Of a DNA stretch of 64,000 bases, positions 1 to 64,000 are shown piece after piece; position 1 is the first letter of the stretch, and the number at the start of each line of letters is the position of its first letter. The notes under the pieces were generated by a model that saw only the letters and a program-made list of their open reading frames with translations, was not told where the DNA came from and did not search any database. Source of the DNA: Candidatus Woesearchaeota archaeon (GTDB lineage Archaea > Nanobdellota > Nanobdellia > Woesearchaeales > JACPBO01); contig JAUSCS010000006.1 in NCBI GenBank assembly GCA_030651135.1, positions 68,851 through 132,850 of the forward strand, in the 5' to 3' direction. The translations under genes and the position numbers were made by a program.

Positions 1-5
1 ACCTA

Positions 6-90
6 TGGTGCCGACGAGGCAGGGGTTGCTCCCTGCGGGATGCCGAGTAGGGCATTTTCGAGCTTTGCGAGAAAATGACCGTAGGCACCA
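6..90. other. GC-rich multi-hairpin intergenic element of unknown class (may be truncated by the window edge)
   Basis: Closing stem TGGTGCC(6-12)/GGCACCA(84-90) encloses hairpins GCAGGG/CCCTGC (19-36), ATGCC/GGCAT and CATTTTC/GAAAATG (53-77). No T-loop or anticodon arm, so not a tRNA. Confidence 0.35.
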
Positions 91-141
91 CAGATGGGTG
101 GAATTTTCTAAGAATAAAATTAAAACTTTTAAAGGTGCTTG

Positions 142-510
142 ATGGCAACAAAAGCATGGGCAATCATACTGATATTCATCGTTACAATTCTTACATCAGT
201 TGCCCAGATTCTCTATAAATTGGGCGTCAATAAAATTGATTCTTTCAGCTTTTATTCAGTAATAACCAACTATATATTAATAGGCGGCCTACTGGTATAC
301 GGCATTGCAGCCATTCTTATGCTCATTGCCTTTAAAGGCGGCGATGTTTCTGTCCTTTATCCCATAATTGCAGCAAGCTACATCTTTGTCGGTTTGTTGT
401 CGATCTATTTTTTCGGTGATGCCATGAATATGCTTAAATGGCTCGGTGTTTTATCAATTTTATTCGGAGTTATTTTCATAAACCTTAAGCCAGCAGGAGG
501 GAAAAAATAA
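142..510 (+). CDS. SMR/EamA-like (DMT superfamily) 4-TM transporter subunit
   Basis: About 122 aa, four hydrophobic helices, motif FKGGDVSVLYPIIAASY; AGGTG RBS upstream of ATG 142. Confidence 0.8.
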   Translation: MATKAWAIILIFIVTILTSVAQILYKLGVNKIDSFSFYSVITNYILIGGLLVYGIAAILMLIAFKGGDVSVLYPIIAASYIFVGLLSIYFFGDAMNMLKWLGVLSILFGVIFINLKPAGGKK

Positions 511-511
511 A

Positions 512-856
512 ATGGGTACGCAGTTATGGGCAATCGGCCTTGTGATATTGGGCACAGTCATTGCAGCATTAGCTCCAATACTCTGGAAAAAGGCTTCAAA
601 TGAATTTTCAGGCATAAAAGTATACATGAATTGGAAATTTATTGGCGGAGTTGTATTATACGGCCTCGGCACAGTTGCATTCATTCCTGCATTGAAAGGC
701 GGCGAATTATCTGTGCTCTATCCTTTTGTATCGCTGAGCTATGTTTGGGTCAGCTTGCTGTCAATAAAATTTTTAAAGGAAAAAATGACTTTGCTCAGGT
801 GGATCGGCATAGGATTGATTATTTTAGGTGTTAGCTTTATCGGGATTGGGAGCTGA
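512..856 (+). CDS. SMR/EamA-like 4-TM transporter subunit, paralogue of the upstream gene (probable heterodimer)
   Basis: Motif LKGGELSVLYPFVSLSY matches the upstream paralogue; 1-nt spacing. Confidence 0.8.
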   Translation: MGTQLWAIGLVILGTVIAALAPILWKKASNEFSGIKVYMNWKFIGGVVLYGLGTVAFIPALKGGELSVLYPFVSLSYVWVSLLSIKFLKEKMTLLRWIGIGLIILGVSFIGIGS

Positions 857-857
857 A

Positions 858-1535
858 ATGAAAACAACTGTTGTTTCATTAGGCGGTTCATTGATCGTTC
901 CAGACAGCATAGATGTTGGTTTTTTAAAAAATTTCAGAGCTCTTGTTTTAGGCTTTATTAAAAAAAACAATAAAATAATAATTGTATGCGGAGGCGGAAA
1001 CGTAAATAAGAAGTACAACACTGCAGCAAAACAGATAACCGATATTGATGATGATGATCTCGACTGGCTCGGCATAGCCTGCACAAAATTAAATGCAGAG
1101 CTTGTAAGATGCATCTTCTCTGATCATGCTTATGAAAAAGTTGTCAATAACCCGACTGAAAAAATAAAAACAAATAAAAGAATAATTGTTGCATCAGGCT
1201 GGGAGCCAGGACATAGCTCTGATTATGACAGCGTATTGCTTGCAAAAAATTTTGGATCAAAAACAATAATTAATCTGACAAATATAGACTATGTTTATGA
1301 CAAGGATCCAACAAAATTCCCGGATGCAAAGCCAATAAAGGAAATGACGTGGAAAGACTACAGAAAGATTGTCGGCGATAAATGGACTCCAAGGCTGAAC
1401 GCCCCATTTGATCCCATTGCATCAAAAGAAGCTGAAAGATTGGGGATAAAAGTTATGATTGCTAATGGAAAAAATCTTGATAATTTAAAGAATATATTGG
1501 ATGAAAAAGAATTCATCGGAACATTAATCTGTTAA
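858..1535 (+). CDS. pyrH: UMP kinase
   Basis: SLGGS N-terminus, VCGGG, SGWEPGHSSD, NIDYVYDKDP and PFDPIAS motifs of archaeal UMP kinase; ATG at 858. Confidence 0.92.
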   Translation: MKTTVVSLGGSLIVPDSIDVGFLKNFRALVLGFIKKNNKIIIVCGGGNVNKKYNTAAKQITDIDDDDLDWLGIACTKLNAELVRCIFSDHAYEKVVNNPTEKIKTNKRIIVASGWEPGHSSDYDSVLLAKNFGSKTIINLTNIDYVYDKDPTKFPDAKPIKEMTWKDYRKIVGDKWTPRLNAPFDPIASKEAERLGIKVMIANGKNLDNLKNILDEKEFIGTLIC

Positions 1536-1608
1536 TGGATATGGCACACATCAATATTGAAATCAAGGCAAAATGATTTGATCATGGCCGTATTAAAAAA
1601 ATCTTAAA

Positions 1609-2193
1609 ATGAAGCAAACAATAGTCTATTTTGTCAGGCATGGAACAATTGAAAATCCCGGAACAATACCGGGGGATTATGATTTTAACTTGAATTCAAA
1701 AGGAAAAGCTGAAATTCAAAAAGCGGCTAATTGGCTAAGCAATAAAGATATATCTGCAATATATTCAAGCCCGATAAAAAGAACTCTTGAGAGCGCGGAA
1801 ATAATCCAAAAGAAGTTTTTGAGTCTTAGAATAAATAAATCTTTTGAGATCAGGGAATGGATTAGGCCCTGGAGAGGAAAAGCCTATGAAAAAGTCATTA
1901 AAACAAGAGAATGGCAGGTATACCTTAACAATCCTACAAAATTAACTGGCTACCAAGATCTTAAGGGGCTATCAAAGAGGATGTTAAATTTTTTAAAAAA
2001 GCTATTAAAGAAACATTCAGCAAAAGAAATTGTTTGTGTTACACATCGAGACCCAATCGTGGCATTAAGATTAAAGCTTGAGAGAAAACCTCTAGATTTA
2101 CTAAACAAGATTAGTTGTGAAAGAGGTTCCATTAATATTCTTTATTTTAATGGCGGTAAATTAAACAAAATAAGATACGTAGAACCAGAATGA
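1609..2193 (+). CDS. Histidine phosphatase (phosphoglycerate mutase family)
   Basis: VRHG catalytic motif, IYSSPIKRT, IREW, VTHRDPI. Confidence 0.85.
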   Translation: MKQTIVYFVRHGTIENPGTIPGDYDFNLNSKGKAEIQKAANWLSNKDISAIYSSPIKRTLESAEIIQKKFLSLRINKSFEIREWIRPWRGKAYEKVIKTREWQVYLNNPTKLTGYQDLKGLSKRMLNFLKKLLKKHSAKEIVCVTHRDPIVALRLKLERKPLDLLNKISCERGSINILYFNGGKLNKIRYVEPE

Positions 2194-2244
2194 TTTCACC
2201 TAAAGAATAGAAATTTGTTTTTATACGCAATCTGGAATGAATAT

Positions 2245-2511
2245 CTAAGCCATCAATCTATGCTCTATTGTCTTATTCACTTTATGCCCATTGCCAATTA
2301 TTGTACTGCTTATCTTGCCGTTGTTCCATGAATCATGGCCTGATCCCTTGAACTTCATCTTTATATGCACTTTTCTTCCGCAGCCGCAGATTAAAGTTTT
2401 ATAATGCAGATAACCTTTAAATTCAGAATCCCAGATTTTGTCTTTTAAGCTAGAGCCGCAGTACAGGCATGTGTCCTGCTGAGCTTCTGATCTTGCGATA
2501 TGATGCGGCAT
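2245..2511 (-). CDS. Small zinc-ribbon hypothetical protein
   Basis: CLYC...CGCG cysteine pairs in an 88-aa ORF. Confidence 0.6.
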   Translation of the reverse strand: MPHHIARSEAQQDTCLYCGSSLKDKIWDSEFKGYLHYKTLICGCGRKVHIKMKFKGSGHDSWNNGKISSTIIGNGHKVNKTIEHRLMA

Positions 2512-2568
2512 ATCTTGCGGAAAAGGCAGTGTTTTATAAAGTTTGTGAAATTGAAATCGTCAGGTCTT

Positions 2569-2823
2569 TTACTCTCTTATAAAATCATAAATCTCTTGTT
2601 GCTTTTCTGAATTCAGTGAAATATGAACTTCGCCCGTGGATTGCTTTGTTTTAATAAAACCTTTCTCGATCAGATCTTTTATAGCATCGTCAGTTTCTTT
2701 TGCACCTCTTAAATGTGTTGGAATGCACTTTTTGAGGTTAGTTAGCTCAGTATGCCTGCCGCCCCAAATGCCCAAGTTGACTAATTTTCTTAAGAATCGT
2801 TTCATTATGAAAATTTTGTCCAT
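2569..2823 (-). CDS. Small basic hypothetical protein, paralogue of 57214..57468
   Basis: 84 aa; aligns along its whole length with the 57.2-kb ORF (RKL..W..H T..NL.K...AI.L....K......SLN..K..EI). Confidence 0.7.
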   Translation of the reverse strand: MDKIFIMKRFLRKLVNLGIWGGRHTELTNLKKCIPTHLRGAKETDDAIKDLIEKGFIKTKQSTGEVHISLNSEKQQEIYDFIRE

Positions 2824-2868
2824 TTAAAAAATAAGGAGATAAAACATTTATAAAGTTTTGTTCTTTAT

Positions 2869-2902
2869 TTGAAACGTATATGTTCCAAAATAGAAACATT
2901 TA
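2869..2902 (+). promoter_or_regulatory. Inverted repeat followed by a BRE/TATA-like motif in a divergent promoter
   Basis: TTGAAAC-gtatat-GTTCCAA (2869-2888) overlaps AAAATAGAAACATTTA (2887-2902). The 16-mer is identical to 57529-57544. Confidence 0.55.
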
Positions 2903-2928
2903 AATATGAGCTCTTCTACCTAAGTATA

Positions 2929-3243
2929 ATGGAAGAAACAATATTCACAAAAGCAATTGGAAACACGCCTAAAATAAAGGTATTGGAATTTTTGATAGAA
3001 GGCAGAGAATTAGATTACTCCATTTCCGATATTGCAGAAGGTGCTGGCATAGGAAGAACCACCTTATTCAGAATATGGGACGACCTAATAAAATCAAATG
3101 TAATAAAACATACAAGATACATTGGAAATGCCAAGCTCTACAAATTAAACATTGCAAATCCTTTTGTAAAGAAATTAATTGATTTGTTTGACACATTAGT
3201 CATCGCGCCATTGAACAAAAAGAAAATCGAAGTGATGCATTAA
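2929..3243 (+). CDS. Winged-helix DNA-binding protein, paralogue of 57604..57927
   Basis: KVLEFLIEGRELDYSISDIAEGAGIGRTTLF HTH followed by the wing IGNAKLYKLN; ATG at 2929. Confidence 0.8.
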   Translation: MEETIFTKAIGNTPKIKVLEFLIEGRELDYSISDIAEGAGIGRTTLFRIWDDLIKSNVIKHTRYIGNAKLYKLNIANPFVKKLIDLFDTLVIAPLNKKKIEVMH

Positions 3244-3251
3244 ATAAATTT

Positions 3252-3557
3252 TTATTGTTTTGTTTCCTTTTCAACCCATTTTCCATATTCTTCATTTACA
3301 TCAACATTCATCTTCATAATGCACGGCACTTCATAAGAATGGATCTTCTTGACTTCTTTCTTTATTTTCTCATAATTTTCATCTATTGTTTTAGCCAATA
3401 CAACATATTCATCTGTTTCTTCTATCTTGTCTTTCCACCAGTAAAAGCTTCTGATCGGAAACATATTAGTGCATGCTGCAAGCCTATTCTTAACCAGATG
3501 CATAGAGATCTTTCTTGCTTCTTCTTCATCTTTGCAGGTTATGTAAATCAGCATCAT
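3252..3557 (-). CDS. cutA: Divalent-cation tolerance protein CutA
   Basis: LAACTNMFPIRSFYWW and HSYEVPCI motifs; start ATG at 3557. Confidence 0.9.
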   Translation of the reverse strand: MMLIYITCKDEEEARKISMHLVKNRLAACTNMFPIRSFYWWKDKIEETDEYVVLAKTIDENYEKIKKEVKKIHSYEVPCIMKMNVDVNEEYGKWVEKETKQ

Positions 3558-3650
3558 GGCTGTAAAGTTATTTCCATTGTTTTTATAGTTTTTGATTTTG
3601 TCCGAAAAATACAACAATATTTAAAAACAAGCCTCTATTCTAAAGGGAAT

Positions 3651-4643
3651 ATGGAAACCATCATTTACACAAGCTGCATCGGGGCATTTGCATTTGACCA
3701 GAACTTCAATCTAGTTGATAAGCTGGAGTTTGAGGATATAAAAAATATTGACTTCAGTGAATGGCTGAATGAAGAAAAAAACTTAATAAAGAAATATTCA
3801 AAAAACAAAGTGTTCTTCCTTGGTTTAAAAAAAGAGAAAATGCCCAATGTTATTCTGACGCAGGACATCAGAAAATTAGAGGCAGTATCGGAATTTTTAA
3901 TGAAAAATAATTATTCCGGCAGGATAAGGGAGATCTGCATAAATAGGACAAAAGAAAAGGTCAAGGACTCTGTAACAAGCGATCTTCTCATAATCCAGGC
4001 AGTGAGCAGCATATCTGAAATTGAAAAAACAACAAGCACTTTAGTGAAAAGATTAAGGGAATGGTACGAGCTGCATAATCCTGAATTCTCGCGCTCAGTT
4101 GAGGATCACCAGAAATTCATCGAAGCTATCTTAAAGAAAAATAAAAAAGAGCTGCTGGGCGAAATAAAAGTCAAAATAACAATGGGGGCTGATTTTGAGA
4201 AAGAGGATCTGGATGCCATGTTTAATTTGGCAAAAGAGCTTGAAAATATTTATGCCTTAAAAAACAAGCAGGAAGAATACCTTGAAAAGATAATGAAGAA
4301 AGCAATGCCTAATGTCACAGAAATAGCAGGCTCATTTATCGGAGCGCAGTTAGTTGGGCATGCAGGCTCTCTGCAGAGGCTTGCTGAGATGCCTTCCTCT
4401 ACATTGCAGCTGTTGGGAGCTGAAAAGGCATTGTTCAGGCATTTGAGAAACAAGAAAGCATTGCCTCCAAAATACGGAGTGCTGCACGAGCATCCTTTAA
4501 TAGCAAAAAGCAAGAGATCAATGCACGGCAAAATAGCAAGGGCATTGGCTGATAAGATCTCATTGGCTGCAAAGCTTGATTACTTCAAAGGAGAGTTTAT
4601 GGGAGATAAATTAAGGAAAGCGTTGGAGGAGAAGTTTAAATGA
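3651..4643 (+). CDS. nop5: C/D box snoRNP protein Nop5 (Nop56/58)
   Basis: LREWYELHNPE, MPSSTLQLLGAEKALFRHL, PPKYGV and GKIARALADK Nop-domain motifs; true start ATG 3651. Confidence 0.93.
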   Translation: METIIYTSCIGAFAFDQNFNLVDKLEFEDIKNIDFSEWLNEEKNLIKKYSKNKVFFLGLKKEKMPNVILTQDIRKLEAVSEFLMKNNYSGRIREICINRTKEKVKDSVTSDLLIIQAVSSISEIEKTTSTLVKRLREWYELHNPEFSRSVEDHQKFIEAILKKNKKELLGEIKVKITMGADFEKEDLDAMFNLAKELENIYALKNKQEEYLEKIMKKAMPNVTEIAGSFIGAQLVGHAGSLQRLAEMPSSTLQLLGAEKALFRHLRNKKALPPKYGVLHEHPLIAKSKRSMHGKIARALADKISLAAKLDYFKGEFMGDKLRKALEEKFK

Positions 4644-5317
4644 AGCCAACAAAATTCCCTGGAATATTTTTTGAAGAAACAGACGGAAGAAAAACATTCT
4701 ACACTAAAAATCTCACTCCGGGAAAGCAGGTTTATGGTGAAAAGCTTGTTGCAGAAAGCGATATTGAATACAGGGAATGGGATATAAGAAGGAGCAAGCT
4801 TGCTGCTGCATTGATCAAGGGCATTGACCAGCTCGGCTTCAAGGAAGACTCTAAAGTTCTCTACCTTGGAAGCGCAACCGGAACAACTGTTTCGCATGTT
4901 TCCGATATTTGCGATAAAGGAATGATCTTTGCAATAGATTTTGCTCCCAGGGTAATGCGGGATCTGATGTTTTTGGCTGAGCGGAGAAAAAACATAATTC
5001 CGCTATTGGCAGATGCAAATAAGCCAGAAGAATATTACTCGTTTATTCCGGCAGCCGACATCATTTACCAGGATGTTGCCCAGAAAAACCAGGTTGAGAT
5101 ATTCCTGAAAAACATTAATTTGTTTCTGAAAAGCGCAGGCTATGCAATAATCGCTGTGAAATCAAGGTCAATTGACGTGACAAGAAGCCCGAAAGAAATA
5201 TTCTCCATTGTCAGAAGAGAGCTTGAAAACAGCCTCATTGTTGTTGATTACAGAGTTCTCGATCCATTTGAGAGGGATCACTGCATGTTTGTCTGCAAGA
5301 AAAAAAATGCTGCCTAA
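4640..5317 (+). CDS. flpA: Fibrillarin-like rRNA 2'-O-methyltransferase
   Basis: RSKLAAAL, VLYLGSATGTTVSHVSD, YQDVAQKNQ; 4-nt overlap with nop5. Confidence 0.95.
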   Translation: MKPTKFPGIFFEETDGRKTFYTKNLTPGKQVYGEKLVAESDIEYREWDIRRSKLAAALIKGIDQLGFKEDSKVLYLGSATGTTVSHVSDICDKGMIFAIDFAPRVMRDLMFLAERRKNIIPLLADANKPEEYYSFIPAADIIYQDVAQKNQVEIFLKNINLFLKSAGYAIIAVKSRSIDVTRSPKEIFSIVRRELENSLIVVDYRVLDPFERDHCMFVCKKKNAA

Positions 5318-5855
5318 AAAGATAATTGGAAAACGGATTTATTTAAGGCAATTAAAAAAATCAGATGCAAAACAGCTGGTTAAGATATGCCATGATAGGT
5401 CAATCCACAGATCCACCCGCGTGCCCTACCCTTACAGATTAAAAGATGCTCTGGCATTCCTGAAAAGAACAAGCGCAAGAAGAAAACATAGGAGTGAAAT
5501 TGTTTTCGGGATAATCAGCAAGGAAACAAAAGAGTTGATGGGCACTGTTTCTTTTGTAAGAACGAATAATAGAGACAACAAAACAGAGATAGGCTATTTG
5601 ATCGGAAAAAATTACAGAAATAAGGGCTATGTGAGTGAAGCTGTAAGATTGTTGCTTGATTTTGGCTTCAGAAAAATGAAATTCCACAAAATCTATATAA
5701 ATTGCGCAAAAGAAAACAAGGCATCGAAGCGGGTTATTGAAAAAGTTGGCTGCAAAGAGGAAGCTTTATTAAAAGAAGATATTTTTGTAGGAGGAAAGTA
5801 CCATGATTGTTATATCCACAGCATATTAAGGAAGGACTGGTTAAAATGCCATTAA
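5307..5855 (+). CDS. GNAT N-acetyltransferase, RimJ/RimL type
   Basis: EIGYLIGKNYRNKGYVSEAV acetyl-CoA motif and NKASKRVIEKVG; start ATG 5307. Confidence 0.88.
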   Translation: MLPKKIIGKRIYLRQLKKSDAKQLVKICHDRSIHRSTRVPYPYRLKDALAFLKRTSARRKHRSEIVFGIISKETKELMGTVSFVRTNNRDNKTEIGYLIGKNYRNKGYVSEAVRLLLDFGFRKMKFHKIYINCAKENKASKRVIEKVGCKEEALLKEDIFVGGKYHDCYIHSILRKDWLKCH

Positions 5856-7249
5856 AGCTTTTCAACACATCGATAAGGAAAAAAGAATTATTCAAGCCAA
5901 TAAATAAAAATGAAGTAAAAATGTATTCATGCGGACCAACGGTATATAATTACCCGCACATCGGCAATTACCGGGCTTATTTGGCTTCTGATCTATTAAG
6001 GCGTTATCTGGAATATAAAGGATTTAAAGTAAAGCAGGTCATGAATCTTACAGATGTCGATGACAAAACAATAAGGGACTCGCAGAAAGAAGGCATAACG
6101 CTTGATGAATTCACAATAAAATACAAAAAAATCTTCTTTGATGATCTTGAAACATTAAACATTGAAAAGGCAGAATACTATCCTGAAGCCACAAAGCATA
6201 TCAGGGAAATGGTTGAACTAGTCAAGGCATTGCTAAAAAAAGGCCATGCTTACAAAGGCGAAGATGGGTCAATCTATTATGATATCTCAACATTCAAGGA
6301 GTATGGAAAATTGGCCCATATCAAAGTTGATGAATTAAAAGCCGGAGCAAGGGTAAAGCATGATGAATATGCAAAAGAAGAAGCATCTGATTTTGTTTTG
6401 TGGAAAGCATGGGACGAGCATGACGGAAATATTTACTGGCAGAATGAGCTTGGAAAAGGAAGACCAGGCTGGCATTTGGAATGCTCTGCAATGTCAATGA
6501 AATATTTGGGAAAAACATTTGACATCCACACAGGCGGCATTGATCTTATTTTTCCGCATCACCAGAATGAGATTGCGCAAAGCGAAGGAGCAACTGGAAA
6601 GAAATTCGTGAATTACTGGCTCCATAATGAATGGCTTCTTGTCGAAGGCAAAAAGATGTCAAAGTCATTGGGAAATTTCTACACTTTGAGGGATGTCATA
6701 AACAAGGGCTACAAGCCGAAGGCAATAAGATATTTGTTGATCTCAAATCACTACAGGCAGCAGCTTAACTTTACTTTCGATGAATTGAAATCTGCAGAAT
6801 CAACAGTTGAAAAGTTCAGGGATTTTATTTTAAGCTTAAGAGATTACAAAGAGGTAAAAAAGGAAAATAGTAAAAAAATAAAATTATTGATAAAAAAATC
6901 AAAAACAGGGTTTGAATCTGCAATGGACGATGACTTAAACATTTCAGTTGCATTATCGCATATTTTTGATTTCATGAGAGAAATAAATATTTTGTTAACA
7001 AACAAGGAAATGAGTGAAAAAGATGCAAAAGTGATCCTTGATTTCATTTTTTCAATTGACAAAGTGCTTGGCATAATGGAAGAGAAAGAAGAAGTGCTGC
7101 CTTCTGCAATTAAAAAATTAATAGAAGAAAGGGAAACTGCAAGAAAAAATAAGAATTGGGCAGAAGCAGACAGAATAAGGTCAGATCTTGCCAAAAAAGG
7201 AATTCAATTAATGGATACTCCAGAAGGCGCAAGGTGGAAGAAGATATGA
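5846..7249 (+). CDS. cysS: Cysteinyl-tRNA synthetase
   Basis: CGPTVY, HIGN, GRPGWHLECSAM, DIHTGGIDLIFPHHQNE, KMSKS. Confidence 0.97.
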   Translation: MPLKLFNTSIRKKELFKPINKNEVKMYSCGPTVYNYPHIGNYRAYLASDLLRRYLEYKGFKVKQVMNLTDVDDKTIRDSQKEGITLDEFTIKYKKIFFDDLETLNIEKAEYYPEATKHIREMVELVKALLKKGHAYKGEDGSIYYDISTFKEYGKLAHIKVDELKAGARVKHDEYAKEEASDFVLWKAWDEHDGNIYWQNELGKGRPGWHLECSAMSMKYLGKTFDIHTGGIDLIFPHHQNEIAQSEGATGKKFVNYWLHNEWLLVEGKKMSKSLGNFYTLRDVINKGYKPKAIRYLLISNHYRQQLNFTFDELKSAESTVEKFRDFILSLRDYKEVKKENSKKIKLLIKKSKTGFESAMDDDLNISVALSHIFDFMREINILLTNKEMSEKDAKVILDFIFSIDKVLGIMEEKEEVLPSAIKKLIEERETARKNKNWAEADRIRSDLAKKGIQLMDTPEGARWKKI

Positions 7250-7383
7250 TCAACTGCATCAACAAAACAAAAAACGAGAAAGAATGCACATGCCCTGACA
7301 CAGACTGCGAAAGGCACGGGATCTGCTGCGAATGCATAAGCTATCACAGAAAACACGGTGATGGGCCTAATTGCTTGTTATGA
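7246..7383 (+). CDS. Small Cys-rich protein (DUF6485-like by recalled pattern)
   Basis: 45 aa, CTC...C.RHGICCECI.YH......P.C; overlaps both the cysS stop and the next start. Confidence 0.65.
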   Translation: MINCINKTKNEKECTCPDTDCERHGICCECISYHRKHGDGPNCLL

Positions 7384-7868
7384 AAATGAAAACTTCAATC
7401 AGGAAAGGCTTTGGTTTCGGATTGACATCGGGCATTATAACCACTCTCGGCTTGATTGTTGGCCTTAATTCCAGCACTCATTCTTCATTCGTCATTATCG
7501 GCGGCATTCTTGTGATAGCAGTAGCAGATGCCTTTTCAGATGCATTAGGAATGCATATGTCTGAGGAATCTGAAAACAGGCACACAACAAAGCAAATCTG
7601 GGAATCCACAATCTCAACCTTATTCTCTAAGTTCATTTTTGCATCAACGTTCATAATCCCGGTTTTATTATTTCCACTATCCACTGCAATAATTGCCAGC
7701 ATACTTTGGGGCCTGTCATTGATAGCAATATTCAGCCACTACATAGCCAGAAAGGAAAAAACACAGCCTTACAAAGTGATCATAGAGCATCTTGCTATTG
7801 CTATCATGGTCATAATTATAACACATTATGTCGGAGATTTTGTGAAAATTGTTTTTGGCGGATTATAA
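7380..7868 (+). CDS. VIT1/CCC1 family membrane transporter
   Basis: FGLTSGIITTLG and ADAFSDALGMHMSEE motifs; five TM helices. Confidence 0.85.
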   Translation: MKMKTSIRKGFGFGLTSGIITTLGLIVGLNSSTHSSFVIIGGILVIAVADAFSDALGMHMSEESENRHTTKQIWESTISTLFSKFIFASTFIIPVLLFPLSTAIIASILWGLSLIAIFSHYIARKEKTQPYKVIIEHLAIAIMVIIITHYVGDFVKIVFGGL

Positions 7869-10292
7869 ATCAATAACATTCTCAAAATCAATCTTAGAAT
7901 CCTTCTTCAATTCTTCATAAATCATTTCCTGAACTTTTGCCGTAGCAATTATATCTTTCTCAACCTTTTTGAAATCTTCTTTTGAAATCTTCCCTCTTAA
8001 GATCATCTTCTTAACCGGCTCTTTCAAGGAAATCTTCTTCTCGGATTTTGCCTGCCTTGCAGCTTCAACAGCATAACACACTAATTCGCCTATTTTTTCA
8101 GCATTTTCATCAATCAGTTTTTTATCGCATTCAGGCCACTCTGAAATGTGTATGCTTTTTGCTTTCTCTTTGTCCGCAAAATATGTCTGAAAGATTTCTT
8201 CTGTAATGAAAGGCATTATTGGCGCCATGAGTTTTAATATTGTCAATAATGACATGTATAACGTATACTTGGCAGATTCAACAGCATCTTTTGAATAAGT
8301 CCCTACATTATACAACCTGTCTTTTATAATTTCAAGATAATAGTCGCAGAAAACATGCCAGAAGAAGTTTTCTGTTTCAGCTTTTGTTTTTGAATATTCA
8401 TATTCATTAAATGATTCAGTGGCATTTTTAATGATCTTGTTCAATTTAGACAGCAGCCACCTGTCAATCATCTCCAATTTTATATTTTTGCCTTTTTCAT
8501 ATTTTTCCAGATGAATAAAGCAGAATTTTGATGCATTCCATAGTTTTATTGTGAATTTCTGGCCTGTAACCAAATCTTTCTCCTGGTAAGGCAGATCCTC
8601 TCCTAATTTAGAGCCAGCTGCCCAGAATCTAAGGCAGTCAGCGCCATACTTGTCAACCAAAGACTGCGGCTCAACAACATTTCCCTTGCTTTTTGACATC
8701 TTTTTGCCATGCGGATCCTGCGCATGCCCTGCAATCATGACATCTTTCCAGGGGTTTATTTTGTAATGCAATTGCGATTTAACAACAGTATTGAAAAGCC
8801 AGAATGTTATTATATCATGCGCCTGCGGCCTTAATGACATCGGATAAAGCCTTTTCTGTATTTTTTCAGGCATCAGCTCAATTGCGAGCCTTGGCGTCAG
8901 TGATGATGTTGCCCATGTATCCAAAACATCTTTTTCTGGAATAAATTCATCACAGCCGCATTTAGGGCATTTTTTTACAGGCGGATTGTCTTTCAGAGGA
9001 TCAACCGGCAATTGCTTCTCCTCAGCTAAAATTACTTCATTGCATTTCCTGCAGTACCATAATGGAAACGGAACTCCAAAGAACCTCTGCCTTGAAATAC
9101 ACCAGTCATACTTAAGGCCATGAACCCAGTTTTCATATCTTACTTTCATATATTCCGGGTGCCAATTAAGCGCATTTCCCCATTTTATCATCTCGTCCTT
9201 CAGGTCAAGATATTTGATAAACCATTGGTCTGTTGTCAGTATCTCAATATCTGTGCCGCATCTTTCATGAACATTAACCACGTGCCTTATAGGCTCTATT
9301 TTTTCAATCCTTTCTTCTTTTTTCAGGTCATCTGTAACAGCGCTCCTTGCCCGCTTTATAGCCATTCCTTTGTATTTTCCTGCTTTTTCATTTAATGTCC
9401 CGTCTTTATTTTCAATCTCAATAGCAGGGATTTTTTCTCTCTCAAGCCATACTACATCATCCATATCGCCAAAGGTGCAATGATAAACAGCTCCTGAGCC
9501 AAAATCCATTGCAACATCCCTGTTTGCTTTTATCGGAACCTTTCTGTTGTAGAATGGGATAATTGCTTCTGCTCCTATGAACTCCTTGTATCTTTCGTCA
9601 TCAGGGTGCACATGAACCATTACGCATGCCCCCATCAGCTCTGGCCTTGTTGTTGCTATTATTATCTGCTTTTTTATTGTCGTATCGAATTTCATGTATA
9701 TTAATTGAGAATCCTGTTCGCTGTCTTTCATTTCTACCTGGGCTATTGCCGTCTGGCATTCAGGGCACCAAAAGAACGGCGTCCTCTTTCTGTATTCTCT
9801 GCCTTTTTTGTATAGGTCTATAAAGCTTTTTTGAGATATTTTCTGGCAATGCTTGTCTATCGTAGTATAAAATATAGACCAGTCGCAGCTTATGCCTATT
9901 CTTTTCCAGTCTTGCAGATATGAAGGCCTAAGCTCCTTTTCTAATGTTTCAAGAACCAGATTTATGAATCCCTCCCTGCCTAAAGCAACATCCTTTACTT
10001 TCTTTTCTTGTTCTATTAGCCTTATTGTTGCCAGCCCGTTATCATCTGTTCCGAAAGGATAGAAAACATTCTTGCCGAGCATTCTATGGAATCTTACAAC
10101 AAAATCCTGCTGAGAATAGCTGAATGCATGCCCAAGATGCATTTTCCCGCTGACTGTTGGCGGCGGAGTGTCAATTGAATAGATCTCCCTCTTTTCATCA
10201 TTTGGATCAAACTTGTAAATTCCTTCCTTCTCCCAGTATTCATTCCATTTCTTTTCAGCTTCTTTGAAGCTGTAGTTCTGCGGTAGTTCCAT
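7863..10292 (-). CDS. valS: Valyl-tRNA synthetase (archaeal type)
   Basis: DTPPPTVSGKMHLGH, DWCISRQR, KMSKSKGN. Confidence 0.96.
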   Translation of the reverse strand: MELPQNYSFKEAEKKWNEYWEKEGIYKFDPNDEKREIYSIDTPPPTVSGKMHLGHAFSYSQQDFVVRFHRMLGKNVFYPFGTDDNGLATIRLIEQEKKVKDVALGREGFINLVLETLEKELRPSYLQDWKRIGISCDWSIFYTTIDKHCQKISQKSFIDLYKKGREYRKRTPFFWCPECQTAIAQVEMKDSEQDSQLIYMKFDTTIKKQIIIATTRPELMGACVMVHVHPDDERYKEFIGAEAIIPFYNRKVPIKANRDVAMDFGSGAVYHCTFGDMDDVVWLEREKIPAIEIENKDGTLNEKAGKYKGMAIKRARSAVTDDLKKEERIEKIEPIRHVVNVHERCGTDIEILTTDQWFIKYLDLKDEMIKWGNALNWHPEYMKVRYENWVHGLKYDWCISRQRFFGVPFPLWYCRKCNEVILAEEKQLPVDPLKDNPPVKKCPKCGCDEFIPEKDVLDTWATSSLTPRLAIELMPEKIQKRLYPMSLRPQAHDIITFWLFNTVVKSQLHYKINPWKDVMIAGHAQDPHGKKMSKSKGNVVEPQSLVDKYGADCLRFWAAGSKLGEDLPYQEKDLVTGQKFTIKLWNASKFCFIHLEKYEKGKNIKLEMIDRWLLSKLNKIIKNATESFNEYEYSKTKAETENFFWHVFCDYYLEIIKDRLYNVGTYSKDAVESAKYTLYMSLLTILKLMAPIMPFITEEIFQTYFADKEKAKSIHISEWPECDKKLIDENAEKIGELVCYAVEAARQAKSEKKISLKEPVKKMILRGKISKEDFKKVEKDIIATAKVQEMIYEELKKDSKIDFENVIDL

Positions 10293-10342
10293 AGCAATAG
10301 AATTTAATCTGTTGTTTTTAAAGATTTTGAAAAATTTATGGT

Positions 10343-10753
10343 TTATTTTAGAAATTTATCAATTATTTTCTTAGCTTCATCAATATCACGATATTCAGCA
10401 AGTGTAATTTTTGGACAACCTGCAATCATAGCAGACACCATTTTTACAGCTTGCGGGTGGTACAGGCACAGAACGCGCTTGTTGTTTTCCACAGCCCTGC
10501 CTATTTCATACCCCACTCCCAAGCTCGGAGTTGACACTTCTGCGATTAAAATATCTGAAGAAAGAATCCATTTTAAATCCCTGTCATGAATATGGCCGTC
10601 TGTTATTCCGTCTTCATCAAAAACTTTAAGGTTTTTATCCCCTACATGCTCGGTAAGGACCTCTCCATGCTGTTTAAGATGATCTATCATCTGAAGATAC
10701 AGGTCAACATCATGCCTTCCGCCGCGGATTGATCCTGCAAAGTAGATTTTCAT
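10343..10753 (-). CDS. Nucleoside 2-deoxyribosyltransferase / DNPH1-like deoxynucleotide N-hydrolase
   Basis: IYFAGSIRGG and SDILIAEVSTPSLGVGYEIG motifs. Confidence 0.88.
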   Translation of the reverse strand: MKIYFAGSIRGGRHDVDLYLQMIDHLKQHGEVLTEHVGDKNLKVFDEDGITDGHIHDRDLKWILSSDILIAEVSTPSLGVGYEIGRAVENNKRVLCLYHPQAVKMVSAMIAGCPKITLAEYRDIDEAKKIIDKFLK

Positions 10754-10791
10754 AAGACATTATGAAAAAGAACATCTATATAAAATTAATC

Positions 10792-10930
10792 AAAAATTCA
10801 TCGCCATTCCGTTTATCATCTTAGGCACAGAATTGTTATACTGCATAACCAAAAATGATTTTTTTAGCTTTTTTGTTTTACAATATAACAAAGCTCAGCA
10901 ATCTAAAAATTCATCGCCATTCCGTTTATC
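10792..10930. repeat. 26-bp perfect direct repeat duplicating the 3' end of gene 10903..11286
   Basis: AAAAATTCATCGCCATTCCGTTTATC at 10792-10817 and 10905-10930; similarity continues with mismatches for about 11 more nt. Confidence 0.85.
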
Positions 10931-11286
10931 TTCTCAGCCATCCTGAAATAAGTTATTGTCTTGTCTCTCTGTATGTTGTTTATCCTGTCCTTTACGCTTG
11001 ATAAGAACTTGGTCATCTTGTCTATGATCTCTTCATCATTCAACCTTACAACAACTATTCCGCCAAGAGGCCCTTCCTCATCGTCAAAGCTCTTCTCCTT
11101 GATCGACTTCTTCATCTTTGACAGGATGTAAAGCGCCAGATCCCCTGGATTTCCTATCTTGTCCTTTTTAAGAAATTGTTTTTCCTGCCCGTTATTGTCT
11201 ATTGTTATTTTAATGTCCATAATGGTCTCCCTTGGAGAATAATTGCAGATCTCAATTTTCTTGAATTTAACATCTATTGTTTTCAT
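10903..11286 (-). CDS. Hypothetical protein
   Basis: 127-aa ORF, divergent from rfcL, with host-like codon usage; no motif recognised. Confidence 0.7.
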   Translation of the reverse strand: MKTIDVKFKKIEICNYSPRETIMDIKITIDNNGQEKQFLKKDKIGNPGDLALYILSKMKKSIKEKSFDDEEGPLGGIVVVRLNDEEIIDKMTKFLSSVKDRINNIQRDKTITYFRMAEKINGMAMNF

Positions 11287-11392
11287 CTTGCCCTATGTTT
11301 GTTTTTATTTCATTGTTTATATGCTTTATTATTCTGCATTTCACATATTCCAGTATAAAAACCTTAATAAACAAACAGTCATTACTTCCCTT

Positions 11393-12604
11393 ATGGAAGA
11401 GTTGTGGGCCAATAAATATCTGCCGAAGACAATTTCTGATGTTCACGGCCAGGATGCAGCTTTAAAGCAGCTGAAGGACTTTGTCTTTAATTTCAAAAAC
11501 AAGAAAAAAAGGGCTGCCATCGCTTACGGCCCGGCAGGAAGCGGAAAAACAGCTGCTGTCTATGCAATTGCAAATGAAATTAATTTGGAGATTGTTGAAA
11601 CAAGCGCTGCTGACTTCAGAAACGAAGAGCAGATCAACCTTAAAGTCGGCAATGCAGTGCATCAGATGAGCTTATTCTCAAAAGGAAAAGTTATTTTGAT
11701 TGATGAAATTGACGGATTAAGCGGCAATGAAGACAGGGGCGGAATACAGGCAATAATAAAATTGATTGAAAAAACAACCTTTCCCATAATCCTGATTTCA
11801 AATGATCCATGGGGCAACAAATTCAGCTCGTTAAGGAGCAAATCAGAGCTTATTCAGTTTAAATCTCTGGATGTTTCAGATGTTTTTAATGTTCTCAAAA
11901 AAATAGCTTCAAAAGAAGGCATAAAGTATGAAGAGCCTGTTTTGAAGAGCCTTGCAAGAAGAGCTGCTGGCGACTTAAGGGCAGCAATAACTGATCTTCA
12001 AATGCTGGCAGATGAAAAGAAAGAATTGGTTAAGAAAGATGTGGAAGATGTTGCAGAAAGAAACAAGCAGGAATCCATACTTAATGCGCTTGTAAAGGTG
12101 TTCAAGATCAAAGATGCTAATATCGCTGTAACAGCATTTGAAAATGTTGACGAGGATATTGATAAATGCTTTCTATGGGTTGATGAAAACCTGCCGAAAG
12201 AATACACTGATCCTGAAGACCTGGCAAATGCTTATGACATGCTCAGCAAAGCAGATGTTTTAAGAGGCAGAATCTCAAGATGGCAGCATTGGCGCTTCCT
12301 CGATTATATAAACACTTTATTAACAGCAGGTGTTGCTGTTTCAAAGAAGCAGAAAAACAGCGAATTCATAAAATACTGCCAGACAACAAGGATCCTCAAA
12401 TTATGGCACGCTAAAATGAAATACATGAAAAGGAAGGACATAGCGAAAAAGATCGCATTGAAAACACATTCTTCGCAAAAAGAAATAATCAAGGATACGC
12501 TGCCTTATATGCAGGTCATATTCAGGAAAAACAAAAAAGAAGCAGAGAGGATTGCAGATTATCTCGATCTAAATGAAGAAGAAAAAGATTGGTTGGGAAA
12601 ATAA
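11393..12604 (+). CDS. rfcL: Replication factor C large subunit
   Basis: W..KY.P N-terminus, Walker A GPAGSGKT, LIDEIDG, GDLRAAI, WVDENLP; ATG at 11393. Confidence 0.93.
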   Translation: MEELWANKYLPKTISDVHGQDAALKQLKDFVFNFKNKKKRAAIAYGPAGSGKTAAVYAIANEINLEIVETSAADFRNEEQINLKVGNAVHQMSLFSKGKVILIDEIDGLSGNEDRGGIQAIIKLIEKTTFPIILISNDPWGNKFSSLRSKSELIQFKSLDVSDVFNVLKKIASKEGIKYEEPVLKSLARRAAGDLRAAITDLQMLADEKKELVKKDVEDVAERNKQESILNALVKVFKIKDANIAVTAFENVDEDIDKCFLWVDENLPKEYTDPEDLANAYDMLSKADVLRGRISRWQHWRFLDYINTLLTAGVAVSKKQKNSEFIKYCQTTRILKLWHAKMKYMKRKDIAKKIALKTHSSQKEIIKDTLPYMQVIFRKNKKEAERIADYLDLNEEEKDWLGK

Positions 12605-12622
12605 AGCGAACTATAGACATTC

Positions 12623-12765
12623 TGTCAAAAACCACCCATCATAGATGGGTTGCATGTAGCTACGTTACATCGTATCAGGTGGTTTTTGAGCATGCTCAGA
12701 ATTTTCCACATACAAAAAAGTTGGCTTTCTGCCACCAGTCAAAGACTGGATGGAAAATTCTGACA
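12623..12765. repeat. Bipartite nested-palindrome intergenic element (REP/MITE-like or sRNA)
   Basis: Perfect IR TCAAAAACCACC (12625-36)/GGTGGTTTTTGA (12678-89). Central GCATGC. Perfect IR TCAGAATTTTCCA (12696-708)/TGGAAAATTCTGA (12751-63). Internal hairpins ACCCATC/GATGGGT and CCAGTC/GACTGG. Ends TGTCA...TGACA. Confidence 0.8.
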
Positions 12766-12773
12766 TTTATACT

Positions 12774-13163
12774 TCACCTAGCATTATCTATCACTTCAAT
12801 AATGTCTCTTTCTACCTCTTCGGCTTCCTGTCTACTTATTTCTGGGAAGAATTGTGAGATTATAGTCGGCTTCATCCCCATTATTTTCACTTTTCCTTCA
12901 TCCTCCAAAACATTGATTTTACAAGGCATACAAAGAGAGGATAGTTTGTTCTTGTTCAAGAATTGATTGGCATATTTTCCAGAACAGATTTCAATGATCT
13001 TTAACGGTTTCTGTTTAAATCCCTTTACCGCCAATATTTCTTTGTAGTCATATACTTGGAATATTGCCCAACCTTTATTTTCTACAGCCTTTCTTACTGA
13101 AACAACTGCTTCATCAAAACTCTTTTCTGTTTCAACTATATGTGCAAAATCTTCTATTTTCAT
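12774..13163 (-). CDS. DUF302 domain protein
   Basis: GWAIFQVYD, KIIEICS, LCMPCKINVLE pattern. Confidence 0.85.
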   Translation of the reverse strand: MKIEDFAHIVETEKSFDEAVVSVRKAVENKGWAIFQVYDYKEILAVKGFKQKPLKIIEICSGKYANQFLNKNKLSSLCMPCKINVLEDEGKVKIMGMKPTIISQFFPEISRQEAEEVERDIIEVIDNAR

Positions 13164-13166
13164 TTT

Positions 13167-13451
13167 TCACCTGCCTAATTCTCTCTTCATTTCTTCATAC
13201 TGCTTTTTTGTAATTTCTCCAGAAGCATATCTTCTCTTCAGGATTGTTAATGAATCTGACCAATTCTCCTTGGATTGACTTGCATTGATTAAGGTAACTA
13301 TGAGCCAAATGATAAGCCCCCAGAAGAGCAACATAAACAAAAATCCAAAACCCATCATGCCATAGCCGCCCATTCCAAATCCTGAGAAAAGAAACAACAG
13401 AATAACTGCAGCAATTACAACCCATAACAATGTATTTTTATCTTTTTCCAT
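13167..13451 (-). CDS. Membrane protein with C-terminal SHOCT domain
   Basis: Two TM helices, Gly/Met-rich linker, ILKRRYASGEITKKQYEEMK. Confidence 0.88.
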   Translation of the reverse strand: MEKDKNTLLWVVIAAVILLFLFSGFGMGGYGMMGFGFLFMLLFWGLIIWLIVTLINASQSKENWSDSLTILKRRYASGEITKKQYEEMKRELGR

Positions 13452-13489
13452 CACTATCGCCCCATTAGCTCTTTTTTCATTCTAACATC

Positions 13490-13804
13490 TTACAAATTCT
13501 TGACAATTCTTCCATTTTCCTTTAATTTTTCAGTCAAAACTTCCCTTATGATATCAAACGCCTTAATGATTTTTGGATTTGTGAGTTTGTAATAGATATT
13601 TTTGCCTCGTCTATTTGATGTAACAATGCCTTTAGACTTCATAATAGACAAATGCTGAGAAATATTTGATTGACTTAATTTTGTTTTCTCTATCAATTCA
13701 GTGACTGAAAATTCTTTATCTCTCAATAGGTTCAATATCTCCAGCCTAATTGAATTTGAAAACACCTTGCACATTTCAGCATGAATTTCGTATAACTCTT
13801 TCAT
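13490..13804 (-). CDS. ArsR/SmtB family transcriptional regulator
   Basis: KVFSNSIRLEILNLL, SQSNISQHLSIMK, RRGKNIYY. Confidence 0.92.
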   Translation of the reverse strand: MKELYEIHAEMCKVFSNSIRLEILNLLRDKEFSVTELIEKTKLSQSNISQHLSIMKSKGIVTSNRRGKNIYYKLTNPKIIKAFDIIREVLTEKLKENGRIVKNL

Positions 13805-13810
13805 AATAGC

Positions 13811-13830
13811 ATATTAGAATATTCTTATAT
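13811..13830. promoter_or_regulatory. Candidate ArsR operator
   Basis: Near-perfect 20-bp palindrome ATATTAGAATATTCTTATAT between a TATA-like TTTAAATA and the arsR ATG. Confidence 0.55.
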
Positions 13831-14051
13831 TTAAATATCTTTCGGTTAAGAACGATGGAGGGGGCATATAAAATTTTGAATCAGCATTTAAAGAAAACTG
13901 GCGATTTTACCTTAAATGGATCAGTATAGGCATTATTTTTGCTTCTATTGTGGCTTTGACAAGATATTACAAATAATTAAATCATATCCAGCAGACTTGA
14001 CAGCTCAAATAAAAGCAAATTTTAAATACCCCTTCTGTTTTCAAACGTGCT

Positions 14052-15578
14052 ATGGCATTGACAATCGCTGACATGGCAACATTCTGCAAGAGGAAAGGCT
14101 TTGTTTATCCTGATGCGGAGATCTATGGCGGAATGGCTGGATTCTGGGATTACGGCCCATTGGGAGTTGAATTAAAAGGCAATATAAAAAAAGAATGGTG
14201 GAAAACATTTGTCCAGCAGAGGGAAGATGTCTTCGGAATTGACGGAGCAATAATAACAAGCGCAAAAGTATGGCAGGCATCCGGCCATGCTGACTGCTTT
14301 ACAGACATCTTGGTTGAATGTAAAAAATGCCATGCAAGAATCAGAGGCGATTCATTGGTTGCAGATCTTCTCAATATCGCTGCAGAAGGATTGTCAGCTA
14401 CAGACATTGACAAATTAATAAAAGACAACAACATAGACTGCCCAAACTGCCATGATGATTTTGAGAATGCAAAGCAGTTCAATTTGATGTTCAGGACAAA
14501 CATCGGTCCAATTGAAAACACAAATTCTCTTACTTATCTAAGGCCGGAAACAGCGCAGCTCATCTTTACAAATTTCAAATTAGTCCAGGAAAACTCAAGG
14601 GCAAAGCTGCCTTTCGGAATAGCGCAGATGGGAAAGGCATTCAGGAATGAAATAAGCCCAAGAGACTTCTTATTTAGGTCCAGGGAATTCGAGCAGATGG
14701 AGATTGAATTCTTCACTCATCCGGATAAAACAGACGAATGTATTTTCTTCAGCGAAGTCCAGGGCATGAAAGTGAATGTTTTAACAGCAGATGCCCAGAA
14801 AAAAGGCGGGCAGCACAAGGAAACAACAATAAGCGAGCTGGCTGAAAATAAGCTTGCAAACAAATGGCACGCTTACTGGTTAGCATCATTCTACAAATGG
14901 TTTACCGATTTGGGCATCAAAAAAGAAAACTTAAGATTAAGGGAGCATAAAGAAGAAGAATTAGCTCATTATGCCGGAGCATGCTTTGATATCGAATACA
15001 AATTCCCATTCGGCTGGAAAGAGATACACGGAAACGCTGACAGAAAGCAGTTTGACCTGAAGCAGCACATGAAATTCTCGAAAAAGGATCTGGGTGTTTT
15101 CGATGAAGCTACAAAGCAGAAGGTTATTCCGTCTGTTGCATCTGAGCCCTCGCAGGGAGTTGACCGTGCCTTATTGGCATTCATGTTTGACGCATACGAA
15201 TACGATAAAAAGAGAGAGAATATTGTTTTAAAGCTGCATCCAAAATTGGCCCCAGTAAAAGCAGGCATCTTCCCATTAATCAAAAAAGAAGGCCTTGACA
15301 AAAAAGCAAAAGAAATCCTGAATGATTTAAACAAAGAATTCAACTGCTTTTATGATGAATCAGGCAGCATAGGAAGAAGGTATGCGAGGCAGGACGAAAA
15401 CGGAACTCCGTATTGCATCACAGTTGATTTTGACAGCCTGAAAAACCACGATGTCACGCTAAGAAACAGGGATGATACAAAGCAAATAAGAGTAAAAATC
15501 AAGGATTTAAAAGAAACACTAAGACGGCTGGTTAATTCTGAGCTTGAATTTGAATATGCAGGCCACCCATTGAAATAG
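14052..15578 (+). CDS. glyS: Glycyl-tRNA synthetase (alpha2 type)
   Basis: YLRPETAQ, FRNEISPRDFLFRSREFEQMEIE, EPSQGVDR, GSIGRRYARQDE. Confidence 0.96.
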   Translation: MALTIADMATFCKRKGFVYPDAEIYGGMAGFWDYGPLGVELKGNIKKEWWKTFVQQREDVFGIDGAIITSAKVWQASGHADCFTDILVECKKCHARIRGDSLVADLLNIAAEGLSATDIDKLIKDNNIDCPNCHDDFENAKQFNLMFRTNIGPIENTNSLTYLRPETAQLIFTNFKLVQENSRAKLPFGIAQMGKAFRNEISPRDFLFRSREFEQMEIEFFTHPDKTDECIFFSEVQGMKVNVLTADAQKKGGQHKETTISELAENKLANKWHAYWLASFYKWFTDLGIKKENLRLREHKEEELAHYAGACFDIEYKFPFGWKEIHGNADRKQFDLKQHMKFSKKDLGVFDEATKQKVIPSVASEPSQGVDRALLAFMFDAYEYDKKRENIVLKLHPKLAPVKAGIFPLIKKEGLDKKAKEILNDLNKEFNCFYDESGSIGRRYARQDENGTPYCITVDFDSLKNHDVTLRNRDDTKQIRVKIKDLKETLRRLVNSELEFEYAGHPLK

Positions 15579-15625
15579 ATTCAGCTCCTATATGCTTTAT
15601 ATAGGGAGACATTTTACCATTCTTT

Positions 15626-16750
15626 ATGCAGGGCTTGGCTATTGTGAACAAAGGCATTGAAAATACTGCCGCTTTGGAAATTAAGGAATTGATTAAATCA
15701 AGCCCTGAAATAAGGGAAAGCTGTGTTATTTTCGGCATTAAAGATTTTGATGATCTGGCCAAATTATGCTATACAGCCCAGAGCGTCAACAGGATTCTCT
15801 TTTTATTGGATTCTTTTAAAATAAATTCTGTTGAAGATATCAAAGAAAGGATTGAAAAAATAAACTTTGATAAATTTTTAAATAAAAACAGGACCTTTGT
15901 TGTAAGATCTGAAAGAATCGGCGAGCATAGCTTTACAAGCTCCGAGATTGAAGCAGAAACAGGCGAATTCATCATTGAAAAAATAAAGAAAGACAAAAAA
16001 TACACTCAAAAAGTCGATCTGAACAATCCAGGTATTATTGTTTTCGTCTACATCTATAATGATGACTGCTACATGGGCATAGATTTTGCAGGAAGAGAGC
16101 TTGATAAAAGGGATTATAAAATATTTTCAGCACCTAATTCATTAAAGGGAACAGTTGCATATGCTCTTGTAAGAATCGCCGAATATAATAAAAAAGAAAT
16201 AATTTTAGACCCATTCTGCCTGAGCGGCGAGATTCCAATAGAAGCAGCGATGTTTGCCAATAACTTTCCGGTCAATCATTTCTCAAGAGACAAGTTTGCA
16301 TTCAATAAGTTTTTGAAATTTAATTTTGAGAAGATCGATAAAAAAATAAAAAAGGCCAGATTAAAAATAATGGGCTTTGCTTCGCTTACAAATCTCAAAT
16401 CCTGCCAGAAGAATGCGAAGATTGCTGGAATTGAAAAATCAATCGGCATTACAAAGATAGATGTTGACTGGCTCGACATAAAACTGAAGAAAAACTCAAT
16501 AGATAAGATAATAAGCTATCCCCCCCAGATAAGCATTGCAAGAAACAATGAAAAAGACATTGAGAAAATATACAAAGAACTATTCTACCAGGCAGAATAT
16601 ATCCTGAAGAAAAAAGGCATGGCTGTTTTATTGACAAGGAAAGATGAACTGCTGAAAAAATATGCCGAAGAGTATAAATTCAAGCTGATCAATGAAAAGA
16701 CCATTATGCAGGGCAAAGAGGAAATGAAAGTTTTGATATGGGAGAAATGA
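15626..16750 (+). CDS. THUMP-domain RNA methyltransferase-like protein (Trm14/RlmL-like) with degenerate SAM motifs
   Basis: THUMP segment (FVVRSERIGEHSFTS...VDLNNP), LKGTVAYAL, DPFCLSGEIPIEAA, SYPPQ. Confidence 0.8.
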   Translation: MQGLAIVNKGIENTAALEIKELIKSSPEIRESCVIFGIKDFDDLAKLCYTAQSVNRILFLLDSFKINSVEDIKERIEKINFDKFLNKNRTFVVRSERIGEHSFTSSEIEAETGEFIIEKIKKDKKYTQKVDLNNPGIIVFVYIYNDDCYMGIDFAGRELDKRDYKIFSAPNSLKGTVAYALVRIAEYNKKEIILDPFCLSGEIPIEAAMFANNFPVNHFSRDKFAFNKFLKFNFEKIDKKIKKARLKIMGFASLTNLKSCQKNAKIAGIEKSIGITKIDVDWLDIKLKKNSIDKIISYPPQISIARNNEKDIEKIYKELFYQAEYILKKKGMAVLLTRKDELLKKYAEEYKFKLINEKTIMQGKEEMKVLIWEK

Positions 16751-16756
16751 ATCAGA

Positions 16757-17863
16757 ATGTATAAAATTCTCAAAGAAGACCCAAAAACAAAAGCCAGAAT
16801 AGGTAAATTAAAAACAAGGCACGCTGCAGCTGAAACTCCATTTTTCATGCCGGTTGCGACAAAGGCAAGTGTAAAATTAATAACATCTGACGAACTTAAG
16901 GAGATGGGTGCAAAAGCGATAATCTGCAATTCTCTTGTCTTGTTTTTAAGGCCTGGCCTTGAAATAATAAAAAAAGCTCATGGCCTGCACAAGTTCATGA
17001 ATTTCAATGATGTGATTTTTACAGATTCTGGAGGGTTTCAGACAGCAGATAAGTCATTTGCACCAGTTATAACAAACAATGGAGTTTTGTTTAAAAGCCC
17101 TTTTGATGGGGTGCCTCATCTTATAACTCCTGAAAAAGCAGCCAATATACAGGAAGAGCTTGGCTCAGATGTTGCAATGGTATTAGATGATATGCCTCCT
17201 TACGGGAAAAGCAAGGACTATGTTATTGAATCGCTAAAGAGAACTCATGACTGGGCATCAAGGTTTAAGAACTTTCACAAAGATTCAAAACAATTGGTTT
17301 TTGGCATAACGCAGGGAGGAACTTTCAAGGATCTGAGAAAAATAAGCTGCGAATTGATTTCAAAGCTCGATTTTGATGGAATTGCATTAGGCGGATTGTC
17401 AATTGGAGAGCCAAAAAAATTAATGTACGGAATGATTGATTACTCTGAAAGATTTCTGCCAAAAGACACGCCCCGCTATCTGATGGGAGTTGGATCGCCA
17501 GAAGACATCATTGATTGCGTCAGCCACGGCATTGATGTTTTTGACAGCTGTATGCCGACAAGGAATGCAAGGCACGGAACATTGTTTACGTCGAATGGCA
17601 AAGTCCTGATTGAGAATAGGGAATATAAGGAGGATTTTCGCCCATTAGATAAAAACTGCGATTGCTATGTCTGCAAAAATCATACAAGAGCATATCTAAA
17701 TTATCTGATTAGGATGAAAGAGCCGACAGGATTAAGATTGGTAAGTTATCATAATGTCTATTTCGTACAAAATTTAATGAAAGAGATCAGGACAGCAATA
17801 AAAGAGAACGGGTTTGAAAAGTTCAGGAAAGAATTTTTGAAAGGGTATTTGAAAAAGAAATAG
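16757..17863 (+). CDS. tgt: tRNA-guanine transglycosylase, bacterial/queuosine type
   Basis: TPFFMPVAT, DSGGFQ, PRYLMGVG, DVFDSCMPTRNARHG, CDCYVC...HN Zn site; 368 aa with no PUA extension. Confidence 0.93.
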   Translation: MYKILKEDPKTKARIGKLKTRHAAAETPFFMPVATKASVKLITSDELKEMGAKAIICNSLVLFLRPGLEIIKKAHGLHKFMNFNDVIFTDSGGFQTADKSFAPVITNNGVLFKSPFDGVPHLITPEKAANIQEELGSDVAMVLDDMPPYGKSKDYVIESLKRTHDWASRFKNFHKDSKQLVFGITQGGTFKDLRKISCELISKLDFDGIALGGLSIGEPKKLMYGMIDYSERFLPKDTPRYLMGVGSPEDIIDCVSHGIDVFDSCMPTRNARHGTLFTSNGKVLIENREYKEDFRPLDKNCDCYVCKNHTRAYLNYLIRMKEPTGLRLVSYHNVYFVQNLMKEIRTAIKENGFEKFRKEFLKGYLKKK

Positions 17864-17924
17864 ATATGATCATTTTTCTCCAAAAACCAAAAGGTTTATA
17901 TAGGGGTATACCATACCATATGGT

Positions 17925-18209
17925 GTGTCAGAACTCATATTCAGCCACAAGCACAGGGATAAGAATTACATAGTTGAAATCGACATTTACAAGGTTGAAA
18001 AAGATGAGTTTCACCCAGAGGGATTCCAGTATTCGCTTGCTTTGATTAAAGACGGAAAAAGAATATTGGGCTATGACAATCATGAAAGAAAAGGCCACCA
18101 CATTCACAGAGGCAATATGGAGCTGCCTTACGATTTTGTTGACGAATGGAAATTAGTTGAAGATTTCCAAAAGGAAGTTGAAAAAATAACAAAAGGCGAG
18201 GTAAAATGA
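17925..18209 (+). CDS. Putative toxin, DUF6516/TumE-like
   Basis: YSL...RILGYDNHERKGHHIH motif; 4-nt overlap with a downstream HTH gene; GTG start. Confidence 0.7.
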   Translation: MSELIFSHKHRDKNYIVEIDIYKVEKDEFHPEGFQYSLALIKDGKRILGYDNHERKGHHIHRGNMELPYDFVDEWKLVEDFQKEVEKITKGEVK

Positions 18210-18589
18210 AAATCAAAAACATAACAGTCGAGGTAAAGCCGCTTAAGGATGTTCTGAAGGAAGCGGCTGAAGCTATGAGTGAAGTTAGAAAAGGAAAAAG
18301 TATAAAGGCCAGAAAAGGGCTTAGTTTTGGCAGCGTGGAATCCTTCAGGGAATTTTTTACTCCGAGAAGAATCGAGCTGCTGCAGGTTATAAGGCATAAA
18401 CATCCGAAATCGATCTATGAATTGGCTAAATTAACAAACAGGGATATAAAGAGCACAGCAGTTGATATTAAGATTCTTGAAAAATATGGCTTAATAGATA
18501 CGAAAAAGGTGCATGTTGAAGGCGGTGTAGGTTACAAGGTGATGCCTGTCTTTGATTACGACAAGCTGACAGTTGACATTGCTGTGTGA
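18206..18589 (+). CDS. Putative HTH antitoxin (HVO_A0114/TumA-like)
   Basis: LSFGSVESFREFFTPRRIELL...PKSIYELAKLTNRDIKS. Confidence 0.75.
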   Translation: MKIKNITVEVKPLKDVLKEAAEAMSEVRKGKSIKARKGLSFGSVESFREFFTPRRIELLQVIRHKHPKSIYELAKLTNRDIKSTAVDIKILEKYGLIDTKKVHVEGGVGYKVMPVFDYDKLTVDIAV

Positions 18590-18618
18590 TATGTATTAAA
18601 TTCTGTAAACATCGGAAT

Positions 18619-18670
18619 CTGTTAAACGCCCCGAGCGAAGCGACGAAGAAGTGCGAACGCAGGGGTTCAG
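18619..18670. other. Stem-loop element containing GCGAAGC
   Basis: CTGttaaacgCCCC...GGGGttCAG arms flank CGAGCGAAGCGA; located downstream of the TA pair. Confidence 0.35.
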
Positions 18671-18833
18671 TAAAGTTTTTATAGAAGGTCATCTATTGAC
18701 GTATTATGACATCGTTTTTAGCAAGAGGAAAAAGAACAAAAACTAAGCGACCTATTAGTTTTAGAACTTCAAGTGGTCAGAGAGTTAGTTTTGGAGCCAG
18801 AAGAAGACCAAAAAGAAGAACAAGAGTTAGTTT

Positions 18834-19283
18834 CTAAAACCTAAATTGGGGCATTTTATTTGATTGTTGTATTCCAAAAGGATTTGCAGGTTTTCTTGGA
18901 CTTTTTCTAGTTTTGGATTTCTTTGTACTTTCACTTTCAGATTTAGGGAAATATTTTTTGTATCTTTCGGGATAGATGTTTTTCATATAAACTTTCATGT
19001 TAGTTTTCGACATCCCTAGATTACATTCAGTACAAACAAGTCTGGAATTTTCAGGGGTATAAGTCCCGCCAGATGCTCCAGCCTTAATTCTCCCAACGTG
19101 GACAGCAGGAGACCAACTAAGGCTTTCCCCACAACAAAAACATTTTCCCTTATATTTATCAGCTCCCCACCAACGTTTTCTTATCTTATTTCTCGTTGTT
19201 GAAGGACACTTCTTTTTACTTTTAGAATTAGGTTCCCAAACATTCATAGGTCTTGTTCCAAAATCAAATAGGTTTCTTGGCAT
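18834..19283 (-). CDS. HNH-like (beta-beta-alpha-metal) domain protein
   Basis: CFCC...VHVGRIKAGASGGTYTPENSRLVCTECN Zn-finger HNH pattern followed by a basic low-complexity tail. Confidence 0.7.
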   Translation of the reverse strand: MPRNLFDFGTRPMNVWEPNSKSKKKCPSTTRNKIRKRWWGADKYKGKCFCCGESLSWSPAVHVGRIKAGASGGTYTPENSRLVCTECNLGMSKTNMKVYMKNIYPERYKKYFPKSESESTKKSKTRKSPRKPANPFGIQQSNKMPQFRF

Positions 19284-19343
19284 AATAGTTCACCTCTATC
19301 TTCAACATAAACTAACTGGTATTTAAATATTTCTTCAAAATTT

Positions 19344-20111
19344 TTACAAAATCCTCACATCTCCTTTATACAGCTGCCTGAATTTCTCAGCATCATTTGC
19401 AGATCCGACAATTGCTCCGTAATGCATCGGCACTGCTATCTTCGGATTTATGATCTCAGCAGCCTTTGCCGCTTCCTCTGCGGTCATCACATAAGTTCCA
19501 GAAACCGGCAATAATGCGACATCGATATTTGTGATGTTTTTCATTTCAGGGATCAGATCAGTATCTCCAGCGTGATAGATCCTCTTCCCTTTGATTGTTA
19601 CAATGAAGCCGACCCATTCGTTTTGATTCTGGTGAAACGGCAGCCCTGGTGCCCTGAACTTGTTTACATTATAAGCGGGAACTGTCTCTATAGAAACATT
19701 GCCGATTGTCAGCTTTGCTCCGGGCCTTACAATTTTCACTCCCTTAATTCCAGAAACAACAGTGGACAGCTTTGACTGGCAGTCTGCAACTGTAACTATT
19801 GTTGTATCCTGCTTAACAAGCTTCTGTATGTCTTTTATAGAGCAATGATCATAATGCTCATGCGTTATCAGAATAATGTCTGCTTTTTCATCTGTATTCA
19901 CATTAAATGGATCAATATAAATTGTATCGCCATCAGTTATCTTAAAGCCAGCATGGCCAAGATGCTCAATTTTGACACCATCTATGTTCAGTACATTCGA
20001 CATATTGCTCACCACATGATTTTCTATTTTATTTTTAGCACAGCCAATGAAAAATATAAAAAGTATCAAAACAAAAATTAAAAATACATTGTTATATAAG
20101 TAATTTGCCAT
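19344..20111 (-). CDS. MBL-fold metallo-hydrolase with a possible lipoprotein signal
   Basis: LGHAGF, THEHYDH, IYHAGDT, PMHYG; hydrophobic N-terminus ending FIGC. Start is uncertain (alternative internal Met). Confidence 0.88.
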   Translation of the reverse strand: MANYLYNNVFLIFVLILFIFFIGCAKNKIENHVVSNMSNVLNIDGVKIEHLGHAGFKITDGDTIYIDPFNVNTDEKADIILITHEHYDHCSIKDIQKLVKQDTTIVTVADCQSKLSTVVSGIKGVKIVRPGAKLTIGNVSIETVPAYNVNKFRAPGLPFHQNQNEWVGFIVTIKGKRIYHAGDTDLIPEMKNITNIDVALLPVSGTYVMTAEEAAKAAEIINPKIAVPMHYGAIVGSANDAEKFRQLYKGDVRIL

Positions 20112-21054
20112 TTTTCATTATGACTTTTCCATCAACTTCTATTGTTGGCCTCTTAAAAACCCCATCCAAGTGTACAGGCACATTTACTTTGCCGCCATAT
20201 GACGCATTGTTGCCCAATGCAATATGCGCAGTCCCAAAAACTTTTTCATCCTCTAAAACATTGCCTATGATCTTCGCCTTGTCGTTCATTCCAATGCCGA
20301 GTTCAGCGATATTATATGCATTTTTATTTTTAATCTTTTCCAGTTCTTTTTTCAGCTTTAATGTAGTTTTTCCGCCTTCAATCTTCACAGCAAATCCATT
20401 CTTAACAGTTATTCTTACAGGCTTGTCAACTTTTCCCAAAATAGAAGCGTCAACAATAAAAACGCCATTTGATTTTCCTTCATTCGGAGACAAAGAAACC
20501 TCACCTGCAGGAATATTTCCCCATGTCCCTTTTTTAATGTAAAGCCCAGCAACATCCCCGTGCAGTTGCCTGTTTTTTATATTCAATGCAATGTTTGTTC
20601 CCAATTTTGTTTTTATTTTCACAATTTTCTTGTTTTTTAAAAAAGAAATCAGCTTTTTGCTTCTTTCAGAAATCTTTGAATAATTAACAGAAGCTGCTCT
20701 TAGAAACATATCATCATTTATACCGGGCATTGAAGCAAGCCTTGCTCCTTTTTTAGTTGCATTTCTTCTTGCTTTTGTATGAGACAGGGATTTTGTTGTT
20801 GCAATCATTATTATACTGTGCTTCAGCATCTCTTTTGCAGCATGCAAAGGCGGCTCTTCTCCATGCTGCTTTCCAACCGGGATCTGCAGCAATTTTGCCT
20901 TAGAAATTCCTGATGCAGCCTTGAACAAGGCATCTGCGATGCTTTTCTTATTTTCATCAAAAACAATCAGGCAGGAATCCTTTTTAGCCAGGCCCATGCA
21001 TTTTTTAAGTATTTTCAACGCTGCTTTTTGCAAATCATTTTCTTGCAACATCAT
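20092..21054 (-). CDS. Aminopeptidase, M29/AmpS-like short archaeal form
   Basis: GNIPAGEV, IAELGIGMN, LEDEKVFGTAHIALGNN, HLDGV. Confidence 0.88.
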   Translation of the reverse strand: MMLQENDLQKAALKILKKCMGLAKKDSCLIVFDENKKSIADALFKAASGISKAKLLQIPVGKQHGEEPPLHAAKEMLKHSIIMIATTKSLSHTKARRNATKKGARLASMPGINDDMFLRAASVNYSKISERSKKLISFLKNKKIVKIKTKLGTNIALNIKNRQLHGDVAGLYIKKGTWGNIPAGEVSLSPNEGKSNGVFIVDASILGKVDKPVRITVKNGFAVKIEGGKTTLKLKKELEKIKNKNAYNIAELGIGMNDKAKIIGNVLEDEKVFGTAHIALGNNASYGGKVNVPVHLDGVFKRPTIEVDGKVIMKNGKLLI

Positions 21055-21589
21055 ACTCCATTTCTTCCAGCTTTTTAAGGTTCCACTTTATTTGGTCTGC
21101 CTTTTTCCTTAAATCACCGTTTCTTAAATCAAACTTCAAGAATTCGCCATAAATTTCATCAACAAGATCCTTTATTTTCTTAGCTTCGCTATACCTTTTA
21201 TTTATCACGTCCTTCACAGCTTTTCTGACCAATTCGCCAGTCAGATCGCAAAGCCCCATCAGATAAGCTGTAGTTTCAGCTCCGAGCTCTTTTCGTGAAG
21301 GCATCTTATTATTCTTAACAAACTCATAAAATACAACAGCTTCAACAAGCTCCTGCATTGCAACAGCATCCATCTCAGTATCATAAAACTTCAAGGGCAG
21401 TTTCTTTGCTTTTTCCTTTATCTCTTTTACCAGCGCATCAGCAGAACTTATATCGTCCCTTTGCACAGCATAAATTATCTGCTTGGAAAGCTGTATTATA
21501 TCTCTGGATTGCCTTATTGTCTTCTCTCTTTCTTCATCAAATTTCTTCAGTTCTTTAATTATGTCTTCAAATTCTTTTTTATTCAGCAT
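21035..21589 (-). CDS. Translin/TRAX family protein
   Basis: REKTIRQSRDI, QELVEA, YLMGLCDLTGELVR. Confidence 0.88.
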   Translation of the reverse strand: MLNKKEFEDIIKELKKFDEEREKTIRQSRDIIQLSKQIIYAVQRDDISSADALVKEIKEKAKKLPLKFYDTEMDAVAMQELVEAVVFYEFVKNNKMPSRKELGAETTAYLMGLCDLTGELVRKAVKDVINKRYSEAKKIKDLVDEIYGEFLKFDLRNGDLRKKADQIKWNLKKLEEMEYDVARK

Positions 21590-21681
21590 TTTATATCAAA
21601 ATGCATAAAATCTCCCCTCTTTATAAACCTTTTTAAAAACGAAAAGTTTATATACGAACTATAATAGTAAGACACTTAAAT

Positions 21682-22260
21682 ATGGCAACCTCTACATTTC
21701 GCGGAATAATAGAGTTTTTTGACAAAATAGGCATTTACGATGTAGTTCTGCCTTTCCTGCTTGTATTTACAGTTGTCTTCGCAATTCTTGAAAAAACAAA
21801 GCTTTTCGGAACAGAAGATGTTGGAGGAACAAAATACACGAAGAAAAACCTCAATGCAATGATGTCTTTTGTTGTTGCTTTCCTTGTTATTGCTTCAACA
21901 AAGCTTGTAGCAATAATAAACCAGGCATTGGGCAATGTTGTAATATTCCTCATCATCATCCTGTCATTCCTGCTTTTGATAGGCTCGTTCTTCAGCGAAG
22001 ATGAAAAAGTATTTCTTGAGAAAGGCCCCTGGAGAACAACATTCATGATTGCGACTTTAGTGGGCATAATACTGATTTTTCTGGCAGCAATACCTATGGA
22101 CTCGGGAGGAAGCTGGCTCGAATGGTTCTGGGATTGGATGAATGATCACTGGCAGAATGACTGGGTTGCAGCGATAATTTTCATAATTGTAATAATTATC
22201 TTCATCGCCCTGATAACAAGAGGGGGCGGCGGGAAGAAAAAAGAGGAAAAGAAGGAATAA
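21682..22260 (+). CDS. Polytopic membrane protein, paralogue 1 of 3
   Basis: YDVVLPFLLVFTVVFAILEKTKLFG; about 5 TM helices. Confidence 0.8.
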   Translation: MATSTFRGIIEFFDKIGIYDVVLPFLLVFTVVFAILEKTKLFGTEDVGGTKYTKKNLNAMMSFVVAFLVIASTKLVAIINQALGNVVIFLIIILSFLLLIGSFFSEDEKVFLEKGPWRTTFMIATLVGIILIFLAAIPMDSGGSWLEWFWDWMNDHWQNDWVAAIIFIIVIIIFIALITRGGGGKKKEEKKE

Positions 22261-22271
22261 AGGAGGTTAAA

Positions 22272-22859
22272 ATGGTAAGTGGCGTTTTGGCAGATGTTAT
22301 AATGAGGCTTGAAGATTTGGGCTTAACTGATGTTTTGCTGCCTTTCTTGCTGATCTTCACAATAATATTTGCGATATTTCAGAAATCAAAGATACTTGGA
22401 ACTGACAAGCAGAATTTTAATGTGATCATAGCATTGATAATTTCCTTGCTTGTTGTTATACCGCACGTTACTGATAGCTATCCTGTAAATGCAGATCCTA
22501 TCCAGATAATAAACCAGTCAATCCCGAATGTTGCTGTTGTTATAGTGGCAATATTGATGGTGCTTATGCTGATGGGTGTGTTTGGGGTTGAGTTTACATG
22601 GGCAGGCAGGGTCACAGGCGGAATAGTGATCATAGCATTGATAATTGTAATTGCGATTTTTGGAAAAGCAGCAGCATGGTGGGGGGAAGGAGTTTCGCTT
22701 CCGTGGTGGCTCAACTGGCTGGAAGATCCAAATACCCAAACACTGGTTGTGGTCCTTATTGTGTTCGGCATCATAATCTGGTTCATCACAAGAAGCGGAG
22801 AGCGAAGTCAAGGAACTGGATTACTTGAAGAATTCGGTAAATTGTTCAGTAGAAAGTAA
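22272..22859 (+). CDS. Polytopic membrane protein, paralogue 2 of 3
   Basis: TDVLLPFLLIFTIIFAIFQKSKILG; GGAGG RBS. Confidence 0.8.
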   Translation: MVSGVLADVIMRLEDLGLTDVLLPFLLIFTIIFAIFQKSKILGTDKQNFNVIIALIISLLVVIPHVTDSYPVNADPIQIINQSIPNVAVVIVAILMVLMLMGVFGVEFTWAGRVTGGIVIIALIIVIAIFGKAAAWWGEGVSLPWWLNWLEDPNTQTLVVVLIVFGIIIWFITRSGERSQGTGLLEEFGKLFSRK

Positions 22860-22861
22860 AC

Positions 22862-23437
22862 ATGGCAGATATTTTATCCGGATTTAACCTGCTGGCGAAT
22901 TTTTCCAGCATTTTTTCTTTTATTTTCATCCTGATTATTGTTTATGCTGTCGCAGAGTACACAAAATTCTTCGGAGACAACAAAGGCATACATGCAATAT
23001 TGGCATTGTGCATTGCGGTAATAACTTTGATGCTATCGGGCGTTATTGCAGTCATAAATTTAATTGTTCCCTGGTTTGCCCTGATGTTTATTTTCGCAGC
23101 GCTCGTAATAATGGCTTTCAAATTCTTTGGCGTAAGCGATGAGAATCTTCTTAGCACAATAGTCGGAAAAGATAAGGTTGTTTTATGGTGGATAGTAACT
23201 ATTGCTGCCATAATAATCCTTGGAGCACTCGGCAGGGTGTATTTCACAAGCGGCGGCTTGATTGAGCCAAGAACAAACGAATCAATGATAGTAGGCACAA
23301 ACGCAACAAGTGTCAGCACAATCGGTCAGGGAGCATTCTGGGCAACGCTGTTTCACCCAAAGATCTTAGGCTTGATACTTATACTGCTGATAGCATCATT
23401 CACAATAAGGCTTCTAAGCGGGTATGAGAATAGATAA
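22862..23437 (+). CDS. Polytopic membrane protein, paralogue 3 of 3 (divergent)
   Basis: FSFIFILIIVYAVAEYTKFFG is similar to paralogues 1 and 2. Confidence 0.78.
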   Translation: MADILSGFNLLANFSSIFSFIFILIIVYAVAEYTKFFGDNKGIHAILALCIAVITLMLSGVIAVINLIVPWFALMFIFAALVIMAFKFFGVSDENLLSTIVGKDKVVLWWIVTIAAIIILGALGRVYFTSGGLIEPRTNESMIVGTNATSVSTIGQGAFWATLFHPKILGLILILLIASFTIRLLSGYENR

Positions 23438-23438
23438 A

Positions 23439-24068
23439 TTATTTCTTAGTGCTCTTTTCTTTTGCCTTGTCAGTTAATCTGGAAAGCTCTCCAATGCTTT
23501 CAGTCAGCTGAGGCAGCACTTTCTGGAACACTTTGTCCATTGCCTTCACTTCAGCCCCGACATTCTGGATATTTTTATCGTATTCCTCAACCTTTCCTAT
23601 TATAGTCTGGTGGATTGTATTAAGGTTGTTTCTCAGGTCATCAATCGCCTGCTCTGATTTGTTGATTCTCGCTTCAGTCTTTGTTTTCCATTCAATGACT
23701 TTGTTTATGTTCTTTACAAGCTCGTTCCATTTTTCATCAATTATTGCCTCTGCGAGTTCCTCTATTCTTTCAACATCAGTTGCAGCCTGCATTTGAGGCT
23801 GCTGCATGAATTCCTGCTGCGGCATCTGCATTTCTTGCGACATGGGATTTTCCAGAGGAGGCATCTGATAAGGCCGGGCAGCTTCTACGCTCCCCTTTAT
23901 ATCTGCCTGCGACATTGCGTCAAATATCTGGTCAGAAGCATAGCCGTCTCGCTGCAATGCCTGTATTGTCTGGTCATTTGAAAGCCCTTGCGCCCTCATA
24001 TTGAGAACTTGGTCAACAGGTATTAGTGGCGGTGCTTGGGAAGCTGGTTTTTTGCCGAAAAGAGGCAT
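23439..24068 (-). CDS. Hypothetical protein: Pro/Gln/Met-rich linker plus coiled coil
   Basis: RIEELAEAIIDEKW and heptad-rich C-terminal half. Confidence 0.78.
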   Translation of the reverse strand: MPLFGKKPASQAPPLIPVDQVLNMRAQGLSNDQTIQALQRDGYASDQIFDAMSQADIKGSVEAARPYQMPPLENPMSQEMQMPQQEFMQQPQMQAATDVERIEELAEAIIDEKWNELVKNINKVIEWKTKTEARINKSEQAIDDLRNNLNTIHQTIIGKVEEYDKNIQNVGAEVKAMDKVFQKVLPQLTESIGELSRLTDKAKEKSTKK

Positions 24069-24137
24069 TGTCTATCACCTTTTTTTGAATATATTTTAAA
24101 TATAAATACCATTACTAATATTTGTTTAAATAACTTT

Positions 24138-24608
24138 CTATTCTTTGCTTTGTTCTAGATTTGCATCTAAAATCTCTTTTACAATTTTTTTAACTTCATT
24201 TCTCGTAACAAAATTAAGCGGCTGCCAAAGCTCTATATATTTCTCAAGCACTCTGACATCTTCATCTTTTGCGCTGGACCGCAGCTCTTTTATTACCTCA
24301 AGCATCTTTTCTTTTACGTCTGCTATTTCGTGCTTTATATCGAGTATATCTGCATTTATTGCTTTAATCTCATCTGCAAATTTCCTGTTTGAAGACAGCA
24401 TGTTTTGGTCGCTGACCTGGACTTTTTTTCTTAAATTGATGTAGCTCTCCTCCAAACTTCTTAATCTGCTGCTCATTCCCGTAAGCTGCATTATCATATC
24501 AGAAGGCGCGCTAGGCGCAGCTTTTCCTTTTTTTTGATCCATCCCGGGCGGAGGAGCCATTCCAGTTACAGGCCCCATTCCAGGAGGAATCATGTTTCCA
24601 TTCGGCAT
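24138..24608 (-). CDS. Hypothetical coiled-coil protein
   Basis: Pro/Met/Gly-rich N-terminus, heptads, LEKYIELWQPLNFVTRNEV. Confidence 0.78.
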   Translation of the reverse strand: MPNGNMIPPGMGPVTGMAPPPGMDQKKGKAAPSAPSDMIMQLTGMSSRLRSLEESYINLRKKVQVSDQNMLSSNRKFADEIKAINADILDIKHEIADVKEKMLEVIKELRSSAKDEDVRVLEKYIELWQPLNFVTRNEVKKIVKEILDANLEQSKE

Positions 24609-24657
24609 AGTAAAGTTATGATGGCTGTTGGTATTTATATTTTGCGATTATATGATG

Positions 24658-24942
24658 TCAGTTGGCCTCGCACGTCTTCCCAGTCCAGCATCTGTCTGCT
24701 CCGCAGTCGCAGCCGTCTGTCATTGCAGTTGTGCAAAACAATGGTTCCTTGCTTCTCTCCAGAGAGCATGAATCAATGCAGCCATTGCTGAATATTTTCC
24801 ATTCGCCGCTGACTCTTGCGCATTCAGCTCTAGGATCATCTAAAACGGTTGAGCCATCTATTTCGGTTTTTTGCTGGCATCCGCTGATCATACTAACTGC
24901 AAAAACCAGGCCCAGCAACCAAACCGAAATTGATTTTTTCAT
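24658..24942 (-). CDS. Small Cys-rich secreted protein or lipoprotein
   Basis: Signal peptide ending ISGC followed by about 8 further Cys residues. Confidence 0.72.
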   Translation of the reverse strand: MKKSISVWLLGLVFAVSMISGCQQKTEIDGSTVLDDPRAECARVSGEWKIFSNGCIDSCSLERSKEPLFCTTAMTDGCDCGADRCWTGKTCEAN

Positions 24943-25547
24943 GTTCTCTTTTTTTTGATTTCTGCTCTTGCCTTATCCACAAATATCCACTCATCAGGCC
25001 ATTCTTTCTTCATTACTCCATCACTCATATTGATTGAAGGCAGGTAATTATGGTGCCTTCTTATGGTGTCTGTTACCCTTGTTGTTATCACTTCTTTCAC
25101 TGCATCTTCTCCGATTTTTTCTCTGATGTGGTGTATTATTCTGTTGCTGAATTCATCTACTAATTCGCTCTCAGTCTCAGCATCTAAAATCAGAATTAAA
25201 GCCAAATGTCCGTCTTTCTCACCCAGATAAGACAGCGAGATATAATCTGCATTAAAACTCATCCATTTTTTGTCATACTCAACGCTTTCCAGATATTGCT
25301 GCCTTGTTACACCCAACTTAAACTTGACAATATAGAGCTGTTTTGCCTTGAACATTCCAGTTCCATGCTCGCCTGTATCAAAACTTGTGAAATAGTTTAG
25401 CAACCCCTCTTTTTCTATTTTTTTTCTTTTCCTGTTCACAGTCATTACAGGCACATTTGTTTTCTTTGCAATCTGGTTATCACTTATTCTCGTATTTTTT
25501 ATGAGTTCTCTCACAATTTTTACTTCGCTTTGGTCTAATTCTCTCAT
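24939..25547 (-). CDS. Lrp/AsnC-like winged-helix regulator
   Basis: LDQSEVKIVRELIKNTRISDNQIAKKTNVPVMTVNRKRKKIEKEG HTH; start ATG 25547. Confidence 0.8.
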   Translation of the reverse strand: MRELDQSEVKIVRELIKNTRISDNQIAKKTNVPVMTVNRKRKKIEKEGLLNYFTSFDTGEHGTGMFKAKQLYIVKFKLGVTRQQYLESVEYDKKWMSFNADYISLSYLGEKDGHLALILILDAETESELVDEFSNRIIHHIREKIGEDAVKEVITTRVTDTIRRHHNYLPSINMSDGVMKKEWPDEWIFVDKARAEIKKKRT

Positions 25548-25628
25548 TTTAGCTAGTTTTTTGTTATGTTTGTAACAAAATAAGAAGAGCAGATATATAA
25601 ATGTTATTGTCATAGACTATATGTACAA

Positions 25629-26495
25629 ATGCACATTGATTACAATAAATGGGGACAGCATACGCTAGCAGAGGCCCGTTATAATGGAAGAGAATCTGCA
25701 ATACATATCAGGATCCCTGCTAAAACTGTGATGGAAGCAAGAAGCTCCTTCAAAAGCAAAGATATTATTCAATTTGAGCCCCATATCGATTTAAAAAAAC
25801 AGCCTTATCAATTCCACATTTTCAACGGAACAAACGGAGACTCGTATATCGCCAATGTTCCTTTTGAATATATCAAGCATCTGCTCTGGTACCTTCACAA
25901 AAATCAGCCAGAAAGGGATATGATGCTTAAAACTAACAAGGTTATTCAATTTAATGATTTTAAGAAAGAGCACGAATTTGTATTTTCAAAAAATCCGGGA
26001 AAGGTTTGGCTGCATGTCGGCCATGAAAAATATGGCTTGTTTGATCTTACAACTAAAGATAGATTTTTCATATTGCAGCTCCACAGGGCAACTCTTTATG
26101 GAACTTTCTTAAGGGATTTGGATTACATCTTCAAAGAGAAAGATATCAGCGATGCTCTGCCTAATGATGTTAAATGTGATGTAGAAAAAGGGGTTTCATT
26201 GAGGAATGCTGTTGAGCGGTCACTTGATCTTCGCGCTGACGGCGAATACACAGTCCATTCTGTACTCGAATCCCTGAGCTTAATTGTCGACGAAGAAGAT
26301 CCAAGATTGAAAAAAAGCAGATTACAGGTCTGCAAAGAGCACAACCCCGAAATATACTGGACTGATTACAAAGGGAGGAGAATATACAGACTAATTGATC
26401 CTGGGCACCCTGAAAAAGACAGGATTAAAAAAGAACTTGAAAACATTGTTGAAAAAGAATGCCCGATTTGTGAAGAAGCTAAGCTATTAGTTTGA
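25629..26495 (+). CDS. Hypothetical protein
   Basis: 288-aa ORF; C-terminal VCKEH...CPIC may bind Zn; no family recognised. Confidence 0.7.
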   Translation: MHIDYNKWGQHTLAEARYNGRESAIHIRIPAKTVMEARSSFKSKDIIQFEPHIDLKKQPYQFHIFNGTNGDSYIANVPFEYIKHLLWYLHKNQPERDMMLKTNKVIQFNDFKKEHEFVFSKNPGKVWLHVGHEKYGLFDLTTKDRFFILQLHRATLYGTFLRDLDYIFKEKDISDALPNDVKCDVEKGVSLRNAVERSLDLRADGEYTVHSVLESLSLIVDEEDPRLKKSRLQVCKEHNPEIYWTDYKGRRIYRLIDPGHPEKDRIKKELENIVEKECPICEEAKLLV

Positions 26496-28362
26496 CTTTC
26501 TCCCCGCCGTTGATTGCGTTTATTATGATCTGCCCTATCTTGTTGTCTTTCTTTATCTTTATGATCCCTGTTTTCCCCACCTTTGCCGTCAATAGAAAAT
26601 CATCGCCGACATAAACATCCACATCCTTGTTCTGCATCGTGATGTCAAGGTAGAAAATAACCATGTTCTTTTTTATTCTTACATCATACTGCAATTGGCG
26701 CTTCTCTGTGTTCTCCGCTGCATTGCCTGTTTCTTTTTTAGCTCCTAATTCCTGCACATCAATGCTGATCCCAAGCCTTTTCTCAATCTCCGAAATAGTT
26801 TTTCCTTCCTTGCCGATTATCCGTGCAATATTATTCTCAGGAACTCTGACAATGCACTTTCCCTCGCTGACAATATCCACTTCAACATCATCTGCATATC
26901 TCCTTAATTCCTGCATTATTGTTCTTGCAGCAAGCTCATGCGTTGCTGATCTTGACTGCACGCGCACAGGAACAACAACAGTTTCCTCTCCATAGCTGTA
27001 AAGCTCGTATTCCAGCTTTTTAGTTTCAAAATCTGTCACAACAACAACCGGCCTTGCCAAATCAGCTTCTGTCATTCCTGAAGGAACTTTGACAACCATC
27101 TGCAGGCCTAAAACTTTGTTTATGAAGCCGTTTTTAATGAAAATAACAGTATCAATGATCTGCGGAATGACTCCGAGCTCAATTCTTCCGACAAATCTCT
27201 GTATTGCATCTATGGGATTTGTTGCATGCACAACACCTGCCATTCCAACTCCCGCTAATCTTAAATCAGCGAACAATTTAAAATCACTCGTATTTCTCAT
27301 TTCATCAAATATGGTATAATCCGGCCTTGACAGCAAAAGAACATCATGTATTTCCTGGGCATCTCCGTGCGAGATCGAATACTGCGTTATATTGTCCGGC
27401 AGAATCAAGTCGCGCGGAGCTTCAACAGTTTTTATTATCTTGTTTTGGGATGCGTAATATTCTGCAAGCGCCATTGCAAATGTTGATTTCCCCATTCCTG
27501 GGGCGCCGGCAATCAAAATGCCTTCTGCCTGCTCTGCAACCCTCTGCTTCAGCTTGTCGCTCATTTTATAATCATCAAGATTCAGTTTTTTAACCGGCTT
27601 TACAGCAGTTATCTCCCACCCATCTGAGAATGGCGGCTTTGTGACAACTACCCTGAACAATCCGAGCTGCACAATTGTGCTTCCAGGCCTTTCAATCTCA
27701 ATAAAGCCGTCTTTCCTTATTCCTGCTTCCTCGATTATCTCCCTGCTTATATCCTGGATATCATCCCTTGTCAAAAGTTTCTCGCCTATTGCAATAAACT
27801 GCCAGTTTCCAGGCATTCCCTTTTTCGCAAAAGGCAGCACATTCTCCCTCAGATGGACAGACATTGTTGTTTCATCAAAATAACCTTCGAGCCTTATTTT
27901 CTTGATCTGCTGCTCAAGTTTTACATAAATTGTTTTTATGCTCTTTGTTTCAGCAATCCTTGACTGTATCTTATCTGATGTGAACAAAGTGCCGTCAGCT
28001 TCATAGGCAAGATCGCGTATCATCGCATCTATCTCTCCCAAAGAAGCGTATTTTATCTCTGCTGCGCTTGGCTTCTTTCCGGAGAACTCTAATTTAAATC
28101 CGAGCTTTAAGGACAGCTCCTTTATCTTCTGAAGCTCTTCAATTCCAAGGAAACCCATTGCCTTGTTCTGGTTTGCCTGATGCTCAAGCTCTGCAATAAC
28201 CGCTTCATGAATTATGATCGTTTCAGGGCTTATTTCGCCTTTGTTTATTTTTTGGGAAACTAAGCCTTCAATTATCACAGATGTGTCTGGAATTAGTTTT
28301 TCGATTATGTTATTGCCTTCAGTTTTTTCTTTTTGAATTGATTTTGTTTTTTCTTTGGCCAT
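26479..28362 (-). CDS. PIN-domain ATPase with KH domain (PINA, PilT-like)
   Basis: PIN motif DTSVII...EAVIAELE, Walker A GAPGMGKST, DEMR, VVHAT, KH motif IIGKEG. Confidence 0.92.
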   Translation of the reverse strand: MAKEKTKSIQKEKTEGNNIIEKLIPDTSVIIEGLVSQKINKGEISPETIIIHEAVIAELEHQANQNKAMGFLGIEELQKIKELSLKLGFKLEFSGKKPSAAEIKYASLGEIDAMIRDLAYEADGTLFTSDKIQSRIAETKSIKTIYVKLEQQIKKIRLEGYFDETTMSVHLRENVLPFAKKGMPGNWQFIAIGEKLLTRDDIQDISREIIEEAGIRKDGFIEIERPGSTIVQLGLFRVVVTKPPFSDGWEITAVKPVKKLNLDDYKMSDKLKQRVAEQAEGILIAGAPGMGKSTFAMALAEYYASQNKIIKTVEAPRDLILPDNITQYSISHGDAQEIHDVLLLSRPDYTIFDEMRNTSDFKLFADLRLAGVGMAGVVHATNPIDAIQRFVGRIELGVIPQIIDTVIFIKNGFINKVLGLQMVVKVPSGMTEADLARPVVVVTDFETKKLEYELYSYGEETVVVPVRVQSRSATHELAARTIMQELRRYADDVEVDIVSEGKCIVRVPENNIARIIGKEGKTISEIEKRLGISIDVQELGAKKETGNAAENTEKRQLQYDVRIKKNMVIFYLDITMQNKDVDVYVGDDFLLTAKVGKTGIIKIKKDNKIGQIIINAINGGEKVKLIA

Positions 28363-28414
28363 ATTATCTGGTTTTATTGTTTTGTTTATTAATGTTTTTA
28401 TTATTTAAAAAAAT

Positions 28415-30424
28415 TTAAAATAAATCTCTGAAAAACATCCTTATCTTCTGCCACAATGTAAGATTCACAAGCCTTATCTTGAACTCCTTTTCTTCCCTGT
28501 AGCTGCTGCCTTCTTTGTCCTCATAAGTTATTATTATTTTGATCGTATTTTCCTTTGAAAGCTCTGCTCCCTTAACTCCGATCTTGATCTTCTGGTCATT
28601 TGCAAGCTCTCCTAATTGCCATTTCTGCAGATCCTTATTTCTCCAGTAATCTACTGCAGCATTTTTTGGATTTGAGAGCGAATTTTTCTTTATCAAAAAT
28701 GAAATATTGGCAATATCATTGAATTTCATCTCTGCAGGATATTCCAGATCATCTATCGATAAAGAAGGCTTGTCCAAGCCCATAATCTCCAGATAAGCTG
28801 CTTTTGAAACATCGTCATTGTTTGCTTCCACAGTTATTGTATTTTTTCCAACTCTATCAACAACAACTTCAAAAAGTATTTCTTTTTCCTCGCTTATTCC
28901 CAGATTCAGGGTTCTGCAGTCATCTTTGACACATACATTAAGATCAGCAAGTATTATATTGCCTGTATTCTTTATTCTGCAGTCAACATCAGCTGCTCCA
29001 AGATAAACTTCTTTTTCAGAGCTGCAGTTCAAAGCAACAATTTTTGAATAAACCTTTTTTTCCTCTTCTGTTTTTTGCTTTAATATGCTGTTTACTTCAT
29101 CATAAGAATAAGCATACTCATTCGGATAGGCATTAAATTTTGTTTCCGTGCTTATGTTCTGCGAAGAATAAACCAGCATGGGAAATTCAAAATAAACATT
29201 GCCCTGCTGCAAGTCTTCATCAACTTTTATTGGCCAGTAAAGCGCCTTTTTTTCAAATGGCTTCAGCAATATTTTCTGCTCCCTTGCAGTTATATTTTGG
29301 ATATTTGAAGTTCTTGCAAGCAAAAAAGCCTCTGTTACATAATAGCTCATTAAATTTTCAACTTCTGCCTCAACAAGATTGTAAGAGCCATAGCCGACTT
29401 TGTCATAAAGCATTTTTGCAGAAATACTTACATAATTCGGATTCTTGCTTCTGTAATCAATTATTGAAGCCTCAACATTTAATTTGCCAGCTTCGAGCTG
29501 TATATTGCGGCCGCTTGACTCGTATTTTGTAGATACATCTTCAGGATCAACTGCAGCATTCAGCTTCATATGGCCTGCATCTATGTAGCCATACTGCCCG
29601 TATGTCGGATCAAAAGGAACCCACCCGTATTCCGGGAAATAAACTTCAGTCCAGCCGTGAAATCCCCATCTTTCTTTGAACAACGGCGAATTGGTGTAAG
29701 AAATGCCGGAAACAAATCTTGCAGGGATTCCTAATGAGCGGAGCATTGCAATAAGCAAGACGGACAGTTCATCGCATACTCCTTCCCTGTTCTTCAGCAC
29801 CCAGGAAGCATTCTGGCTGACATCTGCAGTCAATGTGCTTAAATCATACTTTATGTTTTTTGTAACCCATGATGCAGTCTTATAGACAACAACATACAGG
29901 TCAGTTTCCCCTTCTGCAAGGCCTGATGCCAGGCTTATTATATCAGGATCACCTGAGTCTATTTTTGTTGATGGCTTTGTATAAACAAGGACATCTTCAG
30001 GCAGGGCTTTAATTGGGAAATCTGCCTTTTTCCTTATTTCAAGATAATTGCTGCTTGTTTCTATCTGCGAATTAAACGCAAAGCTCAAATTAGTTTTTTC
30101 AGGATTTTTCCACAAAAATTTTAATGAATCATTTTCTTCTGTTGCAGCTGGAATTGTTATCAGGCTAAGAGTTTTCTGCCTATAATCATCTCCGGGTATG
30201 AAAGGCAGCAGAACAGAAACATGGTCAACGTAATATGAAAGTGATGTAGGCATTATAGTAACAGTGGAGCTTAGCTGAAGGGTTATGGTCAGGTATCTGC
30301 TTTCCTGGACTATCCTGTCTTCAGATAAAGCTGAAACTATGAATATGTTTGCCAAGAATAAGAACATTAAAATAAACGAAAGGTTTTTCACAATAAGGTG
30401 TGCCCTTATTTGATATTTAAACAT
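28415..30424 (-). CDS. Secreted transglutaminase-like (cysteine protease fold) protein with Ig-like C-terminal domains
   Basis: Cys-His-Asp triad in GVCDE, FHGWTEVY and FDPT; N-terminal hydrophobic signal. Confidence 0.88.
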   Translation of the reverse strand: MFKYQIRAHLIVKNLSFILMFLFLANIFIVSALSEDRIVQESRYLTITLQLSSTVTIMPTSLSYYVDHVSVLLPFIPGDDYRQKTLSLITIPAATEENDSLKFLWKNPEKTNLSFAFNSQIETSSNYLEIRKKADFPIKALPEDVLVYTKPSTKIDSGDPDIISLASGLAEGETDLYVVVYKTASWVTKNIKYDLSTLTADVSQNASWVLKNREGVCDELSVLLIAMLRSLGIPARFVSGISYTNSPLFKERWGFHGWTEVYFPEYGWVPFDPTYGQYGYIDAGHMKLNAAVDPEDVSTKYESSGRNIQLEAGKLNVEASIIDYRSKNPNYVSISAKMLYDKVGYGSYNLVEAEVENLMSYYVTEAFLLARTSNIQNITAREQKILLKPFEKKALYWPIKVDEDLQQGNVYFEFPMLVYSSQNISTETKFNAYPNEYAYSYDEVNSILKQKTEEEKKVYSKIVALNCSSEKEVYLGAADVDCRIKNTGNIILADLNVCVKDDCRTLNLGISEEKEILFEVVVDRVGKNTITVEANNDDVSKAAYLEIMGLDKPSLSIDDLEYPAEMKFNDIANISFLIKKNSLSNPKNAAVDYWRNKDLQKWQLGELANDQKIKIGVKGAELSKENTIKIIITYEDKEGSSYREEKEFKIRLVNLTLWQKIRMFFRDLF

Positions 30425-30435
30425 TGTGGAAAATA

Positions 30436-30675
30436 ATGAAAATTGGAATAAGCTGGAACGAAACTGAAAATAGATTCTATCTGACTGTCGGCAATAGTGG
30501 AATGAGGCCAGTTAGGAAAAAAGAAGACATTATGCCTTATTGTCTGAATATTTTAAAAAATCTTCCTTATGAAAAAATAGAAACATCTTTAGCTGTATCT
30601 GCTTGTGAAAAATCAGATATAGAAAAAATTATAACTGATATTGATGAAGTGTGGAAAAAAGAAGGGCAAAAATGA
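30436..30675 (+). CDS. Hypothetical protein
   Basis: 79-aa ORF from ATG 30436, overlapping the next start. Confidence 0.5.
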   Translation: MKIGISWNETENRFYLTVGNSGMRPVRKKEDIMPYCLNILKNLPYEKIETSLAVSACEKSDIEKIITDIDEVWKKEGQK

Positions 30676-31148
30676 TCGAAAAAATAGCTGCTGCATATCT
30701 TTTATCATTGTTATTAACAACAAATGTTAATGCAAACATACCGAAAGAAGACTTAAAGCCGGATTTGGAAAAAACATTAGATAGCGCTTTAACAAGCGAG
30801 GGGCATTCAGATATTGCTTTTTATTATCATGAAAAGGGAGATTATGACCTGGGATTAGAAGAAGCAAAAAAAGCAGTTAAAGAAGCTCCAACACACTATA
30901 ATTATCTTCTTCTTAGTTCAATGTACTTTGCAAAAGAGGATATGATCAATGCTCTGAACTCGCTTATTGCCGCATATTACTATGACCAAGATGATAAACA
31001 TGTAAAAAGAGCTTTATTGAAGTTAAAAGAGATAATGGGGCTTGATGACAGCCTGTTTAACCGGGCAATAAAAGTGAAATTCTTGGAGCTCGATCGTGAA
31101 AACGACATTTTTTTGCAATATGACAAATTCAAAGATAAATTTAAATAA
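30672..31148 (+). CDS. TPR-like protein with signal peptide
   Basis: AFYYHEKGDYDLGLEEAKKAVKEAP...LSSMYFAKEDMINAL TPR-like helices. Confidence 0.65.
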   Translation: MIEKIAAAYLLSLLLTTNVNANIPKEDLKPDLEKTLDSALTSEGHSDIAFYYHEKGDYDLGLEEAKKAVKEAPTHYNYLLLSSMYFAKEDMINALNSLIAAYYYDQDDKHVKRALLKLKEIMGLDDSLFNRAIKVKFLELDRENDIFLQYDKFKDKFK

Positions 31149-31169
31149 AATGGCGTTTTTTCCTTATCC

Positions 31170-31715
31170 ATGTCTAACGAAGTCATCAAAGCGATCAAGG
31201 AAAGAAGGGCTGTAAGAAGGTACAAAAATAAAGAAATCCCTGAAAACATAATAAATGAAATAATTGAGGCAGGCCGCTATGCCCCTTCTGCAATGAACAG
31301 GCAGCCATGGAAGTTTATTGCGATTACAAATAAAGCCCTTATTAAGGACTTATCTAATGTTTTAACAAAAAAAATCTTACCTACATCACCGCTTACAAGG
31401 GAAAGGATGAAAACTATGGAAGATCCTTTATTTTACTCTGCCCCAGTTCTTATATTCCTTCTTGCTACAGAACATAGCGGATGGTCCTATGCAGACTGCG
31501 GGATATGCAGCCAGAACATGATGCTTGCTGCTTATTCTCTTGGAATCGCAAGCTGCTTCATTGGAATGGCAAAGCACATTGAAGGCGAAAAGATCCTAAA
31601 GAAATTGAACATTCCAGAGGGTTATAAGGTGATCAACGCAGTTGTATTCGGCTATGCAGATGAGAAGCCCGAGCTGAAGGAAAGGAAAAAGGATAATGTG
31701 TATTGGATTAGATGA
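31170..31715 (+). CDS. Nitroreductase family protein
   Basis: RRAVRRY, APSAMNRQPWKF, QNMMLAAYSLGIASC. Confidence 0.92.
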   Translation: MSNEVIKAIKERRAVRRYKNKEIPENIINEIIEAGRYAPSAMNRQPWKFIAITNKALIKDLSNVLTKKILPTSPLTRERMKTMEDPLFYSAPVLIFLLATEHSGWSYADCGICSQNMMLAAYSLGIASCFIGMAKHIEGEKILKKLNIPEGYKVINAVVFGYADEKPELKERKKDNVYWIR

Positions 31716-31728
31716 TTATTTTGCGATA

Positions 31729-32496
31729 TTATTCTGAACCAAATACTCTGTCATCAAGAGACCACTCGTCAGTTTTAGTTATGTTTTTTAATCTTTCTTT
31801 TATTTTTTCAATACCCGCAACCGATATTTTTTTGATATTATGGGGATTCCACCCTAAAGAATCAATAATGCCCTCTGGCTTCGTAATTTCATCTGTGTGT
31901 TTCGCATAGATGAATGGCCACAGATACTTTTGTATGCACAAACCTTTTTCATCAATAAGGGTTAGAATTTCAAGATCACTACCATTAAACTTCCACACAT
32001 CAAATTTTCCTCCTCCTTTTTTTAAATAACTTCTAAAATTGGGTGAATTAAAATATTCCATACAAACGTCATATATTTTCTTTGTGTGCTCTGGTGCATA
32101 TCCAAAATTTTTGAAATTCTTCAATTCGTATTTTACAAATTTAAGCATTTCAATAACATCTTGGGGCCATCTTGGCCAATTTGAAAATAATAAAAAAATA
32201 TCATCTGGTTTTTTGATCTTATGTTGCATCAGATTACCTCCAACTTTACCGTCAAAGTAAAGACCGTCTTTTTTGAGATTAAAGCTCCAAAATTCTCTAA
32301 ATATGGGTCTTTCTACACACCAAAATTTTAATTTTCCATCATAATATTCATTTTCCATAGTTTTGTGAAAATATTGACTATCGAGACAACCGATACACAA
32401 CCCATATATTTCTTCTGCCACTTTAAGTGATTTAGCAATTACTGTTGGTTCGAGATCAGACCATATTTGATATATGTTTTCAAGATTTTTTTTCAT
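31729..32496 (-). CDS. Hypothetical protein (AT-rich)
   Basis: About 255-aa ORF; no motif recognised. Confidence 0.6.
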   Translation of the reverse strand: MKKNLENIYQIWSDLEPTVIAKSLKVAEEIYGLCIGCLDSQYFHKTMENEYYDGKLKFWCVERPIFREFWSFNLKKDGLYFDGKVGGNLMQHKIKKPDDIFLLFSNWPRWPQDVIEMLKFVKYELKNFKNFGYAPEHTKKIYDVCMEYFNSPNFRSYLKKGGGKFDVWKFNGSDLEILTLIDEKGLCIQKYLWPFIYAKHTDEITKPEGIIDSLGWNPHNIKKISVAGIEKIKERLKNITKTDEWSLDDRVFGSE

Positions 32497-32512
32497 TTTC
32501 AACGCCTGTTGA

Positions 32513-32980
32513 TTAGCCTAATAAATCATCCAATATTCTTTCAAGCAGTTTGTCTTTTCCAAGCTTGCTTATTTCACATAAGGAACCTAAAAGACCATAT
32601 CTATCTGGTCCAGCGTACATTGTGGACCACGCACTTATTACCTCTTTCGCATTATTCTCATCCAATACTTTTGAAAATAAAGGGAGCATATCTGAATCAT
32701 TTGAATAGTATATTTTTGCTTCATCTATATATATCACATACTCTGATAGCACGCCACAATCACGGTCTATTGTGATCTTGTCAAACATAGAATAAGTTGC
32801 TATTTGAGGCATTTGTACGACTTCCATTAAAATATTAAATCCCCTTAATGCTTCATTTAAACATTTTTTTCTTCCACTATCTCCTCTCTTATATTCTTCT
32901 GCTAATTCTTTGTTCTTTTTTCCAAGTTCCAATAACTTTTCTTGAGTAGGCGACTTCTTCTTCTTTTCTTGTTCTTTCAT
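32513..32980 (-). CDS. Hypothetical protein (AT-rich)
   Basis: 155-aa ORF co-oriented with the previous gene, 16-nt spacing. Confidence 0.6.
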   Translation of the reverse strand: MKEQEKKKKSPTQEKLLELGKKNKELAEEYKRGDSGRKKCLNEALRGFNILMEVVQMPQIATYSMFDKITIDRDCGVLSEYVIYIDEAKIYYSNDSDMLPLFSKVLDENNAKEVISAWSTMYAGPDRYGLLGSLCEISKLGKDKLLERILDDLLG

Positions 32981-33087
32981 TTTAAATCACTTTGAAGTAG
33001 TATTACTGGTTCCTTCATATATATTGTGGGTAAACTTCTTTACCACAAATAGAAAGCTTTAAAAACATAAAAGGATCTTCAGGCATC

Positions 33088-33816
33088 ATGATCGAAACAG
33101 AAGCATTGGAAAGCTTAGGCTTGACAAGAAACGAGGCAATAGTTTACATTACGCTATTGGATCTTGGCAAAGCCCATATTGGCAGGATTGCAGAAAAGAC
33201 AAGGATGCATAGAAGAACAATCTATGACTGCCTGGAAAGGCTTATAGACCGCGGTCTTGTAAGCTTTATAATGGAGGGAAAGGCCAGATTTTTTATTGCT
33301 GCAAACCCGCAAAAATTAAAAGAGATCATCAAGGAAAAAGAAGCAAACATTGAGGGTATTCTGCCCAAGCTATTTGAAATAGCGCAGCAGTCAAAAGCAA
33401 TAACTGATGTAACTGTTCATAAAGGCAAGGAAGGCTTAAAAAATATAATGGAAGATATAATCAAGAGCAAGCCAAAAATATGGTATTCCTTAACATCTGC
33501 TGGAAAAGCAACTGAAGTTCTTCCATTTTACCTTCCGCAATTCCATGAGAGAAGAATAAAGGAAAACATTAAGCTGGAGATAATCTTCGGCAGAAATGAG
33601 CAGGCAATTAAAAGGTCAAGAGAGCTTAAAAAACTTAAATTAACAGAAGCCAAGCTCATTGGCACAAAATATGTTATTCCGATATCAATTTGGCTCTACA
33701 ATAATAAAGTTGCCTTTATGCTTTGGGAGTCTGAAACAGGAATTTTGATCGAAAATAAAGGAACAGCAGATACGTTCAAAAATTACTTTAAAGTTCTCTG
33801 GAACGCATCAAAATAA
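33088..33816 (+). CDS. TrmB-family transcriptional regulator
   Basis: LGLTRNEAIVYITLL...HRRTIYDCLERLIDRGLV HTH, ANPQKL, HKGKEGLK. Confidence 0.88.
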   Translation: MIETEALESLGLTRNEAIVYITLLDLGKAHIGRIAEKTRMHRRTIYDCLERLIDRGLVSFIMEGKARFFIAANPQKLKEIIKEKEANIEGILPKLFEIAQQSKAITDVTVHKGKEGLKNIMEDIIKSKPKIWYSLTSAGKATEVLPFYLPQFHERRIKENIKLEIIFGRNEQAIKRSRELKKLKLTEAKLIGTKYVIPISIWLYNNKVAFMLWESETGILIENKGTADTFKNYFKVLWNASK

Positions 33817-33829
33817 AAACGCCGAGGGG
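33817..33829. repeat. Copy of the tRNA-Ser 3' end (att-like direct repeat; partner at 34407-34419)
   Basis: AAACGCCGAGGGG is identical at 33817-33829 and 34407-34419. Confidence 0.6.
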
Positions 33830-33912
33830 ATGAGAAAATTAAGCGAGTCAGCGAAGGATGTAAAAACGTGAAAATCACAATATTTTTAAGGTAGCATAAT
33901 TAAAAGATATTT

Positions 33913-34236
33913 ATGTACCGCATATTTAGAACTGATTGGTATGAAACCAAGTTTAAGAGGTTAAGCAAGCCTGAACAAGATAGGGTAGTTAAGTTCGAGC
34001 AAGAATTAAAACTTCAGCCATATGACGGTAAACCATTAGGTTACAAGTTTTTCAGAGAGAAAAAATTTAATGGTAAGAGGCTCATATTTCTGGTGTATGA
34101 ATCGCATGAGGTTGTTTTCCTGATTACAATCGCCGATAAAAAAGTTCAACAGCAAGAGATAGAAGTTATAAAAGCAAATTTGGATGTATATAACGACATG
34201 GTAGAAAATACATTGAAAAACATCAAATCTCCTTAA
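33913..34236 (+). CDS. RelE/ParE-like toxin
   Basis: 107 aa, GKPLGYKFFREKKFNGKRLIFLVYE pattern typical of the RelE fold. Confidence 0.7.
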   Translation: MYRIFRTDWYETKFKRLSKPEQDRVVKFEQELKLQPYDGKPLGYKFFREKKFNGKRLIFLVYESHEVVFLITIADKKVQQQEIEVIKANLDVYNDMVENTLKNIKSP

Positions 34237-34354
34237 TATTCCCTCTTAGAACGTCTTTTATGCCCCTAGCTATGTCTTGAAGCAAGTCTATATCGAGTTT
34301 TTCCATTTTCTTAAGTTTTTTATATTCTTGTTTGGGTATGGTTATGGTTTGCAT
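34223..34354 (-). CDS. Putative 43-aa antitoxin (not in the ORF track)
   Basis: MQTITIPKQEYKKLKKMEKLDIDLLQDIARGIKDVLRGNIKEI; resembles small archaeal RelB-type partners; convergent overlap with the toxin. Confidence 0.6.
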   Translation of the reverse strand: MQTITIPKQEYKKLKKMEKLDIDLLQDIARGIKDVLRGNIKEI

Positions 34355-34409
34355 AATCTAAGGATAAAATCATTTATATATAAATCTTTTTGTTTTCTAA
34401 TTAAAGAAA

Positions 34410-34561
34410 CGCCGAGGGGGAGATTTGAACTCCCGAGCCCTTGCGGGCACTGAATCTTTACGGTACTTGTGGCGATCATAAGCACTGTTGTACTTAGCAA
34501 TCTTCCGCCATGCTTCAGATTGAAGGCATGTCAGCGCAGTACCAGGTTGTGCCACCTCGGC
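34410..34561 (-). tRNA. tRNA-Ser(GCU) with two introns (30/31: 34502-34530; 37/38: 34456-34494)
   Basis: Acceptor GCCGAGG/CCTCGGC with G73, long variable arm GCCC-GCAA-GGGC, T-arm GGGAG-TTCAAAT-CTCCC. Removing 29 nt and 39 nt restores stem CTGAA/TTCAG with loop TT-GCT-AA. The 37/38 BHB helix is TTGC/GTAA. Confidence 0.85.
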
Positions 34562-34601
34562 ATAAGAGTCAGATATTCCCCATTGTTTATAAATATTTTT
34601 G

Positions 34602-35999
34602 TTATGTGTTGCGCTTGATTATTTTTACAACGCCTTTATAAGCATCAACTTCAATTTCATCGCCTGTCTTCAGGGCCAAGGTTATATGCTTAATTCCAAC
34701 AATGCAGGGTATTTTCATCTCTCTGCTGATTATTGCTGCATGGCTGGTTATGCCTCCTTTTTCTGTAATTACTGCTTTTGCTTTTTTTAGGAATGGAACA
34801 TAATCTGGCGTTGTATTTGATGTTACAAGTATTTCTTTATCTTTTAGTTTGTGTAGCTCTTTTACGCTCAAGATAACATTTACTGCGCCTCTTAGTTTAC
34901 CCCTATAAGCGGGCCTGCCAAAGAAAGTTGTTTGGCCAGATATGCTGAAAGGTGCAATTTCCTGTTCAAACTTACATCCATCATCTCCTGTGCGCATTTC
35001 GTAATTGCCATCGTGGTAATAGCATACAATTTTTTTCTTTCTTTTGATCAGCTCTTTCCCTGAGATTGTAATTGTATCTAACTGGATTAGCTCTTGGCCA
35101 GTCAACAGAGATATTTCTTCTTTACTCAGCCCCTTCTTCGCGCGCATCTCATCAAGAAGTTCATTTATGTAATAGCTGGCTTCTATAGCTGTTCTTTTCC
35201 TCGTATCCTGCACAAAGGTTATGAATTCTACCATGTTGGCCAGGGTTTTAAGCCGTTTATATTTACCGCCTTCTAATGAATTTAAAAATTTTTTCTTGTC
35301 ATTCATATTGTGCTCTTCAGTTAGTTTTAATGACTTGAGCTTGTCAAGGAAAAATCCCTCGCCCAAGTATTTTGTATCCACATAATTGTTGTTTAACCAA
35401 AAATAATTCTTTACATGCTCTTTGATAAGTTGCCTGAAATTTGGCTTTTTTGATATTGCTAGCAATTCTTTTTCTTCCCTCAGCAAAAAAGAGTCTCTGG
35501 GAATTGAAAGCAGGTCTATCACCTTGTTAGCTTCTTTCCCAAATAGACTTTTTACCTCTTCATCAAAATCTTTCTCAACAAATTCAATAGAAAGTTCGGG
35601 TATCATGACTATGGCGAAGTACCTGGCATATTTATCATAAATTTCTTTGAACAGCACACTCAATGATTTTATGCTTCTGTCCTTTATAGTTTCAACTTTT
35701 CTTGAAGAATTCAGCAATTGACTGCCTCGTTCTATCATGATCCTTTCAGTTTTCTTCAGAAATTCAGTATTTTTTATGCATTTAGCCAATAATTTCTGTG
35801 CGCCTTCTCTTAAATCAGGCTCTGAATAACAGGCCCTTGCAGAATACACATCAGTAATGCTGAACATCAGGTTTCTGATTTTTCTATTATAGTAGCTGTC
35901 ATGCTCTTTTAAGCAGGCGAGCAAAACGCTCACAATATACAAGGTAATTCTCTGATTTGGAACATCATGATACCAATTTTTATTTTGAAGTTTTGCCAT
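34602..35999 (-). CDS. Phospho-His swivel (PEP-utilizer mobile) domain protein with a large helical N-terminal domain
   Basis: C-terminal TTPDYVPFLKKAKAVITEKGGITSHAAIISREMKIPCIVG; no ATP-grasp or TIM-barrel domain. Confidence 0.88.
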   Translation of the reverse strand: MAKLQNKNWYHDVPNQRITLYIVSVLLACLKEHDSYYNRKIRNLMFSITDVYSARACYSEPDLREGAQKLLAKCIKNTEFLKKTERIMIERGSQLLNSSRKVETIKDRSIKSLSVLFKEIYDKYARYFAIVMIPELSIEFVEKDFDEEVKSLFGKEANKVIDLLSIPRDSFLLREEKELLAISKKPNFRQLIKEHVKNYFWLNNNYVDTKYLGEGFFLDKLKSLKLTEEHNMNDKKKFLNSLEGGKYKRLKTLANMVEFITFVQDTRKRTAIEASYYINELLDEMRAKKGLSKEEISLLTGQELIQLDTITISGKELIKRKKKIVCYYHDGNYEMRTGDDGCKFEQEIAPFSISGQTTFFGRPAYRGKLRGAVNVILSVKELHKLKDKEILVTSNTTPDYVPFLKKAKAVITEKGGITSHAAIISREMKIPCIVGIKHITLALKTGDEIEVDAYKGVVKIIKRNT

Positions 36000-36048
36000 A
36001 GTTATGATGCATTCCTCTTGATTATTTTTGCAATGCCCCTGTTTGCAT

Positions 36049-36987
36049 CTATCTTAATGCAGTCACAGGCCTTGCCTGCAATATGTAGATCTTCCCGCCT
36101 TCGATTGCCCATTCAATATCCATTGGAATGCTGTAATGCTTTTCGATCTCCTTTGTGAACTTTACCAGCCCCTTAGCTTCATTTTCATTCAGAACTTCGA
36201 TATGGCCGTGGCTTATATTCCTTTTCTCTGTTTTCCCGCTTTTGCTCCTGTAATATCCCCACTCCAGCTTCGATATGCTTTTGTTCTTAACTTTATGAGT
36301 TTTCTTGTCGATCACATAAGAGTGAGGAGTCAATGCTCCAAGCACAACAGCCTCTCCGAGGCCATAAGCTCCTTCAATGATTATCTCTTCCTTGTTCTGC
36401 GTTACAGGATTTATAGAAAATATAACCCCTGCCTTGTCTGCATTGACCATCTTCTGGACAACAACAGCTAAAAACACATTTTCGTGCGGAAAGTTATTTC
36501 TAACCCTGTAATAGATCGCCCTCGGCGTAAACAGCGAAGCAAAGCATTTCTGCACAGCTTCCAAAACCTCTTTTTCACCTTTAACATTCAAAAAAGTTTC
36601 CTGCTGGCCTGCAAAACTCGCATCAGGAAGATCCTCTGCTGTTGCCGAGCTTCTTACTGCAACAAAATCATTCATTCTTGAATATTCTTTCTTTATATCT
36701 TCGATAAGCGCCTTTGGCATGCGTGACTTCATAATAAGCCCTCTTACTTTTTCCGCTGTCTTATTCAGCTGACCTGTATTTTCAACATCAAGAGCTTTAA
36801 GCAGTTTATGGATCTTCTCATTAATTCCTGCTTCTGTTACAAACCTTTCATATGCCCTTGCCGTAATTACGAACCCGTCAGGAACAGGAAGCCCCATGCT
36901 TGCCAGCTCTCCTAAATTTGCAGCCTTGCCTCCAACAATAGGAATATCTTCTTTCCTTATATCCTTGAATAGTTTTATGTTCGGCAT
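36049..36987 (-). CDS. Stand-alone PEP synthase/PPDK N-terminal ATP-grasp domain
   Basis: VGGKAANLGEL, VAVRSSATAEDLPDASFAGQQETFLN, DIEWAI; ends at ILQARPVTALR, the domain boundary. Confidence 0.93.
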   Translation of the reverse strand: MPNIKLFKDIRKEDIPIVGGKAANLGELASMGLPVPDGFVITARAYERFVTEAGINEKIHKLLKALDVENTGQLNKTAEKVRGLIMKSRMPKALIEDIKKEYSRMNDFVAVRSSATAEDLPDASFAGQQETFLNVKGEKEVLEAVQKCFASLFTPRAIYYRVRNNFPHENVFLAVVVQKMVNADKAGVIFSINPVTQNKEEIIIEGAYGLGEAVVLGALTPHSYVIDKKTHKVKNKSISKLEWGYYRSKSGKTEKRNISHGHIEVLNENEAKGLVKFTKEIEKHYSIPMDIEWAIEGGKIYILQARPVTALR

Positions 36988-37023
36988 TAGATCCTCACTT
37001 TACTTTTTTGCCTATAAATCTTT

Positions 37024-38106
37024 CTATTTCTTTTTCAATATCCTTACAATGCCCTTATTGGCATCAATTTCAACAAGATCGCCATCTTTCAAGACCTTTG
37101 TAGCTATTTTAGTGCTCATAATGCTGGGGATTTTGAATTCTCGGGCAACAACTGCAATATGAGAAAGCGCACCTCCTTCATCTGTAATTATGGCTGCGAA
37201 TTTACTAAGCAGAGGTGCATCATCTGGTTTTGTTATGCTTGTCACTAACACATATCCGGGTTTAGCGATTTTTACTCCGTGGAACACCTTATAAACCTTC
37301 CCCACCACCTTTCCAGGATAAGCAGTTATTCCTTTTAAAACGCCCATATTGCGTTCAGCATCAATAAACTGTCTATAAACACTATTAACAATTTCCTTAT
37401 CAGCAGTAATATTGTCCTTATTTTTGTGAAAAAGATACAAATAACCTGCCTTTCTTTTCGATAATTCAGATAATTGGGTCTTAGAGATTTTTTTCTCTTT
37501 CAAAAATTTCTTAAACTCTTTCAATGTCAAATACCTTAATAAATCACCCTCAAAGATAGATTTCCCGATTTTTTCTGCGCAATTTTTAATTAACGGTTCT
37601 ATTTTAAGATATATCAAGTTGGCAACAGCATCTTTATCTTTAGCAATCAAATGGGTGAATTTTCCCAATTTTTTGGCCCTGTCTTTGTCATTTTTTACAT
37701 ATCTCATTATTGAATTATAGAACCCAATTTGGGCAAGAACCTCAGGATATATTTGGAATGTGACTTTTAAAACTTTGAAAACATCTCTTTCTTTTTTTAC
37801 TTGCTCAAAAAGATGATTGTCTTTATCGAAGAGGGCTTTTAATTTTTTATTTAAAGACCTCAACGCGCTCACTTTAATTTTTTTATTAAACAAGTTTCCT
37901 GCCTTTTCTTCATTAATTAAGAAATAAGCCATGTCACCTTTCCCTATGTTCCCCATAGTCCCATAAGAATATCCTATTTCTTTTTTAAGAATATTATTAT
38001 AGCCAAAAAATATACAGCTGGCAGTTATTAATGGAAGTTTTCTTGAGCTTGCATGGACCAACCCAGCATCTTTAATGATTTTTATATACTCCTCTGCCTT
38101 CTTCAT
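37024..38106 (-). CDS. Phospho-His swivel domain protein, paralogue 2
   Basis: C-terminal ITDEGGALSHIAVVAREFKIPSIMST...GDLVEIDANKGIV. Confidence 0.86.
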   Translation of the reverse strand: MKKAEEYIKIIKDAGLVHASSRKLPLITASCIFFGYNNILKKEIGYSYGTMGNIGKGDMAYFLINEEKAGNLFNKKIKVSALRSLNKKLKALFDKDNHLFEQVKKERDVFKVLKVTFQIYPEVLAQIGFYNSIMRYVKNDKDRAKKLGKFTHLIAKDKDAVANLIYLKIEPLIKNCAEKIGKSIFEGDLLRYLTLKEFKKFLKEKKISKTQLSELSKRKAGYLYLFHKNKDNITADKEIVNSVYRQFIDAERNMGVLKGITAYPGKVVGKVYKVFHGVKIAKPGYVLVTSITKPDDAPLLSKFAAIITDEGGALSHIAVVAREFKIPSIMSTKIATKVLKDGDLVEIDANKGIVRILKKK

Positions 38107-38219
38107 TTTTATCCTTTCCGTGATTGTTCCTCGTTCTTTATTAATTTTCTTATTTTTTCTTTAAAAATCCCATTCAAAAGAAAAACGCTTATAAATAAAA
38201 CACACATTCTCTTCTATAT

Positions 38220-38326
38220 AGCGGGGTAGGGCAGTCAGGAGACAGTAATGCCTCAATGCCCGTTGGGCTCATAACCCAGAGGTCGGAAGTTCAAAATCCG
38301 AAAGGATGAAATTCTTCCCCCCGCTA
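38220..38326 (+). tRNA. Initiator tRNA-Met(CAU) with two introns (D-loop about 21/22: 38242-38256; 59/60: 38296-38312)
   Basis: A1:U72 acceptor AGCGGGG/CCCCGCT, anticodon arm TTGGG-CTCATAA-CCCAG, perfect BHB TTCA/TGAA in the T-loop, relaxed BHB in the D-loop. Confidence 0.9.
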
Positions 38327-38824
38327 TTATTTTTTCAGTCTTTTCTGGATCTCTTCTGCAACACCCTCGATCTCGTAATCTTCATCAAGATCCAGAATTA
38401 CATCAGCATACTTTCTGTAAAGAGGCAGCCTTTCCTCAAAAAGCGATCTTAATCCTTTCCCCTTCAACCCGACTATTCCTCTTGTAAGGCGGTTCTTTAC
38501 TTTATCAACTATCTTGAAAGGGGCATTCAAAAATACAACAACGGATATCTTCTTCAGAAATTCCATAGCATTTGCAGAATAAGCCGCGCTGCCTCCTGGT
38601 GAAATAACGCAGTTATTCAGCTCACCCAAACCCAGAATTGTTTTTTCTTCTATTTTCATAAACTCTTCATCTCCAAATTCATCAATTATCTGCTGCAGCT
38701 TCAGTTTGGAATTTTTTTCAATTATTTCATCAACATCTATAAAATTGTAATTAAGCCTTTTTGCCAGCACTCTCCCCACTTTGCTCTTTCCGACTCCCGC
38801 CATTCCGATCAGTGTTATGTTCAT
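38327..38824 (-). CDS. aroK: Shikimate kinase, AroK (NMP-kinase) type
   Basis: LIGMAGVGKSKVG P-loop, FIDVD, VISPGGS, ERLPLYRKYAD. Confidence 0.85.
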   Translation of the reverse strand: MNITLIGMAGVGKSKVGRVLAKRLNYNFIDVDEIIEKNSKLKLQQIIDEFGDEEFMKIEEKTILGLGELNNCVISPGGSAAYSANAMEFLKKISVVVFLNAPFKIVDKVKNRLTRGIVGLKGKGLRSLFEERLPLYRKYADVILDLDEDYEIEGVAEEIQKRLKK

Positions 38825-38967
38825 TCCTAAGTTTTATTTTCAGGAATATTTAAATCTAATCATTATGTTATATGTTAAGTAAACTAAAATATGGCACATA
38901 GTTAGAAACTTTACTTAACACATTATGCAACAATAAACTATTTAAACACTTGCCCTTATCTTCACTT

Positions 38968-39627
38968 ATGATAATCTGCGGTGTTGAAGAGGCTGGGCGC
39001 GGCCCTGTTATAGGTCCCATGGTTATGTGCGGCTTGGCTATTGACGAAAACAAGATTCAGCAGTTAAAAGACATCGGCGTAAAGGACTCAAAGCTTCTTT
39101 CACCTCATGAAAGAAATCGCCTCTTTGATAAAATTCTAGAACTTGCAGACAAATGTGAAATCACAATAATCCCTCCTGAAGAAATAGACCGCGCAGTCGG
39201 AAGGGAAGAGGACATCAATTTAAACTGGCTTGAAGCAAGAAAAACAGCTGATATGATCAACAAGCTCCATCCCGACAAGGTTTATTTGGACTGCCCCTCT
39301 CCAAACTGCGAGAAATACGCGGAATATATCAAAAAACTTTTAAAAAATAAAAATCCCGAGATCATAGCAGAGCACAAGGCAGATGTCAACTATCCTATTG
39401 TAGGAGCAGCATCAATAATAGCGAAAGTCACAAGAGACAAGGAGATCGAAGCTTTAAAAAAGAGGTTCAAGGTTGACTTTGGCTCAGGCTACCCTGCTGA
39501 TCCTTTTACTGCTCAGTTTTTAAAGGAAAACTATGCAAAATACCCTTTTTTCAGGAAAAGCTGGTCAAACTATAAGGACGCGGCTGCGCAGAAGAACCAG
39601 AAAAAACTTTTTGAGTTCAGGAAATAA
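38968..39627 (+). CDS. rnhB: Ribonuclease HII
   Basis: EEAGRGPVIGP, KDSKLL, HKAD, AASIIAKVTRD, GSGYPADP; C-terminal PIP-like QKKLFEF. Confidence 0.93.
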   Translation: MIICGVEEAGRGPVIGPMVMCGLAIDENKIQQLKDIGVKDSKLLSPHERNRLFDKILELADKCEITIIPPEEIDRAVGREEDINLNWLEARKTADMINKLHPDKVYLDCPSPNCEKYAEYIKKLLKNKNPEIIAEHKADVNYPIVGAASIIAKVTRDKEIEALKKRFKVDFGSGYPADPFTAQFLKENYAKYPFFRKSWSNYKDAAAQKNQKKLFEFRK

Positions 39628-39668
39628 ACAATAATTTTAAATAGTGTATTTTAATCAAAATTAACAAA

Positions 39669-42600
39669 ATGACAAAAATAAACAAAATAGTAATGCACGG
39701 CTTTAAGTCATTCGCAAAGCACACAGAGCTTTTATTTGGAGATAAGTTTAACTGCCTCTTGGGGCCAAACGGAGCAGGCAAGTCAAACATTCTAGACGCG
39801 CTCTGCTTCGTGCTGGGCAAAAGCTCAAGCAAGTCATTAAGGGCTGAAAAATCTTCTGATTTCATCTACAACGGCTGGAAAACAAAAAAAGCATCGCCTT
39901 ATGCAGAAGTTTCAATCTATTTTGACAACAGCAAAAAGATATTCCCGTCCAATGAGAGAGAAGTAAAGATATCAAGGATCGTAAAGCAGAACGGCCAGAG
40001 CAAATATAAAATCAATGATAAGACAATGACAAGGCAGCAGGTCTTAGATCTCCTCAACATAGCAAGAATCGACCCGGATGGCTACAATATAGTTCTTCAG
40101 GGCGATATTGTCAGGTTTACAGAGATGCCGACTGAAGAAAGAAGAAAAGTCATAGAAGAAATTGCCGGAATCTCAGTTTACGAGGATAAAAAGCATAAGG
40201 CTGAGCTTGAGCTTCAAAAGGTAGATGAAAGGCTTAACGAGGCAAATGTTATTCTGAAGGAAAGGGAAACATATCTTAAAGAATTGAAGAAAGACAGGGA
40301 TCAGGCATTAAAGTATAAGGAATTAAACGATAAGATAAGACAAAACAAGGCAACCTACATTTATACGCAGATGGATAGGGAAAATAAAAAGAAAAAAGAG
40401 CTTGATGAAAAAATCCTTAAGCATAAGGAGCAAGTAGAAGCTCTGCAAAGGAATATTTCTAATTTAAAGAACGATATTCTTGACAAGCAAGGGGAGATAA
40501 AAAAAATAACTGAAGAAGTTGAAAAGCGCGGATACAAGGATTCTCTTGATTCAGAAATACAGCAGCTTAAAGTAGACACAGCGGCAAACAAGACAAAAAT
40601 GGAAAGCTTTGAAACTGAGATTTCAAGAATAATGCAGAGAAAAGAGGGGCTGCAGGGCAGTCTTTCGCAGACTGAAGAAAAAATTGAATCATTGAACAAA
40701 GAAAAGCTTGGCTTGGAAGAAGAAAAGTCAAGAAAGCTGAAAGAGATAAATGATCTGGTAAAAAAACTGGATGAATTCAAAAAGAGAAACAAGATTGGAA
40801 AGGATGTTGAGGATATTGAAAAAGAAGTTGAGGCAATTGACAAGTATCTTGAAGAAAATCAGAACAATATACAGCGGCTAAGAACAGAGCAGCAGGAGCT
40901 CTTGAGAAGAAAAGACTTGCTCGAGTTCAGCGTAAAATCGATAGATGAGTCAATCAAAAAAGTGGAGGAAATTGAAAAAGAGCACAAAAAAGACATTCAG
41001 GATTTAAAGAGAAAGAAAGAAGAGCTTAAGAAGGCATCGAATGAGCTGAGCCAGCTGCTGAATGAAGATTCTTCACTGGCATTGCAGCTATCAAACTCAA
41101 GGGAGAAATTAACAAGATTAGTTGAGGAGCTGTCCAAATTAGAAGCAAGAAGCGTTGGCAGCCAGGAGAGATTTTTTGGCAATATTGCTGTCAAGAAAGT
41201 GCTTGAAAACAAAAGCAGGCTCGGCGGGATATACGGCACTGTGGGCCAGCTTGGCAAAGTAAATTCAAAGTATGCCCTTGCCCTGGAAATTGCAGCAGGC
41301 CCGAAAATAGATGCTGTTGTTGTGGAAGATGACAAAACAGCTGCAAAATGCATAAAATATCTCAAGGAAAACAAGCTCGGCGTGGCAACATTCTTTCCTT
41401 TAAACAAAATAAAGCCAACTCCAATAAAGCCCGAAGTTGAGAAATTAAAGTCGAGCAGCGGCGTGCATGACCTTGCTGTTAACCTTGTTTCTTATGAATC
41501 AAGATTCAAGGATATTTTCTCGCATGTATTCGCCAACACGCTTGTTGTTGATAATATTGACGTTGCAAGAAGAATTGGCATCGGAACATCAAAGATGGTG
41601 ACAATTGACGGCGATTCTGCGGAATTAAGCGGAGCAATGCATGGCGGATTCAGGCACAGGACAAAAGGCATTGGCTTCGAGGAAGAGGACGTAGCCAAAA
41701 ACATTGAAGACAAAAATGAAGAGGCTGTTGAACTAAAAACTCTTGTTTCCTCTCTTGAAAAAAGAAGAAAAGAAGTTGATGATAAGGTAGTTTCTTTGAG
41801 GACATTCAAGGCAAACCTTGAAGGGGATGTAATAAAAATTGAGAAAGGGCTTCACCTTGAAGATTCTGATCTTGATGCCAGCAAGAGAAAGAAAGACTCG
41901 CTCGCCGCTGAAATCAAAGACGTTGATAAGAAGCGGGATAAGCTCGAAGACAGCATATCTGCCCTGAATAATGAGATGGCCCAGAACAAAACAAAAAAAC
42001 AGGAATTGAAAAACAAAATAAATGATTTGAGAAATCCGAAGATACTGGCTGAGTTAAATGCTTTTGAAGAAAAGAAAAAAGAGCTCGATGCTGATGTTAT
42101 AAACAGGGGCCTCAATATAAAGAATATTGATGACCAGGTACAATCAATACACATCAGGGATAAAGAGAACACAATAAAAATCCTGAAGCAGAATGACAAG
42201 GAAATTGAAGGCTTTAAAAAACAGATTGTTGATTTGAAAGACAGGATAAAAAACCAGTATTCTGCTCTAAAGGAAAAAGAGGACAAGCAAAATGAATTCT
42301 ATTCCAGATTTGAAGCTCTTTATAAAAAAAGAACCAAGCTGACTGACGAGATTTCAGAGTCGGATAAAAAAACAGAGTCTTTGGCAGCAAAGTTAAAAGA
42401 GGGCGGGGATGTAATAAATGGGCTTTCTATCGACGAAGCTGCAATAAAAGCAAGGCTTGCTGGATTAGATGAAGAGTTCCAGCAGTATGCCGGCGTTAAG
42501 CTCGCTTCACACAAGTCTGAAGAAGACCTAAAGAAAGAGATAAATGAATTTGAAAAGATGAGAGACAACATAGGAAGCGTCAATATGAGGGCATTGGATA

Positions 42601-43160
42601 TCTATGAGGCTGTTGAGAAGGAGTTTAATGCGCTTATTGAGAAAAAAGAAAAACTCAGCACAGAGAAAAAAGATGTGCTTAATATGATGGCAGAGATTGA
42701 GGGCAAAAAGAAAGACCTATTCATGAACACAATGGTTACAGTAAACGACCATTTCAAAAAAATATTTAGTTTGCTCTCAAACAAAGGGGACGCATTCCTG
42801 GAGCTTGAAAATGAGCAGAATCCATTTGAGGGCGGTGTTAAGATAAAAGTAAGAATAATTGGAAATAAATTTTTAGATATCAGAAGCCTGTCTGGCGGAG
42901 AAAAAACACTCACAGCGCTTGCATTCATCTTTTCGATACAGGAGCATCAGCCGGCATCCTTCTATGTTCTCGATGAGGTTGACGCTGCTCTTGACAAGCA
43001 CAATTCAGAAAAATTTGCAAAGCTGATAGGCCAGTATTCTGAAAAAGCCCAGTATCTGATGATCAGCCATAATGACCATGTTATTTCAGAAGCAGATACT
43101 TTATACGGAATAACAATGGATGAAAACAAGATAAGCAAGGTTGTCAGCATGAAAATATGA
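39669..43160 (+). CDS. smc: Chromosome segregation ATPase SMC
   Basis: GFKSF, GPNGAGKSN, hinge GIYGTVGQLG, LSGGE, VLDEVDAALD. Confidence 0.96.
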   Translation: MTKINKIVMHGFKSFAKHTELLFGDKFNCLLGPNGAGKSNILDALCFVLGKSSSKSLRAEKSSDFIYNGWKTKKASPYAEVSIYFDNSKKIFPSNEREVKISRIVKQNGQSKYKINDKTMTRQQVLDLLNIARIDPDGYNIVLQGDIVRFTEMPTEERRKVIEEIAGISVYEDKKHKAELELQKVDERLNEANVILKERETYLKELKKDRDQALKYKELNDKIRQNKATYIYTQMDRENKKKKELDEKILKHKEQVEALQRNISNLKNDILDKQGEIKKITEEVEKRGYKDSLDSEIQQLKVDTAANKTKMESFETEISRIMQRKEGLQGSLSQTEEKIESLNKEKLGLEEEKSRKLKEINDLVKKLDEFKKRNKIGKDVEDIEKEVEAIDKYLEENQNNIQRLRTEQQELLRRKDLLEFSVKSIDESIKKVEEIEKEHKKDIQDLKRKKEELKKASNELSQLLNEDSSLALQLSNSREKLTRLVEELSKLEARSVGSQERFFGNIAVKKVLENKSRLGGIYGTVGQLGKVNSKYALALEIAAGPKIDAVVVEDDKTAAKCIKYLKENKLGVATFFPLNKIKPTPIKPEVEKLKSSSGVHDLAVNLVSYESRFKDIFSHVFANTLVVDNIDVARRIGIGTSKMVTIDGDSAELSGAMHGGFRHRTKGIGFEEEDVAKNIEDKNEEAVELKTLVSSLEKRRKEVDDKVVSLRTFKANLEGDVIKIEKGLHLEDSDLDASKRKKDSLAAEIKDVDKKRDKLEDSISALNNEMAQNKTKKQELKNKINDLRNPKILAELNAFEEKKKELDADVINRGLNIKNIDDQVQSIHIRDKENTIKILKQNDKEIEGFKKQIVDLKDRIKNQYSALKEKEDKQNEFYSRFEALYKKRTKLTDEISESDKKTESLAAKLKEGGDVINGLSIDEAAIKARLAGLDEEFQQYAGVKLASHKSEEDLKKEINEFEKMRDNIGSVNMRALDIYEAVEKEFNALIEKKEKLSTEKKDVLNMMAEIEGKKKDLFMNTMVTVNDHFKKIFSLLSNKGDAFLELENEQNPFEGGVKIKVRIIGNKFLDIRSLSGGEKTLTALAFIFSIQEHQPASFYVLDEVDAALDKHNSEKFAKLIGQYSEKAQYLMISHNDHVISEADTLYGITMDENKISKVVSMKI

Positions 43161-43206
43161 TTCATAAGCTATATAAAAGAAACAGAAAGAATAAAACTGT
43201 GATTTT

Positions 43207-43401
43207 ATGGCGAAAATAAAGATAATATATGACAAGGAAGCGTGCATCGGCTGCGGAAGCTGCGAAGCTGTATGCCCGGAAAACTGGAAATTAGAGGGCG
43301 ATAAGGCAATTCCTAAGAAGCTGGAGCTGACTGATGTTGGCTGCAACCAGGAAGCAGCAGACAGCTGCCCTGTTTCAGCGATAAAGATAGTTAAAAAATA
43401 A
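43207..43401 (+). CDS. Single-cluster ferredoxin
   Basis: CIGCGSCEAVCP...SCPVSAI. Confidence 0.9.
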   Translation: MAKIKIIYDKEACIGCGSCEAVCPENWKLEGDKAIPKKLELTDVGCNQEAADSCPVSAIKIVKK

Positions 43402-43410
43402 GGTGAGAAA

Positions 43411-43677
43411 ATGAAAAGTAAAAAAACAACAAAAACAAACAAAACAAAAATAAAAAAATCAAAGGCAATAAAAGATAAAATCACAAAGAACATGACAATC
43501 GGAGAAGTTGTTCTGAAATATCCCAATACAGCAACTGTTTTCATGCAGCACGGGCTTCATTGCATTGGCTGCGGAGTTGCCCAGTTCGAGACAATAGAAC
43601 AGGGAGCAGCTGCGCATGGGATCGATGTTAAAAAATTAATGGCAGATCTCAACAAAGCGGCATCCAAAAAAGAATAA
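43411..43677 (+). CDS. DUF1858 domain protein
   Basis: MTIGEVV..YP....VF...GLHCIGC.....ETIEQGAAAHGID. Confidence 0.88.
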   Translation: MKSKKTTKTNKTKIKKSKAIKDKITKNMTIGEVVLKYPNTATVFMQHGLHCIGCGVAQFETIEQGAAAHGIDVKKLMADLNKAASKKE

Positions 43678-43682
43678 CAGAC

Positions 43683-44816
43683 TCAGCTATAAAGCTCCAG
43701 CACTCTTTTTACCTTGTAAATAGTTTTTTCCCACGAAAATTTCTCCACTATTGTTCTTCGCGCTTCTTCACCAAGTGCAGCCCTCGCTTCAGGGCTCTTT
43801 ATAAGAAACTCCAGTTTTTTAGATAAGATGTAAGAGTTCTGCTTTGGAAACAAAAGCCCGTTCTTCCCGTCCCGGATATATTCTTTTACAACACCCACGG
43901 GCGTGCATACAACCGGCAGGCATGCTGACATAGCTTCCATTGTTGACAGCGAGCTCGTCTCTGTTAAGGAAGGCAGGACATAAATATCCATTGCCTGCAG
44001 ATAAGGCACAACATTATTTACCGCGCCGCTCAAAATTATGCTTTTTCTTCTTCCGAATAATTCTTTCAATTCTTTTCTTCCTTCCCCTACAATAAGCAGC
44101 CTAATATTCTGGTAAGATCTTTCAAGCCTTATGAATGCCCTGTATAATGTAAGCAGGTCTTTTTCAAATCCGATTCTTCCGACAAAGCCTATAATGATGC
44201 TGTCTTCGGCCAATCCCAAATTCTTCTTCGCTTGTTTTTTATTTGTTGAGGGGATAAATTTATGAACATTCACGCCCAGCTGCACAACTGTTTTTTTTGT
44301 CTTTATCCCCTGCCATGTCAGCAATTCAGCAATCTGTAAAGAAGGAACCATTATTATGTCGCATTTATTATAAAGAAACCATGCAATTATCTTGACTATA
44401 AAATACGTCCACCACCCGATAAATCTGTTTCTCGATGTGCTTTTGCTTACAAGTTCCCATTCTATTGAATGGATATATGCTATTGCTGTTTTTTTCAGCC
44501 TCTTTGCAATAAAAATAGTGGCTGCGCCGATTGGCCCGATTGTCTGTGTCCAGACTAAGTCAGCATCTTTTACAAACTGCTTTATGCTCTTATAAACAAT
44601 CTTTGGAGGGTTATAATCGCCGATCTGGAATTCGTGCACTTTGAGCCTTATCACTTTTACATTTTCTATCTCCTTGTACTCTCCTTTAAAATCCGGCGCA
44701 AGCACTGTAACATCATAATCGTCTTTTATGGCGGGCAGTATCTCTGACAGAAATCTTGAAACGCCATCCCATCTTGGCAAAAATGAGTCTGTTGCAATCA
44801 AAAGCTTTGGTTTCAT
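43683..44816 (-). CDS. Glycosyltransferase family 4
   Basis: GFVGRIGFEK, YVLPSLTETSSLSTMEAMSA; start ATG 44816. Confidence 0.9.
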   Translation of the reverse strand: MKPKLLIATDSFLPRWDGVSRFLSEILPAIKDDYDVTVLAPDFKGEYKEIENVKVIRLKVHEFQIGDYNPPKIVYKSIKQFVKDADLVWTQTIGPIGAATIFIAKRLKKTAIAYIHSIEWELVSKSTSRNRFIGWWTYFIVKIIAWFLYNKCDIIMVPSLQIAELLTWQGIKTKKTVVQLGVNVHKFIPSTNKKQAKKNLGLAEDSIIIGFVGRIGFEKDLLTLYRAFIRLERSYQNIRLLIVGEGRKELKELFGRRKSIILSGAVNNVVPYLQAMDIYVLPSLTETSSLSTMEAMSACLPVVCTPVGVVKEYIRDGKNGLLFPKQNSYILSKKLEFLIKSPEARAALGEEARRTIVEKFSWEKTIYKVKRVLELYS

Positions 44817-44820
44817 CTTG

Positions 44821-45468
44821 TTACCTTTCCTTCCAAAACACCTCTGCAAACCTGCATTTATTTTTTAGGCCATTGACTATTGCCTTCAAATAAACGCTCC
44901 ACAAAAGGAATAATAGCGAGAGCTTCTGGCTTTCAAAGCAGTTAAGTGCGTTTATCTTTGTCTTGAATGTATCTGAAATATCAACAACAAGCTTCGGGAG
45001 GTTCCTTTTTCCTATCTTTAACGGATTCCAGATTGCAAAGCTGTAAACATCGCCCTTATAGCTTAATTCATCTGCAATCTCCATTACAAGCTGGTATGTT
45101 TCCCGATGGTCTTTATGAGGATCATCTGATGTATGCGTGAATATCTTCGATGGCTTTATTTTTTTAATAATTTTTTTAATGTTCTCTTTCATATTTTTTT
45201 CTTCTGCCTGCAGCCTGAATTTTCCCTCTTTCAAGCCGATAAAAACAACGCCCTTGCCGCCAATGACTTCATCTGCCTTTTTTGCTTCATCAACCCTTGT
45301 CTCAACTGCCACTTTCCTTTGAAAATGAGGATGGCTGCTCTCGCCGTATGAAAGGACAATCGTATATATTTCCTTCCCTTCTTTCGCATATTTTGCCAAA
45401 GTGCCGCCTGGACCGAATATCTGGTCATCAGAATGGGAGCATATTACAATTATTGATTCTGTTGGCAT
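44821..45468 (-). CDS. PIG-L/LmbE family deacetylase
   Basis: SHSDD..G.GGTL, DPHKDH. Confidence 0.88.
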   Translation of the reverse strand: MPTESIIVICSHSDDQIFGPGGTLAKYAKEGKEIYTIVLSYGESSHPHFQRKVAVETRVDEAKKADEVIGGKGVVFIGLKEGKFRLQAEEKNMKENIKKIIKKIKPSKIFTHTSDDPHKDHRETYQLVMEIADELSYKGDVYSFAIWNPLKIGKRNLPKLVVDISDTFKTKINALNCFESQKLSLLFLLWSVYLKAIVNGLKNKCRFAEVFWKER

Positions 45469-45598
45469 AAGCCTTGTTTTAGGGGAAGTTATTAATTAAT
45501 CTTTCTAAATCCGGCCTTGAAAATAAAAAGATTTATAAAGGGAAAATACGGGTTCGTGTATGGCCGTAAATCCTATTTAGGGCTTCTAAAAAAAGAAG

Positions 45599-46105
45599 AT
45601 GAAACTTTCAAACAACATAATTGAAAATGTAGTCAAAGAAGTCGCTGGCGAAGACACGATTCCTTTAGTCAGATATCTAAAGAACAAGAAAAATGTCTCT
45701 GAGTTCAAGATAGCAGAAGCTGTAAAGCGGGAAATAAACGAAACAAGAAATATGCTTTACCGCCTCTATAATGCGAATATGGTCTCTTTTAACAGGAAAA
45801 AAGACAAAAAAAAGGGGTGGTACATCTATTATTGGACTTTCGACAATAAAAGGGTCAAATATCTCTTTTTTGATTTAAAAAGGAAGAAAATAGAGAAGCT
45901 TAAGGAAAGGCTCATAAGGGAAAACAGCGGCATTTTTTTCATCTGCAAAAACAAGTGCATCCGCCTTATTTTTGAGCAGGCTGTTGATTTCAGCTATAAA
46001 TGCCCCGAATGCGGCCAGCTTCTTGAGCAGGAAAACAACAGCAAAACAATAGAAGATATAGAAAAAGAAATAAGAGATTTGGAAAAAGAGCTAAAAACGA
46101 GTTAA
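45599..46105 (+). CDS. tfe: Transcription factor E (TFE alpha)
   Basis: Winged helix RNMLYRLY...GWYIYYW and Zn ribbon C..KC...CPECG. Confidence 0.9.
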   Translation: MKLSNNIIENVVKEVAGEDTIPLVRYLKNKKNVSEFKIAEAVKREINETRNMLYRLYNANMVSFNRKKDKKKGWYIYYWTFDNKRVKYLFFDLKRKKIEKLKERLIRENSGIFFICKNKCIRLIFEQAVDFSYKCPECGQLLEQENNSKTIEDIEKEIRDLEKELKTS

Positions 46106-46106
46106 T

Positions 46107-46316
46107 TTATTTCTTTTTGCCCTTAACTGCCTTTTCTATTCTGTATTCCTCTTTAACTATCTTGTTGGCCATGTTTTCTATATGCATTTCTACCCTGGCT
46201 ATTCTCCTTTCCATAAGAACAAGCACGCGCAAACTGTAGACTATTGCAGCCAATGTCCCAATTATAATGGCTAATGTTATCCTAATCACGGCATCTGTTC
46301 CTGCTAAAGCAACCAT
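46107..46316 (-). CDS. Small single-TM protein
   Basis: GAGGTGA RBS before ATG 46316; TM helix followed by a charged helix. Confidence 0.7.
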   Translation of the reverse strand: MVALAGTDAVIRITLAIIIGTLAAIVYSLRVLVLMERRIARVEMHIENMANKIVKEEYRIEKAVKGKKK

Positions 46317-46435
46317 CAAAATCACCTCTTTTATACACTATGATAAACACTTATAAAAATCCGTAGTATATAAATTTTTGGTTTTTTTAAACGAGAACAA
46401 ATAACTTTATAAACTAATTATAATTTCTGGCTGCT

Positions 46436-46834
46436 ATGAACGTAAAAGATCTGGAATCAAAACAAGGCAATGTTGACATTGTGCTTGACATAGTTGAAGT
46501 TTCACCTCCCAGAGAATTCAGCAAGTTCGGAAGAACCGGGAAAGTTGCAAATGTAATTGCAAAAGACCATCTCGGGGATAAAATAAAAATAACGTTGTGG
46601 AATGACCAGATCGAAACAGTTAAAGCAGGAGATAAGGTTCATATTAAAAACGGCTATGTAAATGAATGGCAGGGAGAAAAGCAGCTTACAACAGGCAAGT
46701 TCGGAACATTAGAGGTTGTTAGTTCTTCTGCACCAAGCGAGAAGAAAGAACCTGAAGAAAGCAAGGAAATTTTTTCCAATATAGTCAAGGAAAATGAAGG
46801 GGAAGATATCGATCTTGAAGAAGAAGAGATATAA
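46436..46834 (+). CDS. Single-OB-fold SSB/RPA with acidic tail
   Basis: IKITLWNDQI, GDKVHIKNGYVNEWQG, QLTTGKFG; tail EDIDLEEEEI. Confidence 0.87.
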   Translation: MNVKDLESKQGNVDIVLDIVEVSPPREFSKFGRTGKVANVIAKDHLGDKIKITLWNDQIETVKAGDKVHIKNGYVNEWQGEKQLTTGKFGTLEVVSSSAPSEKKEPEESKEIFSNIVKENEGEDIDLEEEEI

Positions 46835-46912
46835 TTTTGTTTTAAAAAATTCTGTTTTTCTTGAAAAAAAGCGAAAACAATATAAATAATCATAAAATCA
46901 AGATTCTATAGC

Positions 46913-47019
46913 GGGGCGTTAGCTCAGCCTGGGTCTGCAATACGCAGGAAAGAGCACACGGCTGAAGACCGTGGTGTCAGGGATTCAAAAGAATTATGCT
47001 GAAAGTTCCCTACGCCCCA
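46913..47019 (+). tRNA. tRNA-Phe(GAA) with two introns (D-loop about 20/21: 46934-46950; 59/60: 46990-47005)
   Basis: Acceptor GGGGCGT/ACGCCCC, arm CACGG-CTGAAGA-CCGTG, BHB helices CCTG/CAGG and TTCA/TGAA with 3-nt bulges. Confidence 0.92.
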
Positions 47020-47023
47020 CTTC

Positions 47024-49186
47024 TTATATTGCGCCACCTGTTCCTTGAAGTGAAGGCAAAATCTGTACAGTAATCAGGGTGAATATTACTGTGATTATCG
47101 CTGCAACAATGCAGTAAAGTATTAGGCTCTTCATCATATTGTTCCCGAGAAGATATTTTTCATTTAATGAATCAGATCCGTTCTCTATTCCATTCTCAAG
47201 CACAGTCAGCAAATAAATTATCTGAACTATGTAAATCCCAACAACAAGCTGGAAGTAATATGGCGGAATCCCTGGGTTGTCGAAGATGTTGCCCAGATTT
47301 TGTCCTCCATCTGCAACAGTTGGCATTATTTTTGCGATAGCCCCAAGTATTGATGTTATCATTGCCGTTATTCCTATCACAATACCGGATATCACAGGAG
47401 TTAGAAAATTTATCTGTGATTTCATCGACGATATTATGTCTGCCATCAGGTCCTTCAGCCTTTCATCAACTTTATGTATTTCTTTTATGTAACGAGAAAC
47501 ATTTGTTAATGACTGCGCAGCAATCATTGCTCCTTTTTTTGAGCTTTCAACCAGCACTTTCATAGAGCTTTCGATTATATTTGAGGGAAAAGACAGCAAT
47601 GCTCCGTATTTTGGATCGAATATTGCTTGCTGAACGCTCATGCCAAGCCTTCTTATGTTCTGATCAACCTTCTGGAAAAAGCTCCCGGAAACCGTGCCTT
47701 GCATATCTTCAGCTACTTTGCCAAAAGCAATCTCTGCAGGCAGCCCATCTCCAAGGCGGGATCCAAGTGCAAATAAAGCAGATGCAAACTCAGTTTCCAG
47801 GCGTTTCGAATCCTCTCTTATTTTCATTAAATGATCTGATCTCAGCTTGAAGTAAATTCCAATTGCGATTCCTAAGCCGAGAGGCAGCAATAAGCTGAAT
47901 AAAGCTGCTACAGGGCTATATGGTCCGGTTTCAATTCCCGTAGTTTTTTCAGGCCTATAATCGAGAAGTTTTATGTCCAAAGCGCTACCACCGCCGACTT
48001 CCATTATTATTGGGTCAAAGCCCGGAAATATTATATGATATATGATTGGCGTGAGGCCAATAATAAATAAGACCGATGCAATAATAACCGATGCAATGAT
48101 CGGGCTGATTAAAATCTCAGACTTTCCGATTTTTATAACTATATTTTTATATCTCCTGAACTGCGGATTGAACTCAGATATATCTGTATCACCATAGCCA
48201 GTTGGCCTTTGCGACAGTATGTTTTTTCCCATATAAAAAACAGCTATTGGCAATGCAATATTATAAAGAGCCGCTAAATGGAACCACTTCACGCCTCCCA
48301 TAAAGCTGACAACTAAAGGCAGTATGACCAATCCGAGTATTGGCAAAATTATCCCCATCATATGCAGCATTGTAATGGGTGATTGAAGGCCGTGCGCATA
48401 ATGCAGCATTTTCTCGTAAGTTTCTTCAAGAATAACCGATAATGACTTATCAAGCAAACCCTGTCTTCTTGCCTCATCTCCCTCATATAATGATGATTCA
48501 ATTAAATGTATTGCTTCAATAAACTCCATATTCCATTTTCTCCATGATTCGAGATATGCCCCCATGGAATCCTTTACCGACTTATACTTCTCAGTTTCAA
48601 CATCCCACAAAACCTTTTTTAAATCGAGTGAAAGCGGCGGCGTAAGATGATTTGATGCAAATTCGATTGCGAGCTCCAAGTTTGAAGTGTGCCTCATATA
48701 AGTCACAATATAGAATACGCACAGCACCATCTGGTTGCTTGCCTTCATTCGCCAGCCATTGGCGAGGTATTCTGGAATCTTTTGTAGCGGCAAAATCATT
48801 ATCAGGGCAGCCATTACGAAAAACATTACGAAAAACAATCCGCCAGTCAGCACAAATCCAAATACAGATCCGAGCAGGGCAACAACCAAGGGCATCAGCA
48901 GCGAAAAGCTTTGAACGCCGGCAGGAGTGACTTCAAGATGCGCTATTTTTATTGATTCTTCAATTGCAGGAAGGGCTTTCTTGCTTGGCTGCATCCTGAG
49001 AATTTTCTCGCTAATATTGCAAAGCTGCTCATAGATCGTATATTGCCTTGGCATCAGCTCTTTTTTGAATGTTTTATATTCACGAGAAAGTACTTTTGGC
49101 GCGCCTGTTTCCTGCTTGCCTTCTATGGCTAGCTTTATCTTATCCTCATACCTCTTTTTCAAATCATCAAATCCCAGATTATCCAT
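47024..49186 (-). CDS. Type IV pilus/T2SS-F (TadC/FlaJ-like) membrane platform protein
   Basis: Two repeats of a cytoplasmic domain plus TM bundle, NLELAIEF, GDGLPAEIAF; adjacent to a secretion ATPase. Confidence 0.82.
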   Translation of the reverse strand: MDNLGFDDLKKRYEDKIKLAIEGKQETGAPKVLSREYKTFKKELMPRQYTIYEQLCNISEKILRMQPSKKALPAIEESIKIAHLEVTPAGVQSFSLLMPLVVALLGSVFGFVLTGGLFFVMFFVMAALIMILPLQKIPEYLANGWRMKASNQMVLCVFYIVTYMRHTSNLELAIEFASNHLTPPLSLDLKKVLWDVETEKYKSVKDSMGAYLESWRKWNMEFIEAIHLIESSLYEGDEARRQGLLDKSLSVILEETYEKMLHYAHGLQSPITMLHMMGIILPILGLVILPLVVSFMGGVKWFHLAALYNIALPIAVFYMGKNILSQRPTGYGDTDISEFNPQFRRYKNIVIKIGKSEILISPIIASVIIASVLFIIGLTPIIYHIIFPGFDPIIMEVGGGSALDIKLLDYRPEKTTGIETGPYSPVAALFSLLLPLGLGIAIGIYFKLRSDHLMKIREDSKRLETEFASALFALGSRLGDGLPAEIAFGKVAEDMQGTVSGSFFQKVDQNIRRLGMSVQQAIFDPKYGALLSFPSNIIESSMKVLVESSKKGAMIAAQSLTNVSRYIKEIHKVDERLKDLMADIISSMKSQINFLTPVISGIVIGITAMITSILGAIAKIMPTVADGGQNLGNIFDNPGIPPYYFQLVVGIYIVQIIYLLTVLENGIENGSDSLNEKYLLGNNMMKSLILYCIVAAIITVIFTLITVQILPSLQGTGGAI

Positions 49187-49187
49187 T

Positions 49188-51449
49188 TTAGCTTTGCTTG
49201 ACGGCCCTCTTCAGCCATTCATTCCAGTCAAAAAATATTCTTTTCGAATCTAAAAATCCGACTTCTTCTTTTACAGCATCAGATATTTTGTGAAATTTGT
49301 CATTTGCCAGAACAACAAACTTTGCTTCGAGCAAATCAGGCGTTTTCGTCTTATCAGCTGCATCAACTATTGCTTCTTTTATTTTAGCCCTTAGCAGTAT
49401 ATTGTCCCATACTGCATCCCAGTTGCCAGCCCATTCCTTGACATTGCCTGCTATTGCTTTCAATATGTCAGAATCTCCATTTACCAGATCCTTGCTCGCT
49501 TCTAAGCTGTCTGTTTTTGAATTGTATTTCATTAAATCGACAAACCCGCCTTCAGTCAAAGGATCATCTTCCCAGAATTTCCTGACTTCAGTTATTTGCG
49601 TAACTCTTCTCCATCTGTGAAGGCCGTCTGCTGATCTTATAGGATTTGCAACAACTATGACATCAGTTGCCTTGAAGCTTGTTCTTGGCACTCCAAGATC
49701 ATTAACAACCCTGTCAAATACGCCATAAGGTGAATCGCCATGTATTGTTCCTGCAACAACATTTGCTAATGCGCCCACTCTCATTGCCTCATATAGTGCT
49801 TTTGCTTCTGTCGAACGAACTTCTCCTACAACCAGCGCAGAATCTCCTAATCTGAGCGTTGATCTTATTCCCTCATCCGCAGAAACTTCTGTTGTTCCTT
49901 TGGTTAAAGCGCTTGCCACTTTCATTGACTGTATGTTATAGCCCAGATTTCTAAGGGCAGAAACCGGGAGTTCTAAGGTGTCCTCAATAGTTATTATCCT
50001 GTATTTTCTCATGATATCAACCATAACAGCCCCCAGCAGTGATGTTTTTCCTGCAGATCTTGTTCCTGCAACAAGCATTGTCCTTGATCCATCTATTATG
50101 AAACTAAGAATTCCTCCTGCAAGCGGATTTATCATTCCATTCTTGATGAACAATGGCAAAGTCCAGGGCTTATCCCTGTGCCTCCTGAATGCATATGCCA
50201 GTCCAGTTGGGTTAAGAGGGGGAGAAATAACACCGACTCTTGCCCTTGCCCCGGGTATTGAAATTTCTGTATCGAGAATCGGATTTGCTTCATCCAATGG
50301 CCTTCCGGAAAGCATCCTTAATTTTGATGCCCATGATTCTGCTTCTGTGCTTGTCGGAATGATGTTTGTCATGCAGTCCCCAAAATCCTGGTGCACAATA
50401 AACATAGGAGTCCTACCCATTGGGCTGTTGATTGTAACATCCTGCACTTTCTCGTCTTTCAGCAAGACTTCAATAAGCCCGAATCCGATTGTATATCTGA
50501 CCAGAATGCTTGCCAATTCGCTGATCTCCCTCTCCCTCATCTTCATATTTTTGTAAGATGCAAGTTCCTCTATCAAATCCCTTCCGACATTGAAGAAAAC
50601 TTCCCTCATTCTTTCAGGGTCTGTGAACTCTGCTTTTGTCGGCTTATGCTCGGCCATTATCTTTCTTGCAGCATCCAGCACATCATACTTTTCCTCGCTT
50701 AGCTTAAATTCGGGCGGAGTCATATGATAAAGGTACTGTACGGTGTCAGGAAACCCGAATATCATGACTTCGGTGCCGTCAATATCGTAATTATCCAGCT
50801 CTTCGCCATTTTCAGGATAAGCTGCCATTAATTTTGTGAACATGAAATCCGGCTTTATTATCGGGTTGAATATCTTTCTGTAAACAGCCCTGTCCCCTCT
50901 TTTGTATCCTGCAAGATAAGGCTGCGCAAGAGCCATCATCTTTGTTTTGCTTAAAAGCCTCAGCACATAATTCAATATTGAGAGGTATTTTTTAGAGCAT
51001 GGAACATACCGCTCGTCAATGGTTTTTTCCAGTATTATTTTTTCATGCCTTATTAACCGCTTGATTTCAATATATGCGTCTATCGGGTCAGATTTAAGCA
51101 TCTTAAAAACAATATTCTGCGTATCAGCATACCATTTATCCGCGTAAGCCCTGCAGTAGGGATCTGATGCAAGATTTTCATAGCCAAAAACATCGCGCTG
51201 CTTTGTCAGATGCTTGTAAAGCCTCGCTATCTCTGCCAGCAGCCTGGTTTGCGCATAATCATACTCATAATCCCTTTTCTGCGAGAATACTATCTTCGTG
51301 ATATTGCCTATCTCAGTTAATACATCTACTGCGCGGGACATGCATGCTGATGAATCTTCCAGTGAAGGGGCAAAATCCCAGTTTTCGGCGTTGAACTTAA
51401 GCACAGTATCCTCGCCTTCCCTTATTACATCATAATCCTCGTCCGGCAT
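49188..51449 (-). CDS. Type II/IV secretion (VirB11/TadA/FlaI-like) ATPase
   Basis: Walker A GTRSAGKTS, TIEDTLEL, VGEVR, GTIHG. Confidence 0.92.
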   Translation of the reverse strand: MPDEDYDVIREGEDTVLKFNAENWDFAPSLEDSSACMSRAVDVLTEIGNITKIVFSQKRDYEYDYAQTRLLAEIARLYKHLTKQRDVFGYENLASDPYCRAYADKWYADTQNIVFKMLKSDPIDAYIEIKRLIRHEKIILEKTIDERYVPCSKKYLSILNYVLRLLSKTKMMALAQPYLAGYKRGDRAVYRKIFNPIIKPDFMFTKLMAAYPENGEELDNYDIDGTEVMIFGFPDTVQYLYHMTPPEFKLSEEKYDVLDAARKIMAEHKPTKAEFTDPERMREVFFNVGRDLIEELASYKNMKMREREISELASILVRYTIGFGLIEVLLKDEKVQDVTINSPMGRTPMFIVHQDFGDCMTNIIPTSTEAESWASKLRMLSGRPLDEANPILDTEISIPGARARVGVISPPLNPTGLAYAFRRHRDKPWTLPLFIKNGMINPLAGGILSFIIDGSRTMLVAGTRSAGKTSLLGAVMVDIMRKYRIITIEDTLELPVSALRNLGYNIQSMKVASALTKGTTEVSADEGIRSTLRLGDSALVVGEVRSTEAKALYEAMRVGALANVVAGTIHGDSPYGVFDRVVNDLGVPRTSFKATDVIVVANPIRSADGLHRWRRVTQITEVRKFWEDDPLTEGGFVDLMKYNSKTDSLEASKDLVNGDSDILKAIAGNVKEWAGNWDAVWDNILLRAKIKEAIVDAADKTKTPDLLEAKFVVLANDKFHKISDAVKEEVGFLDSKRIFFDWNEWLKRAVKQS

Positions 51450-51450
51450 A

Positions 51451-51600
51451 TTATTTCCTCTTCTGGTTTTGATTTTTTAATGTTTCAAGAGCAATCTCAA
51501 TCAGATGCGACTTATTCCTGTATCTTGTCTTGTCTTTTAATTCAGAATCGATCCATTCGATCAGGTCTTCTTCAATTGTCGCGCTGATTGGCTTTTTCAT
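51451..51600 (-). CDS. 49-aa ribbon-helix-helix protein (not in the ORF track)
   Basis: MKKPISATIEEDLIEWIDSELKDKTRYRNKSHLIEIALETL...; alternating beta-strand followed by the NKSHLIE helix; stop is 1 nt before the ATPase ATG. Confidence 0.78.
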   Translation of the reverse strand: MKKPISATIEEDLIEWIDSELKDKTRYRNKSHLIEIALETLKNQNQKRK

Positions 51601-51750
51601 TGCATTTTCAGATCATCATCTTGCAAGGCATTCATATTGTTTATATTATAAAATATATTTTATAGTATTTTATTTATTTTATAATATACTTGAAAGAAGA
51701 AGTATTTAAGGATTGCGGTTTTTTGAAATTTGGCTAAGAAAAGGGTTAAA

Positions 51751-51841
51751 TGCACCGGCCGGGATTTGAACCCGAATAAATGGCTCGCTTCTAAGCATTG
51801 GCTAGTGGAAGGCCATTGTCATGCCATTAGACCACCGGTGC
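51751..51841 (-). tRNA. tRNA-Gly(UCC) with a canonical 37/38 intron (51786-51805)
   Basis: GCACCGG/CCGGTGC acceptor, ATGGC-CTTCCA|A-GCCAT arm, perfect BHB CTTC/GAAG. Confidence 0.93.
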
Positions 51842-51934
51842 ACAGCTTGTGAAAAACCACTTTATTTTATAAAACTTTTCATATTCGCGCTAAAAAACAA
51901 AATCTTTTTATACTTCCTTATCAAAAACGCCCTT

Positions 51935-52138
51935 ATGGCGGAAAGAGATATACGGTCGCTTCAGAGGGAAAGAAGAAGGCTGGGCAGAACAATAAGGTCG
52001 CTTAAAAGAGAGAATATATTGAAAAGAGGCGATGAAGCTGCAAGGGGTAAAAAAAGAGGCGGATTTGGGTTTGTCTTTTTGCTTATGCTGATTGCAGTAT
52101 TTATTCTGTGGTATTGGTTCTTTTATCTGAGAAAGTGA
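51935..52138 (+). CDS. Small basic tail-anchored membrane protein
   Basis: 67 aa, Arg-rich N-terminus and a C-terminal TM helix; start ATG 51935. Confidence 0.55.
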   Translation: MAERDIRSLQRERRRLGRTIRSLKRENILKRGDEAARGKKRGGFGFVFLLMLIAVFILWYWFFYLRK

Positions 52139-53133
52139 TTGAAGTTCTCCATAAACCTTTCAAAATCCTTTTTCTTTATATTCGCTCCGCATGCCATCTC
52201 ATGCCCGCCGCCATAACCGTCAATGCCGACAAGCGCCTTTTCGAGAACATCTCTCACATTTATTTTTGACGCCCTGAAGCTAAGCTTAACTTCTTCTGAT
52301 CTTTCCCGCCCGATAACTATGATCTTCTCAGGATATTTGTGAAGGAAATAATTTGACAGCTCTTTTGTAAAGCTAATTTTGACATCTTTATATATACATA
52401 GGAAAGTCTTGCCTTCAGCTTTTGTTTTTAAAGCCTCTTCCAGCAATTCTTCATACTCTTTGTTTATTTTTTCATACTGATGATAGATGAATTTTCCCTG
52501 CGGCGTGCTCTGATCCAAAATCTCATAAGGCTCATTTATTCTCGTCAATATCTTTATGCATTTGTTGGCATTATCTGTGTCGCCTTTTATGACAAAGGAA
52601 AAGATTTTCATCAGCTCTCCAAGCTTTGTTTCAAACATTATCTTTTCAGGGTCTTTTATATTCTCGGGCAATAAGTCAGGATATTTTTCAGAAAATTCTT
52701 TAGCATATTCAGGATAAAACCAGTCAGCTGCTGCCCCTAATGTAGCAAGCCACAGGTCGCCACCTGCAGCTTTATAACAGATATACGTTACCGGGACATT
52801 CTTACCCTCAAGCCTTGGGTTAAAATAAATGATTTTTTTCTTTTCCAATGGCTCATGGTGATCAATCATAACTATCTTTGTCTTAACAGCATCTATGAAC
52901 TCATCATCAATCATTGCAATATCCAGCACAAAGATCTTGTCTGGCTGATACTCCTCTACTTTTCTTATGAATTTGCTGTCAATCCTGGGCGTGGCTTTGA
53001 CAATAATTCCTTTCCCTTCCTTTATGAACTTGTAAAACAGCAGAAATGAGCATATTCCATCTGCGTCATCATGGAAGAAAAACAGCGGCTTTGTGCAGCT
53101 TTCAAGCTCTTCTTTGATCTTGGCATAATCCAT
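52123..53133 (-). CDS. DHH/DHHA1 phosphoesterase (RecJ/NrnA-like)
   Basis: HDDADG, VLDIA, IDHH, GGGHEMACG. Confidence 0.9.
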   Translation of the reverse strand: MDYAKIKEELESCTKPLFFFHDDADGICSFLLFYKFIKEGKGIIVKATPRIDSKFIRKVEEYQPDKIFVLDIAMIDDEFIDAVKTKIVMIDHHEPLEKKKIIYFNPRLEGKNVPVTYICYKAAGGDLWLATLGAAADWFYPEYAKEFSEKYPDLLPENIKDPEKIMFETKLGELMKIFSFVIKGDTDNANKCIKILTRINEPYEILDQSTPQGKFIYHQYEKINKEYEELLEEALKTKAEGKTFLCIYKDVKISFTKELSNYFLHKYPEKIIVIGRERSEEVKLSFRASKINVRDVLEKALVGIDGYGGGHEMACGANIKKKDFERFMENFNHFLR

Positions 53134-53230
53134 AGCATTATGAAATAGAGTGTTTATTTAAATATTTACCTTAGTTGCATTGGACATCTCTGCTGCTTAA
53201 CTTTATAAACCCCAAAAGCATTCCCTCTTT

Positions 53231-54484
53231 ATGAACATTCCCTGCATCAAGTGCAAAGGAGCGGATCCTCTAAACGCCTGCGGAAGGTCATTCTGCCCTA
53301 TAATAGCCAAATCTGAAGCAATGTTTAAGGTAAAGGAAACCATGGCCACAGACAGCTTCTTTGGAAGCTCTCCTGCTCCATTTGTAGGCAGAGTGGGTTA
53401 TCCTTTTGTCAACATCGGCATTTTGAGCCCACCTGAACATAGAGATGATGCCTGGCTTTTTGATGCTCCTAAGCATTGGGCAAATGAAAACTTCAGTATC
53501 CCTGAAATAATAGATTTTCGTTCTGCACTGATCAACTCAAGGTTTACAGCAAATGTAAGGGACAAAAGCAAATTCCTTGAAATAAGCCGGGAAGTCGGCA
53601 TGGCTTCTAAGCCTGTTGATATTGAAGTCAAGCTGAAAGACAAGCCAAGGTTCAAATTAAACACAGACCCTTATGTTGCGCCAATGGGCCCAAATGCTGC
53701 ATTGAAAAAGATTGAAATTACCGAAAATCCAAAGATTGACTTTAAAGTTGAAAAAGTTGTAGATGATTCTGATTTAAGGGCAGGCGATGCATTGATTTAC
53801 CTTTACAAGCACGATTTTGATGAGAATTTTTTAAGCAGGTTATTGAGTGTTGGAACTTTAGGATTAAAGACGGACAGAAAAGTGGTGCCGACAAGGTGGA
53901 GCATAACAGCAACAGATGACAATATTGGAAAATTCCTAATAAATAAAATAAAAACATACAATCAGGCAGATTATTGCGCATATTTCGGAGGTTATCTTGG
54001 AAATTATTATCTGATTCTTGTATTCCCGGAAGTATGGAGTTATGAATTATTTGAAACTTATCTGCCAAGAGCATCATGGAACGTAAACAGCAACGAAACA
54101 TCATATATGACTGATTTTGAGTCTTATGGTGGAAGAAAGAATTATGCCGAGAATACTTCAGGAGGATATTACGCAGCAAGGCTACCAATCCTTGAGAAGC
54201 TAGACGCGTTAAAAAGGCAGGCAAGCATACTTGTCCTCAGATTTATAACAGGCGAATATGCTGTTCCGCTTGGCGTGTGGGTTTGTCGCGAGAGTGTAAG
54301 GAAGGCAATGCAGGCAAAGCCCATTAATTTTGCATCAAAAGAGCTGATGCTAAAATATGCTGAATCGCTTGTAAAGAAGAAATTCGGATATGATCTGAAC
54401 AATATTCTGAAAAACAGCATTTTATTGAGAAACTTAAAGAAACAAACGAAATTAAACAGATTTCTAACTGCACAACATTTATAA
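53231..54484 (+). CDS. nreA: Nre family PCNA-interacting DNA repair protein
   Basis: N-terminal CxxC...CGRSFCP, LVPTRWSITA-like VPTRWSITATD, GGYYAARL, C-terminal PIP QTKLNRF. Confidence 0.88.
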   Translation: MNIPCIKCKGADPLNACGRSFCPIIAKSEAMFKVKETMATDSFFGSSPAPFVGRVGYPFVNIGILSPPEHRDDAWLFDAPKHWANENFSIPEIIDFRSALINSRFTANVRDKSKFLEISREVGMASKPVDIEVKLKDKPRFKLNTDPYVAPMGPNAALKKIEITENPKIDFKVEKVVDDSDLRAGDALIYLYKHDFDENFLSRLLSVGTLGLKTDRKVVPTRWSITATDDNIGKFLINKIKTYNQADYCAYFGGYLGNYYLILVFPEVWSYELFETYLPRASWNVNSNETSYMTDFESYGGRKNYAENTSGGYYAARLPILEKLDALKRQASILVLRFITGEYAVPLGVWVCRESVRKAMQAKPINFASKELMLKYAESLVKKKFGYDLNNILKNSILLRNLKKQTKLNRFLTAQHL

Positions 54485-54506
54485 AAACACCGTAATTATT
54501 CTCCTT

Positions 54507-55709
54507 ATGGCAACTTTAGCGTTTGAAAATCTTGAATTTCTGGAAAAAGAAAATGAAGTAGTTGTTAATTTCATGAAATACTTCTATTTTAAAATCGAAA
54601 AAGAAGATCTTGAAAAAATAGCTGATTTTAAAATAAATAAGAACAGCATAGATTTCGAGAAAATTTCTGAAAGCTCTGCATCAAATAAGTTCAATATTCT
54701 GCTTTCAAAAAAAATAACAGGATTGAAAAGCAAGATATCTGGCAATAAGACAATCTACATCCACAAAAACTCAGGCATTCCATTGATTGGCTCGAACAGC
54801 TTCGGCCTGGTTGACCGGGGAACATCATTAATAGAAATTAAGCCAATTACTGGCTGCAATCTTGGCTGCATATTCTGCAGCGTAAATGAAGGCATTGGCA
54901 CAAACAAGGCTGTTGATTTTGTCGTCGAAAAAGATTACATTGTTGAGGAATTTAAGAAATTAGTTGCCTTTAAGGGCATCAAAGATATTGAAGCGCATAT
55001 AAATGCGCAGGGCGAGCCGCTGCTTTACTCCAACCTTATAGATCTGATTAAAGATTTGAGAAAAATAAAAGAAGTTGATGTTATTTCAATGGACACAAAC
55101 GGCGTTTTATTAAATAAAAAGCTTGTTGATGAATTAGTGGATGCAGGATTAACCAGATTTAATCTTTCTCTCGTGGCATTAGACAAGGAACTGGCAAAAA
55201 AGCTTGCAGGAACAATCTATGATGTTGAAAAAATAAAAGAAATTGCTCGCTACATAGCCAAAAAATCAGAATTATTGGTTGCTCCTGTTTTGGTGCCGGG
55301 CATGAATGACAGCGAAATACCAAAACTAATAGAATTCTGCAAGGAAATAAATGCAAAAATAGGCCTGCAGAACTTCCTTAATTACAAATATGGAAGAAAC
55401 CCTGTAAAGGCAATTCCGATGGAGCTTTTCAGAAAAAAACTTGGAGAATTGGAATCAGAATATAACATAAAGCTTCTTTTGGCCAAAGATGATTTTAACA
55501 TAAGGGAAACTAAAAAGCTTCCAAAGCCGTTTAAAAAAGGCCAGATAATAAAAGCAAAAATAATGTGCGAAAGCAGATTAAGGCAGGAAAAGATCGCTGT
55601 TGCTGACGAAAGATGCATTACAGCGCCAAACTGCAGCCAGGAGAGCGGCATTGTAAAGCTGAAAATAACAAGGGATAAGGACAATATTTTCTATGGCGGA
55701 CAAGTTTAA
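54507..55709 (+). CDS. Radical SAM protein with C-terminal TRAM-like domain
   Basis: CNLGCIFC (CxxxCxxC), AHINAQGEPLLY, SMDTNG. Confidence 0.9.
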   Translation: MATLAFENLEFLEKENEVVVNFMKYFYFKIEKEDLEKIADFKINKNSIDFEKISESSASNKFNILLSKKITGLKSKISGNKTIYIHKNSGIPLIGSNSFGLVDRGTSLIEIKPITGCNLGCIFCSVNEGIGTNKAVDFVVEKDYIVEEFKKLVAFKGIKDIEAHINAQGEPLLYSNLIDLIKDLRKIKEVDVISMDTNGVLLNKKLVDELVDAGLTRFNLSLVALDKELAKKLAGTIYDVEKIKEIARYIAKKSELLVAPVLVPGMNDSEIPKLIEFCKEINAKIGLQNFLNYKYGRNPVKAIPMELFRKKLGELESEYNIKLLLAKDDFNIRETKKLPKPFKKGQIIKAKIMCESRLRQEKIAVADERCITAPNCSQESGIVKLKITRDKDNIFYGGQV

Positions 55710-55809
55710 CACAACATAGTAGTGAAAACCGAAAGGTTTTTAAATAAAGCCATAAATCTGCTTCTATTGGGATTTTTTCTATTTGGAAAGATTCTAAGGT
55801 TTTTGAAAA

Positions 55810-56637
55810 ATGAAAGAAATAAATGAGAGATGGCTGGCTAATGGATCGATCAATATAGGTGATATTACATCAAAATCCGCTTTGCTGGGCAAAGCCATAG
55901 ATGACATTCTTAAAGAAGATGGCATTGAAAAGCCAACAACACACAGGATTCATAGGGAGATGGCGCGCATTTATAGAGGAAAACTTAATGATGCCATTAA
56001 AGATGATAGCTTCGTCAGAGCAGAAATCATAACGCAGACCATGATCAACTCTTACAATCCTGCAGAAATCATGTTTTGGTATGACAACCCCGATTTCAAA
56101 GATGAAGAAGACGGCGATTATCACCATAACAGTGCTGGGAAAGACAAAATAAAAAAGATAAGAAGCTGCGCTGAAGACCTGCAGGCAAGCTTAGGATCAT
56201 TCGAAGATAAACTCTATGCAAAGCGCCCTTGGGAAACCGAAGGTATATTTAAGAAGATTATGGGGCATATATGCAAAACCGATGTAGAAACGCATGCTAA
56301 GGCTGTAAAAGATGATATTGTCGGAAGCGAGTATAAAGCATTTATTTCATCTATAGAAGACATCACATATGACGTAAGGCGAGCCATAGTAAGGAAAGAG
56401 GGCGGAACTTCAGATTTGAAAACAGCGCTAAATAAAATAGATGATTTACACAAGAAATATAATGAGAGATTTTTAGGGGAGAAATATCACGATGTCTGTA
56501 AAAGAACGAGGGTGGCGGCTGAGAAATTTCTAATAGATGTGGCGCTTTTGAGGACTGTGATCATGAGGTATTTGAATTATAAAGATGGTCAGAACTCTCT
56601 ATACGAGGCGCGAATTAATAAGATGTATATTATGTGA
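55810..56637 (+). CDS. Hypothetical protein
   Basis: 275-aa ORF with an upstream TATA-like TTTAAATA; no family recognised. Confidence 0.62.
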   Translation: MKEINERWLANGSINIGDITSKSALLGKAIDDILKEDGIEKPTTHRIHREMARIYRGKLNDAIKDDSFVRAEIITQTMINSYNPAEIMFWYDNPDFKDEEDGDYHHNSAGKDKIKKIRSCAEDLQASLGSFEDKLYAKRPWETEGIFKKIMGHICKTDVETHAKAVKDDIVGSEYKAFISSIEDITYDVRRAIVRKEGGTSDLKTALNKIDDLHKKYNERFLGEKYHDVCKRTRVAAEKFLIDVALLRTVIMRYLNYKDGQNSLYEARINKMYIM

Positions 56638-56672
56638 TGTAAACGAAATCATAGAACTCTGTATTATTTAAT

Positions 56673-56805
56673 TTAACTAACCTTTAGACCTCTCTCAAGT
56701 TCTCATTAAAAATTAAAAGAAAAAAAGTTATCAAACCTTATTGCGCAGCTGCTACAGTTATGTCTGTCAAGCTTGTGCCGGTTACAGTTACTTCTGCTCC
56801 CTTCA
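56673..56805. repeat. Second copy of the S-layer gene 3' end plus downstream region (partner 57983-58125)
   Basis: 56738-56805 matches 58058-58125 at 67 of 68 nt. TCTCTCAAGTTCTCATTAAAAA is identical in both, and weaker homology extends out to TTAACT. Confidence 0.92.
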
Positions 56806-56851
56806 CTATGCGGTAAGAGCCCCATAATCTCTGAAATAGGCGAAAGGTTTA

Positions 56852-56886
56852 TATGTATGTACACATTTATTATGCGTATATACATA
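56852..56886. promoter_or_regulatory. Candidate autoregulatory operator of the RHH antitoxin-like gene
   Basis: IR TATGTATGTAC...GTATATACATA (10 of 11 match) just downstream of a TATA-like TTTATAT. Confidence 0.5.
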
Positions 56887-56899
56887 TGGAGGAATAAAA

Positions 56900-57133
56900 A
56901 TGGTAACCATGACTTTAGCAGTCCCGGATGAATTAAGGCATAAAATGGAAACGTTTCCAGAAATTAATTGGTCCGAAGTAGCTAGGCAAGCATTTAATCT
57001 GAAAATCAGTGATTTGGAGTTTTTAAGAAAATTTAAATCCGAAAGCAAGTTTACGGAAGAAGGTGCTCTAAAGCTAGGTGCAGAAGTGAGTAGAAACCTC
57101 GCTAAGAGATTCGCCCAAAAAAGAGGCAATTAA
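56900..57133 (+). CDS. RHH/VapB-like antitoxin (orphan)
   Basis: MTLAVPDELRHKMETFPEINWSEVARQAF; GGAGG RBS. Confidence 0.75.
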   Translation: MVTMTLAVPDELRHKMETFPEINWSEVARQAFNLKISDLEFLRKFKSESKFTEEGALKLGAEVSRNLAKRFAQKRGN

Positions 57134-57213
57134 ATGGTTACTAATAAAGGCAGGTATAAATTATATCGTTTGACAGAATAGGATGAAAGGATAGTGAATA
57201 TTATTGCTAAGCC

Positions 57214-57468
57214 CTAATCAATTAACTCTTCAATCTCCCTTATTTTCTTAGGATTCAGGCTGACTTCCAACCCATAATGAGTGGGTTTGGATAAAAGTAT
57301 CTGCTCACTAAGAAGCTCTTCTATTGCCTTTTTAACCTCTCTGGAAACCCTTAATTCATTAGATAACCCTTTTGGAAGGTTATTGATGTTTGTATGCTTA
57401 TGAAGCCACATTCTTTTTCTGTATAATTTCCTAACAATGAACTTTTTTATAACCTGCCTTTCATCCAT
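57214..57468 (-). CDS. Small basic hypothetical protein, paralogue of 2569..2823
   Basis: 84 aa, full-length similarity to the 2.6-kb ORF. Confidence 0.72.
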   Translation of the reverse strand: MDERQVIKKFIVRKLYRKRMWLHKHTNINNLPKGLSNELRVSREVKKAIEELLSEQILLSKPTHYGLEVSLNPKKIREIEELID

Positions 57469-57603
57469 GCAAATCTATGAAAAGGAGCACTCATATTTAT
57501 AGTTTTCGTTTTGTAAACCATGGTTATTAAAATAGAAACATTTATATACTTTTCTCATTTACTTCGCGTTAAGGTGTTCAACTTGAACGAAAAACAAACA
57601 GAA

Positions 57604-57927
57604 ATGGTGGAAGAGAAAAGCGTATTTGTAGAATACTTTGGAGATTACCCTTTGATTAGGGTGTTGGATTTCTTAATTTTAGGCAGGGACATGGATTACA
57701 GTATGACGGATATATGCGACAATTCATGTGTCGGTTGGACAGCCTTTTCCGATATATGGCCGCGTTTGGTTGAAAAAGAGATAGTAATCTTCACGAGAAA
57801 AATAGGAAATGCAAAATTGTTCAGATTGAATGTAAAAAATCCCTGGGTAAAAGAACTTATAAGGATGGACCACGTTATTACAAAATTGGAAACGGAAAAA
57901 TTTATTTCTACAGAAGTTACAGTTTAG
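57604..57927 (+). CDS. Winged-helix protein, paralogue of 2929..3243
   Basis: IRVLDFLILGRDMDYSMTDI...IGNAKLFRLN; ATG at 57604. Confidence 0.8.
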   Translation: MVEEKSVFVEYFGDYPLIRVLDFLILGRDMDYSMTDICDNSCVGWTAFSDIWPRLVEKEIVIFTRKIGNAKLFRLNVKNPWVKELIRMDHVITKLETEKFISTEVTV

Positions 57928-58057
57928 CCATATAACAAATTTTGTTTAATAATCGCAGTGCGCACCACCAAAAGCATTTCAGTTAACTGATCTTTAGTCT
58001 TCTCTCAAGTTCTCATTAAAAATAAAAGAAAAAAAAGAAAAAAAGGTAAAAACCTTT

Positions 58058-60463
58058 TTATTGCGCAGCTGCTACAGTTATGTCTGTCAAGCTCGTGCCG
58101 GTTACAGTTACTTCTGCTCCCTTCATGCTTGAAGCATACTTGCTCCACTGCGAAGCTACTCTGCTGGCTCTTCTTGTGTCTTCAGCATTGTATCCAGCAA
58201 CTAGCATTGCAACTTTGCCTGCATTTTCATACAGCTTTACCATTGCTTTGCCTTCTGTGAAATCTTTGCCGCATGGGCTTGGACTTCCCATTATTGCTGC
58301 TGCTGCTGTGTTAGCACATGGTCCGCCTATAATGATGGCGTTCTGAGCTTTTATGTCAGCAACTTCGCTGTCTAGCTTGGCAGTTCCAACATTCCAAACA
58401 TTGACTGTTTGTGTTGTAGTTCCGCCGCTTGTGGTTGTTGTTGCTGCAGTTGGTGCAACGAATACAGTATATGCTGTTGCTGCGGAAGGATATAACAACT
58501 CCAAAATATCAGTGTCTGTGTTGTACTTCACATATGTACCATATTGGGACATACCCCTCTGGTCATATGTGCTTCCAATTGTGCCCATCGCTAAACCATC
58601 TCCAGTAGGCGTAGCAACCTGCATATCATACTTGCTGTCTGCAATTTGGTTCAACGTAATGTTGATGTCGTTACCAGCATCACCTAATTTCTGGTTAGAA
58701 GTGCCAGCTGCAGTCAAGTTGTAGTAGTCTCCATCATTGTACTGTGTCTCTTGCGTAATGGTAATGTTGCAACTAACAACACCACTTACCCCTGTCAAGT
58801 TAGCTGGGAACGCTATCTTTTCCCCGCCTTTAGCATAAACGTAGTTCTGCAAAGCTTTTCCACCAGAAGATGTTGTGACGTTTATACCACTATTTGTGGC
58901 ATTTACCATAACATTGTAGGTATACCCATCTAAGCTGAATGTTGACGAGTTTGTCGAATCCAAGCTTAATGTCAGGGTGTCACTGCCAGATGCTATGTCT
59001 TTTATCTTCACTTCAGGCGAACTTGAACCTGCATTTATCCTTTTTACTTGCATAATGTGCGAATAACCGCCTTGGTCGATTATGAAGTAATCGTTTTCTA
59101 CCATTGCAATTTGTCCACTAGCAAAAGATAAATTTGTCCACAATTTATAGCTGTCTACTCCAAGATCACAGTTCGCAGTTCCACTGGTTGCTGTTCCTTT
59201 TAAGAACTTAGTGGAGTATTTTTGGCCTGCTTTGTTTGTGAACTCTATCGCTGCAGTATCTTCGCCAGTTGGATAGATCTTTATCACATCTCTGCTTGCG
59301 TCATCAAGTGCGGGTGTTGTCCCAGTAAAAGACCACTTGAATGTGCCGAATACAGGGTCTGTAAACGATTCACCGCTTTTCAGATATCTGAATTCTGGGT
59401 CCATATTGTATGGCTCTACTGCTATTGCAAGCTTCGTTATCGTAGAACCACTAACGCTTGCCACCACCGTTGTTCCATCTATGTCTGAAGATGCCATTCT
59501 TGCAGCTTCTCCATTTCTCAGTATTAACTTGTCTGAGCCGATGAACAATCTTACAGCGCCGCTTGTTACTGGTGTTGTATAAGCAAATATGTCTCTTACA
59601 TACACTCTTATTCCGCCTAATACAACTACTTCGCCAGCTGTTACTGAAGCAGATTCTCCATTAACTTTGATTGTTGCAGTTGAAGTTGTTGTTCCTGTGT
59701 TTACACCTGTTACTTCAACCGAAACATCTGTTCCTGCAACTGTTACAGTTATAGCTTCTCCTGCAGAGAATGTTTGGTCTGTTCCGCCGCCGAATAATAC
59801 AAGCCCAGTTGTGCTGTTTACAACTAATTCAGCATCAGTTCCTGCAAATGTATATTCTTTGCCGAATAATGTTATCAGCTTGTTGTTTAGCTTTGTTGTT
59901 GTAACTGCTGAAGGAAACTCTATTTGCGCGACATACTTTGCCCCGCTTGGCAAATTAAGATACACTTGAGGATCGTTTGATAATCCTGTTGGTGTTCCAA
60001 ATGTAATTTTCGCTGTCGAGTTAAGTATGTTTATCTTTTGGTTATAGTCCCAAGCTGTGCCATCTTCATCTGTAATAGATCCGCTAGCCAATACCTTTGT
60101 CAAATCAGATGATGTCAGTGCTGTTTTAACAACACTTAATGTCTGGCCCAGATATAGCTTCTGTCCTGCTGTCTCGACTTTTACACCGCCTTCCAAAACT
60201 GTTGTTGTTGCTCCTGATGTTGTTGTTGTAATAGATGCTGCTTGCAATGCTGTTGCAACGTCAATAGCACCTATTATGTCTTCTGAAGACGCAGCTTTGC
60301 CAACTACAAGTAAGGCATTAAACTTTCCATCAGTCCCAATAAATAATGGGCTCGGGTACTGACTCAAGTCAGCTGCTGCTACTGCACCTAGGATTGTAGC
60401 GCCTAACATTGCTGCGCCGGTTCCTATTGCAGCGATCCTCTTTATTGCTTTTTTTACGTTCAT
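58058..60463 (-). CDS. S-layer protein (Methanococcus-type N/C domains)
   Basis: Signal KKAIKRIAAIGTGAAMLGAT, VVGKAASSEDIIGAIDVA, IIIGGPCANTAA, MLVAGYNAEDTRRA; Thr/Ser/Gly-rich; GGAGGTG RBS. Confidence 0.9.
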   Translation of the reverse strand: MNVKKAIKRIAAIGTGAAMLGATILGAVAAADLSQYPSPLFIGTDGKFNALLVVGKAASSEDIIGAIDVATALQAASITTTTSGATTTVLEGGVKVETAGQKLYLGQTLSVVKTALTSSDLTKVLASGSITDEDGTAWDYNQKINILNSTAKITFGTPTGLSNDPQVYLNLPSGAKYVAQIEFPSAVTTTKLNNKLITLFGKEYTFAGTDAELVVNSTTGLVLFGGGTDQTFSAGEAITVTVAGTDVSVEVTGVNTGTTTSTATIKVNGESASVTAGEVVVLGGIRVYVRDIFAYTTPVTSGAVRLFIGSDKLILRNGEAARMASSDIDGTTVVASVSGSTITKLAIAVEPYNMDPEFRYLKSGESFTDPVFGTFKWSFTGTTPALDDASRDVIKIYPTGEDTAAIEFTNKAGQKYSTKFLKGTATSGTANCDLGVDSYKLWTNLSFASGQIAMVENDYFIIDQGGYSHIMQVKRINAGSSSPEVKIKDIASGSDTLTLSLDSTNSSTFSLDGYTYNVMVNATNSGINVTTSSGGKALQNYVYAKGGEKIAFPANLTGVSGVVSCNITITQETQYNDGDYYNLTAAGTSNQKLGDAGNDINITLNQIADSKYDMQVATPTGDGLAMGTIGSTYDQRGMSQYGTYVKYNTDTDILELLYPSAATAYTVFVAPTAATTTTSGGTTTQTVNVWNVGTAKLDSEVADIKAQNAIIIGGPCANTAAAAIMGSPSPCGKDFTEGKAMVKLYENAGKVAMLVAGYNAEDTRRASRVASQWSKYASSMKGAEVTVTGTSLTDITVAAAQ

Positions 60464-60610
60464 GCTTAAACACCTCCGTGTTTTACTTAGCATTATTCCA
60501 AAAAGGGAACATCGTTCTCTTTTTTCACAAACTTAGATGGCTGTAGGAAGCTTGCTCTTCTGCAAACTATTCCTATTTCTAAGTTCTTATCATCTACAGT
60601 AAGGAACTAG

Positions 60611-60626
60611 TTTATAAACCTTTCGT
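60611..60626 (-). promoter_or_regulatory. Candidate BRE/TATA of the S-layer gene
   Basis: Minus-strand CGAAAGGTTTATAAA about 150 nt upstream of the ATG. Confidence 0.55.
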
Positions 60627-60808
60627 AAGCAAAGGCACACTATAATCGTTAAACTTAGCGATAAAGCGTATCTCGTTAAAATTTTTAGTTTCTGGATAGT
60701 TGTTACCTACAAATAGAGAATCAAGAAAACATCCAAAAAACAGCATTTTCAAGCCCATTTTAAGCCACATAGCGCACCAATATTTTGTATATCAGTATAC
60801 AAAAAATA

Positions 60809-60966
60809 TGCGGAGTGCAGGACTTTCAGTTGCTCTGCAACATTCGAACCTGCGTAGGGACTGACCCAATAGGTGTCTTAATATCATTGGAAGCTGCTTC
60901 CTCAACACACCTAAGCTTGGATGATCTTTCGATCTCTATCCCGTTTGGCCACTCCGGCAACTCCGC
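60809..60966 (-). tRNA. tRNA-Leu(UAG) with three introns (30/31: 60917-60935; 37/38: 60875-60909; 59/60: 60823-60842)
   Basis: GCGGAGT/ACTCCGC-A73 and variable arm GGG/CCC. BHB helices GGAT/ATCC, CTTA/TAAG and TTCG/TGAA each have 3-nt bulges. The spliced 84-nt product has arm ATAGG-CTTAGGA-CCTAT. Confidence 0.93.
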
Positions 60967-61086
60967 ATAGTACTGATAAAAACCAACTATTATATATAAT
61001 TAACGCATTGGGGATGCTGAATTAATTGTTATTCTTGCTTAAGAAATTCCACAATAAGAATTACGTAGTTATTGCTTATTTATAAA

Positions 61087-61108
61087 GGTTTCCAATATAT
61101 TGGAAACC
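61087..61108. promoter_or_regulatory. Perfect 22-bp palindrome next to a TATA-like box
   Basis: GGTTTCCAATATATTGGAAACC followed on the minus strand by TTTATAAA. Confidence 0.55.
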
Positions 61109-61131
61109 CTTGGCTATTGTTTATAGTTCTA

Positions 61132-61248
61132 TCAAAAACCACCATTCTCAGCTATATCTGATAATGAATATTCCAATCCTCTGCCCTCTATTAATAAGTC
61201 TAAAACTCTTATTGCGGGTGAATCTTCAAATGCTTCTCTAAATGCCAT
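61132..61248 (-). pseudogene. Truncated third copy of the winged-helix regulator family (2929/57604 type)
   Basis: MAFREAFEDSPAIRVLDLLIEGRGLEYSLSDIAENGGF*; stops before the recognition helix and wing. Confidence 0.78.
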
Positions 61249-61268
61249 TTTCCCCAATGAGCCCTTAT

Positions 61269-61439
61269 CTATTTCCCAGGCTTCTTCCAGTTATACTTCC
61301 TTAACCTGGCGCTTGCTCCATAGCCGCATGAGCTGCATTTGTGCTTGCTCATGTGAAATGTCCTTTTCCCGCATCTGCGGCAGTATATCATGTTCTTCTT
61401 GCCGCTCTTCTTGCCCATTGAAGCTGTTCCCTTGACCAT
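61269..61439 (-). CDS. rpl37e: 50S ribosomal protein L37e (not in the ORF track)
   Basis: MVKGTASMGKK...CRRCGKRTFH...CSSCGYG.S.RLRKYNW; follows the Sm gene as is usual in archaea. Confidence 0.95.
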   Translation of the reverse strand: MVKGTASMGKKSGKKNMIYCRRCGKRTFHMSKHKCSSCGYGASARLRKYNWKKPGK

Positions 61440-61446
61440 TTTGACC

Positions 61447-61674
61447 TTATGCAGAACTAATCAGAATTATCGTGTCGCCTCTTACAAAGGCCGCTCCAAT
61501 CTTTCTTTTGGTTTCCCCGGCTTCTCTTTCCTCAGCCTCATCAAGAACAACGTTAATGTGGATGTCAAAAGATCGTATAATGCCAACAAGCTGCTTTCCA
61601 TTTTTCAGCTCAACTATTACTCTTTTATCGCGCCACTTGTTCAGCGCATCTAACGGCCTTGATTGCTCAATCAT
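61447..61674 (-). CDS. Sm/LSm-like RNA-binding protein
   Basis: RPLDAL, VELKNG, SFDIHINVVLDEA, FVRGDTI; GGAGG RBS; ATG 61674. Confidence 0.93.
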   Translation of the reverse strand: MIEQSRPLDALNKWRDKRVIVELKNGKQLVGIIRSFDIHINVVLDEAEEREAGETKRKIGAAFVRGDTIILISSA

Positions 61675-61750
61675 TTTTACCTCCAAAAAAACAAAATTAA
61701 TTAAAAGCATGAAATTGGCAATTGTATTTAAATCTATCGAAAACTGACTG

Positions 61751-62764
61751 TTAAATCCAAGAAAACAGCTTTGCAAGCCACTTAAGGAATGCTCTTTTCC
61801 TTGCTGCCCAAAGCAGCATATTTATTTCCAGATCAAAGATGCCGGGTATTCTTTTGCCGGTTTCCAAAAGTTCCATCAGGGTTTCCTGCCTTTTCTTCAT
61901 TTTTAAGATTTCTTCAATCCCCTTTGGCCCATAGTTTTTATCTAAAATAAGCTTTGCAGCATCTTCTGCGCTTTTCAATGCAAAATAAATCCCCTGCCCT
62001 GTAAAGCCAGAGGCAAAGCCGGCAGCATCTCCTACCAGGAATTTGTTCCCAAACCTGTATCCTTGGTAGTCGAAGTTTATAATAGCTCCTTTCAGCTTTG
62101 AGTTGTCTGCTTTAACATTGATTTTTCTGCAGAAATCATAAAAATGCTCCTTTAGGTTTTTTGGGCTGGTTGAGCCGGATCCTATTGATGTATAGCCTTT
62201 GTGTGGGAATATCCAATGGTAGCCAAGCCCATTTTCAAAATTTGTATACGCCACTAGCTCATTAAATTTCTTTTTTGTTGAATATTCTAATGTAAAATGA
62301 AGCCTTTTTGTTTTTAGGCCAAGATGTCTTCTGACAATTGAATTAGAGCCGTCTGCGCCAATAAGATATCTGTAAAAATATTTTTTATTGCCAGCTGTCA
62401 CGAAATTATCAGCCACTTTGGAAACTTGTGAATTTTTCAATATCTTTGCGCCATTTTTTAAGGCGCTTTCCGCAATAATCCTGCATAATTTCTTTTTGTC
62501 TACTGTTATGATGAGTGGTTTTTTTGTTCCTTTGAACTCATATTTTTTATTTTTATGATTCAAGTATATTTTCCTGAAGTTTCTCTCAATTATGCGTTCT
62601 GGGATCAGCCTTAAATCATATCTTAAAACTCCTGCTGCGCATGGCTTAAGGCAGAAATCGCTGTCTTTTTCCAGAACAATGACTTTCTTTTTTCCTTTTG
62701 CAAGAACTTCCGCAGCTTTCAGGCCAGCCAAGCCAGCTCCAACAATGACAGCATCGTATTTCAT
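61751..62764 (-). CDS. FAD-dependent oxidoreductase, geranylgeranyl reductase family
   Basis: IVGAGLAG, KPCAAG, GADG, YHWIFP, LVGDAAG. Confidence 0.88.
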   Translation of the reverse strand: MKYDAVIVGAGLAGLKAAEVLAKGKKKVIVLEKDSDFCLKPCAAGVLRYDLRLIPERIIERNFRKIYLNHKNKKYEFKGTKKPLIITVDKKKLCRIIAESALKNGAKILKNSQVSKVADNFVTAGNKKYFYRYLIGADGSNSIVRRHLGLKTKRLHFTLEYSTKKKFNELVAYTNFENGLGYHWIFPHKGYTSIGSGSTSPKNLKEHFYDFCRKINVKADNSKLKGAIINFDYQGYRFGNKFLVGDAAGFASGFTGQGIYFALKSAEDAAKLILDKNYGPKGIEEILKMKKRQETLMELLETGKRIPGIFDLEINMLLWAARKRAFLKWLAKLFSWI

Positions 62765-63993
62765 CTTATCTTCTTAACAATTCCCTTTTCCATATCAATC
62801 TCAACAATATCCCCGCTCTTCAGGATATCTGTTGCAATTTTTGTCCCGATTATGCAGGGAATTTTTAATTCTCTGCTTATAATTGCAGCATGTGTTGTTA
62901 TGCCGCCTTCATTTGTTATGATTGCCTTTGCCTTTTTCATCAAAGGAACAAATTCAGGCCTTGTCATCCCTGTTACAAGAATCTCCCCGTTGTTGAATGT
63001 GTCTTTGACAGGGTCAAAAACAACCCTTGCCTTGCCTTCTATAAGCTTTTCCCCATTGCCTATTGAAGCAATAAAGCCCTTTATAATGCCTTTTTTTGCT
63101 ATTTCCTCTCTTTGTTTCTTGAAGAAATCCCGAACATCTAAAGCATCCTTGCCGTATAGCATGATAGTTTTTATTTCTTCCCCTTCCAGATATGAAAAGC
63201 AAGCAATATGCTCCCGCTTGCTAATCTCGTCCTTGCTGACTAATCTGCCGCTTTCCAATATTGCCATTACTTCATCAAATAAGTAATTATATGATTCAGA
63301 TTTTTCAACATTAAACCTCTTTTCAATTTCATCAAATATCTTGTCAACTGAGAACACCAATCTTTGTATACTTTCTTTTCTGTCATCTTGGAATGTTGAA
63401 AAAAACCTGACCAAGTCAAAAAATAGCTTGGCATCCGGGTCTGGTCGGTAATTTTTATACACTGCATTTATTTCTTTTTTGGCAGTCTTGTGCTTATTCT
63501 CAAATTTGTTTATCTCATTTTTAATTGTTTCAAGGTTTTTTGCTTTAATCAGATCCGATATTAAATTTAAAAAATAACTTTCACTCAAATAAAATGCCTT
63601 AAGAAAGCTATTCTGAATCCAAAAATAATTTTTTGCATGCTCCTGGAGTTTTTTAAAGAAATGGGGAAATTTTTTAATTTCTTCAATGGAATTGCTTATA
63701 ACTGCTTTCTTTAAATTTTCATTTATGAAAACAGCCTTGGCAAACTCCAAAAGAGCTATTTTTTCCTTTTCCAGAAAGCTTAATTTTTCAGGAGTGCTTA
63801 ATATTCTGATCACTTCAGGCGCATCCTCTTTTTTTACTGCAGGCAATAGCTTTAAATAATCCTGCTCTTCCAGCAGGTCCATTCCTTCCATAATCAAGGA
63901 ATAGCCGTATTGCCTTTTCATCAAAGAAAAAATCCTGGAAAACAGGTTTTTTAGCTGTGTATTTGTAAAATTTTGTATGCTCTTGTCTCTCAT
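62761..63993 (-). CDS. Phospho-His swivel domain protein, paralogue 3 (5' end may lie beyond the window)
   Basis: C-terminal TGMTRPEFVPLMKKAKAIITNEGGITTHAAIISRELKIPCIIG; reading frame is open to the window edge. Confidence 0.85.
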   Translation of the reverse strand: MRDKSIQNFTNTQLKNLFSRIFSLMKRQYGYSLIMEGMDLLEEQDYLKLLPAVKKEDAPEVIRILSTPEKLSFLEKEKIALLEFAKAVFINENLKKAVISNSIEEIKKFPHFFKKLQEHAKNYFWIQNSFLKAFYLSESYFLNLISDLIKAKNLETIKNEINKFENKHKTAKKEINAVYKNYRPDPDAKLFFDLVRFFSTFQDDRKESIQRLVFSVDKIFDEIEKRFNVEKSESYNYLFDEVMAILESGRLVSKDEISKREHIACFSYLEGEEIKTIMLYGKDALDVRDFFKKQREEIAKKGIIKGFIASIGNGEKLIEGKARVVFDPVKDTFNNGEILVTGMTRPEFVPLMKKAKAIITNEGGITTHAAIISRELKIPCIIGTKIATDILKSGDIVEIDMEKGIVKKIR

Positions 63994-64000
63994 TATTTTA

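Follow-up and report, generated by a model that had tools for sequence, protein, structure and literature searches.

A pair of divergently transcribed genes that occurs intact at two places in a 64,000-nt stretch of a Candidatus Woesearchaeota genome (hereafter, the window) probably encodes a co-regulated and autoregulated unit of two different winged-helix regulators. Woesearchaeota and Pacearchaeota are uncultured archaea with tiny genomes, whose gene regulation is almost wholly uncharted, and we found no description of this gene pair in the literature.

Two intact loci and a truncated third copy

Each of the two loci, referred to as A and B, combines an 84-aa basic gene on the minus strand with a wHTH gene of 104 or 107 aa on the plus strand, a layout that had been read from the sequence alone and with which the open reading frames and isoelectric points agree. 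The genes of the two loci, together with the neighboring features of locus B, are as follows:

2569-2823, minus strand: ORF, small winged-helix protein, type A, 84 aa, pI 9.4
2929-3243, plus strand: ORF, wHTH protein, type A, 104 aa, recognition helix GRTTLFRIW
56666-56805, no strand assigned: direct repeat of ~140 nt, left copy, an orphan of the last ~22 codons and downstream region of the S-layer-like gene
57214-57468, minus strand: ORF, small winged-helix protein, type B, 84 aa, pI 9.8
57604-57927, plus strand: ORF, wHTH protein, type B, 107 aa from ATG 57604, recognition helix GWTAFSDIW
57976-58125, no strand assigned: direct repeat, right copy, corresponding to the functional 3' end of the S-layer-like gene with its terminator region
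58058-60493, minus strand: S-layer-like gene, 811 aa (PF05124 S_layer_C)
61132-61257, minus strand: wHTH paralog, type C, truncated to 41 aa and without a small partner

Both proteins are homologous between the loci, with 33% identity for the small proteins (E 3e-14) and 45% for the wHTH proteins (E 2e-29), and the recognition helices differ as had been described (IGRTTLFRIW at locus A versus VGWTAFSDIW at locus B). All of these proteins are basic except for wHTH B, which is acidic (pI 5.1). The sequence-only reading had counted the module twice in the window; both of these loci are real, but the count leaves out the third, truncated wHTH copy at 61132-61257. In the close relative L006, the type C pair is intact, with a wHTH gene and its small partner at the syntenic place beside L37e/LSm. 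A tRNA-like stretch at 60.8 kb had no match in Rfam.

Conservation of the gene pair

Comparison across genomes upholds the view that the two genes form one unit: A divergent small partner was located within 400 nt of 68 of the 81 wHTH genes from species genomes and of 32 of the 40 B-type genes, i.e., in 80-84% of loci. A concern voiced along with the original description, that the two families might rarely co-occur in other genomes, falls away because they do so in this large majority of loci. The remaining 16-20% of wHTH genes stand without a small partner, and the small protein is thus not strictly needed. Genes flanking the pair vary between genomes. Among about 140 loci we found no third conserved neighbor, the commonest other neighbor being present in at most 13 of them, and a link between the B pair and the S-layer-like gene was rejected, as the two are neighbors in the window and in L006 alone. 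The intergenic region measures 105-135 nt in the window, and the spacer is 90-130 nt long in most of 101 pairs. Even distant representatives of the small family in DPANN-like contigs adjoin a wHTH-family gene (four of four checked), and one of these four pairs (L143) is tandem and co-directional, the only such case seen.

The two families also diverged together. Their distance matrices correlate with r = 0.93, a value that is confounded by shared phylogeny and that none of 500 permutations reached. The major clusters of the wHTH and small families correspond, with no mixing of A and B seen; clusters match one to one for B-type pairs (n = 33), and the partners of A/A2-type wHTH proteins (n = 64) fall in two small-protein clusters. 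At least four pair types (A, A2, B, and C) can be distinguished, of which the window holds A, B, and the truncated C. The small family comprises about 313 clusters at 50% identity, and the wHTH family comprises hundreds of 90%-identity clusters per type. These comparisons show an old conserved unit in Woesearchaeota and Pacearchaeota with several diverged copies per genome, which was duplicated as a whole into the orthogonal types A, A2, B, and C.

Across the same genome pairs, identities were 79-85% for the wHTH protein and 80-84% for the small protein, as compared to 72% for DXR, 75% for IspG, and 64% for MetAP, and both proteins accordingly evolve more slowly than these neighboring enzymes. 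A specific transcription factor is not usually better conserved than metabolic enzymes, and this could point to a more general role in chromatin or machinery.

Promoters of the two genes

The TATA boxes of each divergent pair lie 46-52 bp apart, and both promoters are near-consensus BRE/TATA promoters. We located the following promoter elements:

2847-2854, minus strand: TATA box TTTATAAA of small A, self-complementary, 3' edge 23 nt from the A of ATG 2823
2887-2902, plus strand: 16-mer AAAATAGAAACATTTA in the wHTH A promoter, in which the 9-nt BRE ATAGAAACA is preceded by 3 nt and followed by the initial 4 nt of the TATA box
2899-2906, plus strand: TATA box TTTAAATA of wHTH A, 3' edge 22 nt before ATG 2929
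57495-57502, minus strand: TATA box TATAAATA (minus strand) of small B, conserved as CTCATATTTATA in 41 B-type loci
57529-57544, plus strand: second copy of the 16-mer, in the wHTH B promoter, comprising the BRE and the start of the TATA box
57541-57548, plus strand: TATA box TTTATATA of wHTH B

[quoted passage not shown] With edge-to-ATG distances of 23 and 22 nt, the small A and wHTH A mRNAs are therefore predicted to be leaderless, and the small B mRNA nearly so. The start of wHTH B in the window is ambiguous, though its relatives are predicted to be leaderless: They begin at MEEKS, 23-30 nt past the 16-mer, and the 5' region in the window carries ~33 nt extra relative to them, with GTG 57574 or TTG 57583 as possible alternative in-frame starts. 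The sequencing runs that matched the locus were DNA runs only, with no RNA runs among them.

In the window, the exact 16-mer is present only at 2887-2902 and 57529-57544; when up to two mismatches were allowed, we obtained 5 matches versus 0.45 expected, a number that was reached in none of 100 shuffles. The identical 16-mer had been attributed to a conserved promoter, which proved correct, as it consists of the BRE and the TATA start of the wHTH promoter. We largely rejected the 16-mer as a dedicated regulator site, since comparable ATAGAAAG/C-N-TTTA elements also lie ahead of other genes in the window (at 33088, 36987, and 38950), in positions where a BRE/TATA is expected.

Type-specific operator candidates

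Between the two TATA boxes, each locus displays a repeat of its own (no strand assigned):

2860-2897: candidate array of four pentamer half-sites (GTTCT at 2860, GAAAC at 2871, GTTCC at 2882, and GAAAC at 2893)
2871-2886: central inverted repeat GAAAC-N6-GTTCC, type A operator candidate, 2 bp off the midpoint between the TATA boxes
57516-57525: palindrome AACCATGGTT, type B operator candidate, 1 bp off the midpoint between the TATA boxes

The sequence-only reading took the palindromes to be paralog-specific operators, and as operator candidates they gain support from the comparison: Each repeat is conserved within its type over dozens of species and co-varies with the recognition helix. The consensus is tGGAAC-N6-GTTCC-AAAATAGAAAC-ATTTAWAWA for the A type (55 loci) and RAAC-N4-GTTM for the B-type operator candidate (41 loci), and the A2 type carries GTTAC/GTAAT/ATTAC. 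The corresponding recognition helices read GRTTLFRIW in A, GWTAFSEIW in B, and NRVTLFRMW in A2, whereas the wing of the wHTH protein (TRxIGNAKLxxLN) is invariant across types. In the consensus over 55 A-type and 41 B-type loci, the conserved inverted repeat lies next to the BRE/TATA of the gene's own promoter, an arrangement expected of an autoregulated archaeal transcription factor.

At locus A, the sequence TTGAAAC-N6-GTTCCAA at 2869-2888 is one mismatch short of a perfect palindrome, and the four half-sites of the array follow each other with an exact 11-bp phasing and in alternating orientation, the outer two overlapping both BREs. The right three half-sites are conserved as GGAAC-N6-GTTCC-N6-GRAAC in the 55 A-type loci and extend into the BRE of the wHTH promoter; the fourth, which reaches the BRE of the small gene, is found in the window's copy of locus A.

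A search of 768 kb of loci for GRAAC-N6-GTTYC yielded 49 matches, 48 of which were directly upstream of an A-type wHTH gene, leaving one stray match. The A-type repeat also occurs upstream of wHTH genes in loci that do not have the small gene, and hence the repeat tracks the wHTH gene. Within the window, the central repeat of locus A is the sole match to its pattern, and GRAAC-N6-GTTYC and AAACCATGGTT have no second convincing site; neither the window nor the 768 kb of loci yielded a further operator beyond the pair's own promoter.

Protein folds and family searches

Both proteins are confidently modeled as winged-helix DNA-binding folds. The AF2 model of small A (pLDDT 96.3) has the order H1-b-H2-H3-wing-H4, i.e., a winged helix with a C-terminal helix, and its best folds in Foldseek were SSV1 F-93, pNOB8 AspA, Sso10a-2, and TubR; every one of its top PDB fold matches is a DNA-binding winged-helix dimer. 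The first half of its helix 3 is acidic (ETDDAIKDL), which is atypical for a recognition helix. The AF2 model of wHTH A (pLDDT 87.3) has the order H0-H1-H2-H3-S1-S2-H4, with helices at residues 5-10, 14-24, 32-39, 43-55, and 78-97 and strands at 59-65 and 68-73. Its best Foldseek folds were Sso10a-2 (top), ArsR/SmtB proteins (HlyU, CzrA, and AntR), ZitR, and MarR, with E values of 2e-4 to 2e-3 for HlyU, CzrA, AntR, NolR, and SmtB. As in ArsR/SmtB proteins, the modeled winged-helix fold is flanked by N- and C-terminal dimerization helices.

Homologs were numerous: 219 for small A (the best 120 of these at 70-90% identity), 830 for wHTH A (the best 120 at 77-95%), and 421 for wHTH B (74-92% for the best among the matches listed). 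None of the four proteins could be placed in a Pfam, NCBIfam, PHROG, or PADLOC family at the cut-off, and 80 members of the small family likewise remained without a family in these libraries. In Pfam (hmmscan), wHTH A had only sub-threshold matches to HTH_7, HTH_Crp_2, HTH_IclR, and TetR_N, and wHTH B had none, even sub-threshold; the ArsR/SmtB profiles HTH_5 (PF01022) and HTH_20 (PF12840) were absent from the Pfam matches even at E <= 1. Small A scored 13.4 bits against F-93_WHD (PF22194), below the cut-off of 28, and this profile matched neither small B nor any of the 80 small-family members at E <= 0.01. When all PDB chain sequences were searched with profiles, nothing scored below E 0.06, and no Sso10a or Lrs14-type chains were recovered at E <= 10. 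A profile-profile comparison of the wHTH family with the small family gave a probability of 0.4%, so that no sequence homology between the two families could be detected. The wHTH family alignment shows no conserved Cys/His cluster.

Relation to known systems

The order H0-H1-H2-H3-S1-S2-H4 is the topology of Lrs14, Sso10a, and TrmBL2 (PMC11841832), and the wHTH A model shares it with Lrs14, Sso10a (Sul10a), and TrmBL2-N, including the long C-terminal helix, through which those proteins dimerize as an antiparallel coiled coil. Further likenesses are the length of about 100 aa and the presence of several paralogs per genome; Lrs14 has four to nine per genome, and its DNA binding is largely non-sequence-specific (PMC11841832). 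The wHTH protein differs in that it has no sequence-level match to these proteins, is found in Nanoarchaeota/DPANN instead of Sulfolobales, is coupled to a second, different winged-helix gene in 80-84% of loci, and has type-specific helices and operator candidates. Autoregulation by an archaeal repressor was described by Bell and Jackson (2000), as cited in PMC11841832.

ArsR/SmtB proteins (HlyU, CzrA, NolR, and AntR) resemble the wHTH protein in its modeled fold (TM 0.54-0.60) and in its N-terminal motif xFxxxGxxPxIKVLEFLI, which looks similar to ArsR-type helices 1-2. Like these proteins, the wHTH protein would be a small dimeric autoregulator that recognizes an inverted repeat within its promoter. 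In contrast to them, it has no HTH_5/HTH_20 match, no evident metal- or thiol-sensing residues, and a promoter of the archaeal BRE/TATA type. For the 84-aa protein, the best folds of the models were SSV1 F-93, STIV F93, and pNOB8 AspA (TM 0.60-0.68), which it also resembles in length and in its C-terminal helix. The Foldseek E value is only about 1e-3, however, at 12-19% identity and with F-93_WHD sub-threshold, and the pair is chromosomal, without a ParA/ParB partner or viral context.

Two other systems are comparable in layout. At the PA/PD promoters of haloarchaeal gas-vesicle genes, opposed promoters lie a few tens of base pairs apart with the site of the regulator GvpE between them, immediately upstream of both BREs (PMC2241852). 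GvpE is an activator and belongs to a different type of protein, and no divergent gene pair at that site encodes it. In the wHTH/small pair, by contrast, the regulator genes themselves flank the candidate site. Phage CI and Cro are two small DNA-binding proteins encoded back-to-back around an operator-bearing intergenic region, and the wHTH/small pair is likewise divergent around its operator-candidate region. It differs from CI/Cro in having winged helices instead of the lambda-type HTH, and in being chromosomal, slowly evolving, present in several orthogonal copies, and tandem in at least one lineage.

Proposed regulation and alternative explanations

In the regulation that we propose, a dimer of the wHTH protein would read the type-specific repeat via its type-specific recognition helix, and the repeat-bound protein would set the output of both promoters, combining autoregulation of the wHTH gene with co-regulation of the small gene. 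The most likely sign would be repression, with the bound protein keeping TFB/TBP off the BREs. The repressor studied by Bell and Jackson is reportedly Lrs14, acting at its own BRE/TATA region. The region just upstream of both BREs also hosts archaeal activators, as exemplified by the GvpE UAS, an activator site at this position between divergent promoters (PMC2241852), and the sign of regulation could therefore be either. The small protein would work with the wHTH protein, either binding DNA as a second subunit or serving as a cofactor. Both the autoregulation and the contact between the two proteins are inferred, as is the assignment of each protein to its binding site.

Several of these features could also be accommodated if both proteins were nucleoid-associated proteins of the Lrs14/Sso10a kind, i.e., abundant dimers with little sequence preference that shape global expression, and the intergenic region merely a strong promoter. 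Sso10a-2 ranks first or nearly first among the structural matches of both, the modeled wHTH protein has the helix and strand order and the long C-terminal helix of Lrs14/Sso10a, both proteins are small and, except for wHTH B, basic, there are several paralogs per genome as in Lrs14 (four to nine; PMC11841832), both evolve more slowly than enzymes, and both promoters are near-consensus BRE/TATA promoters with predicted leaderless transcripts. We nevertheless consider this explanation unlikely: A non-specific binder would not be expected to have type-specific recognition helices beside an invariant wing, or type-specific repeats at a fixed place in each type's own promoter; moreover, wHTH B has an acidic pI of 5.1, and no Sso10a or Lrs14 chains were matched at the sequence level. 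It is also quite unlikely that the pair is a CI/Cro-like bistable toggle, where mutually antagonistic repressors would compete for overlapping operators. Such a toggle would be consistent with two different DNA-binding proteins at back-to-back promoters 46-52 bp apart, with a multi-half-site array that spans both BREs, and with the duplication of the pair into orthogonal types with distinct operator candidates; yet at least one lineage (L143) has the two genes in tandem and co-directional, which argues for co-expression, the central repeat is kept where the small gene is absent, and we identified no separate second set of operators that follows the small protein.

Two further explanations had been put forward in the sequence-only reading, and both lost ground. 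In a toxin-antitoxin-like module, the small basic protein would be the toxin and the wHTH protein the DNA-binding antitoxin and autorepressor. Two small proteins encoded as a unit, a palindrome in the promoter, and a variable genomic context would suit such a module, as would the observation that wHTH copies without a partner often adjoin toxin-antitoxin-like genes. The structure predictions, however, give winged helices for both partners, and the confidently modeled small protein displays no catalytic or membrane features, has no toxin match in PADLOC, PHROG, or Pfam, and belongs to no known toxin fold or family, as a type II toxin would. The genes are divergent, with one tandem case seen, instead of forming the bicistronic coupled operon of type II systems, and defense-system models matched neither partner beyond weak matches of the wHTH proteins to the wHTH-containing PDC-M05A and Csa3 models (best E 9e-06). 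Toxin-antitoxin modules turn over rapidly, which is the opposite of what we observe for the two partners, both more conserved than the neighboring housekeeping genes, and we regard this explanation as extremely unlikely. A mobile cassette, i.e., a two-gene unit that inserts with target duplication, as at locus B in the 3' end of the S-layer-like gene, is very unlikely too. Its sole physical hint is the ~140-nt direct repeat that brackets locus B with a live right copy and an orphan left copy, an arrangement that recurs in L006 in a more decayed form with a shorter left copy, and the differing neighbors of the pair among genomes would fit mobility as well. This repeat could, however, be the relic of one local rearrangement; the bracketed segment contains no recombinase or nuclease, the conserved neighbors of the pair include no recombinase, the flanks of locus A are free of repeats, and the S-layer neighbor is present in this lineage only. 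Co-divergence and slow evolution fit long vertical descent, and relatives of the pair were absent from 2.9 million IMG/VR viral contigs, which speaks against a mobile cassette and a toxin-antitoxin module alike.

Implications for DPANN regulation

If the pair is the autoregulated two-protein regulator that we favor, two unannotated protein families form a conserved unit whose likely DNA targets and promoters can be read from comparative sequence, making DPANN regulation testable in vitro without cultivation. The orthogonal types, with their matched changes in helix and operator candidate, would then provide a natural series for the evolution of winged-helix specificity. If the regulator reading is wrong, the pair would represent a further set of small chromatin-like proteins. 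A more far-reaching version, which we consider possible if rather doubtful, is that the pairs are orthogonal two-subunit regulators specific to Nanoarchaeota/DPANN, each a self-contained circuit assembled on phased half-sites across both BREs of its own divergent leaderless promoters and acting by tight co-repression or as a toggle, and serve as master switches of the symbiont lifestyle. Three or four pairs would then switch the lifestyle, e.g., between attached and free, or division, and such a role would explain why the pairs are more conserved than core enzymes. With regard to this version, we note that there are few other regulators in these genomes of roughly 0.7 Mb.

Divergent gene pairs in the window

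The sequence-only reading had described two divergent two-gene loci with homologous proteins, and the open reading frames and their similarities bear this out: The small proteins of locus A and locus B are 33% identical (E 3e-14), and the larger wHTH proteins 45% (E 2e-29). The divergent pair at both loci is real, conserved, and unannotated, and no description of it was found in the literature searched. We interpret its members as winged-helix autoregulators, mostly paired, that appear to have multiplied into orthogonal types in DPANN.

Genes of the pair in the window
2569-2823, minus strand: small gene of locus A, 84 aa
2929-3243, plus strand: wHTH gene of locus A, 104 aa
57214-57468, minus strand: small gene of locus B, 84 aa
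57604-57927, plus strand: wHTH gene of locus B, 107 aa
61132-61257, minus strand: third wHTH paralogue, type C, truncated, 41 aa; adjoins L37e and LSm, small partner deleted

The module had been described as present twice in the window; the truncated paralogue adds a third site. At the syntenic position beside L37e and LSm in contig L006, a close relative with about 88% nucleotide identity, the type C pair is intact, with a 101-aa wHTH gene (8372-8677, minus strand) and a divergent 92-aa small gene (8810-9088, plus strand). At locus B (57545-57603), the wHTH gene is ~33 nt longer between its TATA box and the conserved MEEKS start, a distance of 23-30 nt in relatives. Because the extra stretch is in frame and a GTG at 57574 sits at the predicted transcription start, this copy would carry a 5′ leader or else an N-terminus extended by 10 aa.

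Two further features lie nearby. Directly downstream of small A is an 88-aa Cys-rich (CxxC...CGCG) ORF (2245-2511, minus strand) that has no family match and is not conserved beside the pair in other genomes. What is probably a class II tRNA gene carrying inserts occupies ~60790-60965 (minus strand), with acceptor GCGGAGT...ACTCCGC and T-arm GCAGG-TTCGAAT-[20-nt insert]-CCTGC; it was not called by ARAGORN and had no Rfam match even at E ≤ 1.

Distribution, pairing, and co-divergence

Homologues numbered 830 for wHTH A (the best 120 being 77-95% identical), 421 for wHTH B (74-92% identical among the best listed), and 219 for small A (the best 120 being 70-90% identical), and where a source is named, the label is nearly always Woesearchaeota or Nanoarchaeota, and the locus tags are often adjacent. 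Searching 1.84 billion representatives with a small-family profile recovered 313 clusters (50% identity), and the wHTH protein is encoded on 226 stretches (contigs, one genome per species). When wHTH genes whose available upstream sequence spanned 450 nt or more were scored for a divergent small gene within 400 nt, the partner was present for 68 of 81 genes on the one-genome-per-species contigs, and it was found at 32 of 40 B-type metagenome loci; the rare co-occurrence that would have spoken against the module was not seen. A wHTH-family neighbor also accompanies each of four distant representatives of the small family, which share about 30-36% identity with small A; in one case (L143) the pair is tandem and co-directional, with the small gene first (564-836 and 954-1289, both plus strand). 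No third gene accompanies the pair, the next commonest neighbor occurring at no more than 13 of about 140 loci.

The pair comprises at least four diverged types (A, A2, B, and C), of which A and A2 occur together in one assembly (L017 and L077) and A, B, and a decayed C in the window. The distance matrices of the two families correlate with r = 0.93, a value reached in 0 of 500 permutations though confounded by phylogeny. Major clusters match between the families: 33 B-type pairs correspond one to one, while the partners of 64 A/A2-type wHTH proteins fall into two small-protein clusters, and no pair combining A with B was seen. This correspondence, together with the co-divergence, indicates that the pair duplicated as a unit. 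When the same genome pairs are compared, both proteins are more conserved than neighboring enzymes, at 79-85% identity versus 72% for DXR, 75% for IspG, and 64% for MetAP. The pair is an old, conserved unit.

Upstream of partner-less A-type wHTH genes (L030, L033, L053, L067, and L068), small genes often look toxin-antitoxin-like by eye, the candidates resembling HicA/HicB, MazF/AbrB, or RelE. On L146, a bacterial-looking contig (GC 68%), a 484-aa protein (1125-2579) carries a small-family C-terminal domain (residues ~386-461) and adjoins a divergent SWIM/SNF2-like helicase gene; no other fusion occurs among the top 150 representatives.

Promoters and candidate operators

The 16-mer common to both loci, AAAATAGAAACATTTA, has its only exact copies in the window at 2887 and 57529; allowing up to two mismatches gave 5 matches versus 0.45 expected. 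After an initial 3 nt it contains the BRE (ATAGAAACA) and ends with the first four bases of the TATA box.

TATA boxes of locus A
2847-2854, minus strand: small A, TTTATAAA, self-complementary; 3′ edge 23 nt from the A of the ATG at 2823
2899-2906, plus strand: wHTH A, TTTAAATA; 22 nt before the ATG at 2929

[quoted passage not shown] Because elements like ATAGAAAG/C-N-TTTA also precede other window genes, the 16-mer mainly represents a core promoter close to consensus. Its conservation in types A, A2, B, and C upholds the proposed conserved promoter. In the distant pair of L142, the intergenic region measures only 61 nt (2440-2500) with a single central TATTTAAAT, which may serve as one bidirectional TATA box for both genes.

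Between the TATA boxes, which are 52 bp apart in A and 46 bp in B, lie the palindromes, centered 2 bp (A) and 1 bp (B) from the midpoint. The palindromes and recognition helices first described for the two loci were confirmed, and across types the consensus differs together with the recognition helix, in keeping with paralogue-specific candidate operators.

Candidate operators and recognition helices by type
Type A (55 loci): tGGAAC-N6-GTTCC-AAAATA-GRAAC-ATTTAWAWA; helix GRTTLFRIW
Type A2: GTTAC-N6-GTAAT-N6-ATTAC, then the same BRE/TATA; helix NRVTLFRMW
Type B (41 loci): RAAC-N4-GTTM; helix GWTAFSEIW

All types share an invariant wing, TRxIGNAKLxxLN, but differ in the recognition helix. In type A, three half-sites follow one another in exact 11-bp phase, with the third falling inside the BRE, and at locus A of the window a fourth, GTTCT at 2860, carries the phase into the BRE of the small gene. 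In 768 kb of DNA around the loci compared, GRAAC-N6-GTTYC has 49 matches, and in 48 cases an A-type wHTH gene follows directly, also at loci without a small gene; the repeat therefore belongs to the wHTH gene.

Protein folds and proposed mechanism

None of the four proteins reached a curated family in Pfam, NCBIfam, PHROGs, or PADLOC, and neither did 80 diverse small-family members. The structure prediction suggested for the 84-aa protein yielded a winged helix (pLDDT 96.3) with H1, a short strand, H2, H3, a beta-hairpin wing, and a C-terminal helix. Among solved structures it best matches small dimeric DNA-binding proteins with a winged helix (SSV1 F-93, STIV F93, pNOB8 AspA, Sso10a-2, TubR, and MarR-like proteins), at TM about 0.6-0.69 and E about 1e-3, and matches in the viral library were equally generic. 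The 104-aa wHTH model (pLDDT 87.3) has the order H0-H1-H2-H3-S1-S2-H4, which is that of Lrs14, Sso10a, and the TrmBL2 N-domain (PMC11841832), and best matches Sso10a-2, ArsR/SmtB repressors, and MarR proteins. The wHTH protein is similar in shape and presumed working mode to Lrs14/Sso10a and to ArsR-type autoregulators, and the small protein is alike in shape to F-93/AspA-type winged helices, but sequence membership fails in each case. Profile searches of PDB sequences found nothing, and no sequence relationship between the two families was detectable.

A toxin-antitoxin-like cassette, as once proposed, is unsupported: Both partners have winged-helix folds, and neither matches a toxin family. 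The wHTH proteins do weakly match the PADLOC models PDC-M05A and Csa3 (best E 9e-06), beyond which no defense or toxin family was matched. The divergent layout, and conservation far above that of neighboring housekeeping genes, also speak against a toxin.

The circuit layout resembles that of divergent regulator switches. A dimer of the wHTH protein would read the central type-specific repeat, and more copies may sit on the phased outer half-sites overlapping the BREs. Occupancy would set the output of both promoters together, with the wHTH gene autoregulated and the small gene co-regulated. Repression through blocking of TFB/TBP would be the likeliest sign, but activation is also conceivable, as the activator GvpE likewise acts directly upstream of two divergent BREs (PMC2241852). 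For the small protein, the most probable role would be that of a cofactor or second DNA-binding subunit acting alongside the wHTH protein. We favor this over a pure antagonist because the genes are in tandem order in L143, the two families co-diverge tightly, and their evolutionary rates are similar.

A direct repeat at locus B

The module had also been taken for a mobile one, yet no relative of the pair was found in the viral contigs searched, and the sole hint of movement is a local direct repeat of ~140 nt that brackets locus B and a 77-aa ORF.

Repeat-bracketed segment
56666-56805: left repeat copy, orphan
56900-57133, plus strand: 77-aa ORF (MVTMTLAVPDELRHKMETFPEINWSEVARQAF...), no family match
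57976-58125: right repeat copy, which forms the live 3′ end of an 811-aa S-layer-like gene (PF05124) plus the sequence downstream of it

The repeat consists of the last ~22 codons and the terminator region of the S-layer-like gene, its copies being 99% identical in the coding and 85% in the non-coding part. No flanking repeats were found at locus A, and other B-type loci have no S-layer gene beside them. In L006 the arrangement recurs, with the left copy shortened; this contig lacks the 77-aa ORF and has an HPr-like gene in its place. In our reading, the repeat probably records a single old event in this lineage, an insertion or a rearrangement, rather than general mobility.

Follow-up and report, generated by a model that had tools for sequence, protein, structure and literature searches.

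The tgt gene at positions 16757–17863 (+ strand) of the window, the 64,000-nucleotide stretch analysed here (C7:68851-132850), raises the question of what a bacterial-type tRNA-guanine(34) transglycosylase (Tgt) does in an archaeon, and which base it inserts when its pocket carries Met and Ile at the two positions where the canonical preQ1 enzymes have Cys and Val. In the usual description, archaea lack queuosine, and nearly all of them have archaeosine.

The reading frame is intact, begins with ATG and encodes 368 amino acids, and the opposite strand of 16757–17863 is full of stops. Pfam assigns it TGT as its sole domain (residues 12–364, 471 bits), with no PUA or other C-terminal domain beyond residue 364. 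Against the NCBIfam models, the protein scores 457.1 bits with TIGR00430, the equivalog of the bacterial G34 enzyme (cut-off 306.75), and stays below the cut-offs of both the archaeosine TGT (ArcTGT) model TIGR00432 (161.9 bits, cut-off 350) and the DpdA model NF041059 (23.1 bits, cut-off 200). The nearest PDB matches are the Tgt proteins of T. maritima, E. coli and Z. mobilis (E-values of 1e-97 to 1e-90); human and mouse QTRT1 match at 1e-84, and the ArcTGT of P. horikoshii (1iq8) at merely 6e-25. Close homologues in NCBI are named Tgt of Candidatus Woesearchaeota. The gene is the only PF01702 match in the genome, with no second, QTRT2-like TGT paralogue. Judged by these comparisons, it is a bacterial-type Tgt in an archaeon, of clearly bacterial origin and probably acquired laterally, and the description of a PUA-less bacterial-type TGT given in an earlier note on this DNA is borne out.

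Alignment shows that the protein retains all catalytic, base-binding and zinc residues of bacterial Tgt. The catalytic nucleophile, Asp280 in Z. mobilis, corresponds to Asp263 (codon at 17543–17545, + strand) in the motif FDSCMPTR and is invariant in all 151 rows of the family alignment described below. The general acid/base Asp102 is represented by Asp90 in TDSGGFQ (17024–17026, +), likewise an invariant column, and the base-recognition residue Asp156 by Asp144 (17186–17188, +). Gly213, Leu214 and Glu218 are the conserved counterparts of Gly230, Leu231 and Glu235, and Met243 is that of Met260. The zinc site (CxCxxC...H; 17657–17752, +) is formed by Cys301, Cys303, Cys306 and His332, which align with the Z. 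mobilis ligands Cys318, Cys320, Cys323 and His349.

The structural alignment that the earlier note had proposed as a check was run on an AlphaFold2 model derived from 44 homologues (mean pLDDT 94.5), which superimposes on the bacterial structures 2ash, 1efz and 1q2r with TM scores of 0.93–0.95 and rmsd values of 1.6–2.0 Å; 2ash is T. maritima Tgt and 1q2r the covalent tRNA intermediate of Z. mobilis Tgt. According to both the model and Pfam, a zinc subdomain is inserted into the TIM barrel and further domains are lacking. In its length, its single-domain barrel with zinc subdomain and its catalytic and base-recognition residues, the protein thus matches the bacterial enzymes of Z. mobilis, E. 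coli and T. maritima (EC 2.4.2.29), with which it shares 39–44% structure-based identity. As the genome has one TGT-family gene, the enzyme probably acts as a homodimer in the manner of the bacterial enzymes, whereas eukaryotic QTRT1 needs a QTRT2 partner.

Residue-by-residue alignment with Z. mobilis chains of native length (4e2v_A, 386 aa), which also provide the reference numbering, places Met146 (codon at 17192–17194, +) at Cys158 and Ile216 (17402–17404, +) at Val233, exactly as the earlier note had read them: LDDMPPY aligns with FDE(C)TPY, and GGLSIGE with GGLAVGE. This pocket alignment was obtained with a 97-aa fragment searched against the PDB at an E-value of 1e-8 (at 1e-20 it gave no match). 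The canonical preQ1 pair Cys158/Val233, which is highly conserved but not universal, is therefore replaced by Met146/Ile216. The further claim that this combination fits neither known type of pocket stands with respect to the textbook pairs Cys/Val and Val/Gly, but fails for position 233, where, by alignment, the crystallised T. maritima Tgt also has Ile. In an alignment of 151 rows, made up of the query and 150 family representatives at 50% identity, Val occupies position 233 in 96 rows, Ile in 28, Leu in 10 and Gly in 5; at position 158 there are 110 rows with Cys, 13 with Val, 8 with Met and 6 with Leu. The picture shifts among the 120 closest homologues, 108 of which have Ile at position 233, with Val (57), Met (33), Cys (23) and Leu (6) at position 158.

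With an unchanged backbone, the pocket would probably be narrowed by the side chains of Met and Ile, which are larger than those of Cys and Val. Our literature search found no paper treating Met at position 158. The Cys158Val variant of Z. mobilis Tgt still inserts preQ1, with a KM that rises from 0.9 to 16 µM and a kcat that falls 3-fold (Biela et al. 2013, PMC3660597). The same study found that fitting queuine requires Val233Gly, and Quaiyum et al. (2024, PMC11570991) give the signature of queuine-salvaging TGTs as GG[LS][AS]G, i.e. with Gly at position 233. The queuine-inserting enzymes (QTRT1/QTRT2 and the bTGT of Chlamydia trachomatis) resemble the present one in having a residue other than Cys at position 158 and in their dependence on salvage, but they have Gly233 and no QueA or QueH, whereas Ile216 is found here together with both of these enzymes.

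Met/Ile is not peculiar to this gene; it is the ordinary state of a DPANN Tgt clade. A wider comparison took in 80 species representatives of GTDB, with the archaeal rows falling into two groups. One, with Cys/Ile, comprises Methanoperedens, Thermoplasmatota and Hydrothermarchaeota; it groups with bacteria and often presents queA-tgt pairs. The other is the DPANN group of 51 rows, in which position 158 is Met in 28, Val in 21, Gln in 1, Leu in 1 and Cys in none. Three public MAGs in the host’s GTDB order (L021, L042 and L059) carry the title ‘uncultured Methanosarcinales archaeon’, which looks wrong. As a separate observation, Phe occupies the Cys158 position in seven CPR bacteria (Doudnabacteria, Saccharibacteria and other Patescibacteria) and one Methylomirabilota MAG (L071, L072, L078, L081-L083, L085 and L086), which makes the CPR another small-genome group without the canonical Cys.

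We then consider the host’s order, sampled as 121 genomes, one per family, including the host (G000). A Tgt tree of this sample resolves two fully supported clades. In the query’s clade of 55 rows, position 158 is Met in 30, Val in 21, Leu in 2 and Cys in 2, so that Met or Val accounts for 51/55, and position 233 is Ile, Leu or Met as a rule. On the best tree there were at least 10 changes between Met and Val, or at least 4 if well-supported branches alone are counted, and the choice between them was unrelated to the presence of QueA in a comparison of independent tree pairs, few of which were informative. A genome of the same genus (G076) has a 90% identical Met/Ile Tgt, the next relative (G073) has a Val/Ile Tgt, and both also have QueA, QueH and YhhQ.

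The second Tgt clade of the order (26 rows: G119:C1:83102-84280, G098:C1:32099-33274, G074:C20:354066-355238 and 23 others) is of a different kind. Cys158 is kept in 17/26 of its members, but their loop is remodelled (FDECTSP ... GG-SLG[KRN]), with a one-residue deletion and without Glu235, and differs from the published queuine motif. These loop-deleted genes usually adjoin or accompany yhhQ and never occur with QueA. One genome (G074) holds both types on a single contig, the loop-deleted gene at C20:354066-355238, adjoining yhhQ, and a Val/Ile DPANN-type gene at C20:401586-402683.

The rest of the host genome bears on the substrate of the enzyme. No que genes are present in the window, as the earlier note stated, and all que-related matches in the genome lie outside C7:68851-132850. 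Three adjacent intact genes are found on the same contig, about 341 kb further along from tgt (coordinates without strand): yhhQ, encoding a queuosine-precursor transporter (C7:427620-428099; TIGR00697, 139.5 bits, cut-off 51), queA (C7:428183-429163; NF001140, 397 bits, cut-off 324) and queH (C7:429163-429678; 215 bits). In this genome, tgt is not in an operon with them. A profile search of the genome found no QueD, QueF or QueT; QueC was not found either, the single QueC-like match (30.7 bits) proving to be a TtuA/NcsA-type thiolase. With these four proteins not found and a YhhQ-family transporter present, the earlier suggestion that the base is salvaged is well supported.

Candidate tRNA substrates are present as well. 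Loops with U33-G34-U35 occur in two tRNA-His(GUG) genes, tRNA-Asn(GUU) and an intron-bearing tRNA-Tyr(GUA); tRNA-Asp was not confidently detected by ARAGORN or Rfam RF00005. ARAGORN at a lowered threshold returned 482 ‘tRNAs’, which were noise and unusable for locating tRNA-Asp. Although the genome is rated 100% complete, ARAGORN finds only 19 tRNA genes and Rfam RF00005 only 24, and many of them carry introns at unusual positions.

QueA and QueH act only downstream of preQ1-tRNA, and as QueA needs this substrate, we argue that the Tgt found here inserts preQ1. In bacteria, the combination of Tgt, QPTR/YhhQ, QueA and QueG or QueH without QueCDEF is the pattern of preQ1 salvage (PMC11570991, PMC5699537). 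The host’s gene set fits this gene-content scheme, by which preQ1 salvage is predicted; the differences are that the host is archaeal and that the substrate of the transporter is putative. Compared with bacterial Tgt, the present enzyme shares Ile233 with T. maritima and has QueA and QueH encoded in its genome, but it has Met in place of the highly conserved Cys158, resides in an archaeon and would use preQ1 that is imported rather than made by the host. An archaeal precedent exists in the pathway of DPANN and Methanosarcinales described by Castelle et al. (2021, PMC8204110), who report co-localised QueA, QueH-like and Tgt genes in 34 archaeal genomes, including 12 from DPANN. The same three enzymes and the same kind of organism are involved here, but the genes reported there are co-localised, whereas here tgt lies far from the other three. 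The text of that paper on the pathway does not discuss pocket residues.

Combining these observations, we consider it likely that Tgt catalyses the first committed step on a salvage route from preQ1 to queuosine in this host, with the following steps proposed from gene content. The YhhQ/QPTR transporter would import preQ1 made by other organisms. Tgt, presumably expressed and homodimeric, would exchange G34 for preQ1 in the tRNAs with a U33-G34-U35 loop, predicted to be those for His, Asn, Tyr and presumably Asp, via a covalent Asp263-ribose intermediate and with Asp90 as acid/base and the CxCxxC...H zinc site in place. QueA would add the epoxycyclopentanediol moiety from SAM to preQ1-tRNA, and QueH would reduce epoxyqueuosine to queuosine. 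The Met146/Ile216 pocket appears compatible with preQ1, perhaps at an altered affinity, and bears no mark of a new substrate; for a Met158 enzyme, the case for preQ1 is one of gene content.

The strongest competitor to this scheme is a Tgt of altered specificity, in which Met146/Ile216 selects preQ0, a queuine-like base or another salvaged analogue. The earlier note leaned towards such a different 7-deazaguanine or target, and the bulk of the two side chains could be read in this way. Substitutions of Cys158 do shift preQ1 affinity in Z. mobilis (PMC3660597), and tgt is found without QueA, QueH and YhhQ in many genomes of the clade, among them G016, G025 and G028, which are closed or 99–100% complete and carry Met- or Val-type genes. 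We nevertheless regard this explanation as improbable for the present gene. The intact QueA and QueH of the host need preQ1-tRNA; Met/Ile is the norm of the clade; and in four other families (G023, G035, G050 and G100) queA and queH share one cluster with a Met/Ile tgt, a cluster that in G023 and G035 includes yhhQ too. A further locus (L017) has queA and queH after a Met/Val tgt. The repeated interchange of Met and Val, unrelated to QueA, also argues against a pocket tuned to another base. Of the candidate bases, queuine would need Gly at position 233 (PMC3660597, PMC11570991), and preQ0 could not be processed further, QueF not being found.

In the census of the order, bacterial Tgt is found over the respective cut-off in 83/121 genomes (82/120 without the unpublished G112, which has a Tgt match and is counted in these tallies), YhhQ in 45/121, QueH in 28/121 and QueA in 27/121, all of the last also having Tgt; absence calls in genomes other than the host’s are limited by MAG completeness. 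Among the 80 Tgt genes of the order whose pocket residues were read, QueA is co-present with 11/29 Met-type, 6/21 Val-type and 5/28 Cys-type genes. Conversely, QueA was not found in 18/29 genomes with a Met-type and 15/21 with a Val-type tgt, and as these include closed or 99–100% complete genomes that keep tgt, the DPANN Tgt clade does not always work with QueA. One could imagine, as a long shot, that the base selectivity of the clade (Met/Val158, Ile/Leu/Met233) has been shifted for scavenging. Such a pocket might exclude queuine or preQ0, or accept a 7-deazaguanine other than preQ1 derived from a host, and the genomes with tgt only would then install a wobble base undescribed in archaea.

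A second way to explain a bacterial-type Tgt in this organism is as a stand-in for the missing archaeosine enzyme, modifying G15 of the D-loop instead of G34. The profile search found no archaeosine TGT in the host genome, and none of the 121 genomes of the order has an ArcTGT over the family cut-off; the order as a whole seems to have given up archaeosine. The protein itself makes the role very unlikely. ArcTGT (P. horikoshii 1iq8) belongs to the same catalytic superfamily and also has an archaeal host, but it possesses C-terminal C2/C3/PUA domains that are absent here. Furthermore, the present protein scores as the G34 equivalog and far under the ArcTGT cut-off, genes for preQ0 synthesis were not found, and the gene is found together with QueA and QueH, both of which work on position 34.

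The genomic surroundings bear on another doubtful possibility, namely that a bacterial gene was misbinned or is in decay and plays no part in the host. Its clearly bacterial origin and the 3% contamination estimated for the genome (1.415 Mb, rated 100% complete) would be compatible with that, but the reading frame is intact, every catalytic residue is kept, and tgt sits on a 731-kb contig amid archaeal genes. Its companions in the window include genes for Nop56/58, for translin and for an RFC-type AAA+ clamp loader, together with those for archaeal-type aminoacyl-tRNA synthetases and for a tRNA-Trp with an intron; the archaeal setting of tgt is real and the host is a Woesearchaeota-type DPANN archaeon. 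The 90% identical copy in the same-genus genome and the presence of bacterial Tgt in 83/121 families of the order likewise speak against a stray gene, which we give very little credence.

The gene just upstream of tgt (15626–16750, +) encodes a Trm14-like THUMP methyltransferase (249.7 bits, below the equivalog cut-off of 280) and ends 6 nucleotides before tgt, so that the two are possibly co-transcribed; as a conserved partner of Tgt it was rejected, a homologue being found near tgt in 1/80 related loci and there on the other strand. Further upstream, 47 nucleotides before the THUMP gene, lies a glycyl-tRNA synthetase gene (14052–15578, +). A GlyRS gene is also found near tgt in one Woesearchaeota MAG and seven CPR loci (L054, L071, L072, L078, L081-L083 and L085), with 41–45% identity to that of the window, an arrangement that may be left over from a shared gene order or from co-transfer. 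Directly downstream of tgt, at 17925–18589, a TumE toxin-like ORF (94 aa) overlaps an HVO_A0114/MarR-like ORF (127 aa), a probable toxin-antitoxin pair.

A DpdA-like DNA 7-deazaguanine transglycosylase would belong to the same superfamily, but with 23 bits against a 200-bit cut-off in the DpdA model and no dpd-type neighbours seen near tgt in the window, the chance of this is negligible.

On the preQ1-salvage reading, this gene represents an oddity already known rather than a new type of enzyme, because its pocket residues are normal for its archaeal group and because the gene set had been reported in 2021 (PMC8204110). Going by the account of the pathway in that paper, QueA, QueH and Tgt in DPANN archaea were already published, and the gene described here is mainly one more case. 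What is new is that a DPANN clade is systematically without the ‘specificity’ residue Cys158 and that Met and Val are interchangeable in its place. Furthermore, the host and its order show the reverse of the usual archaeal pattern, with no ArcTGT and with bacterial Tgt in about two-thirds of the sampled families. This pattern fits heavy gene flow from bacteria to DPANN archaea and a dependence of these organisms on their neighbours for a micronutrient base.

Follow-up and report, generated by a model that had tools for sequence, protein, structure and literature searches.

Multi-intron tRNA genes of a Woesearchaeota-type archaeon are hidden from standard gene finders

The stretch of DNA analysed here (64,000 nucleotides; hereafter, the window) contains five tRNA genes: Ser-GCU, initiator Met (iMet), Phe-GAA, Gly-UCC and Leu-UAG. 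Together they carry ten inserts of 15–39 nt each, one to three per gene, and analysis of the sequence and its relatives confirms that the five loci are real multi-intron tRNA genes that are hidden from standard gene finders. Very probably, all five are functional genes of a Woesearchaeota-type DPANN archaeon, whose precursors would carry one to three BHB introns, be processed by EndA and RtcB, and have descended vertically with frequent intron gain and loss. The affiliation of the host to a Woesearchaeota-type DPANN lineage is supported by neighbouring sequence: every one of the 80 loci recovered together with the adjacent ATPase belongs to a Woesearchaeota/Nanoarchaeia genome bin. The genes and their inserts are as follows.

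34410..34561, minus strand: tRNA-Ser(GCU), 152 nt, G73 included; class II, variable arm long; mature form 84 nt; spliced form called Ser(gct) by ARAGORN
34502..34530, minus strand: Ser intron 1, site 30/31; 29 nt; relaxed motif; helix CGCU/GGCG, inner hairpin AUGC/GCAU
34495..34501, minus strand: Ser micro-exon AUUGCUA, 7 nt, holding the anticodon GCU and sitting between the two Ser introns
34456..34494, minus strand: Ser intron 2, canonical site 37/38; 39 nt; helix UUGC/GUAA, 4/4 pairs; near-strict BHB
38220..38326, plus strand: initiator tRNA-Met, 107 nt; mature form 75 nt; A1:U72; anticodon stem with three G-C pairs at its base; spliced form called Met(cat) by ARAGORN
38242..38256, plus strand: iMet D-loop intron, 20/21-equivalent; 15 nt, ACAGUAAUGCCUCAA; relaxed motif; helix 3/4 pairs
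38296..38312, plus strand: iMet T-loop intron, site 59/60; 17 nt; strict BHB; helix UUCA/UGAA; outer helix is the T-stem, 5 bp; inner helix 3 bp
46913..47019, plus strand: tRNA-Phe(GAA), 107 nt; mature form 74 nt; spliced form called Phe(gaa) by ARAGORN
46934..46950, plus strand: Phe D-loop intron, site 20/21; 17 nt; helix CCUG/CAGG, 4/4 pairs, recovered in the minimum-energy fold as well
46990..47005, plus strand: Phe T-loop intron, site 59/60; 16 nt; helix UUCA/UGAA
51751..51841, minus strand: tRNA-Gly(UCC), 91 nt; mature form 71 nt; Rfam tRNA score 54.4 bits; spliced form called Gly(tcc) by ARAGORN
51786..51805, minus strand: Gly intron, canonical site 37/38; 20 nt; strict BHB; helix CUUC/GAAG
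60809..60966, minus strand: tRNA-Leu(UAG), 158 nt; class II; mature form 84 nt; spliced form called Leu(tag) by ARAGORN
60917..60935, minus strand: Leu intron 1, site 30/31; 19 nt; strict BHB; helix GGAU/AUCC
60875..60909, minus strand: Leu intron 2, site 37/38; 35 nt; strict BHB; helix CUUA/UAAG
60823..60842, minus strand: Leu intron 3, site 59/60; 20 nt; strict BHB; helix UUCG/UGAA; outer helix 5 bp, inner helix 5 bp

Removal of the inserts in silico yields five sequences that ARAGORN calls with the expected anticodon in every case (Ser-GCT, Met-CAT, Phe-GAA, Gly-TCC and Leu-TAG), and that carry cloverleaf identity features: A1:U72 and the three G-C pairs in the initiator, G73 and the long variable arm in Ser. 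When the unspliced genes are supplied, only Gly is found by either program—by ARAGORN with intron mode on and off, and by Rfam at the gathering score and also at E<=10. The label that ARAGORN gives the unspliced Gly gene, Trp-CCA, is a miscall; the spliced form is called Gly-TCC, and the anticodon in the Rfam alignment is UCC. A separate scan for candidates with an acceptor stem and a T-arm with a TTCRA loop returned exactly these five genes as GC-rich candidates, and a check of the window's intergenic gaps for further tRNA-like sequence found nothing. A preliminary description of this DNA had claimed that every tRNA gene in the window is intron-bearing, with ten introns in five tRNAs, that seven of the ten are non-canonical and that all are 15–39 nt long; each of these claims holds. 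So does its claim that default annotation overlooks the genes, and the ARAGORN intron-mode search that it put forward as a check recovers, across the window, only the misnamed Gly gene. The exons of all five genes are colinear and contiguous within 91–158 nt, which rules out split or permuted tRNA genes at each locus.

The inserts show the expected architecture of a 4-bp helix between two 3-nt bulges, with flanking helices, although three of the motifs are relaxed. We compared the helix at the splice points that the cloverleaf dictates with the helices obtained in slid registers: a 4/4 helix is seen in the exact BHB register at eight of the ten sites, versus 1 of 120 slid registers (binomial probability ~1e-12). 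The two sites without it are the iMet D-loop and Ser 30/31. Seven sites have strict BHB motifs, and an eighth, Ser 37/38, has a near-strict one; the motifs classed as relaxed are those of the iMet D-loop, with 3/4 pairs, of the Phe D-loop, with an inner helix of 1 bp, and of Ser 30/31, with a 3' bulge of 5 nt. In the iMet D-loop intron the helix contains one C.C mismatch, the inner part consists of a 2-bp stem and a GUAA loop, and the minimum-energy fold has a competing GAG/CUC register. The Phe D-loop intron, with its single inner base pair, has a motif close to a bulge-helix-loop. When the Ser, iMet and Leu precursors are folded whole, their minimum-energy structures favour pairings other than the BHB helices. 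The three relaxed motifs therefore suggest a splicing enzyme of broad specificity.

All ten introns lie at only four sites: 20/21, 30/31, 37/38 and 59/60. The preliminary account of the sites stands for all ten introns, with this refinement: the D-loop sites of iMet and Phe are equivalent, each 1 nt short of where the D-stem's 3' strand starts, and it is this equivalence that reduces the ten introns to four sites. As had been claimed, site 59/60 is used three times with a TTCR/TGAA helix (UUCA/UGAA in iMet and Phe, UUCG/UGAA in Leu), and site 30/31 twice (Ser and Leu). At each site the 3' cut falls one nucleotide ahead of a helix that the tRNA supplies, so BHB geometry would explain why the same sites are reused. 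The geometry suggests that this downstream helix is (i) the 3' strand of the D-stem at 20/21, (ii) the anticodon stem at 37/38, (iii) the T-stem at 59/60, and (iv) the central helix of the adjacent 37/38 intron at 30/31. Sites 37/38 and 59/60 are equivalent, each separating nucleotide 6 from nucleotide 7 in a loop of 7 nt.

Processing can be pictured as follows. Each gene would be transcribed from its own TATA-box promoter into a precursor with one to three BHB introns. The sequence shows the build of each intron: the four exon nucleotides at −5 to −2 relative to the 5' cut base-pair with those of the intron at −5 to −2 relative to the 3' cut, giving a central helix with a 3-nt bulge on each side, and the remainder of the intron folds into a small hairpin. 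The archaeal tRNA-splicing endonuclease EndA would presumably cut both bulges, and RtcB would ligate the exons. In Ser and Leu, the 30/31 and 37/38 introns appear to form a tandem BHB around the 7-nt micro-exon that bears the anticodon. Here the 30/31 intron would probably leave first, because the 37/38 helix serves as its outer helix, and its removal would restore the anticodon stem that the 37/38 intron requires.

The Ser 30/31 intron deviates from this scheme at its 3' end. Four nucleotides (GAAG), rather than the expected two, lie between the helix and the 3' cut; a strict BHB register would instead define a 27-nt intron, with its 3' cut 2 nt upstream of the position needed for a 7-nt anticodon loop. 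Removal of 27 nt gives a product with a 9-nt anticodon loop that ARAGORN does not call, and only the product of 29-nt removal is called. One tentative and rather unlikely idea is that the EndA of Woesearchaeales may set its 3' cut from the downstream helix, rather than across the central 4-bp helix. It draws on the tandem BHBs, in which the Ser and Leu 30/31 introns borrow the central helix of the 37/38 intron, and on the conserved 5-nt bulge in Ser (GAAG|A). If true, such measuring would impose the splicing order 30/31 before 37/38, would amount to a rule of substrate choice that has not been described for alpha4-type enzymes, and would explain how a simple EndA copes with a Thermoproteales-like intron load.

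Comparisons with relatives and with other organisms reveal conserved exons, drifting introns, and exact boundaries of intron presence and absence (Leu, Ser, iMet, Phe and Gly comparisons). Firstly, in relatives of the Ser gene (runs X3, X4, X6, X8, X10 and X12), 10 of 10 variable sites and both of two indels are intronic. The introns make up 68 of the 152 nt of the gene, giving a chance value of 3e-4 for all changes being intronic, and the exons are invariant among relatives of ~90–95% identity. One relative (run X4) has the hairpin tip of Ser intron 1 shortened by 8 nt with GGCGGAAG kept, and in Ser intron 2 the helix pair involving 34459 survives as U.G where relatives have A>G. Secondly, a contig from run X2 (19 differences over 359 bases compared) is missing precisely the 19-nt Leu intron 1 and keeps the remainder of the gene; by this comparison, Leu intron 1 is a presence/absence polymorphism. 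Among the differences listed for the X6 and X8 relatives, those inside the Leu gene fall in introns 1 and 2. Thirdly, matches from other organisms end at or resume from the proposed splice points. Gly exon matches end exactly at 51785 and 51806, and Leu exon matches end at 60843. In Phe, other organisms' genes read ...CTGGG and resume exactly at 46951, then match through 46989 and continue TCCC...CCCA. Intron-less iMet genes of other organisms read ...AGCCAGGAG and resume at 38257, so that the mature iMet D-loop would be AGUCAGGAGU, of equal length; at the T-loop, other organisms' iMet genes match through 38295 and continue TCC...CCCCGCTA, with the insert absent. In relatives, the iMet D-loop insert is 13 nt longer, the extra nucleotides being internal. 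Finally, the same introns occur in contigs of at least four separate groundwater metagenome studies, which excludes an assembly artefact; the genes were looked for in RNA runs too, and none contains them.

These comparisons bear on two further explanations. The loci could, hypothetically, be decaying pseudogenes with insertions, while intron-less copies elsewhere in the genome do the work. Intron-less homologues of Phe, iMet and Leu are indeed present in the same groundwater samples, but they carry different acceptor stems and so belong to other organisms. In the source sample, X1, where two of the genes were compared, no joined form of Ser or Phe was reported, and the other Phe copies all have different acceptor stems. 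Moreover, a pseudogene would not be expected to show the invariant Ser exons with purely intronic changes, the likewise intronic in-gene changes listed for Leu, or inserts in BHB registers (4/4 helix at 8/10). A promoter box is also kept at each gene: TATA-like boxes lie at −32 to −34 ahead of four genes, including TTTATAAA at −32 (Ser), CTTATAAA at −32 (iMet) and ATTATATA at −34 (Leu), with the ATATAAAT box of Phe, read by eye, at about −33. As all five genes, the initiator included, would have to be dead together, we consider decay highly improbable. It is barely conceivable that the inserts are instead retained in the mature tRNAs as enlarged loops: T-loops of 23–27 nt and D-loops of 25–26 nt would wreck the D/T elbow, a 29-nt insert within the anticodon stem would abolish decoding, and the inserts carry BHB motifs and, from relative to relative, change freely in both sequence and length, whereas the exons stay constant. 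Functional genes with spliced introns remain the preferred reading.

The evolution of the introns can be followed furthest in the Phe gene, which is syntenic with the tRNA-Phe of 33 related species. Across the resulting 34 species, nine have no inserts and 25 have one to five, at recurrent sites; introns come and go at 18/19, 20/21, 27/28, 37/38, 46/47 and 59/60. The claim of a lineage-wide intron load in DPANN is borne out at this locus, the 25 of 34 species with inserts indicating that the expansion is lineage-wide. At the sites where they were read, the intron ends of the orthologues fit the BHB rule: 20/21, 27/28, 46/47 and most cases at 59/60. An intron at 20/21 is also found in six other species, in all of which it ends in CAGGAA or CAGGAT, and an insert at 59/60 or next to it is present in nine others. 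After removal of its intron, the D-loop of the window's Phe gene reads AGCCUGGGA, as it does in the nine intron-less orthologues. Within the Phe set, clear similarity is confined to same-site introns of orthologous genes, a pattern indicative of vertical descent. This comparison shows introns that appear to be inherited vertically, diverge fast, and are often gained and lost across Woesearchaeales.

Reuse of sites could alternatively reflect recent transposition of introns between tRNA genes, as opposed to structural constraint and vertical descent. Thermoproteales offer a documented case (Fujishima 2010, as cited in PMC4090602); in the window, the three 59/60 introns have a common end, UGAAAG/U, two introns each are found at 30/31 and 20/21, and a few cross-site pairs of the Phe set lie at the edge of the shuffle range. 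The common ends, however, consist of bases forced by pairing with the conserved T-loop UUCR, and the clear similarities in the Phe set are all between same-site introns of orthologues. When the ten introns were compared with shuffled copies outside the pairing-forced bases, no excess similarity was found (best local score 7, the 95th percentile). The earlier claim that the introns are mutually unrelated is thus upheld, while the suggestion that they spread by translocation finds no backing among the introns of the five genes, which are no more alike than shuffles. We judge recent transposition improbable, and favour constraint with vertical descent.

Compatible with that main explanation, the introns could be kept as protection, by breaking up tRNA sequences recognised by integrases or tRNA-targeting homing endonucleases. 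This idea has been published (Randau and Soll 2008, as cited in PMC4090602), and the introns do occupy the most conserved loops (D, anticodon and T). Against it, no integrase or homing-endonuclease gene, or other mobile-element gene, adjoins the five tRNA genes, intron-less tRNA-Phe is retained at the same locus in nine related species, and the choice of sites is accounted for by BHB geometry alone. We regard a protective role as unlikely.

Intron-split tRNA genes such as these are a known habit of this archaeal group: all four sites (20/21, 30/31 and 59/60 are listed in PMC4090602), as well as the disruption of DPANN tRNA genes, are already published (PMC4090602, PMC5829648). Multi-intron tRNA genes are described from Thermoproteales (Pyrobaculum, Thermofilum and Caldivirga; Sugahara 2008 and Fujishima 2010, as cited in PMC4090602). 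As far as that account goes, the likeness extends to up to three BHB introns per gene at the same non-canonical sites, to relaxed motifs that require a broad-specificity EndA, and to genes overlooked by simple tRNA finders. The host here differs in being a groundwater Woesearchaeota with a genome of 38% G+C, rather than a hyperthermophilic crenarchaeon; neither the ten introns of the five genes nor the Phe set gives any sign of transposed introns with similar sequences, such as those reported for Thermoproteales; and the enzyme expected is not an (alpha-beta)2 one with a crenarchaeal loop. Within the same superphylum, Kaneta et al. 2018 (PMC5829648) report DPANN lineages with an alpha4-type EndA bearing an L3 loop and increased tRNA gene disruption, predict tRNAs for a Woesearchaeota bin, and note that incomplete tRNA sets suggest undetected disrupted genes, which is the situation found here. 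Whereas that study provides genome-level tRNAscan-SE counts, ours gives the base-level anatomy of five genes with population-level boundary support, and follows one orthologous gene across 34 species. ARMAN-2 (Candidatus Micrarchaeum) is likewise an ultrasmall DPANN archaeon with non-canonical tRNA introns, including relaxed motifs, and its epsilon2-type EndA is of broad specificity (Fujishima et al. 2011, PMC3239211; Hirata et al. 2012, PMC3488258); it belongs to another phylum, and its enzyme architecture is probably different, epsilon2 being known only from relatives of Micrarchaeum (PMC5829648). Ectopic and multiple tRNA introns are also known from Cyanidioschyzon merolae and nucleomorphs (PMC3728597; PMC4090602). 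These too are short, BHB-dependent, up to three per gene, and located in the D-arm, anticodon arm and T-arm, but in eukaryotic nuclear or nucleomorph genes of an unrelated lineage with a eukaryotic endonuclease.

The current picture of archaeal tRNA splicing is unchanged by these findings. Since ARAGORN and the Rfam tRNA model overlook four of the five genes and the fifth is misnamed, what such tools yield for Woesearchaeota bins, be it the number of tRNAs, an estimate of completeness or the conclusion that a tRNA is missing, is unreliable. The window offers a clean base-level case of the published tRNA gene disruption in DPANN, the 34-species view of the orthologous Phe gene shows fast intron gain and loss, and the Ser 30/31 intron provides a concrete substrate for how a DPANN EndA picks its cut.

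We began by asking how many tRNA genes the window holds. ARAGORN called a single tRNA in the 64 kb, 51750-51842 (-), named Trp-CCA, and its intron mode returned the same single locus without change; this bears out the statement in the preliminary description that default annotation easily misses these genes. Rfam likewise gave the same single Gly locus (54.4 bits), with no second tRNA-like match in the window up to E<=10. Since the anticodon in the Rfam alignment is UCC, the locus is a tRNA-Gly in which 20 nt are inserted after position 37; the Trp(CCA) call at 51750-51842 is a misreading of tRNA-Gly(UCC), arising from placement of the intron one register off. Both strands were scanned for (i) a GC-rich 7-bp acceptor stem, (ii) an adjacent 5-bp T-stem, and (iii) a T-loop beginning TTCRA, for which more than 7 nt was allowed. 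An initial, looser acceptor/T-arm scan gave matches about as frequently as in shuffled sequence, and so the criteria were tightened. The tightened scan yielded exactly five convincing loci, the same as those described previously.

tRNA genes of the window, with the method of detection
34410-34561 (-): tRNA-Ser (GCU); acceptor/T-arm scan
38220-38326 (+): initiator tRNA-Met (iMet); acceptor/T-arm scan
46913-47019 (+): tRNA-Phe (GAA); acceptor/T-arm scan
51751-51841 (-): tRNA-Gly (UCC); acceptor/T-arm scan and Rfam
60809-60966 (-): tRNA-Leu (UAG); acceptor/T-arm scan

Open reading frames cover about 89% of the window (greedy ORF cover), and a search of the remaining gaps, including the GC-rich intergenic stretches, revealed no further hidden tRNAs. 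The five loci and the empty gaps together make the claim that every tRNA gene of the window contains an intron correct, within the reach of the scans run. Ser, iMet, Gly and Leu are each preceded by a TATA-like box between -32 and -34, and a ATATAAAT box was read by eye at about -33 ahead of Phe; T-rich sequence is found downstream of the tRNA genes.

Several other features of the window were recorded. Positions 1-106 (63% G+C vs 38% window-wide) resemble a structured RNA (GGTGCC...GGCACC) truncated by the window start, and gave no match in Rfam. A long imperfect hairpin with inner stems (AAAAACCACC ... GGTGGTTTTT) occupies 12640-12700, within a 169-nt intergenic gap, and may represent a small RNA. 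A second hairpin, at 18640-18675 in a 244-nt intergenic gap, is GC-rich (CCCCGAGCG...CGCAGGGG). Finally, a short zinc-ribbon ORF at 61275-61440 (-) (CRRCGKRTFHMSKHKCSSCGY), probably ribosomal protein eL37, is encoded on the same strand as tRNA-Leu, about 300 nt upstream of the tRNA-Leu 5' end.

Predicted excision of all ten introns proposed for the five tRNAs generates sequences that ARAGORN calls as Ser-GCT, Met-CAT, Phe-GAA, Gly-TCC and Leu-TAG. As the splice points are fixed by the cloverleaf, pairing in the central helix of the bulge-helix-bulge (BHB) motif provides an independent test. We applied a BHB ruler that fits the canonical Gly intron: the exon stretch at -5 to -2 from the 5' cut forms a helix with the intron stretch at -5 to -2 from the 3' cut, and each cut falls after nucleotide 2 of a 3-nt bulge. 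All places obeying this ruler were listed by script. Full 4/4 pairing in the exact register occurs at eight of the ten sites (binomial tail 1e-12, taking 0.02 as the per-site chance), while registers slid by 1-6 nt give 4/4 pairing in only 1 of 120 cases, namely Ser 30/31 at -2. Strict or near-strict BHB motifs are formed by the three Leu introns (30/31, 37/38 and 59/60), by the 37/38 introns of Ser and Gly, and by the 59/60 introns of iMet and Phe. The TTCR/TGAA helix reported at 59/60 is present in all three introns at that site (UUCA/UGAA, UUCA/UGAA and UUCG/UGAA), the outer helix in each being the T-stem. In minimum-energy folds of the whole precursors, the BHB helices are present only for Phe and Gly.

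The motif is more relaxed in the two D-loop introns and at Ser 30/31. In the Phe D-loop intron the helix CCUG/CAGG is perfect, and also present in the minimum-energy fold; the inner helix consists of just one pair, and so the 5' site lies almost in a loop. Excision leaves the D-loop AGCCUGGGA, identical to that of the nine intron-less orthologues. The iMet D-loop intron has three helix pairs and a C.C mismatch, with an interior made up of a 2-bp stem and a GUAA loop; excision of 15 nt gives a D-loop equal in length to that of intron-less homologues (AGUCAGGAGU vs AGCCAGGAGU). Four alternative boundaries were discarded on the grounds that they either lose G18G19 or offer no BHB register. No boundary other than the 15-nt one has such a register, and the D-loop of the intron-less homologues fits it.

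At Ser 30/31, both the helix (CGCU/GGCG) and the inner hairpin are good. Reading this intron as a strict-BHB, 27-nt element leaves two nucleotides over, resulting in a 9-nt anticodon loop and a product that ARAGORN does not call; a normal stem and loop are obtained only by 29-nt excision. The GAAG ahead of the 3' cut is constant in all relatives seen, including one from groundwater metagenome run X4 that lacks 8 nt of the hairpin tip and retains both the helix and GAAG. An alternative fold for the 3' site (UCUG/CGGA plus CAA/UUG) was rejected: it is altered in relatives (A41>C, U45>A) and deleted in the X4 relative. In Ser and Leu alike, a single nucleotide separates the 30/31 3' cut from the central helix of the 37/38 intron. 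The cut would thus be correctly placed relative to this downstream helix, the Ser bulge being 5 nt long vs the usual 3.

Metagenomes provide a population view of the same genes. Groundwater run X1, likely the source sample of the window, yielded a 36.7-kb contig identical to it, and relatives were found in runs belonging to at least four further studies. In Leu, an X2 contig (19 differing positions over the 359 bases compared) is missing precisely positions 60917-60935, which correspond to the predicted 19-nt intron at 30/31, and retains the remainder of the gene. The X6 and X8 relatives carry all three Leu introns, and among the in-gene differences listed, all are intronic. In Ser, where introns account for 68 nt of the 152-nt gene, 10 variable sites and two indels from six runs all fall within them (chance 3e-4), the 37/38 helix showing one change (U-A to U.G). 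The iMet D-loop insert has 13 additional nucleotides in relatives. In contigs from other organisms, the match to the exons of iMet, Phe and Gly breaks off exactly at 38257, 38295, 46951, 46989, 51785 and 51806; past these points the contigs carry either intron-less sequence or another intron in the same place. In X1, the only Phe copies without introns belong to other organisms, as their acceptor stems differ. A search for RNA runs containing the Leu gene found none.

The relatives also differ from the window outside the tRNA genes. An X3 relative lacks ORFs 34602-35999 and 37024-38106, with clean joints (34565>36056 and 37024>38151); each ORF consists of an unknown N-terminal part and a PEP-utilizers mobile domain, with a PPDK_N gene between them. 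The X6 and X8 relatives have 749 and 1348 additional letters, respectively, at 37002-37089, and 1544 at 49981-49990, inside the FlaI-like ATPase gene (49188-51449). The latter insert is intein-sized and is not in the window genome.

The reuse of intron positions across isoacceptors was borne out and can be refined: in both D-loop introns a single nucleotide lies between the intron end and the 3' strand of the D-stem, and hence the ten introns occupy four sites. At all four, a helix begins with the second nucleotide of the 3' exon.

Intron sites and the helix directly downstream
20/21: D-stem
30/31: helix of the neighbouring intron
37/38: anticodon stem
59/60: T-stem

Sites 37/38 and 59/60 are the equivalent position in two 7-nt loops. 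With a helix directly downstream of every site, reuse is explained by BHB geometry, and transposition is not needed. As described earlier, the introns are unrelated in sequence; similarity among the ten does not exceed that of shuffled copies.

Breadth was assessed from the FlaI-like ATPase gene between Phe and Gly, which retrieved 80 loci from species-representative genomes (identity <=72%), all from Woesearchaeota/Nanoarchaeia bins, some mislabelled. Many carry the title 'uncultured Methanosarcinales archaeon', and L024 that of 'Armatimonadota bacterium'; these look mislabelled or misbinned. ARAGORN in intron mode found just 35 tRNAs over 1.16 Mb of these loci. The proposed lineage-wide intron expansion holds: a syntenic tRNA-Phe is present in 34 species (including that of the window), 9 without inserts and 25 with one to five. 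Sites assigned by our own alignment fall in recurrent places.

Insert sites in syntenic tRNA-Phe
18/19: 4 species
20/21: 7 species
27/28: about 6 species
37/38: many species
46/47: about 8 species
59/60: about 10 species

Intron ends were read against the BHB rule at four of these sites, and obey it at 20/21 (CAGGAA), 27/28 (GCUU-type), 46/47 (CCUA-type) and, mostly, 59/60 (UGAAAG-type). Clear similarity in the Phe set is confined to same-site introns of orthologous genes, which indicates vertical descent with fast divergence and frequent gain and loss. Spread by intron translocation, as suggested in the preliminary description, draws no support from this comparison or from that of the ten introns with shuffled copies. 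In one related genome (L061), four candidate tRNA genes cluster at 8393-9636; their T-loops carry inserts of 27-39 nt, all of which end TGAAAGT or TGAGAGT.

Sites 20/21, 30/31 and 59/60 are known non-canonical sites (review PMC4090602); the same review covers the proposals that introns protect against integration (Randau and Soll 2008) and that they spread by transposition (Fujishima 2010). A study of tRNA predictions for Woesearchaeota and Pacearchaeota bins (PMC5829648) took absent tRNAs as a sign of disrupted genes that had gone undetected. At the level of sequence, our analysis confirms the observation of ten predicted introns in five tRNA genes. The earlier interpretation is partly supported: lineage-wide expansion stands, and transposition is without support here. 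The intron-bearing tRNA genes of this archaeon are a well-documented further case of something already known.
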